A DNA stretch of 64,000 nucleotides, taken from contig JBGUGD010000023.1 in the NCBI GenBank assembly GCA_041697335.1, positions 32,001 to 96,000 on the forward strand, given 5' to 3'. Source of the DNA: Vampirovibrionaceae bacterium NZW_1234 (GTDB lineage Bacteria > Cyanobacteriota > Vampirovibrionia > Vampirovibrionales > JAGQHJ01). Both the position numbers and the translations under genes were made by a program. How positions within the stretch are numbered: the first letter of the stretch is position 1; every line of letters begins with the position of its first letter. The notes below the pieces were generated by a model that was not told where the DNA came from, did not search any database, and saw only the letters and a list, made by a program, of their open reading frames with translations. Shown in pieces: positions 1 through 64,000 of the stretch.

Positions 1-140
1 CGAGGGGGTGGCCTCCCCCTCGACGCTCCCCCCGCTGGAACCTTGAGTGCAAGGTTCCAGACCTCCCACCAGGGGGCCGGGCCCCCTGATACCCCCGTTA
101 AGAGGATGCTCGGGCTCCAGGGCTTCGCCCTCGCTTTTTT
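1..140. repeat. GC-rich multi-hairpin (REP-like) intergenic element, possibly truncated at the window edge
   Basis: Perfect stems: cgaggggg/ccccctcg (1-22), ctggaaccttg/caaggttccag (35-60), cagggggc/gccccctg (70-88), agggc/gccct (119-131) followed by a T-run. Confidence 0.5.
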
Positions 141-234
141 TGATTTTGAGGGTAGGAATACAGCCTTTGGCTGTATTGGTATTTTCTAGGGTGGGGGAAA
201 TTTTTTATCACCGAAAATGATATGATGAGCGGGT

Positions 235-1506
235 ATGAAGGCCTTGGATCTGGACCCCTATCGCGCTTGGAAAACGCCGAATTTTCGGCTGTATTTTGCC
301 GGGCATGCCCTGGGGATTCTGGGGCTGCAAATGCAATTTGTCGCCGTTGGCTGGGAACTTTATGAACGTACCGCCTCGGCCATGGTCTTGGGCCTGGTGG
401 GGCTGTTTCAGATTATCCCTGTCATTCTCCTCACCCTGGTCGTCGGGCAGGTGGCCGATCGCTTCAGTCGCCAACGCATCGTCACCATTGCCCATGCTCT
501 TACCGCTCTCTGCTCACTGGCCCTCGTCTGGCTGTCCTACACCCAGGGGCCCGTTTGGGGCTATTATCTTTCCCTCTTTCTTGGCGGTGTGGCCTACGCC
601 TTCTATGCCCCGGCCAACTCTGCCCTGCTGCCCCAGCTGGTGCCCAAAGATGTATTCCCAAATGCCGTTACCTGGAACAGCACCGGCTTTCAAGTGGCCT
701 CCATCTCAGGCCCCGCTCTCGGGGGGCTGTTGATTGCCCTGGCTCACTCTGCCACGCCCGTCTATCTCTTTCGGGTCTTGTTTGAGCTGGTGGGTGTGTT
801 CTGTCTGCTGGGGATCCGTGCCAATGTCTCTCAGAGCGACGAAATTCGTCGCGAGCCGCCCACTTGGCAAACCATGCTGGAAGGGTTTCGCTTTGTCCGG
901 CGGGAAAAAATCCTGCTGTCTTCCATGACCCTCGATCTCTTTGCCGTCATCTTGGGCGGCGCCACAACCTTGCTGCCTATCTATGCCAAGGACATCCTTC
1001 ATGTCGGGCCAACAGGGCTGGGGTGGCTTCGGGCGGCACCGTCCATTGGGGCCCTGATTACCGCCGTCATGCTTACCCATCGGCCGCCACTCTCCCGGGC
1101 GGGACATGATTTGCTGTGGGCTGTGGTGGGCTTTGGGGTTTGTACCATTATCTTTGGTCTGTCGACCTCGTTCTGGCTGTCCTGGGTGATGCTGGGCCTG
1201 GCCGGGGCACTGGACAATATCAGCGCCGTCATTCGGGCTACCCTGGTCCAGATTCGGACCCCGGATGAGATGCGCGGCCGGGTGTCGGCCATCAACTACG
1301 TCTTTATTGGCATGTCCAATGAACTTGGTGGTTTTGAGTCCGGCTTGGTCGCAGCCTACTTTGGCCCCATTGTCTCGGTCGTCTCTGGTGGTATCGGGAC
1401 CTTGATTGTCGTATTGATTGTCGCGGCAGTATGGCCTCAATTACGGCAACTACGCAGTCTTACCGAGCCTGAGCCCGAACCTCTGGTCGGCAAGTCGACA
1501 TTATAA
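235..1506 (+). CDS. MFS transporter (EntS/DHA3-like efflux family)
   Basis: 423 aa, about 12 hydrophobic segments, motif A-like GQVADRFSRQR, C-terminal TPDEMRGRV motif. Confidence 0.9.
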   Translation: MKALDLDPYRAWKTPNFRLYFAGHALGILGLQMQFVAVGWELYERTASAMVLGLVGLFQIIPVILLTLVVGQVADRFSRQRIVTIAHALTALCSLALVWLSYTQGPVWGYYLSLFLGGVAYAFYAPANSALLPQLVPKDVFPNAVTWNSTGFQVASISGPALGGLLIALAHSATPVYLFRVLFELVGVFCLLGIRANVSQSDEIRREPPTWQTMLEGFRFVRREKILLSSMTLDLFAVILGGATTLLPIYAKDILHVGPTGLGWLRAAPSIGALITAVMLTHRPPLSRAGHDLLWAVVGFGVCTIIFGLSTSFWLSWVMLGLAGALDNISAVIRATLVQIRTPDEMRGRVSAINYVFIGMSNELGGFESGLVAAYFGPIVSVVSGGIGTLIVVLIVAAVWPQLRQLRSLTEPEPEPLVGKSTL

Positions 1507-2070
1507 GTGCATGGCCTTGCTGAAGTGTTTCCCCAGGAAATACTTGGAGACACGGGCCGTCACAAAGGGACGGACAAAGGTATCGGGGATCTGGGACAGC
1601 ACACTGCTCAGGACCACCTGCTGCCCGTTGGTCATGCCTGGGAAATACTTCTTCACCACATACTCATAGGACATACAGAGCGTGGCCAGCCAAATCACCG
1701 TGCTAATCGACTGGCGCACCAGTTCCTGAACATGCAGCAGACGCCGGGCCGAGGCACTAAAGCCCTCCGCCTGATAAGCTTTCCCATGCATCAACACTTT
1801 GAGGCCGGTCATCAGCATGCTGACCCCGATGAGAATGCCGTATTCCTTGAGCTTCTTTTTCCATAAGGGCTGATCATCTTTTTGGGATGCGTTCTTCTGC
1901 TGGGCCATGGCCGGTTCGGCAATCATGCGCTTGGGTGTCGGAATAGGCACATGTGGCTTATGCTGCTCCAACCCCAAGGGGCTGTAGATAACCGGCGATA
2001 TGGGATTGTAATACGCCTGTTGCGGAAAAGGCCACGGGCCATATGCCGCCGAATAATAAGAAGAATACAT
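1501..2070 (-). CDS. Hypothetical membrane protein with Tyr/Pro-rich N-terminus
   Basis: ATG at 2070 preceded by GGAGGGA; 2-3 hydrophobic segments in the C-terminal half. Confidence 0.6.
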   Translation of the reverse strand: MYSSYYSAAYGPWPFPQQAYYNPISPVIYSPLGLEQHKPHVPIPTPKRMIAEPAMAQQKNASQKDDQPLWKKKLKEYGILIGVSMLMTGLKVLMHGKAYQAEGFSASARRLLHVQELVRQSISTVIWLATLCMSYEYVVKKYFPGMTNGQQVVLSSVLSQIPDTFVRPFVTARVSKYFLGKHFSKAMHL

Positions 2071-2363
2071 TGATGTTCCCTCCGCTGGTATAATCCAGAT
2101 CAGGTTCAACGGGTTGCGATCAGTTGGGATCTGCTCTCAGCCTTCCGTTTCAGGCACCCCGACAAGTAACGTTACATGCATCATATCTTAAGGGTTCCCA
2201 GAACACAACTTGGATGCATGGCGGGGGAAGGGTAAAATGGAATCGGATGATTCGGCAGTTGAATGTTTATCGGGCACAATACACAAAGGACAAATCCACC
2301 CCCACAAAAAAAGCGGACGGATCAGACTGGTTATAAGGTATCGGATAACAAGCAGAGGCCCCT

Positions 2364-4229
2364 ATGCGTAAACGCTTTCCCTTTCAGAATCACTTGTCTC
2401 GTGTTACAGCGACTTTGATGGCTCTGGGCTTGGTGGTTTCGCTCACGGGATGCAATCCGCCTTCGCCTCAAATGGCCGACTCCGGTCATACCATTGTCAA
2501 AGTCCAGCGCCATTCTGCTCCTTCCTTTAAAACCGTGGAAATTGACGGGGTTGAATTTAAACAGTCCCGTTTTCCGGTGGGCCAGTTTGGTGGCAGCTTT
2601 TATGATGCCAGCATTGGTCGTGGGCCGAAAACCTTTAATGTCCTGGCATCTACCGATGCCACATCCTCCATGATTGGTGGGATGATGTTTACCGGCCTCA
2701 CTGAAACCGATGCCTACACCGGAGAAACGGTTCCTCATCTGGCCAAATCCGTTGAAATCGCTCCCGATAACACGACTTATACCGTAACCCTTCGTAAGGG
2801 GCTCACCTGGTCCGATGGACATCCCTTGACAGCCGATGATGTGGTATTCACCTGGAATGACATCATCCTGAAGGGCTTAGGTAACAAAAGCAACCTTGAT
2901 GTGGTCTCCATTAACGGCGTGCCGCCTGTGGTTCGTAAAATTGATGACTTGACCATTGAATTTAAAACGCCACAGCCCTTTGCGCCTTTTAAAGGCAACC
3001 TGGGGAGCTCGATTCTTCCCAAGCACGTTGTCGAGCCCGTGATCCGCAAAGACCCCAAAGCCTTCGATTCCTTTTGGGGGGTGAGCAGCTCGCCCAAGAG
3101 CTTTGTGGTAAATGGCCCCTTTATGATGGAAGAGTACATTAGCGGCCAAAGGGTCGTGCTAAAACGAAACCCCAACTACTTTATGGTGGATGCCCAAGGT
3201 CGGCGTCTACCCTACCTGGACCGCTATGTTATCGATTTCGTGCAGGATCAGAATGCCCAGTTGCTTCAGTTTGAGCAGGGCCATATCGATTCGCTGTCGG
3301 TGCCGGGCAATCAGGTCTTTTACGTCAAACACCTGCAAACGCCCGAGTTCAAGATGTACGACTTGGGACCGGCTTCGGGTACGACGTTTTTGGTCTTCAA
3401 CTTGAACCCCCGGAAAAACAAAGACGGAAAACCCTATGTTTCTCCGATTAAATCGGCATGGTTTCGGGATCTGAACTTCCGCAAAGCCATTGATTATGCC
3501 GTTCGGCGGGATCAGATCGTCCAGAATATTCTGATGGGGGTGGGGGCTCCATTGTTTACCGCCGAAAGTCTTTCCTCCGTGTTTTTGAACAAGGCCATTG
3601 CCCAAGGACACCCGTCCGATCTGGAAAAAGCCCGTGAATATCTTCGGGCCAGCGGCTTTACCTGGGATTCTCAGGGACAGTTGCATGATCGCCACGGCAA
3701 TCGCGTGGAGTTTGAACTCTCCACCAATACCGGGAATCTGGAGCGAGAATCGGTGGGTGTGGCCATTAAAGAGGATCTTCAGAAGCTGGGCATCAAAGTC
3801 AACTTCAAGCCTATCGATTTTAACGTTCTTGTCGGCCGTATGGACACGGCCCAGTGGGAAGCCATTATTCTGGGGTTGACCGGAAGCCCTATTGAGCCTC
3901 ATGGCGGCAAGAATGTCTGGGAAAGCCAGGCGGCATTGCATTTGTTCAACCAGCGTAAACCCGGTGAAGACATGCCGGGGACCGACATTATTGAGCCTTG
4001 GGAGCGACAAATTGACGCCCTCTTCAACCAGGGCGCCACGACGCTGGAGCTGGAAAAGCGTCGTGAAATCTACAACCAGTTCCAGCAGATCGCCTATGAC
4101 AATGTGCCCTTTATCTATCTCTATTCCCCCAACGCCATCGTGGCCATCCGAGATCGCATTCAGAACCTGGATCCCACGCCGTTAGGGACCTTTCATAATA
4201 TTGAGTCCATTTGGGTCAAAACCCCTTAA
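2364..4229 (+). CDS. ABC transporter substrate-binding lipoprotein, family 5 (OppA/AppA-like)
   Basis: Lipobox LTGC; family-5 signature LRKGLTWSDGHPLTADDVVFTW; GPF and RNPNY motifs. Confidence 0.92.
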   Translation: MRKRFPFQNHLSRVTATLMALGLVVSLTGCNPPSPQMADSGHTIVKVQRHSAPSFKTVEIDGVEFKQSRFPVGQFGGSFYDASIGRGPKTFNVLASTDATSSMIGGMMFTGLTETDAYTGETVPHLAKSVEIAPDNTTYTVTLRKGLTWSDGHPLTADDVVFTWNDIILKGLGNKSNLDVVSINGVPPVVRKIDDLTIEFKTPQPFAPFKGNLGSSILPKHVVEPVIRKDPKAFDSFWGVSSSPKSFVVNGPFMMEEYISGQRVVLKRNPNYFMVDAQGRRLPYLDRYVIDFVQDQNAQLLQFEQGHIDSLSVPGNQVFYVKHLQTPEFKMYDLGPASGTTFLVFNLNPRKNKDGKPYVSPIKSAWFRDLNFRKAIDYAVRRDQIVQNILMGVGAPLFTAESLSSVFLNKAIAQGHPSDLEKAREYLRASGFTWDSQGQLHDRHGNRVEFELSTNTGNLERESVGVAIKEDLQKLGIKVNFKPIDFNVLVGRMDTAQWEAIILGLTGSPIEPHGGKNVWESQAALHLFNQRKPGEDMPGTDIIEPWERQIDALFNQGATTLELEKRREIYNQFQQIAYDNVPFIYLYSPNAIVAIRDRIQNLDPTPLGTFHNIESIWVKTP

Positions 4230-4487
4230 AACGCGTTTAAGATTCGCTTTACATCACGGTTTAGCCGGGTAGTACTACCTTCGGGTGAGTCGGGTGATAC
4301 GGATAAGTTCGCCCGTTCTGGTAATCTATCAACTATATGCTGTAGGTTATAACTAAAGTATAAGCAACCCAGGACACGAATCCAAAACCTCCAGACGAGA
4401 GACAGCATTTTTCCAAACTGTTTTAGCAGTCTATTCCTGTCGGGTCTTGCAAGTTATATGAGTGGAAATTCTTAAGGAGTGCGCTTT

Positions 4488-4679
4488 ATGAAAATGATTA
4501 ACAAGCTGATGAGCAAAAAAGCTGGCCAAGGTGTTATTGAGTACGCTGGTGCTATGATTGTTGCTGCCTTGATTGTGGCTGCCGTATTGGTTATCGGTCA
4601 ACAAGGGATGGGCAACGTATACAACAGCATCTTTGGTGGCGTACAGTCCTTCTTTACCACCCAGTCTGGTAACCTCTAG
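4488..4679 (+). CDS. flp: Flp/type IVb pilin
   Basis: AAGGAG SD at 4474; basic leader, G|QGVIEY prepilin motif, hydrophobic helix; 63 aa. Confidence 0.85.
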   Translation: MKMINKLMSKKAGQGVIEYAGAMIVAALIVAAVLVIGQQGMGNVYNSIFGGVQSFFTTQSGNL

Positions 4680-4752
4680 TATTGATCTCGCACTGAGCGA
4701 GACTGGAATTCACCCCATAACGAATCAAGCAACCTGAATCGTGATTATTTCT

Positions 4753-4794
4753 TGTAAAATGCCGGATCCAGGCAATCTGCTCCGGCATTTTACA
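4753..4794 (+). terminator. Hairpin downstream of the pilin gene
   Basis: 14-bp inverted repeat tgtaaaatgccgga/tccggcattttaca. Confidence 0.6.
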
Positions 4795-4894
4795 TTCCCT
4801 CTTCGCCATTTTATCTTCCGTTTTTCTCAAAGAAACCGATAGCGGCGCTATCGTGTGTTTGCCTGAGTCATTTTACGAATAGGACTGAAATTCT

Positions 4895-5530
4895 ATGGCC
4901 GTTTTCACAATTTTGGAAAAACCGGGTTATCAATCCTTGATTCCCAAGGTTGTCACCGGAGTCGCCATTTTGTGGGCCGCACTGGGCGTCATAATCAATA
5001 CCAAGTTTTTGATGGAAGGGCACTGGAATGCACTTGGGGTACTCGCCTATTACTTTTTGCTGATGACATTGTTTGTGATTCGTAAACCCAGCCGGGATGT
5101 GTGTAAGGGGATTAAACATCGTATTACTGCCTTGATGGGGAGTTGGCTGCCACTGCTGATTATGCCAACTTCAACAACCATTGCGGGGATGGAGATAATC
5201 GCCGTGCCGTTGCAAACGGTGGCCTTTGTTTACCTGATGGTGGCCATTATGTCACTGTCTCGCAGCTTCGGCGTGTTTGCAGCGTACCGGGAAATTAAGA
5301 CGGGGGGGCTTTACCGATGGGTTCGTCATCCCTTGTACTCCTCGGAGTTCCTGGGGTTTGTGGCGGTCCTGCTACTCAACCTTTCCTGGTACAACGTGAT
5401 TTTATTAACGGTGCAAATGTATTGTCAGTTGTTACGGATACGGGACGAAGAAAAATTGCTGAGCCAAGACCCGGCTTACGTGGAATATTGTTCTCGGGTG
5501 AGATATAGGCTGGTTCCGGGTCTTTATTAA
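4895..5530 (+). CDS. Isoprenylcysteine carboxyl methyltransferase (ICMT/PEMT) family membrane protein
   Basis: TGGLYRWVRHPLYS motif, EE..L and Y..Y...V.YRLVP C-terminus, multiple TM segments. Confidence 0.85.
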   Translation: MAVFTILEKPGYQSLIPKVVTGVAILWAALGVIINTKFLMEGHWNALGVLAYYFLLMTLFVIRKPSRDVCKGIKHRITALMGSWLPLLIMPTSTTIAGMEIIAVPLQTVAFVYLMVAIMSLSRSFGVFAAYREIKTGGLYRWVRHPLYSSEFLGFVAVLLLNLSWYNVILLTVQMYCQLLRIRDEEKLLSQDPAYVEYCSRVRYRLVPGLY

Positions 5531-5601
5531 TGACGAGCGACAGCGCATAAAGCGGGAAGAAGAAACCTGTATTCGGAGAGAAAAGTGATGGGTTAAGAAA
5601 A

Positions 5602-5632
5602 CGCGTGGGACTGTGATGAGCGGTCCCACGCG
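5602..5632. terminator. Probable bidirectional terminator between convergent genes
   Basis: cgcgtgggac/gtcccacgcg inverted repeat. Confidence 0.55.
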
Positions 5633-5651
5633 AAGTATTGATTATGGTTGT

Positions 5652-7124
5652 TTATTCGGCGGAGTAAGTTGTCTCTTTCTGATTTTGTTTGCCCGAGGTA
5701 TTGAGATGGGCATGCATCGGACGCAAGGTTTGCATCTTTAGCCATTCGAGGGCAAGCAGCCAGCCCATACCGCCCAGAAGGCTGATGAACATCATCAATA
5801 CCAGAATGTGTTTTGGTCCCGGGAAATCCGGTTTACGGGCTAGTGTCGCCGGTTGAACCGTAACCACATTGCTCAGGTTGTCCGAAGCCTTGAATTCGGC
5901 ATCGGCGGCTTTGAGGCGCAACATGCTGACCATATCGGAAAGGACCTTTTCCTGTTCCATCAACTCGGCAATGCGCAATTGCTTGACCGGGAAGGCTCGG
6001 GTCTTGGCTTGCAGGGCGGCAATACTGCTCTGCAAGTTGGCATGCTGTGCCCGCAAACCTTGCAGCTCGGCTTCGGCATCGGCCATGGTGTTAACCAGGT
6101 TTCCGCGAACCGGGTCTGCAATTTGCAGGCGGTGGGATTTCCCGTGTGCCCCTAATGTACGGACGGCTTCGCGCTGGACCTGTTGCTGGATCTCCTGGAT
6201 CCGGGCTTTGACGGCCTGGACGCTTGGGGTTTCATCGGTATACTTGACAGCCAGGGTGCTGTATTCCTGTTGTGCGGCATTCAGCGCTTTCTGTCCATCG
6301 ACCAGGGTGTTGTTCATGCCTAGTGCCACAGACTGGATCCCTTGGGCTGCACTCATCCCCAGATGACGGCGCATGGTGCTGACCATCCCCTGGCGAGAGC
6401 GAATTTGGCTCTGTAACGCGATGCGTTGGGTTTCCAGGTCTGCCAACTGCTGAATGGAGGCTTGGGCTTCGTTGGGAATGTCGATGGTCTGGTTGGCCAT
6501 ACGGAAGGCCATCAGTTCTCGACGCACGTCTTTAAGTTTTTTCTCAACGGTCTGGATCTGGTTCTCAATGTACTGCCCATGCTGCATCAGGGTTTGATGG
6601 TTGATGTCCTGGAGGAAGTCCTGATACGAGTGAATGTAACCGTCGACAATATACTTGGACAGTTTTTTGTCATGGGTACTCAGTCGCAGGGAGACGATAT
6701 CGGTATTTGCCGGGTTTTTTAACGTCAAGCTATCTGCCAAACTGTCGGCCTCAAACATATCCGGATACTTGGCCTTGAGCGCCTTGTACTCTTTGGCTGG
6801 GACCTGTTGATGCAGGTACGCTAAAACCCGTGTGGCCAGCTGCGGGGAGTTGAGGACCTCGATTTGTGTCAATAGCGGGTTGCCGTTAATGGTCAGGGCT
6901 TTGACTTCGTCCTGGGGACTGGCCTGCTCGGTCACAAAAGTCGGCTGCTTGCCGCCTTTGATCAGGAGTTTGCCAATCGAGGAATAGCGGGGGTGAATCA
7001 GGAACAGGTTCACCATCAACCCTAATACCAGACCGCCTGCCAGGCACATTGCCAGGAACTTCCAGTGGTATCGGGCCAGAAGAAAGTACCGTTGCCAGGT
7101 AACCGTGTACGTTCTATCCATCAT
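5652..7124 (-). CDS. Polysaccharide co-polymerase/chain-length determinant (GumC/Wzc N-terminal type, no kinase domain)
   Basis: N- and C-terminal TM helices, TQIEVLNS motif, long coiled coil, P..PDFPGPK before the last TM; start chosen at ATG 7124 after AAGGAA. Confidence 0.85.
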   Translation of the reverse strand: MMDRTYTVTWQRYFLLARYHWKFLAMCLAGGLVLGLMVNLFLIHPRYSSIGKLLIKGGKQPTFVTEQASPQDEVKALTINGNPLLTQIEVLNSPQLATRVLAYLHQQVPAKEYKALKAKYPDMFEADSLADSLTLKNPANTDIVSLRLSTHDKKLSKYIVDGYIHSYQDFLQDINHQTLMQHGQYIENQIQTVEKKLKDVRRELMAFRMANQTIDIPNEAQASIQQLADLETQRIALQSQIRSRQGMVSTMRRHLGMSAAQGIQSVALGMNNTLVDGQKALNAAQQEYSTLAVKYTDETPSVQAVKARIQEIQQQVQREAVRTLGAHGKSHRLQIADPVRGNLVNTMADAEAELQGLRAQHANLQSSIAALQAKTRAFPVKQLRIAELMEQEKVLSDMVSMLRLKAADAEFKASDNLSNVVTVQPATLARKPDFPGPKHILVLMMFISLLGGMGWLLALEWLKMQTLRPMHAHLNTSGKQNQKETTYSAE

Positions 7125-7183
7125 TGTGTTTAATTCCTTCTTGGTTGTTGAAAGCTGATACAAGTGACCGCAAAGGCGGAGCG

Positions 7184-8320
7184 TTAGTTGCCGACCATGG
7201 GCCAACGGCGTCGTGGATTGAAGACGTCGAGTACGGCGTTGGCAAAGTTACCCACACCCAGGAACGGGGTTACGATACGGGTGGCATAATCCCATCCTCG
7301 ACCCATGATGGGGACATTACGCTCATCAACCACCACAACGTCGTTTTCCCGCAGAACAAAGTCGTTCTTTTCGGGGTCAACTTTAAACTGGCTCATCTGG
7401 CCGTTGGGTCCCAGGCGCATGACTTTGACGTCGTGCTTGTTGGCCTCAATGTTAAAGCCATGGGCAGACGCGATGGCCGAATTAATCCCGGCTGCCTGGG
7501 CTGGAATGGCGTAAACCCCTGGAGTCTGGACTTTACCGATGACTCTGACCGTGAGGCTTCCGGGTGCAATGGCCGAGGTGGAGACCAATTTCGCCGTCTC
7601 ATCGTCCATGGGGCCGGCCATTACCGGGACGGTGACGGTATCGCCGGAGCTGAGCATCAAATCCTGCGAGGTGTTGCCGTTGCGAAGCATATCCAGTAAA
7701 TCCACCGTGCGTTCCACATGGGTATCGTTGTTGCGAATCAGGACATGACTGAGATCGGCCAGCTGGGTTACCCCACCGGCATTGGCGATCAGGTTCGATA
7801 CGGTCAGTCGGCCACGAATCAAGTGGGCACTGGGAGAATCCAACCGATCGGTATCCCCATGAATTTCATAGGAACCAGGTTTATGAACCGCGCCCAGAAC
7901 ATACACGATGGCCGGATGGAATTTGGCAATCGTGACAGAGACTTCCGGCTTCTTGAGGTAGCGTTTCAGCCGCTCGGCAATCATGTCGGACAGGGTTTGA
8001 ATGTCCATACCGGCCACATCCACTTCGCCCAAGGGATTGATCGTGACAAAGCCATCGGGGCGAACCACCAGGTTCTGTTGATCGAATTCGGGAGTGCTGT
8101 AGACGTTGATATTAATGGAGTCTCCCGGTCCCAGACGATACTTGCCGTCGACAGTCTGAACACGGGCTTTAATGGCCGTGGGCTGCATTGTCATGGCTGG
8201 GTTTGTAATTTGCGGGCTTGTCTGTATGGCCATCATTGACTCGGCTGTTGCCCAGCCGGGTGCGGTTAGGATAAAGACGGCCCAGATGATGAGGAAAAGT
8301 CGAATCGGATAATAAACCAT
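7184..8320 (-). CDS. Polysaccharide export protein with SLBB domains (Wza-like)
   Basis: YRLGPGDSININV, VRPDGFVT, VYVLGAVHKPG, VIGKVQTPG motifs; signal peptide; start uncertain. Confidence 0.88.
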   Translation of the reverse strand: MVYYPIRLFLIIWAVFILTAPGWATAESMMAIQTSPQITNPAMTMQPTAIKARVQTVDGKYRLGPGDSININVYSTPEFDQQNLVVRPDGFVTINPLGEVDVAGMDIQTLSDMIAERLKRYLKKPEVSVTIAKFHPAIVYVLGAVHKPGSYEIHGDTDRLDSPSAHLIRGRLTVSNLIANAGGVTQLADLSHVLIRNNDTHVERTVDLLDMLRNGNTSQDLMLSSGDTVTVPVMAGPMDDETAKLVSTSAIAPGSLTVRVIGKVQTPGVYAIPAQAAGINSAIASAHGFNIEANKHDVKVMRLGPNGQMSQFKVDPEKNDFVLRENDVVVVDERNVPIMGRGWDYATRIVTPFLGVGNFANAVLDVFNPRRRWPMVGN

Positions 8321-8709
8321 CGTGTATAACCCTCTATCGTGTTTCTCGTATCCGACGACAATGGCCGTTTGTCGGCGCAGGGGTCGGATGTCATTGGCTC
8401 CCACACATGGGTTCGGCCTGGGGATGACTATAAGAGAAAGCCTGAGGGAATAAATGAGGCAATCAGGCTATCGTTCCTTCATGCCGGTGCTTGTCTGGGC
8501 AGGCCGCCGATTTTACCGGCCCCAGTAAGGCATTGTCCCGGTAGTCTAATGCTTAAAAATTCCCCAGGTCGCTAGTTAGCCCGGTAATGCAGGACTACTC
8601 TTATGGCTATTGCCGATGGGGTAAACAGCGGTGTTGGGCTTTTCATTTGCCTGCCGTCATGCCATTCTGGAGGCAGTCGCTTCGTCATTATCAAGGTAGG
8701 CGGTTTGTC

Positions 8710-9474
8710 ATGTCTTCTGCTCTGATTGATCCTGTATTGGATATTGCCAGGGAAGCCGGGAAACGAATCATGGCGGTCTATGCCCGTCAGGAACCTATTC
8801 AAGCGACCCTCAAAGCGGATCGCTCTCCGTTGACCGAAGCCGATTTAGCCTCCCATGAGTGGATTGCCCATGCCCTTGGAAATCTCACGCCGGACATTCC
8901 GGTGCTTTCGGAAGAGGATGAGGTACCTTACGAGAACCGGCGTCAATGGACACGGTTCTGGTCGGTGGATCCGTTGGATGGGACCAAAGAATTTTTGAAC
9001 CGTCGCGATCACTTTACGGTGAACATTGCCTTACTGGAAGCCGGTACGCCGGTGCTGGGCGTTATTTATGCCCCTGTATTCGATGAGCTGTTTTGGGCGG
9101 AAGCCGGGCAAGGGGCCTGGTTTAATGGGGAGAGAATTTTCAACCGCAATACCCGTTCCGAGTGGGTGGCCGCGGTCAGCAATGTGCATTCCACGGGGAA
9201 GACCCAGGCATTTTTGGATCGCCATAACATTACCCGGGTTGCCCGCAGTGGTTCCGCGCTCAAGTTTTGCCGCCTGGCTCAGGGGGAAGTGGACATTTAT
9301 CCCCGGATCAGTCCGACAATGGAGTGGGACATTGCCGCCGGTCAGGTGATCGTTTCCGAAGCCGGATGCCGACTCTATGTTATGGAGACTCATGAGCTCC
9401 CGCAGTACAACAAACCTAACCTGGTCAACCCGGCCTTCATTGCTGCCCGAACCGACATTCCGTTTTTATCCTAA
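8710..9474 (+). CDS. cysQ: 3'(2'),5'-bisphosphate nucleotidase
   Basis: KADRSPLTEAD, VLSEE, VDPLDGTKEF, GSALKFC, TMEWDIAAG motifs. Confidence 0.92.
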   Translation: MSSALIDPVLDIAREAGKRIMAVYARQEPIQATLKADRSPLTEADLASHEWIAHALGNLTPDIPVLSEEDEVPYENRRQWTRFWSVDPLDGTKEFLNRRDHFTVNIALLEAGTPVLGVIYAPVFDELFWAEAGQGAWFNGERIFNRNTRSEWVAAVSNVHSTGKTQAFLDRHNITRVARSGSALKFCRLAQGEVDIYPRISPTMEWDIAAGQVIVSEAGCRLYVMETHELPQYNKPNLVNPAFIAARTDIPFLS

Positions 9475-9595
9475 AGGTATCCATGCTCCAAGATGAGTTT
9501 CTTCTTGAGAACTCAATTTCAAGAGATATACGTCGAAATCATCCCATATTATAAGAAACCTGTGCCAAGCCGCATGGTTTTAAGGAACTTGATCT

Positions 9596-10363
9596 GTGTT
9601 GAAGTCATTTTTCAAGGTAAACCGAAAGCTTTGCCAAGTTTTGAATAAAAGTTTGAACTTACCTCATCTATTGGGACAGGGGAATGTTTTATACCTGCAA
9701 CACTGTGCCGAGTTCATCAATACAAATCGAGATAAGAAGGTTCTTGATATTGGGGCAGGTCGAAAGTTGTATTTCGCCGATCTCCTGATTAAACCGTGTT
9801 CCAATACGATTATTGGATGTGATATCAGTCTTGACGAAGTTCAGTTGAATGGTGATTTGGATGAGGTTGTCATCTGCGATGCTAGTAAAGAGATACCGTT
9901 GCCGGATCAGTCGGTTGATTTGGTAACATCTTACATGTGTATGGAGCATTTGCCTGATACAAAAACCTTTTTGAATGAGGCAGTTCGAGTATTAAAACCT
10001 GGATCTCCTATGATCTTTTACTTTGCGGGAGGTTTAGCTCCTCATGCACTTATTAATCGTTTATTTCCACCGCATATATCAAAGAGAATCATATACTTTT
10101 TTCTGCCGGGAAGTGAGAATAGGCTTGGCTTTCCGGCATATTATGATGGTGTAACGCTATCTCGATTTTCACAACTGCTGAGAGAGCGAGGTGTCCACAT
10201 TGATAACATTTATGTGAATTACAATTTCCGAGAATATTTGAGCTTTTTTCTCCCTCTCTATCTTGTCGGCTTGGTGATTGACTATGTTCGCTATGTATTA
10301 CAATGCAAAGAATACGCTTGCAGTTATATTTTTGTGACAAGACTCATGTCTGATTCCCACTAA
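9596..10363 (+). CDS. Class I SAM-dependent methyltransferase (type 11)
   Basis: VLDIGAG motif I, IPLPDQSVDLV, MEHL, RVLKPG; visibly AT-richer than its neighbours. Confidence 0.85.
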   Translation: MLKSFFKVNRKLCQVLNKSLNLPHLLGQGNVLYLQHCAEFINTNRDKKVLDIGAGRKLYFADLLIKPCSNTIIGCDISLDEVQLNGDLDEVVICDASKEIPLPDQSVDLVTSYMCMEHLPDTKTFLNEAVRVLKPGSPMIFYFAGGLAPHALINRLFPPHISKRIIYFFLPGSENRLGFPAYYDGVTLSRFSQLLRERGVHIDNIYVNYNFREYLSFFLPLYLVGLVIDYVRYVLQCKEYACSYIFVTRLMSDSH

Positions 10364-11826
10364 AGGGGTACTGGTACTTTTTCCTTGACTCCGTGTCCAC
10401 GGTCTACCAGGCTTTGCAGTTGGGATTGGAGAGCGGCGTTGGTCTTGGTGACCCAGGGTTCGCGAATGGCACGATCCTTGGCGGCATGGAGCGCGTGTTC
10501 GTCCATCATGATGGGGTCGCCGATGTGAATGATCATTTTGCGCGGGACGGATTGAATGAGCTTGGATTTGCCGGTGACGATGGTTTCCAGCTGATGGAGT
10601 GTTTCGGCAATACTTTCCCAACTGGGATGTCGGCGATGGTAGTCGGGAGAGAGGCGCTGGAGATCATAGGCAAGGCGGAGCTTGGGAATGTAATTGCGGA
10701 CATATTTCTCTTTGGTCTCTGGCGCCATCGGTGGCTTGCTGTCGTTATAGCGGGTATACATGAGTTGCCGGATGGTTTGGATGCGTTCAAAGTAAGGCAT
10801 GGATTTGGTTTTGGTCAATTTGAGTTCGTGCTCAATCGGATCCATCAAGGCTTCCAGCACTTGGGCATGAAGGTCGACAACGTTGTCCGCCGACGGGGCT
10901 TGTCCCAGGGCTTGGTGGGCTTTGGTCTGTAAAACGGCGGCGTAAATGGCGTCTAAACGATCGTGGGTATTGAGGAAATAGCGTGGGGGGGTGAAAAGTC
11001 TGAGCTCTTTTTCCAGGCGTTTCATCGCACGTTCCAGGGTCGATTGTGGGTTGTGCAGGTACTGATACGTCATGCCCACGGGAAGGATGGCGATTTTTTT
11101 GCCCTTGGGGGCCACCATTTTGGCAGCCATCATGGCAATGGAAACGGTCCCGGGGTGTCCCTCCAATACTTTGCGGCTTTGGTAGGTCAGCCGACCTTCC
11201 GGAAAGATCACCAAGGGATAGGTTCCATCGACAACCTGGCGTATGGCGGTTGTTCCGGCAGGGCTTGCGGCGTTGTCATGGTGGATGGGGAAGAGTCCCA
11301 TTTTACTGAAGGTGTTGAGTCGGAACCTCTTGAACCATTCAAACGCAGACTGGGCCTGTTTCTTTAGGGTGTTCTTCAGGCCGGCGGGAAGCCAGCCGCC
11401 CAAGCGCGAGAGCCATTGCGGCACCTTGGGTGTTTCCAGTGAAAAGACCGACTGTGTGACCATGACACTGACCGGTGTCTTGGTCCGTCGGGCCAGTTCC
11501 GGCACAAAATAGACATCGCCCGAACCCGGGTGATTCGGGGCAATGATGAGGTGGACTTTTTCTTTGAGAAGACGCTTGAGCGTGTCGATCCCATGGATGT
11601 CCCAGTAAGGAATGTTGTATTGTCCCCGAATCAGAAATTCCCGATTGAGCAGAGACCCAATATTCAGCACTGTGCGAGAGGGGTTTGGCTTAAGGGCCAG
11701 GGAGGGTTCGGTGAACTGATCCGCAGCCAGGTTCCCGGCCTGAAAACGCGGTGTGGCTGAAACCCCAGGGCCGCATGCAACGCCCTTTAAGGGTACACCT
11801 GGTGTCATTGTCGCCTTTGTAATCAT
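10360..11826 (-). CDS. PlsC-family glycerolipid acyltransferase, long form, with N-terminal extension
   Basis: NHPGSGD (HX4D), LVIFPEG and ILPVGMTY motifs. Confidence 0.85.
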   Translation of the reverse strand: MITKATMTPGVPLKGVACGPGVSATPRFQAGNLAADQFTEPSLALKPNPSRTVLNIGSLLNREFLIRGQYNIPYWDIHGIDTLKRLLKEKVHLIIAPNHPGSGDVYFVPELARRTKTPVSVMVTQSVFSLETPKVPQWLSRLGGWLPAGLKNTLKKQAQSAFEWFKRFRLNTFSKMGLFPIHHDNAASPAGTTAIRQVVDGTYPLVIFPEGRLTYQSRKVLEGHPGTVSIAMMAAKMVAPKGKKIAILPVGMTYQYLHNPQSTLERAMKRLEKELRLFTPPRYFLNTHDRLDAIYAAVLQTKAHQALGQAPSADNVVDLHAQVLEALMDPIEHELKLTKTKSMPYFERIQTIRQLMYTRYNDSKPPMAPETKEKYVRNYIPKLRLAYDLQRLSPDYHRRHPSWESIAETLHQLETIVTGKSKLIQSVPRKMIIHIGDPIMMDEHALHAAKDRAIREPWVTKTNAALQSQLQSLVDRGHGVKEKVPVPL

Positions 11827-12137
11827 GGGTCTATCCCCCGCTTTTCCCGAAGCTAACCTCTATGAGCCGCGTGCGCTGTACAATGTTAAACGGTGTCGTG
11901 AATACGAAGAGAGTATAGGACAAACCCCACGGGTTTGTCTCTCAGAATCTTGGAGAAAGTTGCCCTGCCAGAATTTCGTCCTGTAGCGTTCTTGCCTTGG
12001 ATGTCGTTCGCTTCTTGGGCATGTTCCTGGTAAGATTTCACAACGTGCTTATCGTCAATAACGTTACCGGGATTCGACGGGGCGCGATGACATAGGTTAC
12101 AATGCCACTGACACATCAGAAAGAAACGTGCCCCGTT

Positions 12138-13400
12138 ATGAACGCAAAACAACCCCGACGAGTCGTTGTCACCGGAATGGGAGTCATCTCCTCCCTCGGA
12201 CAGCAAATTGAGCCCTTTTGGCAAGCCTTATTGGCGGGCCAAAGCGGTATCCGCGATTTGACCTTTTTTGATACCACGGAGTATCCCTGCAAAATCGGGG
12301 GTGAAATCCGAGAATTCAATCCGGAAGACTATATTCCTAAAAAGGAAGCTCGTCGCATGGATCGCTTCACCCAATTGGCGATGTCGGCTGCCAGAATGGC
12401 CTATGAGGACGCCGGGCTGACCTCGGATAATGTTGAGGCCGATCGTTTTGGCGTGGTCGTCGGGACCGGGGCCGGTGGGATTGGCACCATTGAAGACCAG
12501 GTCTTCGAGATGCAACGCAAAAACACAGTGAAGTGCAACCCGTTCTCTGTTCCCATGATGCTGTGTAATATGGGTGCCGGGCGGATTGCCATTGAATTTA
12601 ATGCCAAAGGCCCCAGCACGGCGGTTATTACTGCGTGCTCCACCGGGACCGATTCCGTAGGGACGGCATTGCGCATGATTCAGAATGATGAAGCCGATGT
12701 GGTCATTGCCGGTGCTTCTGAAGCGCCGTTGACAGGATTGTCCTTCGCCGGTTTCTGTGCGGCTCGGGCTTTGTCCTTCCGGGATGGGGATCCGACCACG
12801 GTCAGTCGTCCCTTTGATGCGGAGCGTGATGGCTTCGTCATGTCCGAAGGGGCTGGGATCTTGATTTTAGAAGACTACGAACATGCCAAGGCCAGAGGGG
12901 CTAAAATCTACGGTGAAGTGACCGGCTACGGTCGTTCTACCGATGCTATTGATCTGGTTCGTCCCCCGGCCGACGGCTCCGGCCTGGCTGTGGCGATGCG
13001 AAGTGCCTTGCGTAATGCGGGTATTTCTCCCGACGACATTGCCTATATTAACGCGCATGCCACCAGCACACCCTTGGGTGATGCGGCAGAAACCAACGCA
13101 ATCAAGCAGATTTTCGGTGATCGGGCCATGTCAGGGCAGCTCCTGGTCAGCGGGACCAAGAGTATGACCGGCCATTTGCTGGGGGCTTCCGGGGCTCTTG
13201 AGTCCATTATCTGTGTGCTGACCCTCCGAGATCAAAAAGCGCCGCCCACCATTAACCTGGAGTCGCCGGATCCGCAGTGTGACTTGGATTATATCCCCAA
13301 TACGGCTCGTGACTTGTCCAATGCCCGATACGTCATGTCCAGCTCCGCTGGGTTTGGCGGGCACAACGCGGTTCTGATTTTCGGCCAGTCGCTGAACTAA
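12138..13400 (+). CDS. fabF: 3-oxoacyl-ACP synthase II
   Basis: RRVVVTGMG, TACSTG (catalytic Cys), YINAHATST, KSMTGHLLGA, GFGGHN. Confidence 0.95.
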   Translation: MNAKQPRRVVVTGMGVISSLGQQIEPFWQALLAGQSGIRDLTFFDTTEYPCKIGGEIREFNPEDYIPKKEARRMDRFTQLAMSAARMAYEDAGLTSDNVEADRFGVVVGTGAGGIGTIEDQVFEMQRKNTVKCNPFSVPMMLCNMGAGRIAIEFNAKGPSTAVITACSTGTDSVGTALRMIQNDEADVVIAGASEAPLTGLSFAGFCAARALSFRDGDPTTVSRPFDAERDGFVMSEGAGILILEDYEHAKARGAKIYGEVTGYGRSTDAIDLVRPPADGSGLAVAMRSALRNAGISPDDIAYINAHATSTPLGDAAETNAIKQIFGDRAMSGQLLVSGTKSMTGHLLGASGALESIICVLTLRDQKAPPTINLESPDPQCDLDYIPNTARDLSNARYVMSSSAGFGGHNAVLIFGQSLN

Positions 13401-13594
13401 GCATTTTTCCGATAACACGTATCATCCCAAAAGCCCCACGCTGAAGGCGTATTGGGGGTTCTGTTTCAAGTTTGTAATAAAACGGGGGGATGCTAACAAA
13501 ATTTTTATAATTGCTTGTTTTTATATATATGTGTAGTGAATCCCTCGTAATGTGTTCTCTCTGTGTTATGTGATGTGTGTATGGAGTGTGTACC

Positions 13595-13786
13595 ATGACG
13601 AATTTGATGCTGAATTCTGATGCTCAAGGTAACTTTTCCGGTATTTTGTTGAAAGCTGCTGGTGATACCACTGCCCCGGTGGTCAGCAATGCGGCCCAGA
13701 TGCGGAATATCCTGTTTGGATTGGTGTACTCGACCCCGCTGTTGATTTCCTCCGAGCCGGCATTGGTGACCTTGCCACTCTGCTAA
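13595..13786 (+). CDS. Small hypothetical protein
   Basis: 63-aa ORF with GGAG upstream, following an AT-rich promoter-like region; no recognisable motif. Confidence 0.4.
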   Translation: MTNLMLNSDAQGNFSGILLKAAGDTTAPVVSNAAQMRNILFGLVYSTPLLISSEPALVTLPLC

Positions 13787-13870
13787 ACCGGGTCAATTCA
13801 ACTCGACTTTGCACAGGCCCATTTGGGTTGCGTATGATAGTTGCGATGCAATTCTCTTATGTTGTAACGC

Positions 13871-15076
13871 ATGGCGCACCCTGCGCTTATCTGGAGTTGT
13901 CCTGTGCGGACTGAGTCCTCAGTGTCGTTGGCCACACTGGCTCGTGTGTTTTTGAGCCTCGGCGCCTTTGCCTTTGGAGGGCCGGCGGCGCATATTGCCA
14001 TGATGGAAGCCGAAGTGGTGCGCAAGCGCCGATGGTTGTCATCAGAGGCATTTTTGGATTTGCTGGGAGCAACGCATTTGATTCCCGGGCCCAATTCCAC
14101 CGAATTGGCCATTCACGTCGGCTATGCCCAACGGGGTTGGCCTGGGCTTTGTGTGGCTGGGTTGTGCTTTATTCTTCCGGCTTTTTGTATCGTTCTGGCT
14201 TTGGCCTGGGGCTATGTTGCCTATGGTGCCCTGCCCGAGGTTGCGTTCATTTTATATGGCATCAAGCCTGTGATTCTGGCCATTGTTCTACAGGCCATCT
14301 GGAACCTCGCCAAATCGGCTTTGAAGACGCCGTTGTTGATTGTATTGGCCTTGAGCGTGTTGATCCTTAACGGTCTGGGGCTTAGTGAACTCCTGCTCTT
14401 GTTCGGTACTGGTATCCTGACGGGGGTGCTTTACTGGCTTCGTCAGCACAGGTCGCCTCCCTCCATGCCGGGATTGGTTGCTTCACCTTGGCTGCTTGTT
14501 GCCTCGCTTGGCAGTGGAGGTGTTTCCGGGGGGACTGTATCGGTGGGGCTTTGGCCGTTGTTTTTCTTTTTTCTCAAGGTGGGCTCTGTTCTGTTTGGCA
14601 GCGGTTATGTGTTATTGGCCTTTCTGCAGGCGGATCTGGTTGATCGCTGGGGGTGGCTGACGTCATCCCAATTGCTGGATGCTGTTGTGGTCGGGCAAGT
14701 TACGCCCGGGCCGGTTTTTACCACTGCCACGTTCATCGGGTATCTTCTTGCCGGTGTCCCGGGGGCGGCTGTGGCAACCATCGCCATTTTTCTGCCGGCC
14801 TTTGTCTTTGTGGCCGTGAGCGCACCGTTTTTATCCCAGTTGCGTCAGGCTAAGGTGATGGGGCATTTTCTGGACGGGGTCAATGCGGCGGCGGTGTCGT
14901 TGATGTTGGGTGTCTCCATGACGTTGGCCCAGACGGCAGTAACGGATCATGTGACCTGGGGATTGCTTATCATCAGTTCGGTGTTACTGATACGCTATCG
15001 CATGTCCTCGCTGTGGCTGATTTTGGCAGGTGCCTTTGTGGGACCCGGCATCCATTGGATTGCTTCCTTTCATTGA
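13871..15076 (+). CDS. chrA: Chromate efflux transporter (long-chain CHR)
   Basis: Two CHR halves: FGGPAAH...IPGPNS and FGSGYV...TPGPVF. Confidence 0.93.
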   Translation: MAHPALIWSCPVRTESSVSLATLARVFLSLGAFAFGGPAAHIAMMEAEVVRKRRWLSSEAFLDLLGATHLIPGPNSTELAIHVGYAQRGWPGLCVAGLCFILPAFCIVLALAWGYVAYGALPEVAFILYGIKPVILAIVLQAIWNLAKSALKTPLLIVLALSVLILNGLGLSELLLLFGTGILTGVLYWLRQHRSPPSMPGLVASPWLLVASLGSGGVSGGTVSVGLWPLFFFFLKVGSVLFGSGYVLLAFLQADLVDRWGWLTSSQLLDAVVVGQVTPGPVFTTATFIGYLLAGVPGAAVATIAIFLPAFVFVAVSAPFLSQLRQAKVMGHFLDGVNAAAVSLMLGVSMTLAQTAVTDHVTWGLLIISSVLLIRYRMSSLWLILAGAFVGPGIHWIASFH

Positions 15077-15241
15077 TCAGAATGAGGCAAAACCCGGTCT
15101 ATCAGGAGTCTTTTGCTATTTATTGTTTTTATAAATTAACATAAGTTAACAAACTGGTATCAAAACGTTAACGATTGTTTTTATGCATACACAGAGAGAA
15201 GTAAAAGCCTTGTGCTTTTTTTTAGGAGAGAGGATACAGAC

Positions 15242-16780
15242 ATGTATACCAGTGGAATACCGTTTGGAGGAATGTCAGCGCTGACGGCATCGGCCGTTCC
15301 TGCTGCGTATCCCCAGGCGGGCGGATATGGACAAAGTTTTGGAATGCCACAAGGGCAATCCTTCGGGATGATGCCTCAGTCATACTTGCCTCAGTTTGCC
15401 GGTAGCCTTGCTGGACTCGGTGCCGGTGCTGCCATGGGTGTTCCCACGGCGGGATTGTTGCCGGGCCTGATGGCCGGCCAGGGTATGATGCCTGGAATGG
15501 GTGGCATGATGCCCGGAATGGGAATGCAGCAGCAGCAAGATCCTATGCAGAGTTTACTGACCAGCGTGATGCTGTTATTGATTAACGAGATGGGTGGCTT
15601 CAAGTCCCTGGGCGGGTTGTTCAACCAGCTCTTCCCCAAGAAGCCTGAACCGCCGCCACCACCTCCGCCGCCGCAACCGTCCTTCTTGAGCAATCCGATC
15701 TTGTTCATTCTGCCCTTAATCATTAAGCTGTTAGAGAAGGGCGATAAGGAGTCCTCCGGATCCGGTTCGGCCCAGACGTCCACCTCGTCGTCCAGCAGCA
15801 CGACATCGGGCTCGTCAACAGCGTCCGGTTCGACAACCAGTGGTAGCACCACGACGGGTTCGACGACCACAGGCTCGACCACGACCGGCAGCACGACGAC
15901 CGGATCAACGACCACGGGCTCAACCACGACTGGAAGTACCACAACGGGTTCAACGACCACGGGCTCGACCACGACTGGAAGCACCACAACAGGTTCAACG
16001 ACCACGGGTTCAACCACGACTGGAAGTACCACAACCGGTTCAACGACCACGGGTTCAACCACGACTGGAAGCACCACAACAGGTTCAACGACCACAGGTT
16101 CGACCACGACGGGTAGCACCACGACAGGTTCGACCACGACCGGCAGCACGACGACCGGATCAACGACCACGGGTTCCACCACGACTGGAAGTACCACAAC
16201 GGGTTCCACCACCACAAGCGGCGGTACCACGGTGTCGACCAGTACGACCACTGGGGCCAATGGCACCACCAATACGGCCAACGTTACCACCACGGGCGGC
16301 AACGTAACCGTCACCCAGAGCGCTGTTGATGGCCAAACGCCGGTTAATAACGTTCAAGTCGGTGGCGCCAGCGTGGACCAGATTGCCCAGAACGCTCGTG
16401 AGCAGATCGAGCGTGCCCGTCAGATGGCCGAAGATATTCAAAATGGACGCATTCCCAACAGCACCTCGACTGCCAGCAGCGGTGGCGGTGGTGGCGGGAC
16501 CACAGCGACCAGTTCCAGCACCAGCACCTCCGGGGCTTCCGGTGGCGGCGGCGGGAATACGGCCGCTCAGATTGCCCAGACCTTTAACCGGGATGTCCCC
16601 TCCAATTCCGGTGAACGGGCCAACAACATCGTCCAACAAGAGATGCAGCGGATTGGTATCCCTGGCAACGGCAGCGCTCCTACACGGACACCGAGTGCCG
16701 AGGAAATCCAGAACGCCATCAGCAGCTCGATTACCCGGATTCACAACGAGGTCTTCACCCGCAGACCCTCGACCCCCTAA
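15242..16780 (+). CDS. Low-complexity protein: Met/Gly/Gln-rich N-terminus, poly-Pro, 25x GSTTT repeat
   Basis: AGGAGAG SD before ATG 15242; repeat codons vary synonymously, supporting this frame. Confidence 0.8.
   Translation: MYTSGIPFGGMSALTASAVPAAYPQAGGYGQSFGMPQGQSFGMMPQSYLPQFAGSLAGLGAGAAMGVPTAGLLPGLMAGQGMMPGMGGMMPGMGMQQQQDPMQSLLTSVMLLLINEMGGFKSLGGLFNQLFPKKPEPPPPPPPPQPSFLSNPILFILPLIIKLLEKGDKESSGSGSAQTSTSSSSSTTSGSSTASGSTTSGSTTTGSTTTGSTTTGSTTTGSTTTGSTTTGSTTTGSTTTGSTTTGSTTTGSTTTGSTTTGSTTTGSTTTGSTTTGSTTTGSTTTGSTTTGSTTTGSTTTGSTTTGSTTTGSTTTGSTTTGSTTTSGGTTVSTSTTTGANGTTNTANVTTTGGNVTVTQSAVDGQTPVNNVQVGGASVDQIAQNAREQIERARQMAEDIQNGRIPNSTSTASSGGGGGGTTATSSSTSTSGASGGGGGNTAAQIAQTFNRDVPSNSGERANNIVQQEMQRIGIPGNGSAPTRTPSAEEIQNAISSSITRIHNEVFTRRPSTP
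15842..16216 (+). repeat. Coding tandem repeat, 25 x 15 nt (GSTTT)
   Basis: 375 nt of GGN-(TCN/AGY)-ACN-ACN-ACN units. Confidence 0.95.
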
Positions 16781-16807
16781 GTCTATTCTCCATATGTATC
16801 CTCGAAT

Positions 16808-16831
16808 CAGAGACGTCCTCGGACGTCTCTG
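16808..16831 (+). terminator. Hairpin after the GSTTT gene
   Basis: Perfect 11-bp inverted repeat cagagacgtcc/ggacgtctctg. Confidence 0.55.
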
Positions 16832-16987
16832 TTGGGTTTTGTCGGGCCTGACCTGAAGCCTTGTGCTAAGAAATGTGACGGGCTGAACCTCTTGTGGGAC
16901 AGGCTTTTCTGAGGTTCCGGATTGTTTCGTGCCCGCTTTTTCTGTATAGTCATGCATTGCTTGTATGGATGGGAGGGACGTGGTGCG

Positions 16988-18328
16988 ATGATATCGATGT
17001 TGGGAATGCAACGTGTAAAGCCGATGGCGGTTGTTCAAGGGACCCCGTCGCGCTTTGGCAGCCAGAAAACGGATCCGTCCGTGTCGCCGGAGACACCGGT
17101 TTATCAGCGACCTGGTGGGTTGGAGGCACTTTTGTCCCACCGCAGCCAGGTGATTCCCGAGTCCCGGATTCGCGGGATTACCCGGGAAGCGGCCAAGTTC
17201 CAAGACGTCATTAACCTGGGCCAGGGCACCCCGGACGGTGATATGCCGCCGGAGGTCAAGTTGGCTGCGCTGCAAGCCCTGGCCGAGACCAAAAATGACA
17301 AGTATGCCCATTCCTGGGGCCTCAAGGAATTTCGGGACGCCATTGCCGAGCGTTATACCAAGACCCTGGGTTTTGCCCGTCCCATTGATCCGGAGACCGA
17401 AGTCGTGGTGACCCATGGGACGGCGTCGGCGATGGAAAACACCTTGAAGGCCCTGGTGGATCCCGGGGATGAGGTGATTCTCTTCTCGCCCGCCTACGAG
17501 AACTATGCCCCCAACGTGGTGATGGCTGGCGGAACGCCCAAGTTCGTGCAACTGAAACCCCCGAACTGGTCCTTTGACCCCGAGGAGTTGAAGGCGGCGT
17601 TTTCGCCCAAAACCAAGGCCATTGTGGTCAACACGCCCGGGAATCCGTCGGGCAAGGTCTTCAGCCGGGCGGAGCTGTCGATGATTGCCCGCGAGTGCAA
17701 GGCCCGCAATGTGGCTGCTATTTCCGATGAGATTTATGAACATATGGTTTTTGACAAGGCCAAGCACGTGTCCATCGCCTCTCTGCCTGGCATGCGGGAG
17801 CGGACCATTGTGATGCAGGGCTTGTCCAAAAGCTACAACGCCACCGGCTGGCGGGTAGGCTTTGTGATTGCCCCGCCGGTGCTGATGAACAAGATTCGCT
17901 TGATGTTTGATTACTCCAACATGTCGGTGGCAGCTCCCTTTCAGAAGGCCGGGGCCGTTGCCATGCGTTTGCCCGAGTCCCATTACCGGGGCGTGGCCCG
18001 ACTGTATCAGGAAAAGCGGGATATCCTGCTGAAGGCCCTGGACAAGGTCGGCTTTAAGACCTTTAAGCCCCAGGGCGCCTATTTCGTGCTGGCCGACAGC
18101 AAGGACATCTGCCAGAAGCTGGGGCTGCCCGATGGGGTGGCCTTGAAGGACTTTATGCTCAAGCATATCGGGGTGGCTGCGGTGCCGATGGCTTCGCTGT
18201 TTTCGGATCCCGAGACCGGCCGCTACATGATGCGCTTCAGCTTTTGCAAGGACAAGGCCACCTTGAAAGCGGCCGGGGAACGGCTGAAAAAGCTCATTCC
18301 CATGCTTGCCGGTCAGAAACCGGACTAA
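16988..18328 (+). CDS. PLP-dependent aminotransferase class I/II with N-terminal extension
   Basis: INLGQGTPD, NTPGNPSGKVF, SDEIYE, SKSYNATGWRVG (PLP Lys); GGGAGG SD before ATG 16988. Confidence 0.92.
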   Translation: MISMLGMQRVKPMAVVQGTPSRFGSQKTDPSVSPETPVYQRPGGLEALLSHRSQVIPESRIRGITREAAKFQDVINLGQGTPDGDMPPEVKLAALQALAETKNDKYAHSWGLKEFRDAIAERYTKTLGFARPIDPETEVVVTHGTASAMENTLKALVDPGDEVILFSPAYENYAPNVVMAGGTPKFVQLKPPNWSFDPEELKAAFSPKTKAIVVNTPGNPSGKVFSRAELSMIARECKARNVAAISDEIYEHMVFDKAKHVSIASLPGMRERTIVMQGLSKSYNATGWRVGFVIAPPVLMNKIRLMFDYSNMSVAAPFQKAGAVAMRLPESHYRGVARLYQEKRDILLKALDKVGFKTFKPQGAYFVLADSKDICQKLGLPDGVALKDFMLKHIGVAAVPMASLFSDPETGRYMMRFSFCKDKATLKAAGERLKKLIPMLAGQKPD

Positions 18329-18467
18329 ATAAACGCAGGGGCTCATGCGAGAGATCTCCTGTGTCCGGAGGAATTTTTATCGGACCGGGTGTTGGGTCGG
18401 ATCCGGTAAAAAGCCTGAGGGCAAGGCCTTAAGCCGACGGTTGGAAATTGCCGGTTGGGCATCGGCC

Positions 18468-18495
18468 CAAAACGTTTTATGATTTTTGTCGATAC
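18468..18495 (+). promoter_or_regulatory. Possible sigma28-type promoter upstream of fliJ
   Basis: CAAA-N16-GTCGATAC versus consensus TAAA-N15/16-GCCGATAA. Confidence 0.35.
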
Positions 18496-18561
18496 TTGAT
18501 TACACTCAACCCTAGAAGGGTCCCGGACCAATCCCCGGAACCCCCAGGAGATCCTCTCGAG

Positions 18562-19017
18562 ATGGCCCGGTTTGTTTATCGCTTGCAGAAGGTGTTCGAG
18601 CTTCGCGAACGCAAGAAAAAGGAGCAGGAACGCCGTGTGCAAGAAGCCAAGGCCCGGGTGCAACAGATCGAACAGGAGATCCAGGTGAAGAAGCAGGAAA
18701 TCCTGATGCTTCGCCAGAACATGATGGCCGCCCCCCATACCCTGTTGGAAATGCACGACATCTTCATCTACAACCTCAACGAAGAAATCGAGCAACTCTA
18801 CCGGGATCTGGAAATGGCCAAGCAGCAGCTGGAGTACGAAAAACAACTGCTGATCAAGGCCCAGGCCGACCTGGAGGCCCTGGTCAAGCACAAGGAAAAA
18901 GCCTACGAGGAGTTCCTCGAGGAAGAAAAACAAGCGGAGTTGAAACAGCTGGATGAAGTGGCGGGACAACGCTACTTTCGTCAGCAGCAGGAGCGGTTGC
19001 TTGAAGAACAGGAATAG
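18562..19017 (+). CDS. fliJ: Flagellar export protein FliJ
   Basis: MARFVYRLQKVFELRER N-terminus, all coiled coil, C-terminal EQ/ELKQLDE motif; 151 aa; AGGAG SD. Confidence 0.85.
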   Translation: MARFVYRLQKVFELRERKKKEQERRVQEAKARVQQIEQEIQVKKQEILMLRQNMMAAPHTLLEMHDIFIYNLNEEIEQLYRDLEMAKQQLEYEKQLLIKAQADLEALVKHKEKAYEEFLEEEKQAELKQLDEVAGQRYFRQQQERLLEEQE

Positions 19018-19050
19018 TCGTCCCTGAACAGGAGGCACCAGCCCAGTCCC

Positions 19051-19863
19051 ATGATGCAGCCCGAATCCACCCAAGCCGTCCAATCCATTCTGCTGTCCGC
19101 CGATGACAGCCAGGTCCAGGAAGCTGTGCAGAATCAGCGCCGGGTTCTTCAGCAAAACCCCATGCGCGAGGTCAGCGATGCCCTGTCGTTTCTGTCGATT
19201 CTGGACACCATGATGATGCCGGTTAATACGATGAAGGCGCAACTGGAGGCCGATGCCATGGGCTTGCTGGCCACCGATGAGAAAGCCTCCGGAAAAACCT
19301 CGGAAAAAGCACCGACGAAACAGGCTCCGAAAGAATCGGCGCCCAATGAAGGCGCAACGAATCCCATGGCCGTTGAGCGGACCGAGAAACAAAAGGTTCA
19401 GGACGAGCTGGACATGCTGACCATGGATCTGAGCCAGTTGACTCTGGGGGATCTGCGGATCCTGCAACAGGTCAACCACGGCATTACCCCGCCCACGCTC
19501 AACAACCTGAGCCCCTCTCTGGTACAGCAGTTTCCCAGTCTCCATTACAAGAGCCTCGCGGTTTCCAAGGGGCTGGAGGAAATGCTGGAGTCTGCCTATA
19601 AGGCCCAAAAGCCCTTGCGGGTGGATCTGTCGGATCGGGCGTCGGTGATTATCCGCATGAGCCGCAATGGGAAAGTTTCGGCGGAGTTTCTGCCCACGGA
19701 TCAGGCGGCCGATTTGTTTTACCGTCAGCAGTTGTCGGAGTTGAAAAGCCGTTTGGAAGCCAAAAACCTTCCCCTGGGCGAATTGTCCGTACGTCAGTGG
19801 AAACAGCAACAGTCGGATTCGCACCAGCAACACCAGCAGCGCGAGCAATCGTCCTCTGAATAA
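19051..19863 (+). CDS. FliK-like (hook-length control C-terminal domain) protein
   Basis: C-terminal beta-rich segment GKVSAEF...LSELKSRLEAKNL..GELSV followed by a Gln-rich tail; lies between fliJ and a hook/rod gene. Confidence 0.6.
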   Translation: MMQPESTQAVQSILLSADDSQVQEAVQNQRRVLQQNPMREVSDALSFLSILDTMMMPVNTMKAQLEADAMGLLATDEKASGKTSEKAPTKQAPKESAPNEGATNPMAVERTEKQKVQDELDMLTMDLSQLTLGDLRILQQVNHGITPPTLNNLSPSLVQQFPSLHYKSLAVSKGLEEMLESAYKAQKPLRVDLSDRASVIIRMSRNGKVSAEFLPTDQAADLFYRQQLSELKSRLEAKNLPLGELSVRQWKQQQSDSHQQHQQREQSSSE

Positions 19864-19983
19864 GAAGCTCTTAGCCCGGTTTCGTCGTAAATCCCCTCTC
19901 TTTATCCTACACGTTACAACACCACGGAATGTCCCCCTCTCTTTGAGTCCCCGAAGAAGAAAGTAAGCTGGAGATACCCCAAT

Positions 19984-20826
19984 ATGAAAGATCCGTTTAT
20001 TACAGCCATCAATGCCCAGAAAGCGGCGTTGAGCTGGTTTGAGGATTTGGCCATCAACGCCTCCAACATTTACACCCCCGGTTACCGGGAGCGTCGGATG
20101 ATGTTTTCCGATTTCCTGAACGGCTTTGCCTATAACGAACTGCCCTATAAGTCGGATCAGGGTAAGGCCATGCCCGGACGTTCGCCATCGAACCTCTTCA
20201 TCGAAGGCAAAGGCATGTTCGTCGTCCGCAAGAACGATGGCACCATGGTGTACACCCGCCTGGGCGATTTCCGCTTCGACGCCGATGGCACCCTGGTCAA
20301 CGAATTGGGCTACAAGCTCCAGGGCTACCTGACCGATGAGAAGGGGAATATTATTAATACCGGCGCCACGCAGAAAAATGCCAAAGGGTCGCCCAACAAC
20401 CCCAACCACAATTCCGGCGGGCCGGGCCATATGCCCACCACGGAGATCAACCTGTGGATTGATCCCTCCAATGGGAAGTTCTTTGGGAAATATGATGAAT
20501 ACAAGGTGAAGGCCGATGGTACTGTTGTCGGCGTCTCTGACAAGGGCAAGAAAACGGTGCCGCTTTATAAAGTGGCGCTGGTGGCCTTTACCAATCCCGA
20601 GGGCCTGTCCCAGGTAGAGCCCAATTACTTTGCCCCGACCATTGCTTCCGGGGAGCCGGTGGAAGGCGCCGGGGAAATTCAAAGCGGCTTGATCGAAAAG
20701 TCCAACGTGGGCTTGCGGGAAACCGTCAACTACCTGTCGGAAGCCAAGTTGCAGCTGGATGTGACGTCGAAGCTCATCAGCACCAACAAGCAGTTGCTCC
20801 AGGAATCGCTGCGTCTGGTGCAATAA
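19984..20826 (+). CDS. Flagellar hook-basal body (rod/hook) protein, FlgG/FlgE-like
   Basis: N-terminal INASNIYTPGY, YTRLGDFRFDADGTLV, FTNPEGL, SGLIEKSNV. Confidence 0.88.
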   Translation: MKDPFITAINAQKAALSWFEDLAINASNIYTPGYRERRMMFSDFLNGFAYNELPYKSDQGKAMPGRSPSNLFIEGKGMFVVRKNDGTMVYTRLGDFRFDADGTLVNELGYKLQGYLTDEKGNIINTGATQKNAKGSPNNPNHNSGGPGHMPTTEINLWIDPSNGKFFGKYDEYKVKADGTVVGVSDKGKKTVPLYKVALVAFTNPEGLSQVEPNYFAPTIASGEPVEGAGEIQSGLIEKSNVGLRETVNYLSEAKLQLDVTSKLISTNKQLLQESLRLVQ

Positions 20827-21061
20827 GGTATCGTCGTCGTTCTGGTGCCAAAGCCGCCCGAGGGCTTGTCTCAAGGGATTCGGCGGTCTTGCAGTGGCAT
20901 GAATGATACTTCCCATCTCTCTCTCTCGTTTCTCTTTTCTTACGCTTATCTTTCTCTATCTCTTTCTCTGTATCTTTCTATCTTCCTTTCTTCGCTCTTC
21001 TCTTCTTCGATATCCTGTTTTCCGGCCTGTATCCTCTTCGGGGTACAGGCTTTCTGTTGGG

Positions 21062-21163
21062 CGCGTGTTTTACGCGTGAATTTCGCGTGATTGGCGCGTG
21101 AAACGCGCGTGTTTTGGTTCTTTTCACGCGCCCCGGCGCGTGTTTTTCGCGTGTTTACGCGTG
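21062..21163. repeat. Phased CGCGTG hexamer array
   Basis: CGCGTG at 21062, 21073, 21084, 21095, 21106, 21137, 21148, 21158; inverted copy at 21125. Confidence 0.85.
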
Positions 21164-21612
21164 AATTTTCAGGGCGGTTTTCAGTTGGCGGCAGCATCCA
21201 TCATTAAAAAGCGGCTGCCTGAAACTGTCTGAAAAGCTTGTGTATTGTGGGTTTTAAGCTTTTTTGTCATTGTTGACTCCAGCGCAGAGGGTGGGGGAAT
21301 GGGGGTGTGATTTTTTATTTTTGGCGATTTTCACGCGGTTTTCCGTGTTTTTACGCGAGTTTCGGTGTTTTTAAGGGTTGTGTATTCTGCTATATCTTTA
21401 TTATATAGATGAAAATGGGCTGATCGGCTGATTTTAAGAATGTTTTAAGAATTGATGGGGCGAAAATGTTCTTTTGAAGAGGGTTGTGTGGTATGGTGGG
21501 AGGGGATGCCCTTGAGCAGGGCTTTCGGAGGAGAGTGTTAATCGGCTGTCGTATGGTCTGAAAGAGGCACGCCAGGTACGATTAAGAATGGGTTTTTCAG
21601 TAAAGGGATGGT

Positions 21613-24243
21613 ATGGAAATCACACTTTATTCCGAAGTCAAGGCTGTGGCGTTAAAGCCCCTGTTTAATCAAATCCTCGGCGTATTGGGTCTGATTGTTG
21701 TGTTGATTGGGCTGGGTGGGCTGGTCGGCCATTATTCGGGTGTCGGGCGCTTAAGCAGTTACCTGACGGACCCGCATGCGCCTGAGATGCACGTGCTTAC
21801 TGCTGTTGGACTGATGTTTTTGGGGATGGGCATTAAAATCATTCTGGACAGCACCCCTTATGCTGAGAAACCCCAATGGCTCTGGCCTTTGCGTTATCTG
21901 GCCATACTGATTCCCGGTTGCATCGGCGCCTATTATACCGGGCTTTATCTGGTCACATCCCGGCTGAATCTGCTGGAGCTCCTGACAACCGGTCTTCCTG
22001 AAATTGAGCTGCCCTTTCTGACGGCTATCTGCCTGCTTATTTCCTCGTTGGCCTTGCTGGCCTTTTTAAAACGACAACACTCGGAAACGGTTGTGGTATA
22101 TGCCGTAGGGGTGCCCGGCCTGCTGCTGATGGCTATTGTGACAATGGCTCTGGTGGGATTGATGACGGCGATTCCCATTTTGTATAACTTTCAAATGTCT
22201 CTGCCTACCGCCCTTGGTTTTGGAATGCTTGCCCTGGCTTTTCTGCTGGGCACCCTTCCCTATCGGGGGATTCTGTTGCCGGTATTTTCCAGGAACCGGA
22301 AAGTCCGCTTAATGGCGATTCTGATGCTGGTATTGGGGGTTGGGGTATTGGCTCATGGGATCGTCAGCATTGTCTATTTCGATGCCCTGACTCCATCCGT
22401 CGGGGTGCCTGGGCCAATGGCGCTGGACAGGCTGAAGGTGTATGCCTTTCTGGGGCTGGGGGCCATGGGGCTTTCGGTTTTCGTAATGATGCTGGGGCTT
22501 CGTGCTGTGAAGTATTACGACGAGATGATCCTGCTGGAAAAAGTCCAGGCGCAAGAGACCCAGCGGGAGCAGATTATCCGTCAACTGGTTCAGGCGGTGC
22601 ACAGCTCTTTGTCGTTGGACGAGGTGTTTCAGCGTATCGTGTCGGCCCTGGGGAAGTCCCTGGATCTGGATCGCTGCTTTATTACCCGCTATGACCAGAT
22701 GACGGGTGACGTCATTCCGCCGACCGAGGAGTATCGTTCGTCACAGGCGGTGACCAGTATGATGACCATGGACCGGATGTGCTGGCTGGGGCATCAATGC
22801 CAATTTGCGGATCTGGTCTGCCATGCGAAGTCGATCCTGGAATTTTTGCCCGAGAGTCCAACGATGACGTTCACCGACGACTTCAGACATTTTATGGAGG
22901 TCTGCCAGATTAAAAGTGGGCTTGGCTATGCTGTGACCTATCAACAGACATGTCATGCGATTTTGTTTTTGCATCAAACCCGCTATATACGGGTGTGGAC
23001 GGAGGATGAGAAAGAGATCATCCGGCAGGCCGCAGAACAGATTGGCATTGCCATGCATCAGGCCGAGCTGCTGGAACAGTTACGGCAAAGTGAAATGCGG
23101 CATCGCATTATTTTTGATGCCAATATTATCGGCATCTTTTTCTGGGATCGGCAGAGTGGCCGGATTGTGGATGCCAATCAGGCCTTTTTGGAGATGGTGG
23201 GCTATACGCGTGAGGATCTGGACCAGGGCATCGTCAATTGGAAAACGATGACACCGCCGGAGTTTCGAGATAGGGATGCCCAGTGTTTCGAGCGCATGGA
23301 CGATCAGGATCCCGAGCGCCGCTGTGGGCCCTATGAAAAACAATTCATCCGCAACCATGGGCAGCAGCGCATTGATGTTCTGGTCGCAGGTGCCTATTAT
23401 CCCGAGCAGCGGGAACGAGGTGTGGCGCTGGTGTTGGATATCTCCGAGCGAAAACGGATTGAAGCGGAATTGCAGGCCGCCAAAAGTGTGGCCGAACAGG
23501 CCAACCAGCGTAAAAGCCAGGCACTGGCCAATATGTCCCATGAGCTAAGAACGCCGCTCAATTCCATTATTGGTTATTCGGAGATGATGTTGAGCGGGAT
23601 GGCCTCTTCGCCGGAGAAGCAGACCAAGTATGCCAGCAATATTTCCTTCAGTGGACGCCATTTGCTGGACATGATCAATGACATTCTGGATATGTCTAAA
23701 ATTGAAGCCGGAAAACTGGAAATTAAGCCGGAGCCCATTGCTTTGCCCGGATTCCTGGAAAGTATTAAACAACTGGTCTTGCCCTTGGCTGTGGAGAAGG
23801 AGGTTGATCTGGACATCGCCATCGAGCCCCAGGTCGACAAAGTATCCGCCGATCCGGCTCGTTTGAAGCAGATTTTCCTGAACCTGTTGAGCAACGCGAT
23901 CAAATTTAACCTGGCCCACGGGGAAGTGCGCGTCAGGGTTTCCCTGTCGCCGGATCGGCGATGGGTGATTTGTGAGGTCTGCGATACGGGCATCGGGATT
24001 TCAAAATCGCAGCTGCCTCAGGTGTTTGATGAATTCTATCAGGTGGAGCGGACCAGTCGGGTGCAACAAGGTACAGGACTGGGTTTAACGCTGACGAAAC
24101 GCCTGGTGGAATTGCATGGCGGAACCATTGAGGTGGAAAGCCAGGAAGGCAAGGGGACGACCTTTACGTTCCGACTGCCGACAAGCCAGGCTGAATCCTA
24201 TTTCCCTGCGTCGGTGGTGTCCAGGCCACCGGAAACAAATTAG
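21613..24243 (+). CDS. Membrane sensor histidine kinase (multi-TM, GAF, PAS, HisKA, HATPase)
   Basis: About 8 TM segments; GAF-like region; PAS ([12 protein letters not shown]); H-box [10 protein letters not shown]-box [20 protein letters not shown]. Confidence 0.93.
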
Positions 24244-24935
24244 TCCGCTTCCGGATCAGGGGTTTCGGAATCGGTGATGGTGCGGAACGCCTCTTCGATT
24301 TGTGTGCGGACGGCCAGGCTTTTCACCATTTTTTGGAGGACCTCTCGCTCGAAACTGAGACGGGCTTTTACCGAGGTCGTTTCCAGGAGTTCCTGCTTCA
24401 GCACCAGGCTGCCGCGCAGGTTTTCGGCAATGAAAAACGAAATTTCATCGGGGGAGACAGGCAGTTCCAGGCCTTTGAACTCTTTGTGGAGGATTTTATG
24501 GGTCATGCGGATGGCGTCCAGAAACAGGGCGACGGTTTCCGTGACCAGTTTTTTGGTGACGTAGCCGTCTCGTTCGTCTTCTACCCAGGTGACATCCCCC
24601 ATGAGGTAGGGCTTGCTCTCGTCATCGTACTTCTGGACCCGAAATCGGGAGCCGCCTATGACGAGGATGTTCATGCGGCCATCATCCAGGATGTCGTGCT
24701 CCACGATTTCAGCCACCGTTCCGACATCAAAGGGAATGCCGATGCGTGTCTCGGGGTTGTACTCCTGGCAAAGCTGAATGCCGAATCGTTTGTCCCCGGC
24801 CAGCACGTCGCGCATCATTTCCCGGTAGCGGGGTTCGAAAATATGCAGCGGCAACACCATGTTGGGAAACAACACGACGTTGGGCAAGGGAAATAAGGGC
24901 AACCGACTCTCTGTCACAACACGTCCTTCCATCAA
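24240..24935 (-). CDS. Lon protease substrate-binding (LON N) domain protein
   Basis: [23 protein letters not shown] motif; no AAA or protease domain. Confidence 0.9.
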
Positions 24936-25004
24936 AAGGGTGCTGTTTCTATTTTACTTGGGAATCGTGAAATTGCGTGGCGGGGTCTGGCGACCACGAC
25001 ATCT

Positions 25005-25481
25005 TTAGTGGGATTGCGACAGCAGCGGCTTCTTCTTCGGGTTGGCCTGGCAGGTCTGGCAACGGCCAAAGAGCTTGAGCTGGGCGTCCACGAGTTCAAA
25101 CTTGGCTTGTTGGGCAATGCCCACGGCAATTTCAAAGACCTCGATGCTGACAAATTCTTCGGTGCTGCCACATTCGACACAGATAATGTGTTGGTGCTGC
25201 ACGCCACCATCCCCGGAACGGGAGAGTTCGTAATGCTTGTGATCTTCGGCAAAGTCCAGTTCCCGCAGCACGCCAAGCGAAGCCAGGAGCTTCAGGGTGC
25301 GGTAGGACGTCGCCAGGCTGATGTCGGAATTCTCTTGGCGCAGGATGTTTTGCAGGTCTTCGGCGCTTAAATGCTCCCCCTCCGGCAGTTGAAAAAAGAT
25401 GTCCAGGATTTTTTCCCGCTGCGGGGTGATACGAAACCCCTGCTCGCGTAACATGGCCGATAAGGCTTCACGTGAGACCAT
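25005..25481 (-). CDS. fur: Fur-family transcriptional regulator
   Basis: GFRITPQR, HLSAED, SLATSYRTL, HQHIIC..C, C..C. Confidence 0.9.
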   Translation of the reverse strand: MVSREALSAMLREQGFRITPQREKILDIFFQLPEGEHLSAEDLQNILRQENSDISLATSYRTLKLLASLGVLRELDFAEDHKHYELSRSGDGGVQHQHIICVECGSTEEFVSIEVFEIAVGIAQQAKFELVDAQLKLFGRCQTCQANPKKKPLLSQSH

Positions 25482-25700
25482 TGTAATACCTTTGTATTCC
25501 TGACCCCTTCACTATAACACAAGGCTTTGGGGAATTTGTATCTCTGACGTTCAGGTGAGAGTTTTAAGATTTTTCTGACGTCGCAAGTCAACTTATACCT
25601 GTGAATATTCTCAAGGGCCATAAGTAGTTGTGCGAAATACGCTGAGGCCCTTGATAAACGGCATGCAATGTTTCCAATTGTTACGAAGATCGGACTTGCT

Positions 25701-25728
25701 TAAAGGAGAGGTGTCCTGGAATCGATAG
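25701..25728 (+). promoter_or_regulatory. Possible sigma28-type promoter
   Basis: TAAA-N16-ATCGATAG upstream of ORF 25772. Confidence 0.3.
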
Positions 25729-25771
25729 TTTTTTAACCAATACTTTTTATCGAAGAGAAGGAGCCTTTAAT

Positions 25772-26353
25772 ATGAGAGTGCCCCCGAAACAGCCACGTGG
25801 TTTATCAAACCTGTCAGAGGGCAGTGTCGCTCCTTCTAAGCAGTCTGTTCCTCCTTCTAAGCCCTCTGCAGATTCCTCTGGTGATGTTGTTGAGATTAGT
25901 TTTAATACAATCAATCCAGAGCCTCGGCCTAAAATTGAAGATGTTCTACCGCACTATGCTGTTCCAAAGCCGGATGAGCAAGTTTATCCGCCTTTTTATA
26001 AGCCTCCCGGTATTGACCCGTTTTTGCCACAAAAGGGCGGCTGGCCACCTCCACCACCATCCCAGCATCAGCCTCAACCGCCAAAGGATCTCAAGGAAAT
26101 TGAGGATCTCTTAGTATCGCAGCCACTTCAGGAATCTGTTTCAGTAGAAGTAGAGCCCTCTGGTGATGTTGTTGAGATTAGTTTTAATACAATCAATCCA
26201 GAATCTCCACCTGGCATTGAAGAAGTCCTTCCTCCTTTGAGCGGGGCCCCCGTCCCGTCAGCTCAACCGGGTACAACAATCACGCTTGAGGAGCTTTTGA
26301 AGCTTGTGAATGAGCCTCCTGTTACGCCATCGGGTGAACCTTCCAAACCGTAA
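25772..26353 (+). CDS. Pro/Ser-rich hypothetical protein with duplicated SGDVVEISFNTINPE motif
   Basis: AAGGAG SD; identical 46-nt in-frame repeat at 25875-25920 and 26157-26202. Confidence 0.7.
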   Translation: MRVPPKQPRGLSNLSEGSVAPSKQSVPPSKPSADSSGDVVEISFNTINPEPRPKIEDVLPHYAVPKPDEQVYPPFYKPPGIDPFLPQKGGWPPPPPSQHQPQPPKDLKEIEDLLVSQPLQESVSVEVEPSGDVVEISFNTINPESPPGIEEVLPPLSGAPVPSAQPGTTITLEELLKLVNEPPVTPSGEPSKP

Positions 26354-26800
26354 CCTATGTGCTGATGTAGGGAGCCTTTCGATTTATAAATGTTGCTTCC
26401 GCTCTGAATTTGAGAAGAGATTGAGTCTCTGAGGAATTTGAACGAATTGAGGGATTCTCCTCACTGTTGCTTTTTACTCACTCAGTTGTGCAGGCGAGGT
26501 GACCTGATGCTTGCCTATGAGTTTGCATGAATATTGTCAGGAATTATATCTCTATCATTCAGCCATCGTTTTGTTCTGTCACCGGGCCGATTTTTGGCTC
26601 ATTATTTCTTTGAACATCTTCCCATTCGCAATGATTGGCGGGTTGAGATCGCAGGAAGAGATAAGATGATTTTTTTCATGCTTTTTTGCGATGTTGAATC
26701 GGCTATTTAAACCTGTTTTGGGAGAGCCTTTTCTCCTGAGCTCCCATCGTTTATGATAGGGAGGTGAATTCTGGCGCTCGTTTGACCGGGTTTGATAGAG

Positions 26801-29800
26801 ATGAAGCGGAAGCACCTACAACTGGCTGGTTCGATTGGCGTCATTACCCTTGGCGTGGTTACGGTTGGGTCCATGATGGTGGACCTGCTGATCCCCAAAC
26901 TGGTGGATACCCACGCCCTGAAAGAGCGGATTGAAGCTTCTGTTTTGGAGAGTACCGGCATTCGGGCCGAAATCCAGGAGCTGGCTATTCATCCCACGCT
27001 GTTTCACGGGGTGGAAGTCTACTTTAAAAGCAATGTCCTCTACGATCCTGAAGATGTGCGCGTGGTGCGCGCCGGGAACGTGGTGGTTAACGTCCGTTAT
27101 TTGCCCTTGTTGTCCCGTGTGACTTCGATTTCTCGGGTAACCTTCTCCAATGTGGCCATTTATATTGGTGAAAATAGCTTTCTGTTTCGGCTGAAAAAGC
27201 CCAAAGTCCCCTCGGACGAAGTGCGCTTTGAGGATACCGAAGTCCGGCTCCAGAATTACGAGTTGATGGTCGATCGCTATTTCGATGGGGTTAATAAATA
27301 CCTGCTCCGAGGCGATTATTTGACGTTAAAGCATGTTCGATCCAAAAAACCCCTGAAGCTAGATGGTAAGGGAGCGTTGAGCTTTGGCGTGGATGAACCC
27401 AATCGCCCGGTGGGACAGTTACGTATCCAGAGCAAGATGGCGCAGGCCATTGCCAATAAGCCCCATGTGGATTGGAAAGATATTCAGCACTTCCGGCTGC
27501 AACTGACAAACGTATACCTCGATACGCTGGCGACTATTATTCATTCCTATCGCCTGCCCCTGAGCGCCACCGGCAAGGTGGATCAGTTCATCGTGGATGT
27601 GCGGGGAATGGATAGAGTCAAGACACTGCGGATTGATTCGTCGACCCGAACGCCGACTCAGGTACATCTGTCGGATTATGATTTCCAATTTACCCCGGGA
27701 CGCTTTTTCTTTAATACCCGGGTGGATGTACACCCCGGAATGAAAAGCGCCAAGCTTGATGACCTGGTGTTGCAACTCGCCGGGCAAAAGTTTCATGCCC
27801 TGGTTCAAGGCAAAATGCTCTTGAAAGAGCCCTTTGATACCAGTTCCGTGGCCTTGCGGGTTCGTTCCCAGGCGCTGCCGATAGCTTCGTTTGCCTTAGT
27901 GCCCATTTTTAATACCCACCAGGAACGTCGTATCCGGTCGGTCCAGGGAGAGTTTGCCACCGACCTGCGCGTGTTCGGTACGCCGGATACACCGATCCTG
28001 AAGGGAAAAGTGGACTTCCATCGCTTTTCTGTGCCCTCGCTTACCAATCCTAAGCGCTTTCTGGTGAAAGATGTTTCCGGGACCCTGTTGCTCCAAGGAC
28101 CTCAGGTGTATGGCGTTCGAAACCTGCGAGGGGTCGTGGCCAATAGTCCGGTGGCGGTGAATGGTAAGATTGATCTGAAGAAGCGACTGATTGATGCACG
28201 TCTGCTCGCCAATAGCCTGGATTTGGGAACCATGTTCCTGCTCATCCGGGAGTTTGATCCCCATGTGCGTCTTCTAAATACGTGGCAGGCGGATGGACGA
28301 CTCGGAATCAACCTGAGAGCAAAAGGGGCCGTCCGTAACCCTTGGCTGGAGGGCCATGTCAGTCTGCAAGATGTGTCGCTGACCAGCATTCGGGATAAAA
28401 GTCCCTGGCTGCGCCATTTGTTTGGTGATGTTCATTTTAAAGGGATGAATGTCGTGATTCGTCCGACCCGGTTTGTCCTGGGCGAATCGCCGGGGGACGT
28501 GCACGGGCAGATTAATCGCCAAAAATCCTGGCTGGATTTGGCGATTCGAATTCCTAAGCTGAATCTGGCCACAGTGCAGACCATGATCAATGATGTCCTT
28601 CAATTGTCGGGACGCTCTGTCGAGTGGCTGGCGAAGTCGTCGCTTTCCGGAAATGCCTATACCGATATAACGGTGACAGGACATTGGAAGCGCCCCCAGG
28701 TGAAAGGCTTGATGAGCCTGAAAGAGGGACGCTTGACTCGCAAGGATAAATCCGTTGACTTTAGGCAGATTCAAGGAACCATCGCTTTTCAAAAGGATGT
28801 GATCGTCCTGAGTCCTCTGTCGGGCGTGTTTAATACCATCCCGGTAACCTTGCAGGGTCGGATTCTGGACTATTTTAACCGCATAGACATGGGTGTGAAA
28901 GCCCCGTCGGTGGATCTGGCCCAGTTGGCGAAGGTGCTTTCCTCCTTTCAGCCCAATCTTCTCCGGAATATCGCCCTGGCCGGGGGGGCGTCCTTTGATT
29001 TGAATGTGGCCGGGTTGCTGAGAAAGCCCGATGTGACCGGAGCCATTCAGCTGACCAATGCCCGTGTGGCCTATACCCCTCAGCAGGTGGTGTTGCAGGG
29101 GTTGACCGGTGGGCTGATGCTTCGTCCCGAAATCATTGATGTGCAATCCGTGCGGGGCCAGTTTGAAGGGGTACCCTTCCTGTTGAGCGGTTTTGTCGGG
29201 ACCAAAGGCGATCGCTACTCGATGCGGCTTCAGGCTTCCCAGGTCCCGCTGACCCGTTTGGAAAGCATTGCTGCCACGTTTATGCCCGGGATGGCCTCTA
29301 CCTTCAATGAACTTGGGATCTTGGGCGGGGTTGCCGATCTGAATCTGCTTTTGGCTTCGAACTTGCCCAATAAAATCGGCGGGTCGGCTACCATCATTGG
29401 TCTCACGGCGATGCCCGCCCGGCTGGGTTCCCCTTTTTCTATTGCTCGGGCGAATTATGATATTCAGTCGGGACGATTATCGGTGCCCCAAGGTGGCATT
29501 CGGTGGGGGGAGCTGGCGTTTAGCTTGAACGGTGTGGCTAATGCCGCTGGCTATAATCTGCGTCTCCTGTCTCAACCCTTCCCCATGGCGTTTTTGAGAG
29601 ACAATGAAGCACTCTTGAACAACCTGTTCCGGATCGATTTGCCGGAGATCTACAATGCATCCGGGAACATCCAGCTGGATGCCCGTTTGACACCCCAGCA
29701 GACCGAGGCCACACTCACCTTCCAGAACGCCGGTGCCTCCTTTGCAGATTTGAAGTACCCGCTGTATAACCTGATTGGGTCGATTCACTTGACCGTACCT

Positions 29801-31609
29801 CAGAACATCACCCGGATTAAAGCGTTCAGTGATGAGTTGAGCTTCCGCTATGGCAATAGCCCGGTTACGCTGAAGCTGGATATGAATGGCCTGAAGGATA
29901 TTTACCTGGAGGCCGCCGGCACCATTGCGCCACTGCTGGTTAATGAGATTCTGCTGGGGCATAACTCCAGGACCGTCGCTTATGCTGCTGTGCCCTTCAA
30001 TACGAATCTCTCCGGTGAACTGGGCAAATTGTCCGGCAAGGGTGAGGGGAACAACCTGAATCTGTTTTTAAACGTGAATGTCGCCTCCCTGTTTCAGTCT
30101 CCCAATATGGAGCGTCCTGCTCAGGCCGGGGATTCCTCGTTGGGGCAGGCGAATTTGAGTTCGGTATTGCAGTTGGTCGGGGACACACTCAAGATTGAGC
30201 AGACCCGTTTTGTCTTTGGTCAGAACAGCAGCCTTCAGCTGGATGGCATTGTCCAGAATCTGTTTAACCCCAATCAAATCCAGACGGAATTCAATATCGC
30301 CACAGTGCCTGCGTTGAACCTGACCGAATTTTCGCAGCAGCTCGGTCAGCAGGTGACTGAGGGCTTAAGTGGTGTTATTTCCGCCAATTTACGCATATTG
30401 ATGGGGGCGGTGAAAAACGAAGTCTTCGGCCAGATCGGTCTGGATCATTTTCATGCCCCGGCGCTGGAAGTGGAAGATATGCATGGGGGTATTACCTTCA
30501 ATGGATCAGCAGCCAAAATCAAGGTGGACCATGCAAAGATCCCCGGTGTTGAAGCAGGGTTTACCGCCGATGTGACTAACCTGTTCCATTACCCGTTGCC
30601 GGTTGAGAATTTTAGTATGATGGCCAATCAGTTTGTGGTTTTGCTGTATTCCGAATGGGTGGAGCGCGATGTGATTGGCAAACTGAAACGGGGCATTTGG
30701 GAGAAGTTTTTCCCGAATACCGGTCGACCCGGGATGCTGCCCTTTGAAATCCTGAGTGGCAACCTTCGCGTGAAAGAAGGCATTATTAACAACCTGATTA
30801 TTGAAAACTATTCCAGCACCATACGGGTCTATCCCAATACGTACTTTGAATTGGATCAGGCCAGTGCCGAATCGGCCGGAGGACGCATGACCGGGTTTTA
30901 TGCCATGAGCCCGAGAGATAATAATTTTATGACGGTGCATGTGAACATCGATAAAATGAAGGCCAACGCCGTTTCACAAATCTTTCTGGGCGTAAGCAAT
31001 CAGATTTTCGGCGATTTGAGTGGGGTGATTGATTACACAACGGAAGGCAAGACCGATGACGAAATGATGATGAACACCAACGGGTATGCCGATTTGCGCA
31101 TTGATGACGGTCGACTTCCTTCGGTGGCAAAAATGGAGAACCTGTTAATTGCTGCCAATACGATTTCCGGAGGCTTGGCCAACCTGAATTTGAACAGTCT
31201 TTTCCATTTGGCAGCGCCCTTCCGGACGGAATACTTCGCCCAGTTGACCGGGACCTTCAAAATGGTGGAAGGCATTATTTATACCGATGATATGACCTCC
31301 AAAGGCCAGAACCTGGTGTTAAATATCAAAGGTTCCATACGTATGGTGGATGGGTATGCCGATTTGACGGTCCGGGGCGAAATGGATCGCGAAATTGGCG
31401 GGGTGCTGGGTCCGTTGGGAGATGTGAGTGTCGGTCGGATATTTGGGATTATTCCGCCGCTGCGGCACATTATTAGCCATATTCCCGGAATCGGTTTTAT
31501 CCCCGGCTTTGGGGGGCCCCGTGGCGGCAAGGGAGTTGCTTTTGAAGTGAAAGTTCTTGGGCCTGCCATCGATCCGGGATCGATTCAGGATTTCCGTTGG
31601 GTTCAGTAG
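26801..31609 (+). CDS. Large AsmA/TamB/YhdP-like envelope protein
   Basis: About 1600 aa, single N-terminal TM, repeated amphipathic beta strands (G....P...G motifs), AsmA-like C-terminus. Confidence 0.75.
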   Translation: MKRKHLQLAGSIGVITLGVVTVGSMMVDLLIPKLVDTHALKERIEASVLESTGIRAEIQELAIHPTLFHGVEVYFKSNVLYDPEDVRVVRAGNVVVNVRYLPLLSRVTSISRVTFSNVAIYIGENSFLFRLKKPKVPSDEVRFEDTEVRLQNYELMVDRYFDGVNKYLLRGDYLTLKHVRSKKPLKLDGKGALSFGVDEPNRPVGQLRIQSKMAQAIANKPHVDWKDIQHFRLQLTNVYLDTLATIIHSYRLPLSATGKVDQFIVDVRGMDRVKTLRIDSSTRTPTQVHLSDYDFQFTPGRFFFNTRVDVHPGMKSAKLDDLVLQLAGQKFHALVQGKMLLKEPFDTSSVALRVRSQALPIASFALVPIFNTHQERRIRSVQGEFATDLRVFGTPDTPILKGKVDFHRFSVPSLTNPKRFLVKDVSGTLLLQGPQVYGVRNLRGVVANSPVAVNGKIDLKKRLIDARLLANSLDLGTMFLLIREFDPHVRLLNTWQADGRLGINLRAKGAVRNPWLEGHVSLQDVSLTSIRDKSPWLRHLFGDVHFKGMNVVIRPTRFVLGESPGDVHGQINRQKSWLDLAIRIPKLNLATVQTMINDVLQLSGRSVEWLAKSSLSGNAYTDITVTGHWKRPQVKGLMSLKEGRLTRKDKSVDFRQIQGTIAFQKDVIVLSPLSGVFNTIPVTLQGRILDYFNRIDMGVKAPSVDLAQLAKVLSSFQPNLLRNIALAGGASFDLNVAGLLRKPDVTGAIQLTNARVAYTPQQVVLQGLTGGLMLRPEIIDVQSVRGQFEGVPFLLSGFVGTKGDRYSMRLQASQVPLTRLESIAATFMPGMASTFNELGILGGVADLNLLLASNLPNKIGGSATIIGLTAMPARLGSPFSIARANYDIQSGRLSVPQGGIRWGELAFSLNGVANAAGYNLRLLSQPFPMAFLRDNEALLNNLFRIDLPEIYNASGNIQLDARLTPQQTEATLTFQNAGASFADLKYPLYNLIGSIHLTVPQNITRIKAFSDELSFRYGNSPVTLKLDMNGLKDIYLEAAGTIAPLLVNEILLGHNSRTVAYAAVPFNTNLSGELGKLSGKGEGNNLNLFLNVNVASLFQSPNMERPAQAGDSSLGQANLSSVLQLVGDTLKIEQTRFVFGQNSSLQLDGIVQNLFNPNQIQTEFNIATVPALNLTEFSQQLGQQVTEGLSGVISANLRILMGAVKNEVFGQIGLDHFHAPALEVEDMHGGITFNGSAAKIKVDHAKIPGVEAGFTADVTNLFHYPLPVENFSMMANQFVVLLYSEWVERDVIGKLKRGIWEKFFPNTGRPGMLPFEILSGNLRVKEGIINNLIIENYSSTIRVYPNTYFELDQASAESAGGRMTGFYAMSPRDNNFMTVHVNIDKMKANAVSQIFLGVSNQIFGDLSGVIDYTTEGKTDDEMMMNTNGYADLRIDDGRLPSVAKMENLLIAANTISGGLANLNLNSLFHLAAPFRTEYFAQLTGTFKMVEGIIYTDDMTSKGQNLVLNIKGSIRMVDGYADLTVRGEMDREIGGVLGPLGDVSVGRIFGIIPPLRHIISHIPGIGFIPGFGGPRGGKGVAFEVKVLGPAIDPGSIQDFRWVQ

Positions 31610-31765
31610 GACGGCGTTTCCAATTTTTTTCGGACATGGGTAGCAACTTTTTCTGTTGAGGTGCGTTTCATACACATCACTCAACATCCACTCATGTTTT
31701 TGAACGATTGAGTTGAGAGTCTCACACCAACAACCATCACATACTAGGAAAGAGGATAACTGATA

Positions 31766-32371
31766 ATGCCTACGCCAGTGAACGTTAAATTTGTCCCCCG
31801 CTTTGGTTCCGTCGATGCTGTTTCTTCGGTGTCGATTAACGGTAAAGATGATAAAGAGATCGTGGAACTGTTAAAAGGGGAATCACCCTCCCACTTGACA
31901 CATACCGGTGGTCTGAGCTTCCGTGAAGCCCACTCTCTGAGCCAGCTGGAAGATGCCTATACCCCTATCATTGGTGACCCTCAAGGTATTTATCATATGT
32001 TTGCGGGTTTAAACAAGAGCCCTCGTGACGCGGCTCAGGATTCCTTCAATGCCATCTCGCGTCGCTATATTATTTTAGACAGCAAAGATCGCTCTTACCG
32101 GGGTCTGGGCTATGTCAACCTGAGAGTTCACCCCATTGTGGCTCAGGTGGCTCAGCTCTATCACGGTGATTTGGGGCGTGCCGGATACCGCTACGAAGAT
32201 AAGCCGGAAGCCAAAAAAGCATTCCCGGTTCTGTTCCAGGTGATGGATATGCCGGACAAGGCTCGCGCTGGAAAACTGTTAAAAGAAGCCTTTGGCTATT
32301 ATCAAGGCATTGACGGTTTTTCCAAAATCGTGGATAAATTCGTTTCCGACGTGCTGCCAAACCGGAAATAG
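31766..32371 (+). CDS. Hypothetical protein with PRFGS leader
   Basis: GAGGA SD; 201 aa; followed by a terminator hairpin. Confidence 0.7.
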   Translation: MPTPVNVKFVPRFGSVDAVSSVSINGKDDKEIVELLKGESPSHLTHTGGLSFREAHSLSQLEDAYTPIIGDPQGIYHMFAGLNKSPRDAAQDSFNAISRRYIILDSKDRSYRGLGYVNLRVHPIVAQVAQLYHGDLGRAGYRYEDKPEAKKAFPVLFQVMDMPDKARAGKLLKEAFGYYQGIDGFSKIVDKFVSDVLPNRK

Positions 32372-32394
32372 GTTTCAATCCTGAAGTCCTTATC

Positions 32395-32428
32395 AATCCC
32401 CCTGTTCCTCCGGGTCAGGGGGATTTTG
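32395..32428 (+). terminator. Intrinsic terminator
   Basis: aatccccctg/cagggggatt stem followed by T residues. Confidence 0.65.
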
Positions 32429-32527
32429 ATGTTGGGCTCTGAGTTCCAGCACGCGCGCAACCGGTCAGGGCAATCGGTTTTTTATAGGGAAAGCCTTAAT
32501 CGTTCAACCCACATGATGGGATAGGAG

Positions 32528-33751
32528 TTGATGATGACCCAGATTCTTTCGCACTTTCCTTTGAAGACGGTTGCATCTCGTCGTCCCAGTATTGCCGTAA
32601 TGCAATCTCAAAGCCGGTTTCCTTTAGGTGCCCGACCCATTTCCTCAGGACAGGATGTTGAAGCTCCGAGAAGACTCCGATTCGGATCAGCCATTCAAAT
32701 CGACAAGATGCCTGTTTCGTCTGATGTGATGGCGGGGTTGCCCTCGCTGAAGGAGCTAAAAAAGCCGGTGGCTGTGGTTGTTGTCGGGGGGAATGCGACC
32801 CAGCTGGTGATTGTTCACCCGAATAGTCAGTCGCTGGTGGCACAGACGTTGATACCTTTGGGCAGTAAAGGCAAAGGCACTGGTATCAATCCCCAGGGGC
32901 TCGCCGGAACGGTGGTTCAGGGCCAGCTTCATGAGGCTTTCAAGGATTTTCAACGGGAACTGGAGGCTGCCGGTATTTTACCCGAACACCCTGAGCGTAT
33001 TCTGGCTGTGGCCACAGGCGGGGTCCGACAACTGGGGGATTCCGACCGGACTTGGGTTTTGGACACGGCGCAGAAACAGTATGGGATTCCTTTGAAGACA
33101 ATTGATGGCCACGACGAAGCCGATTTTGTTTATCGAAGTGTATTGACTGGGCAGCCCGTGGGAGCTTCTGAGCCGGTAAGGCTCATTGAAATCGGGGGCG
33201 CTTCTACGGAAATTGCCTCGGGGCGAGGAGTTTATAGCGACTCTCATCAGACAGTCACATTGCTGGTGGGTGGCGGCTCGCTGGGATTGTCTGAGCCTTT
33301 TGACCTGGGGCAATTGCAGACTGCACGCAATACGGTGTCCAAGGCAATTCACGCGTCCCAGATTCGCCCGGACGCAACGTTGCCTCGATTGTTTATGAAT
33401 CCCTCGGCGGTTTATCATACTTTGGCCACAGTCCATTTAGCCCAACATCCTGGAGAAGACCTGCTGAAAGAAGGTTTGTCGCTTCGGTTAATTCAACACT
33501 ATCTTTCTCCGGAAGGGTTACAAACCTTGAAAACGACTCATGATAGCGTCACCACTTCGGATAAAGCGCGTAAAGCTCTTAAAGACGTTCCTGCTAAACT
33601 GCTGATTCTCGAGCAGGTGCTGTTGAGTCTTGGGGCTAGCCCCGAAACGCTGGTCAGGTTCGGCTCCCCGGGAGGCATGAAAATGGGCGTGATGGCAGAA
33701 CTGATTGAAGCGGTCTCGGCTAAGGACACTGCCGCCAAGGACGCCTCGTAA
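32528..33751 (+). CDS. Divergent Ppx/GppA-like (ASKHA) phosphatase with N-terminal extension
   Basis: AVATGGVRQ, IDGHDEA and LIEIGGASTEI match Ppx/GppA motifs; AGGAG SD. Confidence 0.7.
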   Translation: MMMTQILSHFPLKTVASRRPSIAVMQSQSRFPLGARPISSGQDVEAPRRLRFGSAIQIDKMPVSSDVMAGLPSLKELKKPVAVVVVGGNATQLVIVHPNSQSLVAQTLIPLGSKGKGTGINPQGLAGTVVQGQLHEAFKDFQRELEAAGILPEHPERILAVATGGVRQLGDSDRTWVLDTAQKQYGIPLKTIDGHDEADFVYRSVLTGQPVGASEPVRLIEIGGASTEIASGRGVYSDSHQTVTLLVGGGSLGLSEPFDLGQLQTARNTVSKAIHASQIRPDATLPRLFMNPSAVYHTLATVHLAQHPGEDLLKEGLSLRLIQHYLSPEGLQTLKTTHDSVTTSDKARKALKDVPAKLLILEQVLLSLGASPETLVRFGSPGGMKMGVMAELIEAVSAKDTAAKDAS

Positions 33752-33789
33752 ATTCGGGTCTGCAACTAGGGCAAGGCGCGACGAATGCG

Positions 33790-33996
33790 CTACAGGGCCA
33801 GGATCTGTTGCGAAAAATAGGTTTGAATGTTTGCAAAGACCGAGTTATAGATGAGGCCCATTTGCAATGGCGCAATGGCCACCACGGTGGCGACGATCAG
33901 AGCTCCCGTAATCATGGCTCCGGCGTACTCAATCATGGCTTGGCCGGGGTGGGCGTGGTTTTTCGCGGTGGTCGCCTGCATTTTTTTAACCATCAT
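33790..33996 (-). CDS. flp: Flp/type IVb pilin (second copy)
   Basis: G|QAMIEYAGAMI motif plus hydrophobic helix; GAGAGG SD. Confidence 0.82.
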   Translation of the reverse strand: MMVKKMQATTAKNHAHPGQAMIEYAGAMITGALIVATVVAIAPLQMGLIYNSVFANIQTYFSQQILAL

Positions 33997-34120
33997 GGAC
34001 ATCCTCTCTTTCTCATTGGTGTGCCTGACGGAGCATCGGGCATGGGTTATTGGTATGTTCTTTTTATATATAGTTTAGACTGCTTTTCCATGACTTGCGT
34101 TCATCTTATGGTCTAGACCG

Positions 34121-35389
34121 GTGGATGAGACGTTAGCCATATTGCTAGTAACACTTTGGAGAAACCAAGCCGACTCGGCACGGGGCATGGTGGAAATACT
34201 GACGGATAGAGACCCTGAGGATACCGGACTCGTGAAACCCCTTGTTGAGCCAATGGCGAAAGACTTGATGCATTACCCTATTATTACGGCCAAAGAGTCC
34301 ATGAACTGCCGTGATATTATGAATCTCCTGCTGAAAAGCCATGTGAGTGGACTCCCTGTGACCGACAATGCCGGTCGATTGGTGGGGATGATTACGTTGC
34401 GCGATATTGTACGGATTAAGCATGACTTACCCTATATGCCCACTATGGCTGACAGCCAGAACGGTTTTGTAAAAGATTATATGATTTCCCGAGTGTTCAC
34501 AGCCTATCCGGACGATCCTATCAGCAAGATTGCCACGTTGATCTATGAGAACCATATTCATCGTGTGGTTATCGTGAACAAAAAGAATCAGCCTGTAGGC
34601 ATCGTCACGGCGTCCGACTTTGCAAGCTATTATCATCGTCAACTGTCAGGCAACCCCGGTTCTTCACCGCCTGCCTCGGAAACGTCGGGTTTGCCGGAAG
34701 CCCTCGTTAAAGACTATATGTCGAAACACCTCATCACCATTCGAGAGAATGATTCGGTCAATACGCTCCTGGAACTACTGGGGCATACCCATGTGAGCGG
34801 GGTGCCGGTGATTAATGAGCAGGGCGATCTGACGGGCATCGTCACCCGGACGGATCTGTCGCATCCGGTGTTATTGCGTTTCTTGCGGGAAGGGCGATCG
34901 CTCTATGAATTGTTTGTCAAGGATATTTATACCTCGCATCGGGTTATCGATGTTTATGTGGATGATACCATTGCCCATGCTTCTAAAGTGATGCTGGATT
35001 CCCAAATTCATCGGGTCATGGTTATTAACCACGAACAGCGCTATGTCGGGATTTTGACCAGCACGGATATTATGCGACTTTGCTCCGAGAATCACACTGT
35101 CCCTGAGCGCCAACCCCTTACCGATGTTCATATTGTGGTTGAAACCGCTGCCAACGTACCTTGTTCGTTGGCCCTTCGGGAGTGGGAAATTCAGATGCTC
35201 CGGCTTCTGGCCCAGGAGAAGACCATGAATGAAATTGCCGATATCTTGCATATGCAAGCCGATGAGGTCCTCGTTGAAAAAGAGAACCTGTTGACCAAAC
35301 TGAATGCCCGAACCATTGGTGAAGCCGTGGCTAAAGCCATTGAGGAGGGGTTGTACAATTACCGGTTTTCCTGCGAAAAGAACATATAG
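34121..35389 (+). CDS. Four-CBS-domain protein with C-terminal LuxR-like HTH
   Basis: VSGLPV, IHRVVIV, VSGVPV, IHRVMVI CBS motifs; C-terminal EIQMLRLLAQ...EIADILH...KLNA...A...GL; start uncertain. Confidence 0.8.
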   Translation: MDETLAILLVTLWRNQADSARGMVEILTDRDPEDTGLVKPLVEPMAKDLMHYPIITAKESMNCRDIMNLLLKSHVSGLPVTDNAGRLVGMITLRDIVRIKHDLPYMPTMADSQNGFVKDYMISRVFTAYPDDPISKIATLIYENHIHRVVIVNKKNQPVGIVTASDFASYYHRQLSGNPGSSPPASETSGLPEALVKDYMSKHLITIRENDSVNTLLELLGHTHVSGVPVINEQGDLTGIVTRTDLSHPVLLRFLREGRSLYELFVKDIYTSHRVIDVYVDDTIAHASKVMLDSQIHRVMVINHEQRYVGILTSTDIMRLCSENHTVPERQPLTDVHIVVETAANVPCSLALREWEIQMLRLLAQEKTMNEIADILHMQADEVLVEKENLLTKLNARTIGEAVAKAIEEGLYNYRFSCEKNI

Positions 35390-35412
35390 GCTGATTCAGT
35401 CTAATGTCGTGT

Positions 35413-35442
35413 GCCGTCTGCTTTTTGGGCAGGCGGCTTTTT
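35413..35442 (+). terminator. Intrinsic terminator
   Basis: gccgtctgc/gcaggcggc stem followed by TTTTT. Confidence 0.7.
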
Positions 35443-35559
35443 ATGGCGGACACGCGTAAACGGTGAGGGGCAAATTGTCACATATGGAAACAACCTGTTC
35501 CAAACATAATAATGATTGTTTTTATATTAATATTCGTACATTGAGAGAGCAGGAGAAAC

Positions 35560-36450
35560 GTGCCCATGGTGATGGCCAAACCCGCGGATAGAAATTCTGC
35601 AATGGAACGTGCATTGACCCGAGCCGACAGGCAAAAGGTAGAGTCCCGGTATTCCAAACAAAATGATGGTGTCGTCTCATTTGAAGAACTGGTGAGCGCC
35701 CGCAAGGAACTGCGTGCCGCCTTGGGTCTGGAGAGCAATACCATCGGGCAGCCTTTGGGCAAAGCCAATATCCGCAGTCTGAATGAAGAGCTCCGTGAAA
35801 CCGAACGGTTGATTAAAAATTTCTACCCCACAGCGGGGCAGGAAAAGAATCTGCTTTACGGCGGCAAAGGGACCAACCCGCGTCGGAATGAAAATATCTA
35901 CACCATTTCCAAAACCGAAGGCCAAAACGTGATTGACGCACCTATCAAGTTAAATGATACCGATATCTCGACCTTGGCCACCGACATCAACCGCACGCGC
36001 GGAAAAGCCTTGGTCGGACAGCCTTTTAGTGCAGAAGATCTGACGCGTTACAAAGGCCAATTGGAAGCAAAACTGGGCTTTAATGATCCATCCATGCTCA
36101 AACAGCTCAGCGATACGGATCGCCAGAGTACGCTGGACCAGCTGAATGCCGTGAACGCCTTGATTGAACAAAAAGATCAGGTGGATGCCAACCGTGACGG
36201 TAAGCTGAGTACCGATGAAATTAAGCGTTATTCCAATGCCAACAATTGGGGAGCCACAGCACCCGCTCCGGCACCTGTGCCAGTTCCCGCTCCTGTTCCG
36301 GTTCCGGCCCCGGTGCCAGTTCCGGCGCCTACGCCAACCCCTTCTCCCACACCGGTGCCTCCACCATCTGAGCCACCAACGGATATCAATGCCTTGCTTC
36401 AAATGCTTCAGACACTGCTTCAGCAATTGCAAGTACTCTGGGGCCGGTAG
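35560..36450 (+). CDS. EF-hand-containing protein with Pro-Ala/Pro-Val repeat linker
   Basis: DANRDGKLSTDE canonical EF loop, degenerate SKQNDGVVSFEE, (PAPVPV)n; AGGAG SD. Confidence 0.7.
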   Translation: MPMVMAKPADRNSAMERALTRADRQKVESRYSKQNDGVVSFEELVSARKELRAALGLESNTIGQPLGKANIRSLNEELRETERLIKNFYPTAGQEKNLLYGGKGTNPRRNENIYTISKTEGQNVIDAPIKLNDTDISTLATDINRTRGKALVGQPFSAEDLTRYKGQLEAKLGFNDPSMLKQLSDTDRQSTLDQLNAVNALIEQKDQVDANRDGKLSTDEIKRYSNANNWGATAPAPAPVPVPAPVPVPAPVPVPAPTPTPSPTPVPPPSEPPTDINALLQMLQTLLQQLQVLWGR

Positions 36451-36540
36451 AAAAAACTTTCTCGTCTTACACCGTTACATTAAAGAAGGTCTGACATGCT
36501 GGACCTTCTTTTCCTTATTTGTCGCTTTTTCACCCCAAGC

Positions 36541-37059
36541 TCAGCGTTGAGCGGTAATGCACTTGATAAGCTTGTCTTCCTGGTTTTGGCAGCCGCTTTT
36601 TTTATGGAGCAACAGTTTTTGCAGCAAGTTCGGGGTGTCCTTACCATGGGTGCTGAAGACAAAGTAAAAAGTTTCCTTGCGGCTATCGGGCCTGGTGAGG
36701 GTCCCAAGGCCATGGCCGCGACGAATACTGTCGGCCACGGGAGTGGCATCCATAGTGGAGCCATCGGAGCAGGTCAGCTGGGCATCGCCGACGAGACCTT
36801 TTACAGCAAGCGGATTCTTGCCGGAATAGCCGTTCATTTTAAACGTCCCGCTACATTGGGTGGGCTCATCCTGAAAGTTGATGGTAATGTGCCCTGTGTT
36901 TGCAAAGGCTGCATGATGCACTTTGCCGACAGCCAATTTGCAGCTTTTGTCCAGTGTGCCGAGCACATCGTATTGGAAGGCATAGGCCACAGGGGCTAGC
37001 ATCAACATTAAAGCCATCACGAGGCGGGCGCTGGAGAGGCATGATTTACTGCGATACAT
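36541..37059 (-). CDS. Hypothetical exported protein
   Basis: Signal-peptide-like LVMALMLMLAPVAYA, several Cys, beta-rich. Confidence 0.55.
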   Translation of the reverse strand: MYRSKSCLSSARLVMALMLMLAPVAYAFQYDVLGTLDKSCKLAVGKVHHAAFANTGHITINFQDEPTQCSGTFKMNGYSGKNPLAVKGLVGDAQLTCSDGSTMDATPVADSIRRGHGLGTLTRPDSRKETFYFVFSTHGKDTPNLLQKLLLHKKSGCQNQEDKLIKCITAQR

Positions 37060-37896
37060 ACTCACTCTCGACCTGGATCCCTTTGCTGCTGTTACTGCCT
37101 TTACTGATAGTATACCCATTTTTGTTGAGCGGAAAACCTTCTGGTTTGAAAGGTTTTCGGTGCACGATTCTTTAAAAGGTCCGTATTCACCAGGGCTGTC
37201 TGAATATGACCAGAATATCTCTGCTTTCAGAAGACAGGTACTCAGGGTAGAACACGAGGTCTATCTATATAAAAACCGGATGCTTTGCCTAAATGCTACT
37301 GTAAGATGAGGTTTTGGAAAGAATTAAGAATCAAAGGCCTTCTCTCAAGGTTCACTTGCTGGATACACGATAGGGACGGTATTGAAACCGAAGGCATTAA
37401 AACGTCGGCAAGACGCATAAACCACTGGAATAATTACTTTGGAGTGGCGTGGGAGGCATCCCTACGTGGTCGGTAATGGTCTGGGAAGGCTCAACGTATT
37501 TTAAAATTGACTGGTCTTTTTTTTGATGGATGAGAGGACTTTTGAAACAAGCAGCTCTGTTATCCTGACAATTGAATCTGCTTTAAATGATTGTAGATGT
37601 GGGTAATTTCCTATCCAAGGCAGCAAATGTATTCTGTTTCATACCGAAACTAACCATACCTAAGTGAAATACCTAACTAAGGCACGATTCTACAGCTAAG
37701 AGAGAGCTGGAGCGCTGGTATCCCGCAAACGGTTTGGGTTGCCAGCATTTTTTTTGACTGTCTGTTGCAGAGAATGCTGACACAAAAGCTGTGGTTTTAA
37801 TACCACCCATACAGACAGTTATTCATAGGACCATCAGTTCAAAGCATAACGGGACTGAACCGCTGTGGAAGAATGGGGCTATTGTGTTTTAAAAGG

Positions 37897-37981
<85 letters not shown>

Positions 37982-38289
37982 ATAAGGGGGTGAATCGGAA
38001 GTAGTGTAACACCCTCTTGGATACAATTCAATGGGGATTTTAGATCCGGCATGGGATTCCCATCCCGAGGCGAATGATCTGGAAAAGCCCGCAGATCAGG
38101 ATTTTAGGACCCGAAAAAAGCGTTCCGGGATACTCATCATCTGCAAATCGTCGCTGATGCCATAAATGTCCTTTTGAAAGGCAGCTCAAGGAATCTAGAT
38201 GATAGTTTTTGAAGCGTTCAAACGTGACGCAATGGAGGGATATCTTTCTGGAGATAATTAGATATCCCACTAGGGACAAAAAGAAAAAA

Positions 38290-38361
38290 CTCCCCAGGTA
38301 GGATTCGAACCTACAACCGATCGGTTAACAGCCGATTGCTCTGCCATTGAGCTACTGAGGA
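38290..38361 (-). tRNA. tRNA-Asn(GTT)
   Basis: TCCTCAG/CTGGGGA acceptor, AGCTCAATGG, CT-GTT-AA loop, GGTTCGAATCC; CCA not encoded. Confidence 0.97.
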
Positions 38362-38578
38362 ATGTGTAAAACCAGTCTCAACAACTGATTGTATTCAGTA
38401 TTGTAACAAGAATTGCCAAGAAGTAAAGGGAAGGTTGGAGGATTGCGAAAATCAACACATGTGCTAAAGGCTTTTTGCGTTCGGGCGTTACAATTATTTA
38501 TATTTTATATATCTTTGGCAATTTTAGGATATCCGATGTTTTTATTATCTTACGAAGAGACATTAGAGGGTTTTAATT

Positions 38579-40582
38579 GTGGGATACGGTCCTACTAATT
38601 ATGCGAATAATTTGCAGCAGCAGGTGAACAATTCGTTCCAGCAGCAGCGGCAAAGAATGATGAACCCGGCTCTGACTGGAGTAAGTTCCGATCAGCAGCT
38701 CAGTGCTCTTCAGTTGGCTGGTTTAGCACCGGGTGGGACAGTATTAGGCGATAATAGGCGCATTGCCGGAATTAGCATGGATTACCTGGGCCTGCCCCGG
38801 AATCCCATGGATCCGAATTCCATTATTGCGAATTTTGACCGCAATTATGGGCAAAACATCTTCTCGTACGCAACCGCATTGGGTGGCCCCAATAGCCTGG
38901 CGTCTCAACTCGATCGATCGTATCGGGAAGCCTTGGCCAAACAACAAGGCCGTCCACCATTTATGCCCATGCCCGGTGGTATGCAAGGGGGCTTCCCACA
39001 GCAAGGGTTCCCCGGCGGCTTTCCGCCTCAAGGCTTGCCTCCTGGCTACGGGTTTCCGCAACAAGGTTTACAGGGTGGTTTCCCGCCTCAGGGAGCCTTC
39101 CCGCAACAGGCTGGGTTTATGCAGCCGGGTTTCGCCCCAGGGCAACAAGTTCCCAATCCGTTTGGTCAGACAGGTAATAATATTAATGCCTTGCCGCAGG
39201 CGTCTAATCCATTCCAGCAGGTTCAAGCCGGTGGACAGATTCCAGGGCAGATAGGCCAGGTTCAAGGTATTGCCGGTGCAGTGGGTGCTGCCGCAGCGGG
39301 TGCAGTCGGTGCGGCCGGGGCGATGGATCCAATGACGATTATTATTCTGTTCCTGGTTCTGGCTCAGCTTACAAAAGGTAAGAAGGAACCTCCCATCCCA
39401 TTTGAAGGCTTCGAACTGGATAAGATCCTGAAAGCCATCAATGTTCAGGTGCCGGTGGACGCCAAGGACAGAGAAAAATTTGACGTCATCATCATTAACG
39501 AGCATAAACTCGATGCCCTGATGACTCGACTCGCCATTGATCCGGAAGATTATATTGAGCTTGAAAACAAGATTAACGCTGTCTTCGAGCGAGAGACAAT
39601 CGTTGATACCTATTTGACGGAATTTGGTTTCAATCCGCAGAATTACCTCTACGATATTGCCGGTAAGCTCGGCGCTCTGGAAACCAAGCAAAATCAGATC
39701 AACTTCCTGTATGCCAACATCGAATCCGACCCACCGGCTAACATTAACCTGATGGGTAAGCTGGACAAGTTGGCCGAGAGCAAGGAAGAACTTCGAGAGC
39801 TTGCAGCCCTGGTTGAATTAGATCCGCCGGAAAATGCCAAGCTGCCGGAATTCTATACGGCCTTGTTCAACAAATCCTTGGAATTGAACGGTTGGCTTAG
39901 CGAGTTTGGTTTGCCGGCACCGGCTGCCAATGCCACAATCCAAGACAAGCTGACCAGTCTGGAATCAGCACGGGCTGAAATGGATTACCTGTTGGTCAAT
40001 TTGGGACTGGATCCCGATGACTACGACTCCATTTATAAAGCTGCCAGAGCTGTTATTCAGAAAGAGGCCGATATTAATGCGTTGCTGATAAAAGCACAAC
40101 TGCAACCGGGTAATTACCAGACCATCGCCGATAAATACGACGCCCTGGTCAATAAGGAACTCGAGATCGATAGCAGTGGTCTGCTTGATGACTACGGTAT
40201 GGATGTCTCCGATGATGCCAGCTTGGCCGATAAACTCACGATGATTAAACAGGGCCGTACCGAAATCGAATTCCTGTTCCTCAACCTGGGCCTTGATCCG
40301 GCCGACTTTGATGGCGATCTCGACATCTTCAGTGAGATCCTGATCTATGGCGACGAGATCGATCAATTGCTGGAAGAGACGGCTGGCCTTGATGATGAGC
40401 CTGTTCCTCCGAATGCCACCTTGCGTGACAAGTTCAACATCCTGAAGGCTCGAGATGAGATGCTGACAGAGATATTGGAATCGCTGGATGAGGATCCTGC
40501 CGAATATCCCACCATCAAAGACAAGTTAGAGTTTCTGGAAGAATTGGCCGAGGAATTGCCGGAGGATGAACCTGAGTTCTAA
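38579..40582 (+). CDS. Hypothetical protein: Gly/Gln/Pro/Phe-rich N-terminus, one hydrophobic helix, acidic about 31-aa helical repeats
   Basis: 667-aa ORF, GTG start after GAGGG; GFPQQG repeats; L..LGLDP.DY..I.DK repeats. Confidence 0.8.
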   Translation: MGYGPTNYANNLQQQVNNSFQQQRQRMMNPALTGVSSDQQLSALQLAGLAPGGTVLGDNRRIAGISMDYLGLPRNPMDPNSIIANFDRNYGQNIFSYATALGGPNSLASQLDRSYREALAKQQGRPPFMPMPGGMQGGFPQQGFPGGFPPQGLPPGYGFPQQGLQGGFPPQGAFPQQAGFMQPGFAPGQQVPNPFGQTGNNINALPQASNPFQQVQAGGQIPGQIGQVQGIAGAVGAAAAGAVGAAGAMDPMTIIILFLVLAQLTKGKKEPPIPFEGFELDKILKAINVQVPVDAKDREKFDVIIINEHKLDALMTRLAIDPEDYIELENKINAVFERETIVDTYLTEFGFNPQNYLYDIAGKLGALETKQNQINFLYANIESDPPANINLMGKLDKLAESKEELRELAALVELDPPENAKLPEFYTALFNKSLELNGWLSEFGLPAPAANATIQDKLTSLESARAEMDYLLVNLGLDPDDYDSIYKAARAVIQKEADINALLIKAQLQPGNYQTIADKYDALVNKELEIDSSGLLDDYGMDVSDDASLADKLTMIKQGRTEIEFLFLNLGLDPADFDGDLDIFSEILIYGDEIDQLLEETAGLDDEPVPPNATLRDKFNILKARDEMLTEILESLDEDPAEYPTIKDKLEFLEELAEELPEDEPEF

Positions 40583-40665
40583 TTCCGGGATGCTCGATAG
40601 GCATTTCAACCATTGAATAAGACCAAGAAGTAATACAAACAGAACGATTATAGGAACCAAGACCG

Positions 40666-41895
40666 ATGTATACTCAGCCCAACTTTACATTAACCCCACA
40701 AGGAGCACAGCCCGGCATGCTGGGTGCTGCTAACCTGGGTGTGGGCGCCATGAATACAAATGGCCTCACCATGGCCTACGGTCAAAACCTTTATGGCAAT
40801 GTCGCCAATTGGGGCGCTGCGTCACCGGGTATGGTGGCCCAGCCAGGCTGGTCGGACTTACAGACAATGCAAGGTGGGTCGCCATCGACCTTTGGCATGG
40901 CCGCATATCCTGCGGCACAACCCTTGGGTGGGGGCGATATCATGAGCAGTCTGACCGGTGCCGTCAATGTTCAACCCAACAGTTTTCTGGATATTGCCGG
41001 GATTGTCGGGGCGCAACAATCGGCGGCCCTGTTTAATCAGATGCCGCAGATGAACCCTATGGGCAATTTAATGAACCCCTCCGGGATGATGCCGGTTATG
41101 TATGCGATGCCACAAGTCACGCAGCCAATGATGACACCGCAGATGATGATGCCCCAGATGATGCCAATGCCCATGATGCCGCAATTTCAGTTTATGCCTG
41201 GGGCTCCCATGATGACCATGCCCTTTGGCATGTCTCCTCCCACAACAAACACCGCGGTTGATTCGGCGGCGATTGGGGCGGCAGCAATTTTGGCTGCTTT
41301 AAAAGGAGCTGCCGATGGCGGATCTTCATCGAAATCAACCAAGACCTTTGAGAACGCCGCATCCGGAACGAATACTCCGGCTACGGAAAACACCACAATT
41401 ACGGATAACAATCAGTCGCAACAGGCTGTCATCAACAGTCTGAACCAGCGAGTGGGTCAGTTGGAATCGCAATTGGCACAATCCCAAACGCAACTAACTC
41501 AGGCTCAGGCCCAGTTGGCCCAGTTGCAGCAATCACAACAGAATCAATCGCAGACGGGTACCAATTCCACGCAAACCAACACGACCCAGACCAATAACAC
41601 CCAGACAGAAACGACTCAAACCGGTAATACCCAGACAGAAACCACAGAAACCAACGCACAGACGGGAACGGGGGCAACCCAGACCGGCAACCAAACCCCA
41701 TCTGGAGAAACGGGTCAAACCCAAGCTTCGTCCGGAGGAACTCAAACGACACAAGAGGCCTCCCAGGAAAATAATACATCGACCCAACAAACTCAGGAAT
41801 CCAATGCCATTGATGATATGAGCAATGCCGTCAACGCGATGCTCGACAATCTGGATGATTGGACAAATGATGACTCGGAAGTGATTGAGGCATAA
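40666..41895 (+). CDS. Low-complexity protein: Met/Pro/Gln-rich, coiled coil, Thr/Gln/Asn-rich tail
   Basis: 409-aa ORF with AGGAA SD, co-oriented with the upstream gene. Confidence 0.75.
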   Translation: MYTQPNFTLTPQGAQPGMLGAANLGVGAMNTNGLTMAYGQNLYGNVANWGAASPGMVAQPGWSDLQTMQGGSPSTFGMAAYPAAQPLGGGDIMSSLTGAVNVQPNSFLDIAGIVGAQQSAALFNQMPQMNPMGNLMNPSGMMPVMYAMPQVTQPMMTPQMMMPQMMPMPMMPQFQFMPGAPMMTMPFGMSPPTTNTAVDSAAIGAAAILAALKGAADGGSSSKSTKTFENAASGTNTPATENTTITDNNQSQQAVINSLNQRVGQLESQLAQSQTQLTQAQAQLAQLQQSQQNQSQTGTNSTQTNTTQTNNTQTETTQTGNTQTETTETNAQTGTGATQTGNQTPSGETGQTQASSGGTQTTQEASQENNTSTQQTQESNAIDDMSNAVNAMLDNLDDWTNDDSEVIEA

Positions 41896-42545
41896 TCGCT
41901 TCATTCAAAGGCGGATACTATTGGAAAACCAGAGAGAGAGAGAGTAGACAGCAAAGAGAATAAGAAGAAACAGAAGAAGAGATTGAGAGAATGAATGAAT
42001 GTAGCGAGTAGAAGGTAAAACGTCGAGAAGCGAGTTAAATGTAGGATTGGAAAACAAGAACGTAGGAAAACAAGATCGTAGGAACCTGTTGGAAAACCAG
42101 AGAGAGAACAAAGAACGAAGAAGAAAACGAAGAAGAGAAGAGACCCTAGGAAGAAAGTAGCGAGAGAAAGAGAGAAGAAACAATCAAGGCGATGAAAGAA
42201 GAAAAACAACATCAATAATTAAGGCACGTGTAGGAATGAAAGTAGGAACGGTGAATCGGAAAACAAGAACGTAGGAAACACCCAGTGCTGGGAGACAAAA
42301 GACGAAGAAGAGAGAGAGACGGAAGAGAGAGCGAAAGAGAGAGAGAGAGAAGGAAGAAACATATGAGTGCAAGAGGCGGTAGCGTGACAGAGGAGAGGAA
42401 CTCTCGGAGAGCATCCCAAAGATGCATTCCGATCGCAGGTTATGGTCAATCGACCGGGGCGGTTTCGCTTACGATTCCCTTGGATAGACCTCCATATGGA
42501 TGGTGGGGACTATCCAAAAATGATAGTAACCCAGAGAAAGAGAAG

Positions 42546-42701
42546 ATGATGCAAGAACCAGTCACCTTTGACCGTCATGAATCCACGGAAAACATGGATA
42601 CGTCAATGCACTATGAACCGGACTTCACACCCCAGGGGCCGAATCCTGGATGGATGACCATGGCCTCTCACGCTGTGCCGTTTCTTGGCAGTTCAATCTG
42701 A
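42546..42701 (+). CDS. Possible 51-aa small protein inside the purine-rich region
   Basis: Normal-composition ORF MMQEPVTF...; weak support. Confidence 0.25.
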   Translation: MMQEPVTFDRHESTENMDTSMHYEPDFTPQGPNPGWMTMASHAVPFLGSSI

Positions 42702-43050
42702 TCATCAGATCAGGCGTGTTTTTCTGAGTCCTGCATCAGAAACCGGATTTATTGGAAAACAACACCCCACTTCGAAGGAGAACCTGACCCGAGAAAGATG
42801 AAGAGAGAGAAAAAACGAGAAAGAGAGAAACCAACACAATCGGAGAACATAAAAGCGCAGTTGAACCAATCATCTGTAGCGTGACTACGAGAGGATAAAG
42901 GAGAGAGGAAAACCCATGCCCTGCCGATGCGGCAGCGTGGCTTGGTCGAAAGAGGAGAGAGAGGAAACCTGAACCATAAATAGCCACGTCTCAAGGCTTT
43001 GGTCTACCCGATCATGTTTGAGACGGTTATTGAAGCAAAACCATCACCAC

Positions 43051-43560
43051 AGAAAGGAGGCCTTATCGAGCAAACTCGACCGGATAAAGACACAATTACA
43101 CTCTGATAAGAACGGATTATTCTTCCCATTGCGGTACGTCTTTTTGCCAGCCGAAAGGAGGTCCTATCGAATAAATTCGGCCCAGAGTATCATCAATCAC
43201 TCTCAAAACAGGAATTATTCTTCATTGATGTATTGTGTCCACCCAAAACAAAAAGGAGGTCTTATCGAGTAGACTCAGATGACGTCTTATAATGACGCTC
43301 TATAACGGAATTATTCTTCACATTCATGTCCCGACAATCCAACCGAAAGGAGGTCCTACCCCGAGAAAAAAATGACTCTAACATCTACACTACGCTCTTA
43401 AATAAAACGGATTATTCTTCAAAACCCAACGTCACATCCCCACAACCAAAAAGGAGGCCCATCCCCTAGAAAAAAGACTCTAACATCTACACTACGCTCT
43501 TAAATAAAACGGATTATTCTTCAAAACCCAACGTTACATCCCCACAACCGGAAAGGAGGA
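43051..43560. repeat. Array of five about 100-bp degenerate units plus a sixth partial box; candidate ncRNA array
   Basis: AAAGGAGG at 43053, 43154, 43252, 43346, 43450, 43552; GG(A)ATTATTCTTC at 43114, 43211, 43307, 43409, 43511. Confidence 0.9.
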
Positions 43561-43704
43561 CAATCACCCAGAAAGAGAGAGAGAGAAAAGACGAAGGACT
43601 TTATTCACGATAAGCGAAGAGAAAAGGAAAGCGAAGAGAGAGAAAAACGAAGAAGAGAAGAAGAAGAAGAGATAACGCGAAGAGAACAGATCCAAGAGGA
43701 TCCA

Positions 43705-44880
43705 TTACGAAGAAAAGCTTTCCTCCATTAATTCACACAGTGTTTTATACACGTAGAGAGACGCCGGCTGTTGCCCAAGCGTCTCTTTTATTTTGCCAAG
43801 CTCCTGGTCGGCCAGTTCTCTCTCAGGGCTGGGCTTAAGGTAGGGGCCAATGGCTTTGGCATAGTTTTCCGGCGTTACGTCGGCCATCATCAACTCCGGG
43901 AGGAAGCCCTCCGGGCGTTCGGACAGAATGTTCGGCAGCCCGATGTGAGTGACATATTTAAAATGCTTGAAGAACCAGTAGGCGATCGCCGACAGTTTGT
44001 AGGAAATCACCGATGGGGTTCCGTATAGCGCAGCTTCCAGGGTAATGGTTCCGGAGGCGGCCAGAATGGCCTCAGATAATGCCAGAATAGCCTCGTTGCG
44101 TCGCTCGATAATCTGGAAGGAAACGCCTTTCAGGGTATTTGTGTATGGGGCCATGGTGGCGTCCAGGAATTCCTGGGTAATTGCCGGTGACTTGGCCAGC
44201 AAAAACTGGAAGTCCTGTTGATGCTGCTGGTTGATGCGAGGAAGGGCTTCCAGCATGGGAGGCAGAAGACTCCGAATCTCCATTCGGCGGGAACCGGGGA
44301 AAATGCCGATAATCGGCTTTTCCGGATCCAGGCCGAATTCGTTACAGAATTTCAACCGGTCCGGTGGCGGTGCCATGGCTTCGGCCAGGGGGTGGCCCAC
44401 AAAAGTGGCCGGGATGGCCTGGGCGTCGTAAATGGGCTTTTCAAAGGGGAAAATACAGAAGACATGATCCACGTATTTCTTGATGCTCTTCAAACGCCAG
44501 CGCTTGGAGGCCCAGACCTGGGGCGGGATATAGTAGAACACGGGAATACCCAGGGCCTTGAGACGCTTGGCCAGATGCAGGTGAAACATGCCATAGTCAA
44601 TCAGCAGAACGGCATCGGGCCGCCACGCGTGTGTGAAATGCCGGATCAGATCATTGGCCAGACGCAGGTGATAAGGAATCGCACCCAGGAACCCGATGCC
44701 AAGCACACCGAGCTTTTCCTGGCGATGAAAGAGGGTTACCCCGGTTTCTTCGATAAACGTGCCGCCAATGGCCTGTATTTCCACATCGGGGCGGTGTGTC
44801 TGAAACTGTCGAATGACACGGGCACCATGCACATCTCCGGATGCATCACCGGTGCTTACAAAGAGTCGTTTGAAGCTCAT
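43705..44880 (-). CDS. lpxB: Lipid-A-disaccharide synthase
   Basis: STGDASGD, LIDY, YIPPQVWA, FVGHPL, FPGSR, ASGTITLE; ATGA overlap with the upstream gene. Confidence 0.95.
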   Translation of the reverse strand: MSFKRLFVSTGDASGDVHGARVIRQFQTHRPDVEIQAIGGTFIEETGVTLFHRQEKLGVLGIGFLGAIPYHLRLANDLIRHFTHAWRPDAVLLIDYGMFHLHLAKRLKALGIPVFYYIPPQVWASKRWRLKSIKKYVDHVFCIFPFEKPIYDAQAIPATFVGHPLAEAMAPPPDRLKFCNEFGLDPEKPIIGIFPGSRRMEIRSLLPPMLEALPRINQQHQQDFQFLLAKSPAITQEFLDATMAPYTNTLKGVSFQIIERRNEAILALSEAILAASGTITLEAALYGTPSVISYKLSAIAYWFFKHFKYVTHIGLPNILSERPEGFLPELMMADVTPENYAKAIGPYLKPSPERELADQELGKIKETLGQQPASLYVYKTLCELMEESFSS

Positions 44881-45764
44881 AAGGCAAGAAAGGTCATGTG
44901 CCACTGATCGGCCAACCGAGTCATTTTGGGCAGATCCAGAACCAGGGTTTTGTGTGCCTCCACCGCCAGCACTTTCAGCCCGGCCTTACGCATGGAGACC
45001 AGGGTCCGGGGGCCGACCGTGGGGACATCAAAACGCTGATCCTGGCCGGGCTTTTCCACTTTGGCCACCACGCCCCCTTTTTTACCGGTCCACTTGCCGG
45101 AGCGTCGAATGGCCTGGTCGGTGCCTTCAATGGCTTCCACGGCTATTACCATGCCGTTATGGACAATTACGGTCTGCCCGATATCCAGGCGGCCCATTTC
45201 CCGAGCCGTGGTCAGAGCAAACTTGATATCGTCCGCCTCTTTATCCGAAGGCGGCCGCTGACTGTACTGCCCGGGTGGGATGAGTGCCGAAGTCAGGTAG
45301 TGGGTCTGAGGGAGGACTAAAATGCCCTCTTGTTCTTCAAACTCCCGAATAATCATCAGCATCACGTTATCGTCGTTCAGCTGACGGCTTTGCCGAAACA
45401 AGGCCATCGCCCGGGCATCCAGAACCGGGTGCCGGAGCAGGACCCACTTGTTGACTTTGCCCCCAAAGACCGCATGGGTCAGGCCGTGCTCATGCATGAG
45501 ACGGAAGTTTTTATTCAGGAGCCCGGGCTTGGTGGGATGGACCCGGTTGGCGGGCAGACGTTTACGAAAGGCACTGACGTTGCCGGGATCCATGGCATAC
45601 ACAAACACGGTCAATCCTTGCGAGAGCATCGTTTCAAGCATCATTACCGGCAGTTCGCCTTCACCGGCAACCAGGCCGACAATGGCAGTATTGGGGTCCA
45701 GGCGGGTATCGGCAGGCATGGCAGTCGCGTTTTCTGTCAGCATTTCAGAGGGCATGGTGTTCAT
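44877..45764 (-). CDS. lpxI: UDP-2,3-diacylglucosamine diphosphatase LpxI
   Basis: GLVAGEGELP, DIGQTV, AVEAIEGTD, KPGQDQRFDVPTVG; start uncertain. Confidence 0.92.
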   Translation of the reverse strand: MNTMPSEMLTENATAMPADTRLDPNTAIVGLVAGEGELPVMMLETMLSQGLTVFVYAMDPGNVSAFRKRLPANRVHPTKPGLLNKNFRLMHEHGLTHAVFGGKVNKWVLLRHPVLDARAMALFRQSRQLNDDNVMLMIIREFEEQEGILVLPQTHYLTSALIPPGQYSQRPPSDKEADDIKFALTTAREMGRLDIGQTVIVHNGMVIAVEAIEGTDQAIRRSGKWTGKKGGVVAKVEKPGQDQRFDVPTVGPRTLVSMRKAGLKVLAVEAHKTLVLDLPKMTRLADQWHMTFLAL

Positions 45765-46019
45765 ACACAGGCCATGGTGAGGCCGTTCTGGGTTTATTGT
45801 GCTACGACCCAGTGTATCATGTCCAAGGACACCCCGACGGAAATAGGGTCCGAAGAAGCCTAAAAAGAAACCCTCCTGCACGCTGGAAGGCATACAGAAG
45901 GGTAATGACATTCCCAAGTGGGTCTTATATGGGTTGTGACTTGCTCGTGTGGCTTTCTGCTGAACTTTTTACGGATGGGTTTTCTCGAGACGTTTTTCCG
46001 GCAATTTGTTGATACGAGT

Positions 46020-46406
46020 TTATCGGTAAACCATCCGCTCCCGACTGGCATTGATGGCTACAAACAATGCCGAGAACGTAATCAACAGGTGCAACCAGTT
46101 GTCTGCCCGGTTGATATGAATCATGTTAAACAACATGCCCCGATCCGGCGTCATCACAAATCCCAGCAAGGTTACCAGACCGTAGGCTATAACCAGGTAC
46201 CAGGCATAGCCAATGGCCAAGCGGGTCTCTCGGTATCCGGCAGCCCATATCCCAATGATTCCGGACAGAATGTGAATAATATTGTGTGGGGTATTTACCG
46301 CAAAAATGCCCAACAAGCGTCCATCGGGTGTGAGGCCCGGTATAAAACCAAGGACACCGATGAGTAGAAACACGATGCCCATTACAAAGGCAAACGAACG
46401 AACCAT
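46020..46406 (-). CDS. Four-TM small membrane protein (DUF4383-like)
   Basis: GIFAVNTPHNIIHILSG and N.ADNWLH motifs; GGAGGAG SD. Confidence 0.8.
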   Translation of the reverse strand: MVRSFAFVMGIVFLLIGVLGFIPGLTPDGRLLGIFAVNTPHNIIHILSGIIGIWAAGYRETRLAIGYAWYLVIAYGLVTLLGFVMTPDRGMLFNMIHINRADNWLHLLITFSALFVAINASRERMVYR

Positions 46407-46641
46407 AATCTTACTCCTCCCCTTTCATGGATGACCTGGGTTTCTCCAAACCATGATATTTCTGCTACCACCTTAACGGATGGGGCACTCCTTTTCATTC
46501 CCCAGCTCACGGATGTCTCCTGAGCGTTCAGCCGGATTGCTGATGCCCGCTTCGGCAATCTGTCATGCCCAAGCGCAACTTTTCGGCTTGACCTCCCTTT
46601 ATTGGAGGGTTCCCCTGATGCTGGTTGATGAAAGGAAATTG

Positions 46642-48153
46642 ATGAGAGTTTGTGAGATTCGGACGGCCCTAAAGGCTGTTCCCTCCGATAAAAGGGCCTC
46701 ATATACCCCTGTATTGCCTTTGTCCTCCAGGCCGGTCTCTTCGCCAGTCACGAATGACCTTCGTTTTTCCGGCGCTTCTGCTCGGATTCGTTTGTTGTTG
46801 GCCTTTTCGGCACTTTGGGGCGGTTTGACGGCACTGCCATATCCGGCGGTTACCCTGAAACAGGTGGACCCGAAGGTCCGTCAGGAGCGGATGGCGCAGG
46901 ACGATTTGGCCTTATTTAAAGAACTCTATCAGCTTAAAGCCGAATACAAGACCATCTATAAGGCTTACTCGGCCAATCTGGACAAACGCCAGCAGGCGGA
47001 AAAGGTGCTGCGCAATTATCTGAAATTGCAGCCGGAAACCTTGAAAGCCCTGCACGTTCAGGCCGAAAAGGCTCAGGTCCTCTTTAGCCCGGACTTGCCT
47101 GCCGAGGCATTGATGAGTGAGACGGTTTTCCAGGCTTTACCCGAGGCTGCCCGACAAGATCAGCGTCTGGTGCGGTGGCGAAAGCTCTATGCCAGCCTTG
47201 AGGAAGAAGCCCGAGAATTGTACCCAACCGTGGATAGCCGGTTTAAAGCCTATGCACGCTTTATTGGAGTCAACCAATCCGCCCTGGTTCATGCCATCAA
47301 CCGAAACCGTGTTGAGCCGCCTGTGGCCAACCCGAAGAACCCATTGCCTGATAATGTCAGAACCATGGCCGCCACTCTGCAACAGGATTCCGTCATTCAA
47401 GACGGCTTTACCGGGAGCAATATGGCAATGCGTCAGTTTATCCGAGCCCTCAGCCTTACAGAGTCCATGAACTCAGCCTATAATGCCCTCGATGAAATGC
47501 CCTTGCGCTTGCAGACCTATAGTCCCGAGATCCAAAAGCCAATTTCGACCTTGCGATCGGATCCGGCGTGGAAGCTGCATTGGCAAAAGCGGCACAATGC
47601 GGATCCGTCCGTCACCCGCATTGCCATTTTAATTCCCACGGAAGGCAATGATGCGTTGGAGGAAATGAATTTTGCCGACCAGATGACGCAGCTTAAAACG
47701 GCCTTGACGGATCCCAAAACAGGGTACCGCGTTGATTCGGTGATTCTGCCGCCCCCTGCCCAAAAAGAAGACGGGATTGTCCTTTTTCCGTCCTTTGAAG
47801 GCCGGGTGAACCGGGCCTTTGCCCAGGCTTGCCAGGAGCGGGATAGAATTCTGGCCGAGCGACCCGGGCAGAAGGTCGAGTTTTTTGTGGCCTGGATGGG
47901 CCACGGCGGGGTGGACACCAAGGGCCGCCCGACCCCGCAGGACCCGGATTCCTTGGATTTTTACCGCCAGGGCACCGGTGATTTTGTCCTAGGGCTAAAT
48001 CGCTGGGAGAGCCTCCCCCCCAAAAAACGGCATGCCTTGCTGGCCAGCCTCGGGGGACCGACCTTCGAGCTCCTGATTGCCTGCCACGCCGGAGCCGGCA
48101 TTTGTAAACAAGTTGAGTCACCGTGTAAGCCTGATGCGAGTCGTCTCACTTGA
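46642..48153 (+). CDS. Hypothetical protein with LRFSG leader, helical middle and C-terminal caspase-like (clan CD) His-Cys motifs
   Basis: FFVAWMGHGG and LLIACHAG; AAAGGA SD before ATG 46642. Confidence 0.65.
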   Translation: MRVCEIRTALKAVPSDKRASYTPVLPLSSRPVSSPVTNDLRFSGASARIRLLLAFSALWGGLTALPYPAVTLKQVDPKVRQERMAQDDLALFKELYQLKAEYKTIYKAYSANLDKRQQAEKVLRNYLKLQPETLKALHVQAEKAQVLFSPDLPAEALMSETVFQALPEAARQDQRLVRWRKLYASLEEEARELYPTVDSRFKAYARFIGVNQSALVHAINRNRVEPPVANPKNPLPDNVRTMAATLQQDSVIQDGFTGSNMAMRQFIRALSLTESMNSAYNALDEMPLRLQTYSPEIQKPISTLRSDPAWKLHWQKRHNADPSVTRIAILIPTEGNDALEEMNFADQMTQLKTALTDPKTGYRVDSVILPPPAQKEDGIVLFPSFEGRVNRAFAQACQERDRILAERPGQKVEFFVAWMGHGGVDTKGRPTPQDPDSLDFYRQGTGDFVLGLNRWESLPPKKRHALLASLGGPTFELLIACHAGAGICKQVESPCKPDASRLT

Positions 48154-48229
48154 TCTTTTTCTCATCAGAATGTTTCGGGGCCATTATTGTCTCAACACAG
48201 TGGCTTCCTCCGGTTGTCGTGAGTTGTAA

Positions 48230-48256
48230 TCAACTTTTTTGAAATCTGTCCGATAC
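48230..48256 (+). promoter_or_regulatory. Possible sigma28-type promoter
   Basis: TCAA-N15-TCCGATAC upstream of ORF 48324. Confidence 0.35.
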
Positions 48257-48323
48257 TCTAGGACATCATCCAACGGGCCTTGTCCTGGTTCACAATTAAT
48301 CTGAAGAGAGGGGAATCGTCGCC

Positions 48324-48725
48324 ATGGTTAACCCGAGTCAACCCACCGGTCCTTACCGTCCTTCTGAACCTTTAAACCTGGCTTCCTCCCAGACTGAAGT
48401 TTCACCTGGGTCTGTCTCACCGCAACCATCGCCACCTCCTTCACTTCGCCACGACACATTTGAGCTATCCCCATATTTATCGGAGCAAATTCAGCCCATT
48501 GAGAAAGAGCCATCCCCTGCAGTGGAGGCGCTGTCGATTCTATACAACGAGCCGGTGAATACGTTTCCGTGGTACTACCCCATCGATTCCAATACCCACG
48601 TCAGCAAGTTGGAGTTGCAAGACTCTAATCTCTATAAGTTTCAGAATATCAGTTCATTCTCGGAATTACATTATTTGAGTCCCCAAATTAATATTGTGGG
48701 CAAACGTGATTTTTATATCGATTAG
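48324..48725 (+). CDS. Pro/Ser-rich hypothetical protein
   Basis: GAGGGG SD; N-terminus resembles ORF 25772. Confidence 0.6.
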   Translation: MVNPSQPTGPYRPSEPLNLASSQTEVSPGSVSPQPSPPPSLRHDTFELSPYLSEQIQPIEKEPSPAVEALSILYNEPVNTFPWYYPIDSNTHVSKLELQDSNLYKFQNISSFSELHYLSPQINIVGKRDFYID

Positions 48726-48883
48726 ACGTGTTGTAAATTAAAAGAGAATCTCCTTAAGCCATCGGGTAAAGCAGGAGCGTTTTTATCGTGGCCAGACTAT
48801 GAAACTCATGGGGGAAGGTTTTCTGGCTGCCTGCATCGATTGAGGAAAAACCTGATGGGGAATCAGGTGATGAGCCCCATGTC

Positions 48884-49264
48884 TCAGGCTTGTAACGCAG
48901 GCGAGGTTCGACGGTTCAGCAAATATCCCAGCAGGCCTATTGAAGGTGAAAACAGGAATAGGGGTAACCAATACCAGCATCGCCGGGGGTGTCCTTGACG
49001 CACGCTGTCCTGAATCATCCACAAATACACCAACCCGGCGGTCGCCCCAAAATCAATCAAGGTGACCTGATACAAGGGATCATGCAGGGTTTGATGCCAG
49101 AAATGAAAATGGGTCCCGAGAATGCCGCCTTGCTCCTTGAGCCAGGCCTGACTGAAAGGGATTTCCAATAGAATAAACACCACCGTATAAAGCCAAAGTA
49201 AACTTTTTCGTTGTAACAAGGCATCCAACCCCATCGGCCACATCTCCTGAAAAGTTGTAAACAC
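48884..49264 (-). CDS. Small three-TM membrane protein (DUF2834-like)
   Basis: TLIDF...WMIQD...PSIGLLGYL pattern; start uncertain. Confidence 0.6.
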   Translation of the reverse strand: MFTTFQEMWPMGLDALLQRKSLLWLYTVVFILLEIPFSQAWLKEQGGILGTHFHFWHQTLHDPLYQVTLIDFGATAGLVYLWMIQDSVRQGHPRRCWYWLPLFLFSPSIGLLGYLLNRRTSPALQA

Positions 49265-49625
49265 AGCGAATACAGAGTATCACAACCTTGTGTGACCCTA
49301 TTAATACCATCACGCGATATGTTTCATCTTTTGTCCGAGAAGCAAATAAATCAGGCTCTTGGATAAGGTGTTATCTTGAGCCGACATGTGACCTGGATTC
49401 GTTATTGAAAGGTGATCTAACGCCACAGACAAAATACGTCAGATCAATAATTGAGGGTTTCTATAGGCGAGAATCCTTGAAAGCACTGAATTAGAGGTTG
49501 CTATTAAATATGTCTGACACAAATTAAACTATGAATGTTTTTATAATTATAAGTGATATATTTTGATATGGGCTTTGTAATTACCAGGCGTACATAGGCG
49601 TTATAAACTCAGGAGGGCTTTTTGC

Positions 49626-50276
49626 ATGCCAGACTTTCCATCGAATGTAAGTCGTCGAGGGACTGATCCTTACCTGCAAAACTATACTGAACAAGTCAAT
49701 CGAGCGTATTATGGGGCGACCCCGCCTGCTGTGAAGAGTTCCAGTGAGGAAAAAATTGCAGAGTCCCGTGCAAGACTAGGCTTATCCCCGTTGATAACCA
49801 AACCGGCGGTAAAGGAACCCTCGTCTTCGGCTCTCCCAGGTGTACCAACGGGGGTTGGGGAAGCCATTACGACGGGAGAAAATTTATTGCCCAAATCGAA
49901 TCTGGTGAAAGGCCTCGGAAAGACCGTTTCTTACGTGGATGGTGCGATTAATGTTGTCAATATTGCCAAAGGCATCGCAGAGGGTAACAGAGGCCAGGTG
50001 GCAGAAGGCGTCTATAACTTAGGAAAGGCCACCTTGCCGCCCAATATTTCAGGTCCCTTGATCGTTGGGGAACTCTTGGTGAATGATCCTGCTGTTCAAT
50101 TGGAAATGGGTACTGTTCGAACCCTTGGTGGATATATGCCTGCACCAGGAAAAACCGTAGAGGACTTGTTGCCTCAGACAAGACGTGCAATGGCGAATTT
50201 TAATCTGAATAAGACGCCCTACGATCCACCACCGCGACCGGCTCCTACTCGGCACGAGACGTTGAATGGCGATTAA
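49626..50276 (+). CDS. Hypothetical protein
   Basis: AGGAGG SD; 216 aa; Gly/Ala/Val-rich amphipathic central segment. Confidence 0.7.
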   Translation: MPDFPSNVSRRGTDPYLQNYTEQVNRAYYGATPPAVKSSSEEKIAESRARLGLSPLITKPAVKEPSSSALPGVPTGVGEAITTGENLLPKSNLVKGLGKTVSYVDGAINVVNIAKGIAEGNRGQVAEGVYNLGKATLPPNISGPLIVGELLVNDPAVQLEMGTVRTLGGYMPAPGKTVEDLLPQTRRAMANFNLNKTPYDPPPRPAPTRHETLNGD

Positions 50277-50490
50277 TATTTCGCCATAAAGGAGTCCATG
50301 CGCTGTCGATAATGCCAATCATACTGGCATCTCAGTCATACGAGTTCCTTAAATTGAAAGCCTTATTAAGCTCATTGTTGATTTTCCGGGCAGTTTAAAT
50401 GCTTTGCCCATTGATTAGACAGGGCGTAGCATTTGTCATTACGCACGTTTCTAGATACACATCTCTCAAGTCTTCGGGACCTTGATAAGC

Positions 50491-50534
50491 CTGAAACCAA
50501 ATTTGCACGTCAGAGAAACTCATGACGTGCGAAT
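50491..50534. repeat. 44-bp hairpin-forming direct repeat, copy 1
   Basis: ctgaaaccaaatttgcacgtcagagaaactcatgacgtgcgaat; 43/44 identical to 52541-52584. Confidence 0.9.
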
Positions 50535-50634
50535 GAAAGTTGTAAGCACAGCGCTTCCAGGGTATCACGATCACCTGACATCACACCAAACCCTTAAATG
50601 CTTTATACCCGATCTGCCCCCCAGAGGAACTTCA

Positions 50635-52284
50635 TCATGCAGGGTTGTCAGCCAAGGTGACGGATTGTGTTCGGCTCAAGAGGGAGGTATAGCCTTCCAG
50701 TCGACCGGTCGGGCGAATCTTGTTGCGAAATTCGTTATTTTCACCAATGCAGCGAATAAAGATACTGTACTCAGCACAATTCACGGCAATGCTGTTGCCG
50801 TTGCGATTCAGGCGGAGCTCTCCCTCATCAGTGGCATTATAGAGCGCCGCGAGGTCAAAAAAGAGGAACGGGAGATTGGGAGTGTCTTTATGAAGCGTGA
50901 CCACAAAGGTGGCGGGTTTCCCGCTATGCTCCACAAGGGCATCTTTGAGAACTTTACGCACCGTTTCCGGGGTGGTTTGACTGGGGCTCAAATCCAGTTG
51001 AATGATGGGTTCCCGGTTTTGTGATTTGGCATAGTGCTGAATTGACCAATCGAACTCGGACTGACTGTTATTTTGAGGGTCAAAGACCGTGAAGAGGTGC
51101 TGCCGACTGAGCAGACTCTGCCCCACATAGCGGTTTAGCTTGTGGATTTTACCAATGTTGAGTTTGGACGTATTGGGATCAATAGCCAGTTTTTCGTCGA
51201 TAGTATTAATATGATGATCCGCTTGAGAAACAATACCATAATTACCGCTATTCCAATCATAGCCAAGATAGCGGGTAAACCAGCGTTTGGCTTCCGCTAA
51301 TTCTTTTTGTTCGGATTCCTGATGGGGCGCGATTTGTTTTTCCCAAGCCTGCAGCCCATTGAGCATTAAGTCCTTTAGGGGGGGTAAGGGCTTTTCATCA
51401 ATCAGGCCGCATGTTTTAAAGACTTCTTTTCGCAGAAAGGTGAAGAAGTCTTTCGGGGTAATTCGTTGTGACACAAAATTAATATTAGAATGAACAATTA
51501 TATCTGCCTTGATATCATTGCGAGCTTCATAGTCGTTTATATTCTGGTAGGTTTCGAGCAGGGCTTTGGGAATAAGCAACGAGTTCGGGCTGATAATTTC
51601 ATTATAGAATGCTCTTTTTTCGCCGGAGTGAATCGCATGAAAATAAGTTGCTGCATTGGTCTGTTGAGTAAAATTAATCCGATATTTATTTAAATTTAAT
51701 TTGTTTTGAGCATCTAAGCTTCTCCAATTTTTGCAATTATTGTCCCAGAGGTTGGAGAAGACTTCGATTAACGCAGCCTTATCTTGGACATGCTCAGCAT
51801 GCTTATGGAGTAAATGCTGCCACAGGGTGGTTTTCTTACTGTCTTTCAACGAAGAATCTTCACGCCGTTGCAACAGATTCAGAATGGCCTCATCTCGTTG
51901 TGCTTTCGGGAGTTCTGCCAGCCGTCGATCAATACCGGACTTTGTCTCAAAATCGGTGGGAAGCCAGCCACGTTTCAAGTTCGTGACCCAGCTGGGAACA
52001 TCTGCGGTAACTGTCTTGCCCGAGCTTTTAGAAGACGCGGCATTGCCTCTGAAATAGGCAATAACGCGGCGAACATAATCCATAACAATGTCTGCGATGT
52101 TGACAAAAAAACGGGTCACACTCTTCAAAAGTCTCCTGAACGGGCCTGGTGAGCTTGCCGTGTCGGCAGTTTTGGTTTCCGAAGCAAACCGAAGGTGATG
52201 AGTTTGTTTTGTGCTGGGTAATATCAGCGACGTCGGGACAAAACGGGAATGTGTGTGAACCGGATTGCACGATTGAAGGGACAT
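50635..52284 (-). CDS. Hypothetical protein with LRFAS leader and amphipathic helix
   Basis: 549-aa ORF, AT-rich centre, no recognised catalytic motif. Confidence 0.75.
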   Translation of the reverse strand: MSLQSCNPVHTHSRFVPTSLILPSTKQTHHLRFASETKTADTASSPGPFRRLLKSVTRFFVNIADIVMDYVRRVIAYFRGNAASSKSSGKTVTADVPSWVTNLKRGWLPTDFETKSGIDRRLAELPKAQRDEAILNLLQRREDSSLKDSKKTTLWQHLLHKHAEHVQDKAALIEVFSNLWDNNCKNWRSLDAQNKLNLNKYRINFTQQTNAATYFHAIHSGEKRAFYNEIISPNSLLIPKALLETYQNINDYEARNDIKADIIVHSNINFVSQRITPKDFFTFLRKEVFKTCGLIDEKPLPPLKDLMLNGLQAWEKQIAPHQESEQKELAEAKRWFTRYLGYDWNSGNYGIVSQADHHINTIDEKLAIDPNTSKLNIGKIHKLNRYVGQSLLSRQHLFTVFDPQNNSQSEFDWSIQHYAKSQNREPIIQLDLSPSQTTPETVRKVLKDALVEHSGKPATFVVTLHKDTPNLPFLFFDLAALYNATDEGELRLNRNGNSIAVNCAEYSIFIRCIGENNEFRNKIRPTGRLEGYTSLLSRTQSVTLADNPA

Positions 52285-52540
52285 CGGTATTCTTGCCTTA
52301 TGCTTGGATTAAATTGGACCGGCGATAAAACGCAGTACTGTAATAAACCATTTCAATACCATCTTTTGATATGGCGTAACAGACTATGTCACGAATTCAA
52401 CACAAAGTGCTGGTATCTCCGAAATCCGTGCTTTGCTATGTTTGACTCGGCGTTAAGAGCGTATCCAGTGCGAGACAAACGAGTATCGGAGATACCCAAA
52501 ACAATGAAAAGTCCGATGTCGCTAATGTTTAACGATCTGA

Positions 52541-52584
52541 CTGAAACCAAATTCGCACGTCAGAGAAACTCATGACGTGCGAAT
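52541..52584. repeat. 44-bp hairpin-forming direct repeat, copy 2
   Basis: attcgcacgtca/tgacgtgcgaat perfect 12-bp stem. Confidence 0.9.
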
Positions 52585-52615
52585 AAAATTTGTGGCGAGC
52601 GTGCTTGCCTGTGGT

Positions 52616-52789
52616 TTACGACGTCCGAACCTGGACTTCGTTCCAGCAGTGTTCCAAGCGGCTCAGGTTCATGTCCAGCTGTTGAATGGTATTCCACAGG
52701 TCGGCCCAGTGGATGTTCGATAACAGCCCTAAAATGTCCGGAAGAGACTGCCGTTTGACTTCACCAAAACTCAGGTGATGACTTCTCAT
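52616..52789 (-). CDS. 57-aa hypothetical protein (below the ORF-track cut-off)
   Basis: MRSHHLSFGEVKRQSLPDILGLLSNIHWADLWNTIQQLDMNLSRLEHCWNEVQVRTS, read by hand; ends just before repeat copy 2. Confidence 0.45.
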   Translation of the reverse strand: MRSHHLSFGEVKRQSLPDILGLLSNIHWADLWNTIQQLDMNLSRLEHCWNEVQVRTS

Positions 52790-52956
52790 GCCTTGCTTGC
52801 CCCCATTGTTCTGCCACCCAGAATCGATTGAGATTCGTATTTGTATTAAAACGTTGCTTATAATATTGTTGATATAGTTAAACGAAATAGTTACAGTTTT
52901 TCCGCGAGCCGGTGGGCTTTGAAACTCCTCTGAATACCGGGTCTTTCAGAAAACGG

Positions 52957-52986
52957 TTGACCCCGGGAAAACCCGAATGGTATAAC
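52957..52986 (+). promoter_or_regulatory. Sigma70-type promoter for tRNA-Ser
   Basis: TTGACC-N18-TATAAC with TG extension. Confidence 0.6.
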
Positions 52987-53010
52987 CGATTTAACACCAT
53001 TGGCTCTGAT

Positions 53011-53092
53011 GGAAGGGGTCCGGGTGGTGAGGAAGCCGCCTTGAAAGCGGTTGGCCCGTGAGGGCTTGCAGGTTCGAATCCTGTCCCTTCCG
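53011..53092 (+). tRNA. tRNA-Ser(TGA), atypical D-arm
   Basis: GGAAGGG/CCCTTCC acceptor, G discriminator, GCCGC-CT-TGA-AA-GCGGT anticodon arm, long variable arm, GGTTCGAATCC. Confidence 0.88.
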
Positions 53093-53112
53093 TATTTTTA
53101 TCCTATGTCTCG

Positions 53113-53140
53113 AACCCTCTTCTTGAGAGGGTTTTTGTTT
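53113..53140 (+). terminator. Intrinsic terminator after tRNA-Ser
   Basis: aaccctct/agagggtt stem plus T-run. Confidence 0.75.
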
Positions 53141-53459
53141 GTTTAGGGCCTGTATGTTGACAACAGGTCTTTGTTTTTAGAGATTGAATTCTTGAGATTG
53201 TTTTAATGACTGATATTTCGGGTTTGAATCTGGAGATAGAAGGGAATAATAAAGAAAAATAGCGATCGGGTGATGTATGTTCCTCAATTTATCGTCTAAA
53301 ACCAAAATTCATGACTAATTCGGAGTAAAAGAACCGTGCGGACAATTTGTCCGTACGGTGAACGAGATAAAAAACGAGACCCATGAGAGGTGATTTGAGT
53401 CAAAACGAGTCAAAAATCGCAAATTGCTCACAAACTTGGCCGACGTTGAAGAAAAAATC

Positions 53460-54119
53460 CTATCCCCCCAATGGGGCTTTGCGACGCTTCCAGGGACGCA
53501 TGACTTTCTCCAGGCTTTGGCCCAGAACCGATAAACCCAGGCATACAAAGAAATATACCACGCCCATAATCAAAATTACGGTAAACGAGTGCCCCCAGGC
53601 CCGCTCCATCAGAATTTCCCCGGCCTTGGCCAGCTCCAGCGTTCCCAGGGAAACCAGCGACGTATCCTTTAACAGCGTGTTGAACTGGTTGATAAAGGCC
53701 GGAATCATCCGGGCCAGGGACTGCGGGAGGGCAATGGTCATAAAAATCTGGTAATCGCTCATCCCCAGCAACGCCGCGGCCCGCATCTGGTTTTTGTCCA
53801 GGGATTGCACCGCCGACCGAATGACTTCAGCGATAAATGCCGCATTAAAGGTGGCCAAGGCGAACACCGCCCGCTGAAACGGCGGCACCGGTAAAATGGT
53901 AAACACCAGCACCAGATACAGCACCAGCGGCATACTGCGGATGCCATCCACGTACAAGGTACCCACCCACTGAAAGGGCCCCGGCATCAGGAATCGATAC
54001 AAGGCCACGGCAATCCCCAGCAAGAGCGTAAAAATCGAGGCCACGCAGGCCAGAAGAACCGTCATCTGAAGGCCCTGCCAAAGCAGCATCAAGTCGCTGG
54101 TGGTCAACAAAAAGTCCAT
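53460..54119 (-). CDS. Polar amino-acid ABC transporter permease
   Basis: IRSMPLV, AFIAEVIR, EAA-like loop, LLKDTSL. Confidence 0.92.
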   Translation of the reverse strand: MDFLLTTSDLMLLWQGLQMTVLLACVASIFTLLLGIAVALYRFLMPGPFQWVGTLYVDGIRSMPLVLYLVLVFTILPVPPFQRAVFALATFNAAFIAEVIRSAVQSLDKNQMRAAALLGMSDYQIFMTIALPQSLARMIPAFINQFNTLLKDTSLVSLGTLELAKAGEILMERAWGHSFTVILIMGVVYFFVCLGLSVLGQSLEKVMRPWKRRKAPLGG

Positions 54120-54814
54120 CAGGCCGGCTCCGGTAAGGCCTGATCGTCGCTGGGAATCACCGGCTTAATGGCTCGCCGGGTTTTGGTGAAATACTCCAGC
54201 AGACGGAAGGCATAGATGATGATCAGACAAAGGGTGATATAGATGCCCAGTGCAATAAAAAAGAACTGGAAGAACAGGAAGTACTTGGCGCTGTTTTGCT
54301 CGAAGGCATAGGTCACATCCAGGACCCCCACGAAATAGACAATGGAGGTGTTCTTGGCCAGGTTCATAAACTGGTTGGCCAGTACCGGCAGAATCCGCAT
54401 CAGGGCCTGAGGCATGACCAGGTGCGAGATCAGCTGAAATCGGGACAATCCTAAAAGCCGAGCGGCCTTAATCTGTTCTTCCTCCAGGCTCTCAATCCCG
54501 GCCCGAACGACTTCGGCCGTAAACGCCGAAGCCCAGGCGATCAGGGCCAGTAACCCGGCGACATAGCCCGTAAATTGCAGGGCATAGTAAAAGAAAAACA
54601 GAATAACCAACAGCGGAATGTTCCGAAACAGCTCGACATAAAACCAGGCAAGCGGGTAAACTCTCGGAATATAGCGGGATTTACCCAAGGCGACAATGCA
54701 TCCCAGCACAAATCCAATAACCCCGGCCTGGAAAAACAGCGAGAGGGTTGTCCGCAGGCCTTCACCGAAAAGGGGTAAGCCTTCAATGACAGCGTTAATC
54801 CAGGTGGGAAACAC
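54119..54814 (-). CDS. Polar amino-acid ABC transporter permease
   Basis: FRNIPLLV, AFTAEVVRAGI, LAKNTS. Confidence 0.92.
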   Translation of the reverse strand: MFPTWINAVIEGLPLFGEGLRTTLSLFFQAGVIGFVLGCIVALGKSRYIPRVYPLAWFYVELFRNIPLLVILFFFYYALQFTGYVAGLLALIAWASAFTAEVVRAGIESLEEEQIKAARLLGLSRFQLISHLVMPQALMRILPVLANQFMNLAKNTSIVYFVGVLDVTYAFEQNSAKYFLFFQFFFIALGIYITLCLIIIYAFRLLEYFTKTRRAIKPVIPSDDQALPEPA

Positions 54815-55538
54815 GTTCTTCCTCGTTTTGAATAAATCGTTGAATTTCGGGATACTGGGGATTATGGAGGAGGTTGGCCTTCTCCGATGCCGTCAGCAGC
54901 TCACCCCGGTGGACGAAGTAGGAGTAATCGGCAATGCGGTCGGCAAATCCCATATGATGCGTGCTGACAATCAGTGTCAGCCCATCGGCAACCAGTTCTT
55001 TGATGGTTTTTTCCAGGGCATAGACCAATTGCGGATCCAGGGCGTTGGTGGGTTCATCCAGGAGCAGGACCCGCGGGTTCATCATAATCGCCCGGGCGAT
55101 GGCCACTCGCTGTTGTTGACCTCCGGATAACTGGTTGGGGTAATCGTGCTGCTTGTCGAGGATGTGCATTTTCTCCAGCATCTCCCGAGCCCGTGCTTCG
55201 GCGTCTTTGCGGGGAAGTTTATGGACCAGACGCGGGGCCAGGGTCAGGTTGTCTAGAACCGTTAAATGGGCAAACAGGCTGAAGCCCTGGAGCACATACC
55301 CGATCACATGGGTGTCTTGTTTTACGGGGCGGTTGCCTTCAATCAACACGTTGCCGTTGTACTCGATAACCCCTTGCTCAAAAGGCTCCAGTCCGCTAAT
55401 ACAGCTAAACAGTGTGGTTTTTCCGCAGCCGGATGGCCCGATAATGACATTGATACAGCCCAGGGGGAACTCGGCCGAAAAATCGTCCAGCGCCACGTGG
55501 GTGTCATAGCGTTTGGTGAGGTGTTTAACTTTTAGCAT
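54795..55538 (-). CDS. Polar amino-acid ABC transporter ATP-binding protein (GlnQ-like)
   Basis: GPSGCGKT, LSGGQQQR, LLLDEPT. Confidence 0.95.
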   Translation of the reverse strand: MLKVKHLTKRYDTHVALDDFSAEFPLGCINVIIGPSGCGKTTLFSCISGLEPFEQGVIEYNGNVLIEGNRPVKQDTHVIGYVLQGFSLFAHLTVLDNLTLAPRLVHKLPRKDAEARAREMLEKMHILDKQHDYPNQLSGGQQQRVAIARAIMMNPRVLLLDEPTNALDPQLVYALEKTIKELVADGLTLIVSTHHMGFADRIADYSYFVHRGELLTASEKANLLHNPQYPEIQRFIQNEEERVSHLD

Positions 55539-56346
55539 GGGGAAGCTCCGGTTCCACTGGGGTTGTGGAAAGCCAACGATGACGGATACGGTCGAAGGTG
55601 CCATCGGCCAGAAGGGCTCTTACGGTTTCGTCCAGTTCTCGCCACAGACGCAGATCTTCCTTGCGAACCGCCAGGGCATAGTGGCGGTCTTTTCGAATCC
55701 GCTCGGGCACAATCACCATGGAGGGGTCCAGGTGCTGCTGAATATAGGTGGCCACGTCCTCGTTCATAATGATGGCGTCACAGCGATGCTTGTAAAACGC
55801 CAGAAAAACGTCCCGCTGGTTCGGGTAAATCACCGTATTCTGCGAAAGCCCCAGATCTTTTAACAGTTGAATGTAGCTGGTGCCATTATAGACACCGATA
55901 CGCCAGGGCTTGCCCTTGAACTCGCTGATGGAATGAACATTGGCCAGCTTTGGATGGACGATCAGTACGTCGGCGGAGGTAAGGTGAGGCGTAATGTATC
56001 GGACCACCTTGGCGCGATGGGACGTGATGGAGCCGATGCTGACAATATCGTACTGGCGAGTCATTAAGCCGGAAATAAGGCGGTTGAAAGAGACGGATTC
56101 CACGTGAACTTTCTTCCCCATACGCTCACCAATAGCCTTGGCAAAGTCAATATTAATGCCGGCCAGCTTGTTCTGGTCATTGTAAAAGCAAAAGGGCGGC
56201 GTGTCATCGATGAGACCCACGGTTAATGTATCATCCGGCTTTTGGGTTTCAGCGGTTTGCACCCAGCGCACGACAAATTGGCCCATAAAAAAGAAGACCA
56301 TCAGAATCAGGACGGATAATAGAAAGCGCTGAAATTCGGAAAGCAT
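55525..56346 (-). CDS. Amino-acid ABC transporter substrate-binding protein (family 3)
   Basis: LTVG...PPF, GINIDFAKAI, ADGTFDRIRHRW. Confidence 0.9.
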   Translation of the reverse strand: MLSEFQRFLLSVLILMVFFFMGQFVVRWVQTAETQKPDDTLTVGLIDDTPPFCFYNDQNKLAGINIDFAKAIGERMGKKVHVESVSFNRLISGLMTRQYDIVSIGSITSHRAKVVRYITPHLTSADVLIVHPKLANVHSISEFKGKPWRIGVYNGTSYIQLLKDLGLSQNTVIYPNQRDVFLAFYKHRCDAIIMNEDVATYIQQHLDPSMVIVPERIRKDRHYALAVRKEDLRLWRELDETVRALLADGTFDRIRHRWLSTTPVEPELPHAKS

Positions 56347-56450
56347 CAGGCCGACCTCACCCATGGACGCTAGTTTTATTATCCCATTTGTACACATAAA
56401 TGGCGCAGCTCGCCCCAAATTTCCTCCGTTAACGGGAGAATAGAGGAACG

Positions 56451-57551
56451 CTAAAGATCGCCACCATTGTGGGCTCGGGAAGGGTGAGTATTTGTTTTGC
56501 GGATATAGTTTCTCATAGGGACTTCAATTATTTGATAGAGCAAATGAGAGACTCCCAAAACAGTAACCAAATAAAGGAGCCAGAAAAATTTATCACCTAA
56601 TCCGAAATTGAGATGATGGTTATAAGCATATTGAAATACATTTCGAATGAGTGAGTGTGACATATAGATAGAATAGGAGATTTCTCCGAGATAAACGAGC
56701 CATGGGCTTGAAAAAAATTGTGTGAGGCGCCCTTTATTTGACAATGTCAGAATCAAAATCGCTTGGCTCAGAATGAGCCAGAAGTCAAACAGCTTTGAGT
56801 GGACCAAAGGCAGGCTAATGCCGATTGTTAGAACCAAAAGCGCATAAAGCCAGAAGTTGTTTGAGGGCAAGTAAGGTCTGATGAAAAAAAGACACATGCC
56901 TAATGGAAATTCCAACGCAACTCTTAATAACCCCAAGTGAAATGTCCAATCCTGCAAAGGAAGGTGGATATGTAACAGGAGGCTGGCCAGAGCCAAGCTT
57001 AACAGAAGAATAACTGCCAAATTAAAGCAAAGTTGTCTGTTCTCGGGAACACGCGACCAGAAAAAGCAAATAAAAAAAGGAAAACATAGGTAAGCAAACC
57101 ATTCTGCACTGATAGACCAGGAAACGACATTCCAACTTAAATAGCGTGTTGTTTCCCAGGCGTGGATCAAAAACAAGTTGTAAATCAGTGTGTCGAGTGT
57201 GGTCGGCTCTTCTCCAAGTCTGACGGTATTAAAATGAAGTGGTCCTGATAAGCAGGTAATTGCAACGTAAATCAATAGCAGGGTGAGGTGAAGCGGATAA
57301 ATCCGTGCAAGGCGCGCTTTCAAAAAATGGTAAATGCCCGGTAAGGACAATATCTTGAACTTCTCATGGTAAACATACGCTAAAACAAAACCGCTCAAAA
57401 GAAAGAACAGATCGACCCCTAAGTAGCCTTTCAGTTGGATGGGCAGAAGAAAATCCGGGAACAGTGAAGGCAAATTCGGCAAATGAAACCAAACAACCCA
57501 TAGGGCTGCTGGCGCTCTTAGTCCTGTTAAGGCGTTAATCTTGCTTGTCAA
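56451..57551 (-). CDS. Acyltransferase family 3 (OafA-like)
   Basis: LTGLR..AALWVVWFH, GVDLFFLLSGFV, RLARIYP, WSISAEW, GEISYSIY; AT-rich. Confidence 0.92.
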   Translation of the reverse strand: MTSKINALTGLRAPAALWVVWFHLPNLPSLFPDFLLPIQLKGYLGVDLFFLLSGFVLAYVYHEKFKILSLPGIYHFLKARLARIYPLHLTLLLIYVAITCLSGPLHFNTVRLGEEPTTLDTLIYNLFLIHAWETTRYLSWNVVSWSISAEWFAYLCFPFFICFFWSRVPENRQLCFNLAVILLLSLALASLLLHIHLPLQDWTFHLGLLRVALEFPLGMCLFFIRPYLPSNNFWLYALLVLTIGISLPLVHSKLFDFWLILSQAILILTLSNKGRLTQFFSSPWLVYLGEISYSIYMSHSLIRNVFQYAYNHHLNFGLGDKFFWLLYLVTVLGVSHLLYQIIEVPMRNYIRKTNTHPSRAHNGGDL

Positions 57552-57714
57552 TGTTCTGTAATCCGGGGAATTGTCGACTTTTTATTGCCTACTCGGAGGA
57601 TATCAAACCGATCAGAGGAAAAAGGGGCACATCGGGGCTTTTATCTTGCAATGCTTTTAGGTAAAGTATAGCAAATTATCGCTTGTAGCTAGTTGCATCT
57701 GGAGGAAGAACTTC

Positions 57715-58890
57715 ATGGTAGATCTCCTTGTTCCCGCAAGCTCTTGCCAGTCACTCCAGTTGCAATCCCTGCCCTCTTACGCTCAAGCGTATGAAAAGCT
57801 ATCTTTTCCTCCTCATTGGCAGGATGCGTTGGCTTCGGGGGAGTGGCATGATTGGCAATGGCAGTTTCGCAACCGGGTGAAGGATTTAGAAGGGCTTCGG
57901 GCTTTGGTGACCTTGTCGCCTGAGGAAGAGACGGCCTTTTTGCAGGCCGGTAAGAACTTGCCCTTCGCTGTGACCCCCTACTATATGACCCTGGTGGATC
58001 CCCGGAATCCGGACGATCCGATTCGCCGGACGGTGATTCCGAGAGAAGAAGAATTAACGACGTCTCCCGAGGAGATGGTGGATCCATGCGGTGAAGATTC
58101 CCATTCGCCGGTGCCCGGGCTGGTCCATCGCTATCCGGATCGGGTCTTGTTTCTGATCAATGACACCTGCTCTGTGTATTGCCGCTATTGCACCCGCAGT
58201 CGGGTAGTGGGAAGCGGTGAATTACGACCGGAGTTCGAGCATGTGTATGACTATCTGGCGGCGCATCCTGAAATTCGCGATGTCCTCATTTCCGGGGGCG
58301 ATCCGCTGGTCTTTTCCGATGACCGTCTGGAGCGCATCATCAGTCGTTTACGGGCCATTGAGCATATTGAAATTATCCGAATCGGCACCAAAATTCCGGT
58401 GGTTCTGCCCCAGCGCATTACCGATAACCTGGTCTCGATGCTGAAGAAGTACCACCCGTTTTTCATGAGCATTCATTTTCTGCATCCGCGGGAATTGACG
58501 CCTGAAGTGCGAGAGGCCTGCAACAAGCTGGCCGATGCCGGGATTCCCACGTTTAGTCAGACTGTCTTGCTGCAAGGGGTCAACGATGATCCGGTGTTGA
58601 TGAAACACATGATGCAGCAATTATTGACCCTTCGGGTTCGACCTTATTACATCTACCAGTGCGATCCGGTTCAGGGGACGCGCCATTTCCGCACGAAAAT
58701 TCGGACCGGTCTCAATATTATGGAGCACCTTCGGGGGCACACCACGGGCTATGCCATCCCGACCTATGTGGTTGATGCGCCGGGCGGAGGCGGTAAAATC
58801 CCGGTGTCTCCGGACTATGTCCTGGCCGAAACCGATGAAAAGCTCATACTTCGTAATTACGCCGGACAGGTTTACGAATACTGGCAGTAA
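57715..58890 (+). CDS. KamA-family radical SAM aminomutase (lysine 2,3-aminomutase-like)
   Basis: HRYPDRVL, CSVYCRYC, SGGDPL, QTVLLQGVND, APGGGGKIP. Confidence 0.93.
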   Translation: MVDLLVPASSCQSLQLQSLPSYAQAYEKLSFPPHWQDALASGEWHDWQWQFRNRVKDLEGLRALVTLSPEEETAFLQAGKNLPFAVTPYYMTLVDPRNPDDPIRRTVIPREEELTTSPEEMVDPCGEDSHSPVPGLVHRYPDRVLFLINDTCSVYCRYCTRSRVVGSGELRPEFEHVYDYLAAHPEIRDVLISGGDPLVFSDDRLERIISRLRAIEHIEIIRIGTKIPVVLPQRITDNLVSMLKKYHPFFMSIHFLHPRELTPEVREACNKLADAGIPTFSQTVLLQGVNDDPVLMKHMMQQLLTLRVRPYYIYQCDPVQGTRHFRTKIRTGLNIMEHLRGHTTGYAIPTYVVDAPGGGGKIPVSPDYVLAETDEKLILRNYAGQVYEYWQ

Positions 58891-58893
58891 GCT

Positions 58894-59703
58894 CTATTCA
58901 ATGCCGAGACTGATGGTTTTTTCCCGGTCCGGGACCAGATCATAGTAATACCAGAATTTGTTCCAGTTGAAGCTGCGGGGATCGGTCCGGGTGCCTGAGC
59001 GGTCAACGTAGGCATGTGTGGTAATGCGCTCGGGTGCAATACCGGTTTTTACGGCCAGCCAAGCCAAGGCAACGTACTGCTCATCGGTATAGCCGGAGTG
59101 AGTCGTGCCACGGCCTCCCCCGTCGATGCATTTGGTGGAACCGGGGGCGCACCAGTAACCATCTGCCGGGGATTCCAGTTCGACCTGGTAGGCAAAATGA
59201 TTGACGGTCACATTCTTGTAGCCGCTGTGATTGGATTGGTCTTCAAACTCCGAATGACCTGCGGTCCAAGCCGTTTTATTGGCAGGAACCATTTCAACGA
59301 TGGTGCCATCGCGCAAAATAAGGGCGTGGAAGCTGGCTTTGTAATCCGGTTTGGTGACCTGTTTGAGCGTGGCTGTTCCGGGGCTGCAGGTTTCATGAAT
59401 CACAAAGACGGGTTTGTGTCCTGAGCGACGGGCTTCATACTTGGTTGCAGGGATCATCATGCTTTTCAAAACCGGTTTGGCCAGGAGTTCCTGGAGGTGT
59501 TCCACCCGGGACGTGGTGTGGGGCAGATCGATATTGAGGGCGGCATGACTGAGGGTCAACTGGGTGTCCTCGGGATGGGCGATGCTCAAGGATGTGGCCA
59601 AGGGCAAGACAACGAGACCCAGTATAACCGAGGTCGTCAGTTTTCGGGGGCGCACGATCCCCAATGGCGCAATAATACGTTCAAACAGTGTTGCGATCTG
59701 CAT
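58894..59703 (-). CDS. N-acetylmuramoyl-L-alanine amidase (Amidase_2/AmpD-like) with N-terminal hydrophobic segment
   Basis: VIHET, ASFHALI..DG, AWTAG, ITTH, RTDP. Confidence 0.85.
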   Translation of the reverse strand: MQIATLFERIIAPLGIVRPRKLTTSVILGLVVLPLATSLSIAHPEDTQLTLSHAALNIDLPHTTSRVEHLQELLAKPVLKSMMIPATKYEARRSGHKPVFVIHETCSPGTATLKQVTKPDYKASFHALILRDGTIVEMVPANKTAWTAGHSEFEDQSNHSGYKNVTVNHFAYQVELESPADGYWCAPGSTKCIDGGGRGTTHSGYTDEQYVALAWLAVKTGIAPERITTHAYVDRSGTRTDPRSFNWNKFWYYYDLVPDREKTISLGIE

Positions 59704-60085
59704 GAAAGCTCCCGGACTCTAATACTCCCTATGATTTCATCATACCTGATCTTTTACGAAATCCGTCGTATGGTGAATCAAAAGTTAAGAGTGTTATCGA
59801 CAAAGGAACACCTGACTTGAATCTGGGGGCTTTTTTAAAGCCTCTGGCAGCAAAGCGACAATGTGGGCAGGCCTGAAATGCTGGATAGCTCATCAGTATT
59901 GGGAAAATCACTATTGAAGTTTTAAGAAAACCTTGGCTCTCCAGTCGGCAGCTTCCTTAAGGTCGTAATAATTGTCTAATTCATTCTAAGGAGGGATTAA
60001 TGCTTTCTTAAGGCCTGTCAACAAAGCTACAATCGATGTTTTTATGCAAATGAAGAGGGTATTAATTAGATAGAGAGATGTTCGT

Positions 60086-60571
60086 ATGTTAGGTGCTATT
60101 GGCAGTGTGATTCGGACTGTCGTGTCGACTATTACGGGAGGAAGTTCCTCCTCATCGTCGTCATCACAGAACTCGTCATCGACTTCGTGGGTGTCTACAC
60201 CCCAGGTTCCGTTTTCATTTAATCTGAACCGCCCGAATGAGCAATCCAGGAATCAGGACAATCTGAATGGCGGGCAAAAAAAAGATGCGCCCATGGTTCA
60301 GGTGATTAAAGAACAGGAACAGCGCAAAGAAGAAGTAAAACAAAAGTTTCAGGCCAAAAAAGATCATATGATCCGTGACCTGTACTATCTGAAGATGCGT
60401 TTAGAGCAACCGGATCCGCGCGCTCAGGGGCGTGAAACCAACTTGCTCCGATATCAGACCAAAATGCGTGAAGCTGAATCGGCGCTAAAGACGATTAAAC
60501 TCTACATGCGTCCCGGTGAACTCCTGGATCCAACCAGTCGAATGATGGCCAACCAGCTTGGGCTGGCCTAA
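60086..60571 (+). CDS. Hypothetical protein (poly-Ser, coiled coil)
   Basis: 161-aa ORF, GAGAG upstream. Confidence 0.65.
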   Translation: MLGAIGSVIRTVVSTITGGSSSSSSSSQNSSSTSWVSTPQVPFSFNLNRPNEQSRNQDNLNGGQKKDAPMVQVIKEQEQRKEEVKQKFQAKKDHMIRDLYYLKMRLEQPDPRAQGRETNLLRYQTKMREAESALKTIKLYMRPGELLDPTSRMMANQLGLA

Positions 60572-60751
60572 AAATGGTATGTTAGTATTGCTATTGTAGT
60601 CGGTTTCCGTAATTCGTGATTCGGCTTGCCATTGGGCGACATGAGGGGGTATTAAATCCTTTAATTTGTCGGATAGGTATCTTAGAGCTGATGATCACAA
60701 TGGAATCCTGAAAGTCCATATCCTCTTTTTAATTACATCTGATTCGTTCTG

Positions 60752-62134
60752 TTACTCGAAACGCTCAGGTGGAAAGTCGGGCCAGGGATCTTGGTGATAA
60801 GTGCTGCGTTTCTGTTCGGGTATCTTCAAGCGCTCTTCCGCTGCTTGAACGGCCATTTGAAAGCCTTTCGTTGTCCAAAGTGCATGTATAATATTCCAGG
60901 ATATTTGGGGTTTGTTTTTAAGAAGCGGAATAGGCTTTGTCGCTTCTGCCCATTGCATGCGATATGCTTCGCACTCAGAGTAAAGCCGTGCAGAAAGAAC
61001 AACTCGAAGGTCTTCTAAGGGTAGACTATCGATGTAAGAGTGTTGGTACTCTTGAAAACTTTTATAGGTTTTTAGCTCCTCGTACGGAGTATTTAAGAAT
61101 GCTTTTAGATGAAGCCACTCTGAATAAGAGCTTAAGGCAAATCTTTCAGATTCTTTTGGCAAGGGTGGGAGATTATGAGACTCTCGATAGTCATTATAAA
61201 GTTTAGAACCTAAAGAATAGTTCTTTTTGTAATGTTCTCTTTTTATTGTGTTTTCAAATTTACTTTCAAGCTCTATATCAGTCATCGGAGATTGGGAAAT
61301 GATACGGAGCTTGTGATTAATCTCATGGACGAGAACACCGTAGGTTGCTGCAAATTCTCCTGGCGTTTGTAGTTTGTTAGGCAGGTATATGTGTATTTCA
61401 CCTAAATAATAGACGGGTCTCATTAGGTCATCTGAAGAATAGATCTTTTCCTTTTTGTCATAAACTGGATCCGACCAATCTACTTCATTGGTAAAGAAAC
61501 AATCGCCAAGCCGCTTTGATTCAAACCGAGTTTTATGCCAACCCTCTAGTGTAAACAAATAGAACCTTTTTGTAGGATTTTGGATGCGAAATCCCACAAA
61601 GCCTTGGGGGTGGATGTGTTTTTGGAAGGCCCGGTTAAAGATTTGTTCAGCTTCTGCTTGGGGAATTTCTTTGGGATTTTTTTTAATGAGGGCAAGCAAT
61701 TCCGGGAAAATTTCATCGGCGATGGCTTTGGTTTTTATGCGTCGTTTTTCGGGGGTCTCCAATCCCTTCGGTATTTTGAAGTCGCTGAGTTTGAGTAAGG
61801 GAAGGATACGGGGTTTGAAGTAAGGCGGTTGCTTTGCCCAGACTAATACCCGGTTGATGAGTTGTTTGAAAGCCCATATCGCATCAATAAATTTCTCTTT
61901 GATTTGTCCAAAAAAGCTCCAAACCGGTTGAAAAACACTTTTGCTCTGAAAAACCTTCTTCTCGGATGCAAATCGGGTAGAGGCGATGTGCTCCACGCGA
62001 CTGTTCTCAAAGCCATTGGCTTCGTTTAATGTGAGTCCAGCCTCAAAAACAGCTGAACGTGTTGAGGCTTGGCCTTGCAATAACCAAGAACAACCGTTTT
62101 TATGGTGCCAAAGACGATAAGGTTCAATCCGCAT
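60752..62134 (-). CDS. Hypothetical protein with TRFAS leader and HExxH zinc-protease motif
   Basis: VLVHEINH; downstream SECEAY; AT-rich. Confidence 0.7.
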   Translation of the reverse strand: MRIEPYRLWHHKNGCSWLLQGQASTRSAVFEAGLTLNEANGFENSRVEHIASTRFASEKKVFQSKSVFQPVWSFFGQIKEKFIDAIWAFKQLINRVLVWAKQPPYFKPRILPLLKLSDFKIPKGLETPEKRRIKTKAIADEIFPELLALIKKNPKEIPQAEAEQIFNRAFQKHIHPQGFVGFRIQNPTKRFYLFTLEGWHKTRFESKRLGDCFFTNEVDWSDPVYDKKEKIYSSDDLMRPVYYLGEIHIYLPNKLQTPGEFAATYGVLVHEINHKLRIISQSPMTDIELESKFENTIKREHYKKNYSLGSKLYNDYRESHNLPPLPKESERFALSSYSEWLHLKAFLNTPYEELKTYKSFQEYQHSYIDSLPLEDLRVVLSARLYSECEAYRMQWAEATKPIPLLKNKPQISWNIIHALWTTKGFQMAVQAAEERLKIPEQKRSTYHQDPWPDFPPERFE

Positions 62135-62289
62135 ATTTAAAACGACAAGATGGTGTTGAAATACGGATTAGTACCATAGCAAAAATATGGTTTTGCAACA
62201 TATTGTCTTCACTCCTCCAAAATCAAAACCCCTGAAGGGAATTTTGTGCCAATTTATGGCAGGGGAGGACGCAATAATTAATACCTGTG

Positions 62290-64000
62290 TTATTTGGAGG
62301 GCTCGGTCGTGGTGGGGGAGTCTGGGGTCAGGGTAATGGCGTAGCCCAGGCGCTCCTGAATGTTTTTACCGGCTGGCGAATTCATCACCTTGATGTCTTT
62401 CCAGGGACGATCGGAGTTGAGGACCACAATCGTGTTCTGAAGATCCAGCTTGGGCCAACCATTTGAGCTGAGCAGCGTGCCCAATGCCTTCAGGGGACCG
62501 TTTGCTCGGCTGGGAGGTGTCAGAGCATCCAATGCATGGACGTTGTCCACCAGAATCATGTTGCCCGCCAGCGAATAGATGTCGTCCTCCTGCTTGATCG
62601 CGGCCTTTAAGAGCTTGGCTTCAATGGCTTCATGGCTTTTCAGTTCGTGCAGGTCGAGAGTAATGAGTTTATTGGGTCCCTGAAGTGTTTCCGACAGTTT
62701 TTGGGCCAACTTTCTTCCCTCGCCTGCCGAGCCGACAATACCGAGCTGGGTGGTCACAATCTGGGGGCCAAGTGACTGGCCGGGTAAATAACTTTTCCAG
62801 GTTTCAATGGCATTGGCCAGTGTCTCAGCAATGGTGTATTGGCCTCCTGAGTCTGGATGGGTTTGGTCGCCATGGCCCTTGAAATCCTGGGCTACGCTGG
62901 CTGCAACCGTTTGGGGGTTGATTTCCCGATATTTGCCCAATTGCTTTCGTGTCTTCAGCATTTCTTTGGCCTGGTGAACCTGAAACGTGTCTTTGGAGAG
63001 GAGCCGTTTTTCCAGGGCCAGGTTAAGCGCCCAGCTTTCGCCAAAGGTTTCGGGTTGATCCGAATGGAGCTTCGCCCCCACCAGACCGGCCAAGACGAGT
63101 TGATCGTTCGGGCTGTTGATCGCTGTGGCCAACAGGTTTACATAGCGAGGAGGACGCAACGCCGGGAAGCGGATGAACCCAAGTACCCCTGCTGCTTTGA
63201 TGACGGGGCTTTCATGTTTTATGGACTCCCGCAGAGCTCTTTTGAGCGATTCTTCGATGCCCGGCGTCATTTTGGCCAGGGGATCTGCGGCGAGATTCTG
63301 AAGCGCAAAGAGGACCATGGCTTTTTGTGCATCCGGGATGGGTTTTTCAAGGGTCTTCATCAAGGCCTGGGTTTGTTTGGCGTAGTCGATGGTAATGCGT
63401 TTCTTGGGCGTGGTCAGTGTACGGGCATACAGTCGGGGAAAGTCCGGGATTTGGCAGAGTCTTTCCAGGAGGCTCTCTGCTTGCTCGCGATTTGCTGCGT
63501 TTTTTCCTTTCAGCGCCTTGTGCAACACAGGAATATAGGCTTCCAGTGCTTTCAGATCAACGGAGCTGTGCGGGGCAAGATCTTCAGGAGAAATTTTGCT
63601 GACTTTCAGAAGGTTTTCCAGGTTCGGCTCCGTAAAGGGCACAAGATCCGCCGTTTGACGGTTCAGGGTATGGAGTCTGCTCTGAATCTGTAATTCCCGG
63701 CGCAGGCGTTCGCGTTCATCTTCCGGCACCGCGTCCGCGTCTTTAGAAGGTTTGGCGTCCGGTGTACTTTTCCAAGGATTTGCAGGGCGCGTGCCTGTAA
63801 ATAAACCAATGAGCCATTTGAAAGGGTACAACAGGGTATTCACCAGAACAGCAAGGGTTTTTTTGAAATCAGCAGACCAGGTTCTCTGTTTCTCGGCTTG
63901 CTTTTTCTCTCCAGATTCTGAACAAAATCGAACGGAAATCCTGGAGAAGCTGGATGCAGGCAGGCTTTTTGCTGGCGAAGCAGCCACGGGGCGTTGAGAA
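62290..64000 (-). CDS. Hypothetical protein, probably 5'-truncated by the window, with VRFCS leader, helical repeats and a degenerate Clp-type AAA+ domain
   Basis: Frame open to the window edge; GIVGSAGEGRK, LITLDLHEL, ILVDNV, LDLQNTIVVLNSD. Confidence 0.7.
   Translation of the reverse strand, partial: SQRPVAASPAKSLPASSFSRISVRFCSESGEKKQAEKQRTWSADFKKTLAVLVNTLLYPFKWLIGLFTGTRPANPWKSTPDAKPSKDADAVPEDERERLRRELQIQSRLHTLNRQTADLVPFTEPNLENLLKVSKISPEDLAPHSSVDLKALEAYIPVLHKALKGKNAANREQAESLLERLCQIPDFPRLYARTLTTPKKRITIDYAKQTQALMKTLEKPIPDAQKAMVLFALQNLAADPLAKMTPGIEESLKRALRESIKHESPVIKAAGVLGFIRFPALRPPRYVNLLATAINSPNDQLVLAGLVGAKLHSDQPETFGESWALNLALEKRLLSKDTFQVHQAKEMLKTRKQLGKYREINPQTVAASVAQDFKGHGDQTHPDSGGQYTIAETLANAIETWKSYLPGQSLGPQIVTTQLGIVGSAGEGRKLAQKLSETLQGPNKLITLDLHELKSHEAIEAKLLKAAIKQEDDIYSLAGNMILVDNVHALDALTPPSRANGPLKALGTLLSSNGWPKLDLQNTIVVLNSDRPWKDIKVMNSPAGKNIQERLGYAITLTPDSPTTTEPSK

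Follow-up and report, generated by a model that had tools for sequence, protein, structure and literature searches.

The window, a 64-kb stretch of DNA from Vampirovibrionaceae bacterium NZW_1234, contains eight dispersed genes whose products begin with a leader bearing an R-F motif, each at the residue given in a preliminary description of the same DNA. NZW_1234 is an uncultured relative of cyanobacteria from the class Vampirovibrionia. A PlsC-type acyltransferase (10360..11826, minus strand; PF01553 at 81-252) carries PRFQAG at 11734-11751 (R27; matrix score 4.8). A paralogue encoded at another locus also bears the leader; outside relatives of the acyltransferase are at best 25% identical, and no promoter element was found upstream of its gene (score 1.4). 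An extra copy of a class I/II aminotransferase (16988..18328, plus strand; PF00155) carries SRFGS at 17048-17062 (R22; score 6.5) and has a leaderless paralogue 48% identical to it. The N-termini of its homologues project to residue 44 (median, n = 119) and 2/119 reach R22, which bears out the proposal that the leader is an extension. A Ppx/GppA-family protein (32528..33751, plus strand; PF02541) carries LRFGS at 32675-32689 (R51; score 3.1), and the sole paralogue found is also leader-bearing.

The other five genes encode orphans. The product of 31766..32371 (plus strand), whose ATG is preceded by a Shine-Dalgarno-like sequence, has PRFGS at 31796-31810 (R12; score 3.9, posterior 0.78) and no Pfam match; this score and that of the Ppx/GppA-family protein lie slightly below the matrix cut-off of 4. 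Likewise without a Pfam match are 46642..48153 (plus strand; LRFSG at 46759-46773, R41, followed by a hydrophobic stretch; score 5.6) and 50635..52284 (minus strand; LRFASE at 52177-52194, R32; score 4.9). The remaining two, both on the minus strand, are 60752..62134 (TRFASE at 61961-61978, R54; score 4.0) and 62290..63987 (VRFCSE at 63916-63933, R20). Promoter-like elements precede the orphan genes at 31639..31672 (plus strand, score 12.9), 46571..46604 (plus, 13.6), 52340..52373 (minus, 10.2) and 62220..62253 (minus, 13.1), and the second of these favours a start at 46642 over one at 46480. For the last orphan the element falls just beyond the window, at 64069-64101 (minus, 12.3), and an alternative in-frame ATG, also just beyond it (about 64032), is closer to this promoter. 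A 57-aa ORF at 52616..52789 (minus strand) is present as described and has no paralogue below E 0.1; its HHLSFGE variant, with a score of 2.3 and a weak promoter (5.3), leaves it a candidate member. An additional candidate, missing from the earlier list, is a Gly/Met/Gln-rich orphan with a P-F-G-G variant start at 15245..16780 (plus strand; posterior 0.93), for which an NCBIfam search gave no match and which has a promoter-like site of score 7.1 at 15102. The stretch 38514..40582 (plus strand), in which an element from 38514 (score 12.2) precedes a Gly/Gln-rich orphan without an RF leader, exemplifies a wider regulon.

The aminotransferase gene lies immediately upstream of fliJ in the tail (18562-20826) of an operon belonging to a second flagellum-derived export machine, hereafter set 2. 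The tail, all on the plus strand, comprises FliJ (18562..19017; TIGR02473 above cut-off), which comes after fliI2 in the contiguous operon of the related genome G031; a FliK/SctP-like length-ruler candidate (19051..19863); and a 280-aa FlgE/FlgG-like rod/hook protein (19984..20826; TIGR03506 above cut-off), which is 54% identical to the final gene of the G031 operon. The ruler candidate, syntenic in G031, was without a match in Pfam and NCBIfam searches and is named from Atlas feature matches, which score 0.95 for a cluster where 28% of members have Flg_hook and 0.92 for HpaP clusters. A separate FliJ-like gene, assigned by position and sequence, accompanies the flagellar fliK-flgD-flgE on contig C25.

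Far beyond the 64-kb window, the tag begins several hundred unrelated proteins: 343 of 2869 genes in the NZW_1234 genome encode a polar, acid-poor leader carrying [VPLIT]-R-F-[GSA]. Genes were predicted with a purpose-made hexamer caller, not a standard annotator; the caller missed 60752..62134, which is therefore absent from the genome-wide counts. At a score of at least 4, the trained matrix found 219/1845 N-termini, against 7, 12 and 13 in equal-sized internal or C-terminal windows. Because this matrix was trained on the N-termini that it scores, the unbiased test is a 3-mer scan of 2764 called genes, in which residues 4-70 were counted and the expectation was taken from residues beyond 100. 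RFG was the top enriched N-terminal tripeptide (177 against 37.4 expected, log10 p about -60), which rules out chance genome-wide, and PRFG was seen 38 times against 1.8 expected. A literature search for this leader found no description.

The motif works at the protein level. It lies in frame 225 times, against 71 and 40 in the other two frames and 27-52 on the opposite strand, and its codons show synonymous usage at rates like those of the rest of the genome. Nor do true starts generally map downstream of it, since starts bearing a Shine-Dalgarno sequence are upstream in 247/343 genes and downstream in 71/343. The motif Phe has a median position of residue 19 (5-95% range 5-52) and falls among the first 12 residues in 115/343 leaders; Arg is at -1 from it in 277/343 and at -2 in 3/343, and the matrix holds little information past +2. 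The leaders are rich in S, P, T and R, with a net charge of +2.3 and an acidic fraction of 2.7%. In line with what was first noted for the window, they very seldom have a Sec h-region: by a simple hydropathy window over the first 35 residues, h-regions occur in 11/343 leader proteins against 435/2268 others, and at least four TM segments in 2/343 against 171/2268.

Orphans make up most of the cargo, and additional copies of core enzymes are also present. Leader proteins span 303 unrelated families; no Pfam family was assigned to 110 of the 185 scanned (59%), compared with 26/80 controls, and the leader occurs on 1/99 class-conserved orthologues. For citrate synthase, IDH, MDH, GDH, Gmk, PurA, Prs, FtsH, ClpB and CinA, the leader-bearing form exists alongside a copy that has no leader. 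Overall, a leaderless paralogue is no commoner among leader proteins (43/75) than among controls (29/54), which counts against assigning the leader to set 2, as does the fact that both flagellar FliD copies, which start with an I/L-x-F-G-G segment, and FliW also match the leader matrix. Further cargo includes PrkA, SpoVR, sigma-70 region-4 repeats, a release-factor domain, CheR and central enzymes, all of prokaryote type, as well as thiolase, enoyl-CoA hydratase, M16 and FtsH-like proteins. Of the five genes in a prkA-spoVR cluster, four reach a score of at least 4 and the fifth has a VRFSG motif by eye, as expected if the subunits are exported singly. Among the Pfam matches listed for the 185 scanned proteins, none was to ankyrin, F-box, LRR, SET or eukaryote-type protein kinase domains.

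A promoter-like element, a GCAA-N9-TTGAG-N4/5-TTT box, recurs upstream of leader genes in a strand-specific manner. In held-out genes it is found upstream of 48/157 leader genes and 92/1623 others, with 3/157 on the reverse strand; of its 15 exact matches, 10 stand before a leader gene and another 2 before genes close to the leader threshold. Another 71 promoter-positive genes are without the RF motif, and their products likewise start polar and acid-poor (h-region in 3/71). The element is absent from flagellin and fliD genes (scores ≤5.0), whereas the gene directly 3' of fliI2 carries it (10.1), which speaks for set 2. It was also absent from the set-2 structural operons (scores ≤5.5), which counts against the link to set 2.

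The genome holds two full export sets. Set 1 is a complete motility flagellum, L/P rings included. Set 2 comprises fliP/Q/R/O, flhB, flhA, fliH, fliI, fliJ, fliF, fliE and flgB/C/F/G, together with a FliM/N-like protein, a ruler-like protein and a short hook-like protein. Its second copies of fliF, fliI, fliP, fliQ, fliR, flhB, flhA and the FliM/N-like gene amount to all eight core components (sctJNQRSTUV homologues), of which the injectisome definition of Abby and Rocha asks for at least 7. Set 2 has the core export and rod genes of a motility flagellum; no L/P rings, hook cap, junction proteins or filament of its own were found, and flgH, flgI, flgD, flgK and flgL are single copies in G000. 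A hairpin family of 109-aa proteins, present in at least five copies, may supply the axial protein. Three MotA/ExbB-family matches in the genome are candidates for a MotAB stator of either export set. A divergent FliA/WhiG-like sigma gene adjoins flhB2, an arrangement kept in 23/24 loci, and FlhB2 retains a conserved NPxH-type segment. In a quick tree of 37 rows, built with no formal topology test, FlhA2 forms what appears to be a class-wide clade (11 rows, SH-aLRT 100) outside the injectisome SctV clade (8 rows, support 100). The genome yielded no candidate outer-membrane channel for set 2, a point against export by this machine; its two secretins lie in a pilus/T2SS-like locus and a Tad-like locus; neither locus is linked to leader genes or to set 2, and a secretin may be used in trans.

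Across Vampirovibrionia, family f7 has FlhA2 in 35/35 genomes, with flagellin and FlgH in 0/35 each. FlhA was found in 0/33 f5 and 0/2 f10 genomes, and the flhB2-adjacent sigma in 0/33 f5, 0/2 f10 and 0/8 f8. The promoter pattern reaches 4.4 per Mb in f1, 1.4 in f2, 1.3 in f3 and 1.0 in f7, against 0.2 in f5. Among relatives whose set 2 is of the close type, the promoter and the leader tend to occur together (8/43 vs 23/779; 0/11 in f5 and f10). In families f6, f8 and f9, where set 2 is present but diverged, the pairing was 0/14 in the samples and promoter density is low at 0.4-0.6 per Mb, which counts against the link to set 2. A relaxed leader pattern, fixed after the data were seen and applied to related, non-independent genomes, gave equal rates in set-2-positive (31/822) and FlhA-less lineages (13/363). 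The large leader repertoire is found only in f1 (6/109 genes in G003, 1/93 in G004, 0-2 per sample in others), and in other families the motif Arg is replaced by S, N, Q or H.

The consensus of the flagellar gate recognition motif is F-x-x-x-hydrophobic. In Salmonella FlgD, the early flagellar substrate signal combines an extreme N-terminal hydrophobic signal with a gate recognition motif, and the introduction of the same source states that no peptide sequence is common to T3SS export signals (PMC8983047). Like the FlgD signal as outlined there, the leader is N-terminal, chaperone-free and Sec-independent, with a small hydrophobic motif in the first ~40 residues, and an FlhB/FlhA/FliPQR gate is present in which FlhB2 keeps its NPxH-type segment; unlike it, a conserved [VPLIT]-R-F-[GSA] stands on hundreds of non-structural proteins, and docking at FlhB is hypothetical here. 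Set 2 resembles injectisomes and the Myxococcales intermediate, as excerpted from PMC3459982, in having all eight core export components, an origin by flagellum exaptation, scattered loci and orphan-rich cargo under a common promoter. It differs from injectisomes in that FlhA2 falls outside the SctV clade, which takes in an Archangium sequence, in having no linked secretin, and in keeping flgB, flgC and fliE, which were used to define flagella (Abby and Rocha 2012, PMC3459982). The T3SS* of Myxococcus xanthus, secretin-less and needle-less, is needed with a Tad pilus for bacterial prey lysis (PMC12075869). NZW_1234 is similar in its apparatus and, judged by genes alone, in having a Tad-like locus. 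Its export gate, however, is of a different lineage, rod and short hook-like genes are kept by set 2, no shared leader motif appears in the sections of PMC12075869 consulted, and predation is hypothetical for NZW_1234. The residual flagellar genes of Gastranaerophilales match set 2 in content: MEL.A1 has them without filament, cap, junction or L/P rings, and in ~75% of genomes there remain flhB, fliI and flgG, for which a secretion role was postulated (excerpts of PMC3787301; bioRxiv 10.64898/2026.04.24.720558). That same gene set is treated there as a reduced flagellum, whereas set 2 is a separate paralogous system beside a complete one, with its own sigma gene, candidate signal and regulon.

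We favour, with moderate confidence, the reading that the leader is a type III substrate-recognition signal of set 2, a non-motility exporter derived from the flagellum independently of injectisomes. The set-2 sigma or a paralogue would read the promoter and switch on a late-substrate regulon; the disordered leader, through its invariant Phe, would dock at the set-2 gate or a general chaperone; and the cargo would leave the cell unfolded. The preliminary description had posited that a dedicated export or processing signal marks out a set of effectors. The near-exclusion of Sec signals, the scarcity among conserved orthologues, the common promoter and a candidate machine all speak for this, and from them we infer both export itself and set 2 as the reading machine. 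For a type III system, 343-490 substrates would be an exceptionally large number, which counts against set 2.

As an unlikely alternative, the leader could mark a life-stage proteome inside the cell, acting as a degron, a processing site or a site where an adaptor binds; the regulon would then be a developmental programme, and set 2 would have some other task or serve a periplasmic channel or one between cells. The shared promoter with a WhiG/FliA-like sigma, cargo such as PrkA, SpoVR, the sigma-70 repeats, release-factor domain, CheR and central enzymes, and the lack of a pore found for set 2 would suit it; against it, the 59% of cargo without a Pfam family is specific to the lineage, where a developmental programme would be conserved, the 71 RF-less promoter-positive genes share the polar, acid-poor start, and the motif may stand anywhere between about residues 5 and 52. 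Some bacteria export non-flagellar proteins through their flagella, and here set 1 is complete, L/P rings included, and its FliD copies match the matrix. We nevertheless give little credence to export through set 1, since flagellin and fliD genes are without the element, promoter-plus-leader genes are present in G148 of f7, the family in which flagellin and FlgH were found in 0/35 genomes, and f6, with flagellin in 23/23 genomes, has little promoter signal.

Mimicry of a mitochondrial or plastid transit peptide, directing cargo to the organelles of a eukaryotic host and compatible with prior type III export, had also been suggested. Leader composition and net charge fit presequences, the cargo includes citrate synthase, IDH, MDH, GDH, thiolase, enoyl-CoA hydratase, M16 and FtsH-like proteins, and a relative preys on Chlorella, according to part of PMC4451040. 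We consider this reading very improbable, because the Arg adjoins the Phe, the Phe often lies within 12 residues of the start, the Arg is not conserved in other families and the eukaryote-type domains are absent among the Pfam matches listed. Mitochondrial processing peptidase sites have R-x-F spacing; here R-x-F-[GSA] is not enriched genome-wide (58 vs 66), though cleavage after Phe may occur. Secretin-based systems receive substrates from the periplasm after Sec or Tat export. Recognition by Tad, a type IV pilus/type II system or another exporter has only a slight chance of being right, despite the two secretins and the coupling of a Tad pilus to the needleless T3SS in Myxococcus (part of PMC12075869), since leader proteins are without the Sec signals such systems need and the secretin loci are unlinked to leader genes or set 2.

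If set 2 does export the leader proteins, the target may be a compartment of prokaryote type, such as an organelle or a bacterium that is prey or host, and feeding might be served by delivering hydrolases and additional copies of central enzymes into it. More tentatively still, and with rather more doubt than belief, this delivery machine, independent of injectisomes and with its own sigma-driven regulon and linear signal, could have recruited about one gene in 7-8 family-wide, including operons and duplicate metabolic enzymes that would act inside prey or host cells, or their organelles, as an external digestive and metabolic compartment. A type IV model has been proposed for predation by Vampirovibrio chlorellavorus; VirB4, VirD4, VipB and T6SS sheath families were not found in this 94.75%-complete genome, and set-2 export, if true, would offer an alternative to that model. 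Type III export signals are usually unreadable from sequence. Were the reading correct, the conserved motif and promoter would allow every substrate in a class without cultures to be predicted and would open the gating mechanism to direct tests, the leftover flagellar genes of gut Gastranaerophilales would be reinterpreted as a maintained secretion system, and set 2, with its rod genes retained, would represent a second, independent exaptation of the flagellum and a living parallel to the origin of the injectisome.

The leader, a polar, acid-poor N-terminal tag carrying [VPLIT]-R-F-[GSA], is a real and large feature of this genome (3.70 Mb in 41 contigs, 94.75% complete), in which the window occupies C30:32001-96000. 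The eight motifs of the window and the variant on the 57-aa ORF were all found as the preliminary description had given them. Our own hexamer model called 2915 genes. For the 2764 that encode 100 aa or more, the most enriched tripeptide at residues 4–70 was RFG (177 against 37.4 expected), with PRF, LRF and VRF next; PRFG occurred 38 times against 1.8 expected. The proposed N-terminal excess was borne out, with RF[GASCQ] at 2.2–3.1 per 1000 residues at positions 0–39 and about 0.7 internally. A Phe-centred mixture model estimates 489 leader genes among 2869, and 343 genes reach a matrix score of at least 4, as do about 10 per 1845 control windows. The consensus is an S/P/A/T-rich stretch followed by [VPLIT], R (0.62), F, a residue that is mostly G (0.43), S (0.18), A (0.12) or Q (0.08), and [GSA]; a downstream D-x-F as a second element was weak (68 against 42 of 273).

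The motif acts at the protein level, because it is frame-specific (225 occurrences in frame against 71 and 40 in the other two) and its Arg, Phe and Gly codons match genome usage; the same frame specificity and synonymous codon use rule out that RFG arises from a DNA-level element. Starts with a Shine-Dalgarno sequence lie mainly upstream of the motif: one accompanies 323 of 1143 upstream candidate starts against 87 of 1447 downstream ones. The leader of the aminotransferase, compared with 119 homologues, is indeed an extension, and the best match has an N-terminal extension of its own with PNFS and ISFGG. A shuffled 5′ cassette, in which promoter and leader move between unrelated genes, is unsupported: the 343 contain four similar pairs, of which three have homologous bodies and the fourth is formed by adjacent genes.

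Leader genes seldom occupy operon-internal positions (5.8% against 23.9%), and the DNA upstream of them is enriched in GCAATTT and GCAA-N10-TGA. The fitted element, GCA(A/T)-N9-TTGAG-N4/5-TTT(T/A)T, ends about 25–65 nt (median 42) before the start and comes with and without the TTGAG box; from its position, strand and two-box shape we infer a promoter. A refit on one half of the genes, started from a matrix built on all of them, gave scores of at least 8 for 48 of the 157 held-out leader genes, for 92 of 1623 other genes and for 3 of 157 reverse strands. Ten of its 15 exact genome matches precede a leader gene and two more precede near-threshold ones, and it is present at five of the eight window leader genes. 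The 71 promoter-positive genes without an RF motif have likewise polar, non-hydrophobic starts. A canonical sigma-28 promoter (TAAA-N14-16-GCCGATA) was rejected, with 0 of 314 upstream regions containing it.

The genome holds two FlhA-family genes. Set 1 is a complete flagellum, and set 2, a second group of flagellum-derived export genes, is dispersed over flgF-flgG-flgB-flgC-lytic transglycosylase-fliE-fliF-orf385-fliH-flhA2-fliI2 on contig C32, fliM/N-like-fliO-fliP-fliQ-fliR on C8, flhB2 with a sigma gene on C29, and fliJ-ruler-short flgE in the window; the C32 and window blocks form a single operon in the relative G031. A 270-aa set-2 protein is similar to FliK/HpaP rulers, orf385 is weakly FliG-like, and no second flgH, flgI, flgD, flgK or flgL was found in the genome. 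Directly 3′ of fliI2 lie two paralogous orphans (L001:8784-9857) with a promoter-like site (10.1), which were not found in the G031 operon.

The flhB2-linked sigma is FliA/WhiG-like, below cut-off, and adjoins flhB2 in 23 of 24 loci. It is present in families f1–f4, f7, f9 and f11 and in 9 of 23 f6 genomes, and was not found in f5 (0/33), f10 (0/2) or f8 (0/8). A second divergent FliA-like sigma (G000:C16:18950-19630) is 44% identical to it and co-distributed in many relatives, and either of the two could read the promoter. The element precedes the gene downstream of fliI2 and some copies of a hairpin family of about 109 aa. That family has at least five copies, including G000:C10:10475-11499, C8:98167-98493, C7:123788-124114 and C10:180271-180537, and in relatives also forms with 400-residue inserts; it is a candidate axial protein of set 2.

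FlhA2 is 62–67% identical to Gastranaerophilales/Melainabacteria records and mostly 32–43% identical to those outside, an affinity that assigns the genome to Vampirovibrionia. In a tree made by a quick method from 37 rows, with two long branches left out and fewer outgroups than in a 48-row version, all set-2 copies fall together in a single clade (100) amid flagellar FlhAs and separate from SctV, the injectisome homologue (100). Across 150 genomes of the class, FlhA-family genes occur in every sampled family except f5 (0/33) and f10 (0/2); FlhA2 is present in 35/35 f7 and 10/11 f9 genomes, and flagellin and FlgH each in 0/35 f7 and 0/11 f9 genomes. G148 (f7) has a second FlhA-family match, L213 (G148:C1:1501950-1502969), restricted to the cytoplasmic domain in a 492-aa frame on a very long branch, and G041 (f8) has two partial matches of the same kind (L214, L215); these are possibly stand-alone FlhA-C proteins.

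The strict promoter pattern occurs 4.4 times per Mb in f1, 1.4 in f2, 1.3 in f3, 1.0 in f7, 0.2 in f5 and 0.35–0.6 in the others, with reversed-pattern controls at 0.04–0.5 and a base composition that varies between families. Leader frequency was taken from DNA samples of 80–260 kb per set, which are underpowered, and a large repertoire is seen in these samples for f1 alone. Promoter-positive genes in the relatives' samples equal reverse-strand controls (43 against 44), and their starts include IRFG, VHFG, PSFG, TNFS or LSFS. A promoter goes together with a relaxed leader in 8/43 against 23/779 genes (p 9e-5, kin not being independent), in 0/11 in the FlhA-less f5 and f10, and in 0/14 in f6, f8 and f9; taken by itself, the frequency of relaxed leaders fails to distinguish set-2-positive from FlhA-less lineages (31/822 against 13/363).

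On balance, the leader proteins are probably the late-substrate regulon of the set-2-linked sigma. This sigma would transcribe genes whose products start with a disordered leader in which a Phe is invariant; the set-2 gate or a general chaperone would recognise this leader, and the cargo would cross the inner membrane unfolded. In its proposed mode of action the leader resembles a type III export signal. Set 2 itself fails as a motility flagellum, and also as an injectisome by the part of the definition consulted in PMC3459982: it has no linked secretin, keeps flgB, flgC and fliE, and falls outside SctV. Modelled as a complex, the FlhB2 C-domain and residues 1–40 of the 31766 protein scored 0.01, which is evidence neither way.

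The 343 leader proteins fall into 303 families. As the preliminary description held, they nearly lack a Sec h-region (11/343 against 435/2268 others), and two have at least four TM segments, against 171 others. Their genes are mildly clustered (67 adjacent pairs; shuffles mean 40, maximum 62). A Pfam scan of 185 of them, from 40 regions of which 38 were picked for leader density, left 110 without a family, against 26 of 80 controls scanned of 110 drawn. Cargo includes proteases (calpain-like, trypsin, M16, M20, FtsH-like), other hydrolases, enzymes of nucleotide and NAD metabolism, MalQ and TPR/HEAT proteins. Leader-bearing extra copies stand beside leaderless citrate synthase, IDH, MDH, GDH, Gmk, PurA, Prs and ClpB; as a general rule this finds no support, a leaderless paralogue existing for 43/75 against 29/54 controls. 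In the five-gene prkA-spoVR-orf-prkA-orf cluster L116 (G000:C5:195785-205961), four genes score at least 4 and the fifth has VRFSG by eye, and no leaderless PrkA or SpoVR was found in the studied genome. The leader occurs in 1/99 genes that are best matches of genes from other families. A hydrophobic stretch lies within 70 residues in 44/343, in some Tat-like or Sec-like after the leader (e.g., L120:15534-17045), and leader plus later segment is possibly a bipartite address. One 1077-aa leader protein (L142:7602-10835), with sigma-70 region-4 helix-turn-helix matches and without a paralogue, could act on foreign RNA polymerase or DNA. Gly/Gln/Met/Ser-rich orphans without family matches lie at window 15245-16780, 38657-40582, 40666-41895 and 60086-60571, three of the four with promoter-like sites (7.1, 12.2, 7.2); they are possibly structural or translocon-like substrates.

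An intracellular, stage-specific tag is an unlikely alternative. Export by the motility flagellum of set 1 is improbable. Both FliD copies and FliW fit the leader matrix, matches that may be look-alikes; the element was not found before flagellin, fliD or the heads of structural operons. Organelle mimicry is still less probable, and a different exporter reading the leader the least so; a search for VirB4, VirD4, VipB and sheath families found none in the 94.75%-complete genome, and its two secretins lie in a pilus/T2SS-like and a Tad-like locus. Two small window genes, 4488-4679 (+) and 33790-34002 (−), recognised by eye as Flp/Tad-pilin-like, are similar to the gene heading the Tad-like locus at C2:140729; the former had no NCBIfam match.

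In the portions consulted, the reduced gene set of MEL.A1 was taken as genome reduction (PMC3787301), secretion was postulated for retained genes (2026 preprint, 10.64898/2026.04.24.720558), and a type IV system was proposed for predation (PMC4451040). In the literature searched, mostly outside subscription journals, neither the motif nor the promoter nor the coexistence of two sets was described. Tying the leader to a type III machine of independent origin is bold but unproven. DNA sequencing sets containing the window stretch carry hot-spring or microbial-mat metagenome labels, and the best of them may be the source sample; no RNA set was found to contain it. Because the cargo is prokaryote-type and the Pfam matches shown for the 185 leader proteins include no ankyrin, F-box or LRR, the repertoire suggests a bacterial or organellar target.

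Follow-up and report, generated by a model that had tools for sequence, protein, structure and literature searches.

A single-copy intergenic array of start-less Shine–Dalgarno words and GGA boxes, a possible decoy for CsrA

A tandem array of about 100-base, non-coding units occupies positions 43053–43559 of the window (the whole stretch of 64,000 nucleotides that was analysed) and consists of five full units and the head of a sixth. It is a real, single-copy repeat that combines start-less Shine–Dalgarno (SD) words with GGA boxes. On the preferred reading, to which a probability of about 0.4 is attached, the array would be expressed as a plus-strand RNA resembling flagellin leaders, a decoy that takes up the translational repressor CsrA.

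Units, boxes and folding of the array

Box A, the word AAAGGAGG, stands at 43053, 43154, 43252, 43346, 43450 and 43552; the word search agrees with an earlier note on this DNA, which had reported six copies at spacings of 101, 98, 94, 104 and 102 bp. The GG(A)ATTATTCTTC word of that note was recovered in 5/5 full units (43114, 43211, 43307, 43409 and 43511), whereas AC[A/G]CTCT, also assigned to every full unit, is exact in four of the five, unit 2 reading TCACTCT. The near-identical 74-bp stretch claimed for units 4 and 5 is present, and none of the six box A sites has ATG, GTG or TTG 2–12 nt downstream, in line with the earlier description of an SD without a consistent start codon. The features of the array are as follows.

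43053–43060, +: box A of unit 1, a start-less Shine–Dalgarno / ANGGA site (AAAGGAGG) whose 16S-tail duplex has −16.5 kcal/mol
43068–43081, +: hairpin of the earlier note, unit 1 copy; weaker in units 2–3 and absent in units 4–5, not a conserved structure
43099–43125, +: box B (CACTCT) and box C (ACGGATTATTCTTC) of unit 1
43154–43223, +: unit 2, box A to box C, box C reading CAGGAATTATTCTTC
43252–43319, +: unit 3, box A to box C
43346–43420, +: unit 4, box A to box C
43450–43522, +: unit 5, box A to box C; the body is the 74 bp common with unit 4 (one mismatch), the heads differ
43552–43559, +: box A of the partial sixth unit

Units 1–4 are 48–62% alike, and units 4 and 5 are 83% alike. The unit profile matches only its five source units in the genome (E 5.5e-20 to 2.5e-14; the next match has E 2.6), and the search for further units found none beyond the array. 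When unit 5 is left out as a recent copy, 30 of 90 gap-free columns show no variation, with runs of 10 and 8 among them (column shuffle P ~5e-6). Because aligners exaggerate such blocks, a neutral simulation with indels and realignment was run, on a star tree with uniform rates and without gene conversion, and 0/340 runs reached 10 columns in one block or 8 in a second. Boxes A and C are therefore probably under selection, as far as a simulation lacking gene conversion can indicate. GGA lies at the centre of both invariant blocks; 10 of the 11 box sites read ANGGA and the eleventh CAGGA, with neighbouring box GGA sites 42–60 nt apart. The excess of ANGGA over the array (10 vs 3.3) is not independent evidence, because the array is a repeat. 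In one public DNA run, low-depth contigs cover 42501–43403 and 43374–43505 with no differences, an agreement that is not independent because the run may be the source sample. The 132-nt contig at 43374–43505 (one period plus 30 nt, units 4–5; run X1) has a depth of 12.5 vs ~4 beside it, a weak hint, at low depth, of extra copies of unit 4/5 beyond the assembly.

The element is defined by these sequence boxes, not by a fold. In the case of the hairpin placed after the first box in units 1–3, the letters are present, but the covariation claimed for it is not borne out: 60% of cells pair, two-sided change is confined to one instance in a single pair, and by covariation score the hairpin does not differ from shuffles (231/500). 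Single units are not more stably folded than their shuffles (z −0.15 to +1.85 in 10/10 folds), contrary to the proposal of a structured RNA. RNAalifold gave no consensus structure on the plus strand and four weak pairs on the minus strand, folding of the whole array was poorer than shuffles on both strands (z +1.6 and +3.1), and an Rfam scan, suggested earlier as a check, matched no family. The 11 box GGA sites are predicted to be mostly paired, with unpaired values of 0.03–0.29 at 37 °C and 0.10–0.44 at 55 °C.

Genomic setting, strand and distribution

The genome, of an uncultured flagellated bacterium whose gene content suggests membership of the Vampirovibrionia (Melainabacteria), comprises 3.7 Mb and is 95% complete; the window lies on its contig C30, and the genomes compared include no congeneric one. 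The DNA runs that contain the stretch carry the labels hot spring or microbial mat, and no RNA run was listed as containing it. The array lies in a spacer of 1809 nt (41896–43704), purine-rich on the plus strand, between two plus-strand orphan genes and the convergent lpxB.

38579–41895, +: orphan genes of 667 aa and 409 aa, no Pfam match; possible source of read-through transcription
41907–42415, +: upstream GGA-rich purine tract with TTGGAAAAC and GTAGGAA repeats, predicted largely unpaired and possibly in the same RNA
42482–42509, +: anti-SD segment, 75% complementary to the unit heads over 28 nt, 540 nt upstream
42546–42701, +: candidate small ORF of 51 aa with a purine leader; codon score at the 98th percentile of intergenic ORFs
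42979–43031, +: stable hairpin with its 3' end 21 nt before the first box A; it may be the 5' stem-loop of a separate or processed RNA
43560–43700 (full tract 43546–43722), +: purine-rich tract 3' of the array
43686–43705, −: candidate lpxB terminator, a hairpin at the stop codon followed by a pyrimidine tract
43705–44904, −: lpxB, the convergent neighbour (Pfam LpxB, E 7e-76)
43755–43797, +: candidate intrinsic terminator, a hairpin followed by TTTTATTTT, within the last codons of lpxB

The hairpin at 42979–43031 is predicted at −20.3 kcal/mol on the plus strand vs −11.8 on the minus strand (z −1.7; pair probabilities 0.75–1.0), and that at 43755–43797, missed by a simple scan, has a z of −3.82 (0/200 shuffles). 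On the opposite strand, the hairpin at 43686–43705 (z −2.2) reaches −9.8 vs −6.1 on the plus strand, and the lpxB message appears, on these predictions, to end short of the array. Several orphan genes, both here and in the genome G004, carry purine-rich leaders that indicate their sense strand. The flanking hairpins, the purine-rich sense leaders and the purine-rich plus strand of the spacer together make the plus strand the likelier one for the candidate array RNA. A promoter scan found no promoter on the plus strand beside the array. A scan with a sigma28 consensus gave no convincing match, and this held for the regions before the three flagellins as well; the 95% complete genome yielded no Rho, Hfq or LSm.

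Several further features share the spacer. The tract at 41907–42415 contains 15 GGA, all predicted to be open (unpaired 0.42–0.97), with GGAA occurring 12 times vs 5.6 in shuffles, and is perhaps a better cluster of CsrA sites than the array. The segment at 42482–42509 forms the best duplex of the upstream spacer with the unit heads (−23 to −32 kcal/mol); it is possibly an inverted copy of a unit head, a cis-pairing element or a long-range pairing switch. No relatives of the 51-aa ORF were found, no match being better than E 0.03. The stretches 42363–42400 and 42916–42972 are related, each with an ATG, then GCGG[T/C]AGCGTG and then a purine tract, and the 10-mer is unique to them genome-wide. 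An ops/JUMPstart reading of the perfect GGCGGTAGCGTG at 42375 (E 0.28) was rejected, because only one NusG-family gene, and no RfaH paralogue, was found in the genome and the word belongs to this local repeat.

In this lineage, the 5' leaders of orphan low-complexity genes are long and AG-rich and frequently contain GGA (examples below), and G004 carries three tandem relatives of the N-terminus of the 667-aa protein.

Present genome (G000), AG-rich leaders: C23:83585, C8:70271, C8:12278, C12:32446, C9:15598
L050, AG-rich leader: 2135–5200

Outside this genome, the array was not recovered in any collection searched. A blastn search of 40 relatives gave a best E of 0.016 over 22 nt, and a sequence-only model gave isolated, scattered matches in 48 genomes of the order (best E 0.012). 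Pattern searches returned 0/48 order genomes for a triple SD, 0/300 class genomes for SD-ACGGA-SD, and 0 matches each in metagenome, GTDB and viral contigs for two-box patterns. A generic triple-SD scan of GTDB yielded at least 121 stretches, and 0/80 of those retrieved match the unit profile (best E 0.07). With LpxB as bait, 62 metagenomic loci were found at 28–42% identity only, so that no close relative was reached, and AAGGAGG occurs within 600 nt downstream in 0/28 other lpxB loci examined. In G003, the tRNA-Leu, the tRNA-Asn, the orthologue of the 667-aa protein and lpxB are syntenic, with 61 nt and no array between the last two; the 409-aa gene and the spacer are therefore lineage-specific at this locus. 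A search with the 667-aa protein matched itself only, with no Atlas match.

Other intergenic arrays exist in the genome. One family, built on TGAGTAAAA with a period of ~42 bp, is dispersed over the six loci listed below. A second, built on TTCACGCG/CGCGTG with a period of ~33 bp, has one copy at 20830–21610 of the window. Such degenerate arrays are many, which keeps the reading of a decayed repeat in play.

G000 C23:105053–105790: TGAGTAAAA family array
G000 C30:122094–123159: TGAGTAAAA family array
G000 C14:95503–96262: TGAGTAAAA family array
G000 C21:39444–40766: TGAGTAAAA family array
G000 C8:151876–152580: TGAGTAAAA family array
G000 C27:26842–27627: TGAGTAAAA family array

CsrA, flagellin leaders and the competing readings

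A csrA gene, which the earlier note proposed to look for, is present on contig C5, adjoining fliW, and its product keeps L4 and R44, residues whose role is described in section 4 of PMC7652899. CsrA was found in 40 of the 41 genomes searched. According to the same section, CAGGA is the core of the CsrB repeat; the review also reports that a CsrA dimer bridges sites 10–63 nt apart, that CsrA prefers hairpin loops, and that FliW is anti-correlated with BarA-UvrY, the system driving the Csr sRNAs (PMC7652899).

The flagellin leaders of this genome are GGA-enriched relative to shuffles in two of three cases (15 vs 8.7 and 10 vs 6.2; the third has 6 vs 5.3), and the spacer has words in common with them, including TTGGAAAAC and AAAACAGGAA. 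ACGGA sites are frequent in 29 flagellin leaders from this genome and its relatives. A matrix made from these 29 leaders places 11/11 box sites at the 92nd–99th percentile of intergenic GGA sites, a ranking that is circular for box A because the matrix includes true ribosome-binding sites. An extra upstream SD-like word occurs in 10/30 flagellin leaders vs 138/1458 other leaders, in a comparison that has unequal windows, kin that are not independent and two leaders from one genus, and in which 1–2 of the 10 have an ATG near; the 30 leaders were drawn from 80 domain matches. The spacer ranks first of 2794 intergenic strands for the share of GGA among GG (52/88), on genome-wide statistics from a simple gene caller with 3165 genes; this excess is gone once GA richness is kept (52 vs 48.7, p 0.25). 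Flagellin leaders of the family carry a second, start-less SD 130–160 nt upstream of the true SD, and one such word, GAAAGGAG(G)CTGAT, is aligned between the flagellin leaders of G000 and G003, which belong to two genera. The leaders with a start-less SD are the following.

G000:C26:160270–160460, −: flagellin leader
G003:C166 ~38130–38294, +: flagellin leader
L055, L194, L199, L183: flagellin leaders

From the nucleotide sequence we infer that the array is transcribed, from which strand and between which ends, that CsrA would bind the product, and that this would have an effect. The candidate plus-strand RNA may be a separate or processed species of ~820 nt, from the hairpin at 42979 to the terminator at 43797, or belong to the orphan-gene transcript as its 3' trailer. 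Each unit would offer two GGA sites, a perfect start-less ribosome-binding site and an ACGGA/CAGGA box, in the manner of flagellin leaders. By bridging adjacent sites of the array, CsrA dimers would be diverted from flagellin and other mRNAs. The array may have grown by tandem duplication, with selection retaining the boxes. The distances of 42–60 nt fall inside the bridging range of 10–63 nt, which fits such a decoy. Against it stand the predicted pairing of the GGA sites, whereas CsrA prefers hairpin loops and no conserved hairpin presents the sites; a density of about one site per 50 nt, below that of CsrB; the invariant UUAUUCUUC / TTATTCTTC, without a role in CsrA binding, and box B, which CsrA does not account for; the reported anti-correlation of FliW with BarA-UvrY; and the failure to find a plus-strand promoter beside the array, any homologue in the collections searched, or an array at the syntenic locus of G003. 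Of the earlier suggestion of a CsrB-like GGA sponge on the plus strand, the sponge is the favoured option, given csrA, the GGA-centred boxes and hairpins that favour this strand, and the structured RNA is not supported.

The strongest competitor, though an unlikely one, is a tandem repeat in decay that has no function now and that would have arisen by amplification of a purine-rich leader, with patching by short gene conversion. Its case includes the absence of the array from the relatives searched, the many other degenerate intergenic arrays of the genome, the lack of a conserved structure, and the 74-bp homogenised tract of units 4/5 beneath different heads. Moreover, start-less AAAGGAGG tandem repeats occur in unrelated bacteria, where 31/80 loci pass a non-coding filter, most of them near-identical. 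What speaks for retention instead is that the two invariant blocks stay in register across four units, as in none of the 340 neutral simulations, and that the array has strand-biased hairpins on its flanks. Since GGA is part of every perfect SD, box A fits ribosome docking equally well: in a STAB-SD-like array, the start-less SD would park 30S subunits, shielding the RNA or 100-nt pieces from decay, or titrating subunits. The duplexes of −12.2 to −18.4 kcal/mol with the genome's own 16S tail (5/6 at or below −14.8; only 2.2% of 3157 called genes reach −14) agree with docking, as do some flagellin leaders that also carry start-less SDs, and a start-less strong SD stabilises RNA in Bacilli, as described in PMC3997798. 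In a variant, RNase E might cut at the AU-rich box C and so set free units whose SD lies ~40 nt from the 5' end; RNase E is present and AUUAUU fits the cyanobacterial signature A(−3/−4), U(+2) given in PMC8682795, but that signature is short and common, and the assignment of the invariant TTATTCTTC as an RNase E site is speculation. Docking leaves the second GGA box unaccounted for. It is further weakened because there is no long downstream coding sequence to protect and RNase J, the nuclease blocked in Bacilli, was not found (its domain PF22505 went unmatched in 41/41 genomes and matched in 10/14 controls); the reading is judged quite unlikely. The 41 genomes, in which this RNase J beta-CASP domain was not found, are of the order, and the cyanobacterial control has it.

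The remaining readings carry less weight. Operator and iteron arrays typically consist of short invariant boxes with free spacers. The array resembles them in this respect, and two sigma70-like matches on the minus strand use box C as a −10 element, as might be expected if the boxes served as double-stranded DNA sites for a regulator or nucleoid protein. Such a DNA-level array is nevertheless improbable: the spacings of 94–104 bp do not keep to a single helical phase, box C has no family elsewhere in the genome, the promoter-like matches are weak (4 vs 1.9 expected), and box A, as the complement of 16S, points to RNA. Still less probable are tandem anti-SD sRNAs on the minus strand, cut from the lpxB 3' trailer and blocking ribosome-binding sites like CcsR/cuckoo RNAs. 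Every unit does read CCUCCUUU on that strand, downstream of a gene, and CcsR RNAs are tandem and derive from a 3' UTR (described in PMC8034643). Yet the motif lies outside any conserved hairpin loop, lpxB has a hairpin and a pyrimidine tract after its stop codon, and no Hfq match was found. Their targets, proposed earlier for checking, did not emerge: across 1509 start regions with an SD, 6/6 heads formed no duplex that surpassed those of shuffled-flank controls (8 per head). Tiny genes started at ATC, or remnants of a coding repeat, are the least probable of these readings. An ATC lies 3–4 nt past the SD in 5/6 heads; the products would have 13, 2, 2, 2 and 16 residues, the SD spacing is below the genome mode of 8–9 nt, the periods 101, 98, 94 and 104 break the frame, and ATG ORFs across the array score negative on codons. 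A guide-like array, also proposed earlier, found no effector: Cas1 occurs on contig C14 only, with its own array of 66-bp period, and there is no Nop-domain match. The earlier statement that no cas gene is nearby held in a Pfam scan of 12 ORFs at 35560–52284, the sole Cas1 of the genome being that of contig C14. That locus (C14:90569–92315), with Cas1 beside the 66-bp-period array, is an ordinary CRISPR locus.

If the decoy reading is true, the array would be an RNA antagonist in a FliW system, and the regulator would have arisen recently by duplication of a leader module, because the relatives lack the array. A fuller version, somewhat unlikely on the present sequence evidence, is that of a dedicated non-coding CsrA antagonist, derived from a tandem-amplified flagellin-leader-like module beside FliW in a non-photosynthetic cyanobacterial relative. 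Cleavage of this RNA by RNase E at box C might, on this version, give 100-nt decoys able to hold CsrA or 30S. Whether FliW and small RNAs act jointly on CsrA in any species is still to be determined, according to a statement in a 2020 review (PMC7652899), and the portions of the open literature covered, concerning this lineage or RNA antagonists in connection with FliW, yielded no description of such an element. The array is a short, defined candidate for which the RNA, CsrA and a flagellin leader all come from one genome; as a decayed repeat it would be of little importance.

Comparison with known systems

Compared with CRISPR and TIGR-like arrays, the spacers here are homologous to each other and not unique, and the repeats are not near-identical. 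Compared with the RNA arrays of type III toxin–antitoxin systems, no plus-strand gene follows the array; in the search for ToxN, none of the controls matched. CcsR/cuckoo RNAs share with the array tandem units downstream of a gene and an anti-SD word (on the minus strand in the array), as described in PMC8034643, but the array lacks their two-hairpin fold and CCUCCUCCC loops, and the evidence favours the other strand. A DUF1127 gene, the neighbour of CcsR, was not found by Pfam in 12 neighbouring ORFs. The STAB-SD and polypurine stabilisers of Bacillus (cryIIIA, gsiB) likewise have a strong start-less SD and purine tracts, as set out in PMC3997798; the array differs in its six copies, in lying outside a 5' leader (no plus-strand gene is downstream, lpxB being convergent) and in that no RNase J was found in the 41 genomes.

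CsrB/CsrC and RsmX/Y/Z of Gammaproteobacteria resemble the array in being non-coding, in having many ANGGA/CAGGA sites and in the presence of csrA in the genome. The array has long two-box units instead of short GGA hairpins, its sites are sparser and predicted to be paired, it has no Rfam match, and its host has FliW. By fold or Rfam match, the array is not a member of the CsrB/Rsm family. CsrB is about 370 nt long. Its repeats number ~18 in the account of PMC7652899.

In the case of Campylobacter jejuni, the flaA leader belongs to a FliW-type system, as does the array, and carries a pair of ANGGA sites, one of them over the SD (PMC4894983). In contrast, the array is six-fold, has neither start codon nor flagellin gene, and lies away from the flagellin locus, which is on contig C26. 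Its sites are 42–60 nt apart and not 21 nt, and it has no covarying stem-loops. According to the same source, the flaA mRNA leader titrates CsrA beside FliW (PMC4894983), and an RNA sink within a FliW system, such as the array may represent, therefore has a precedent.
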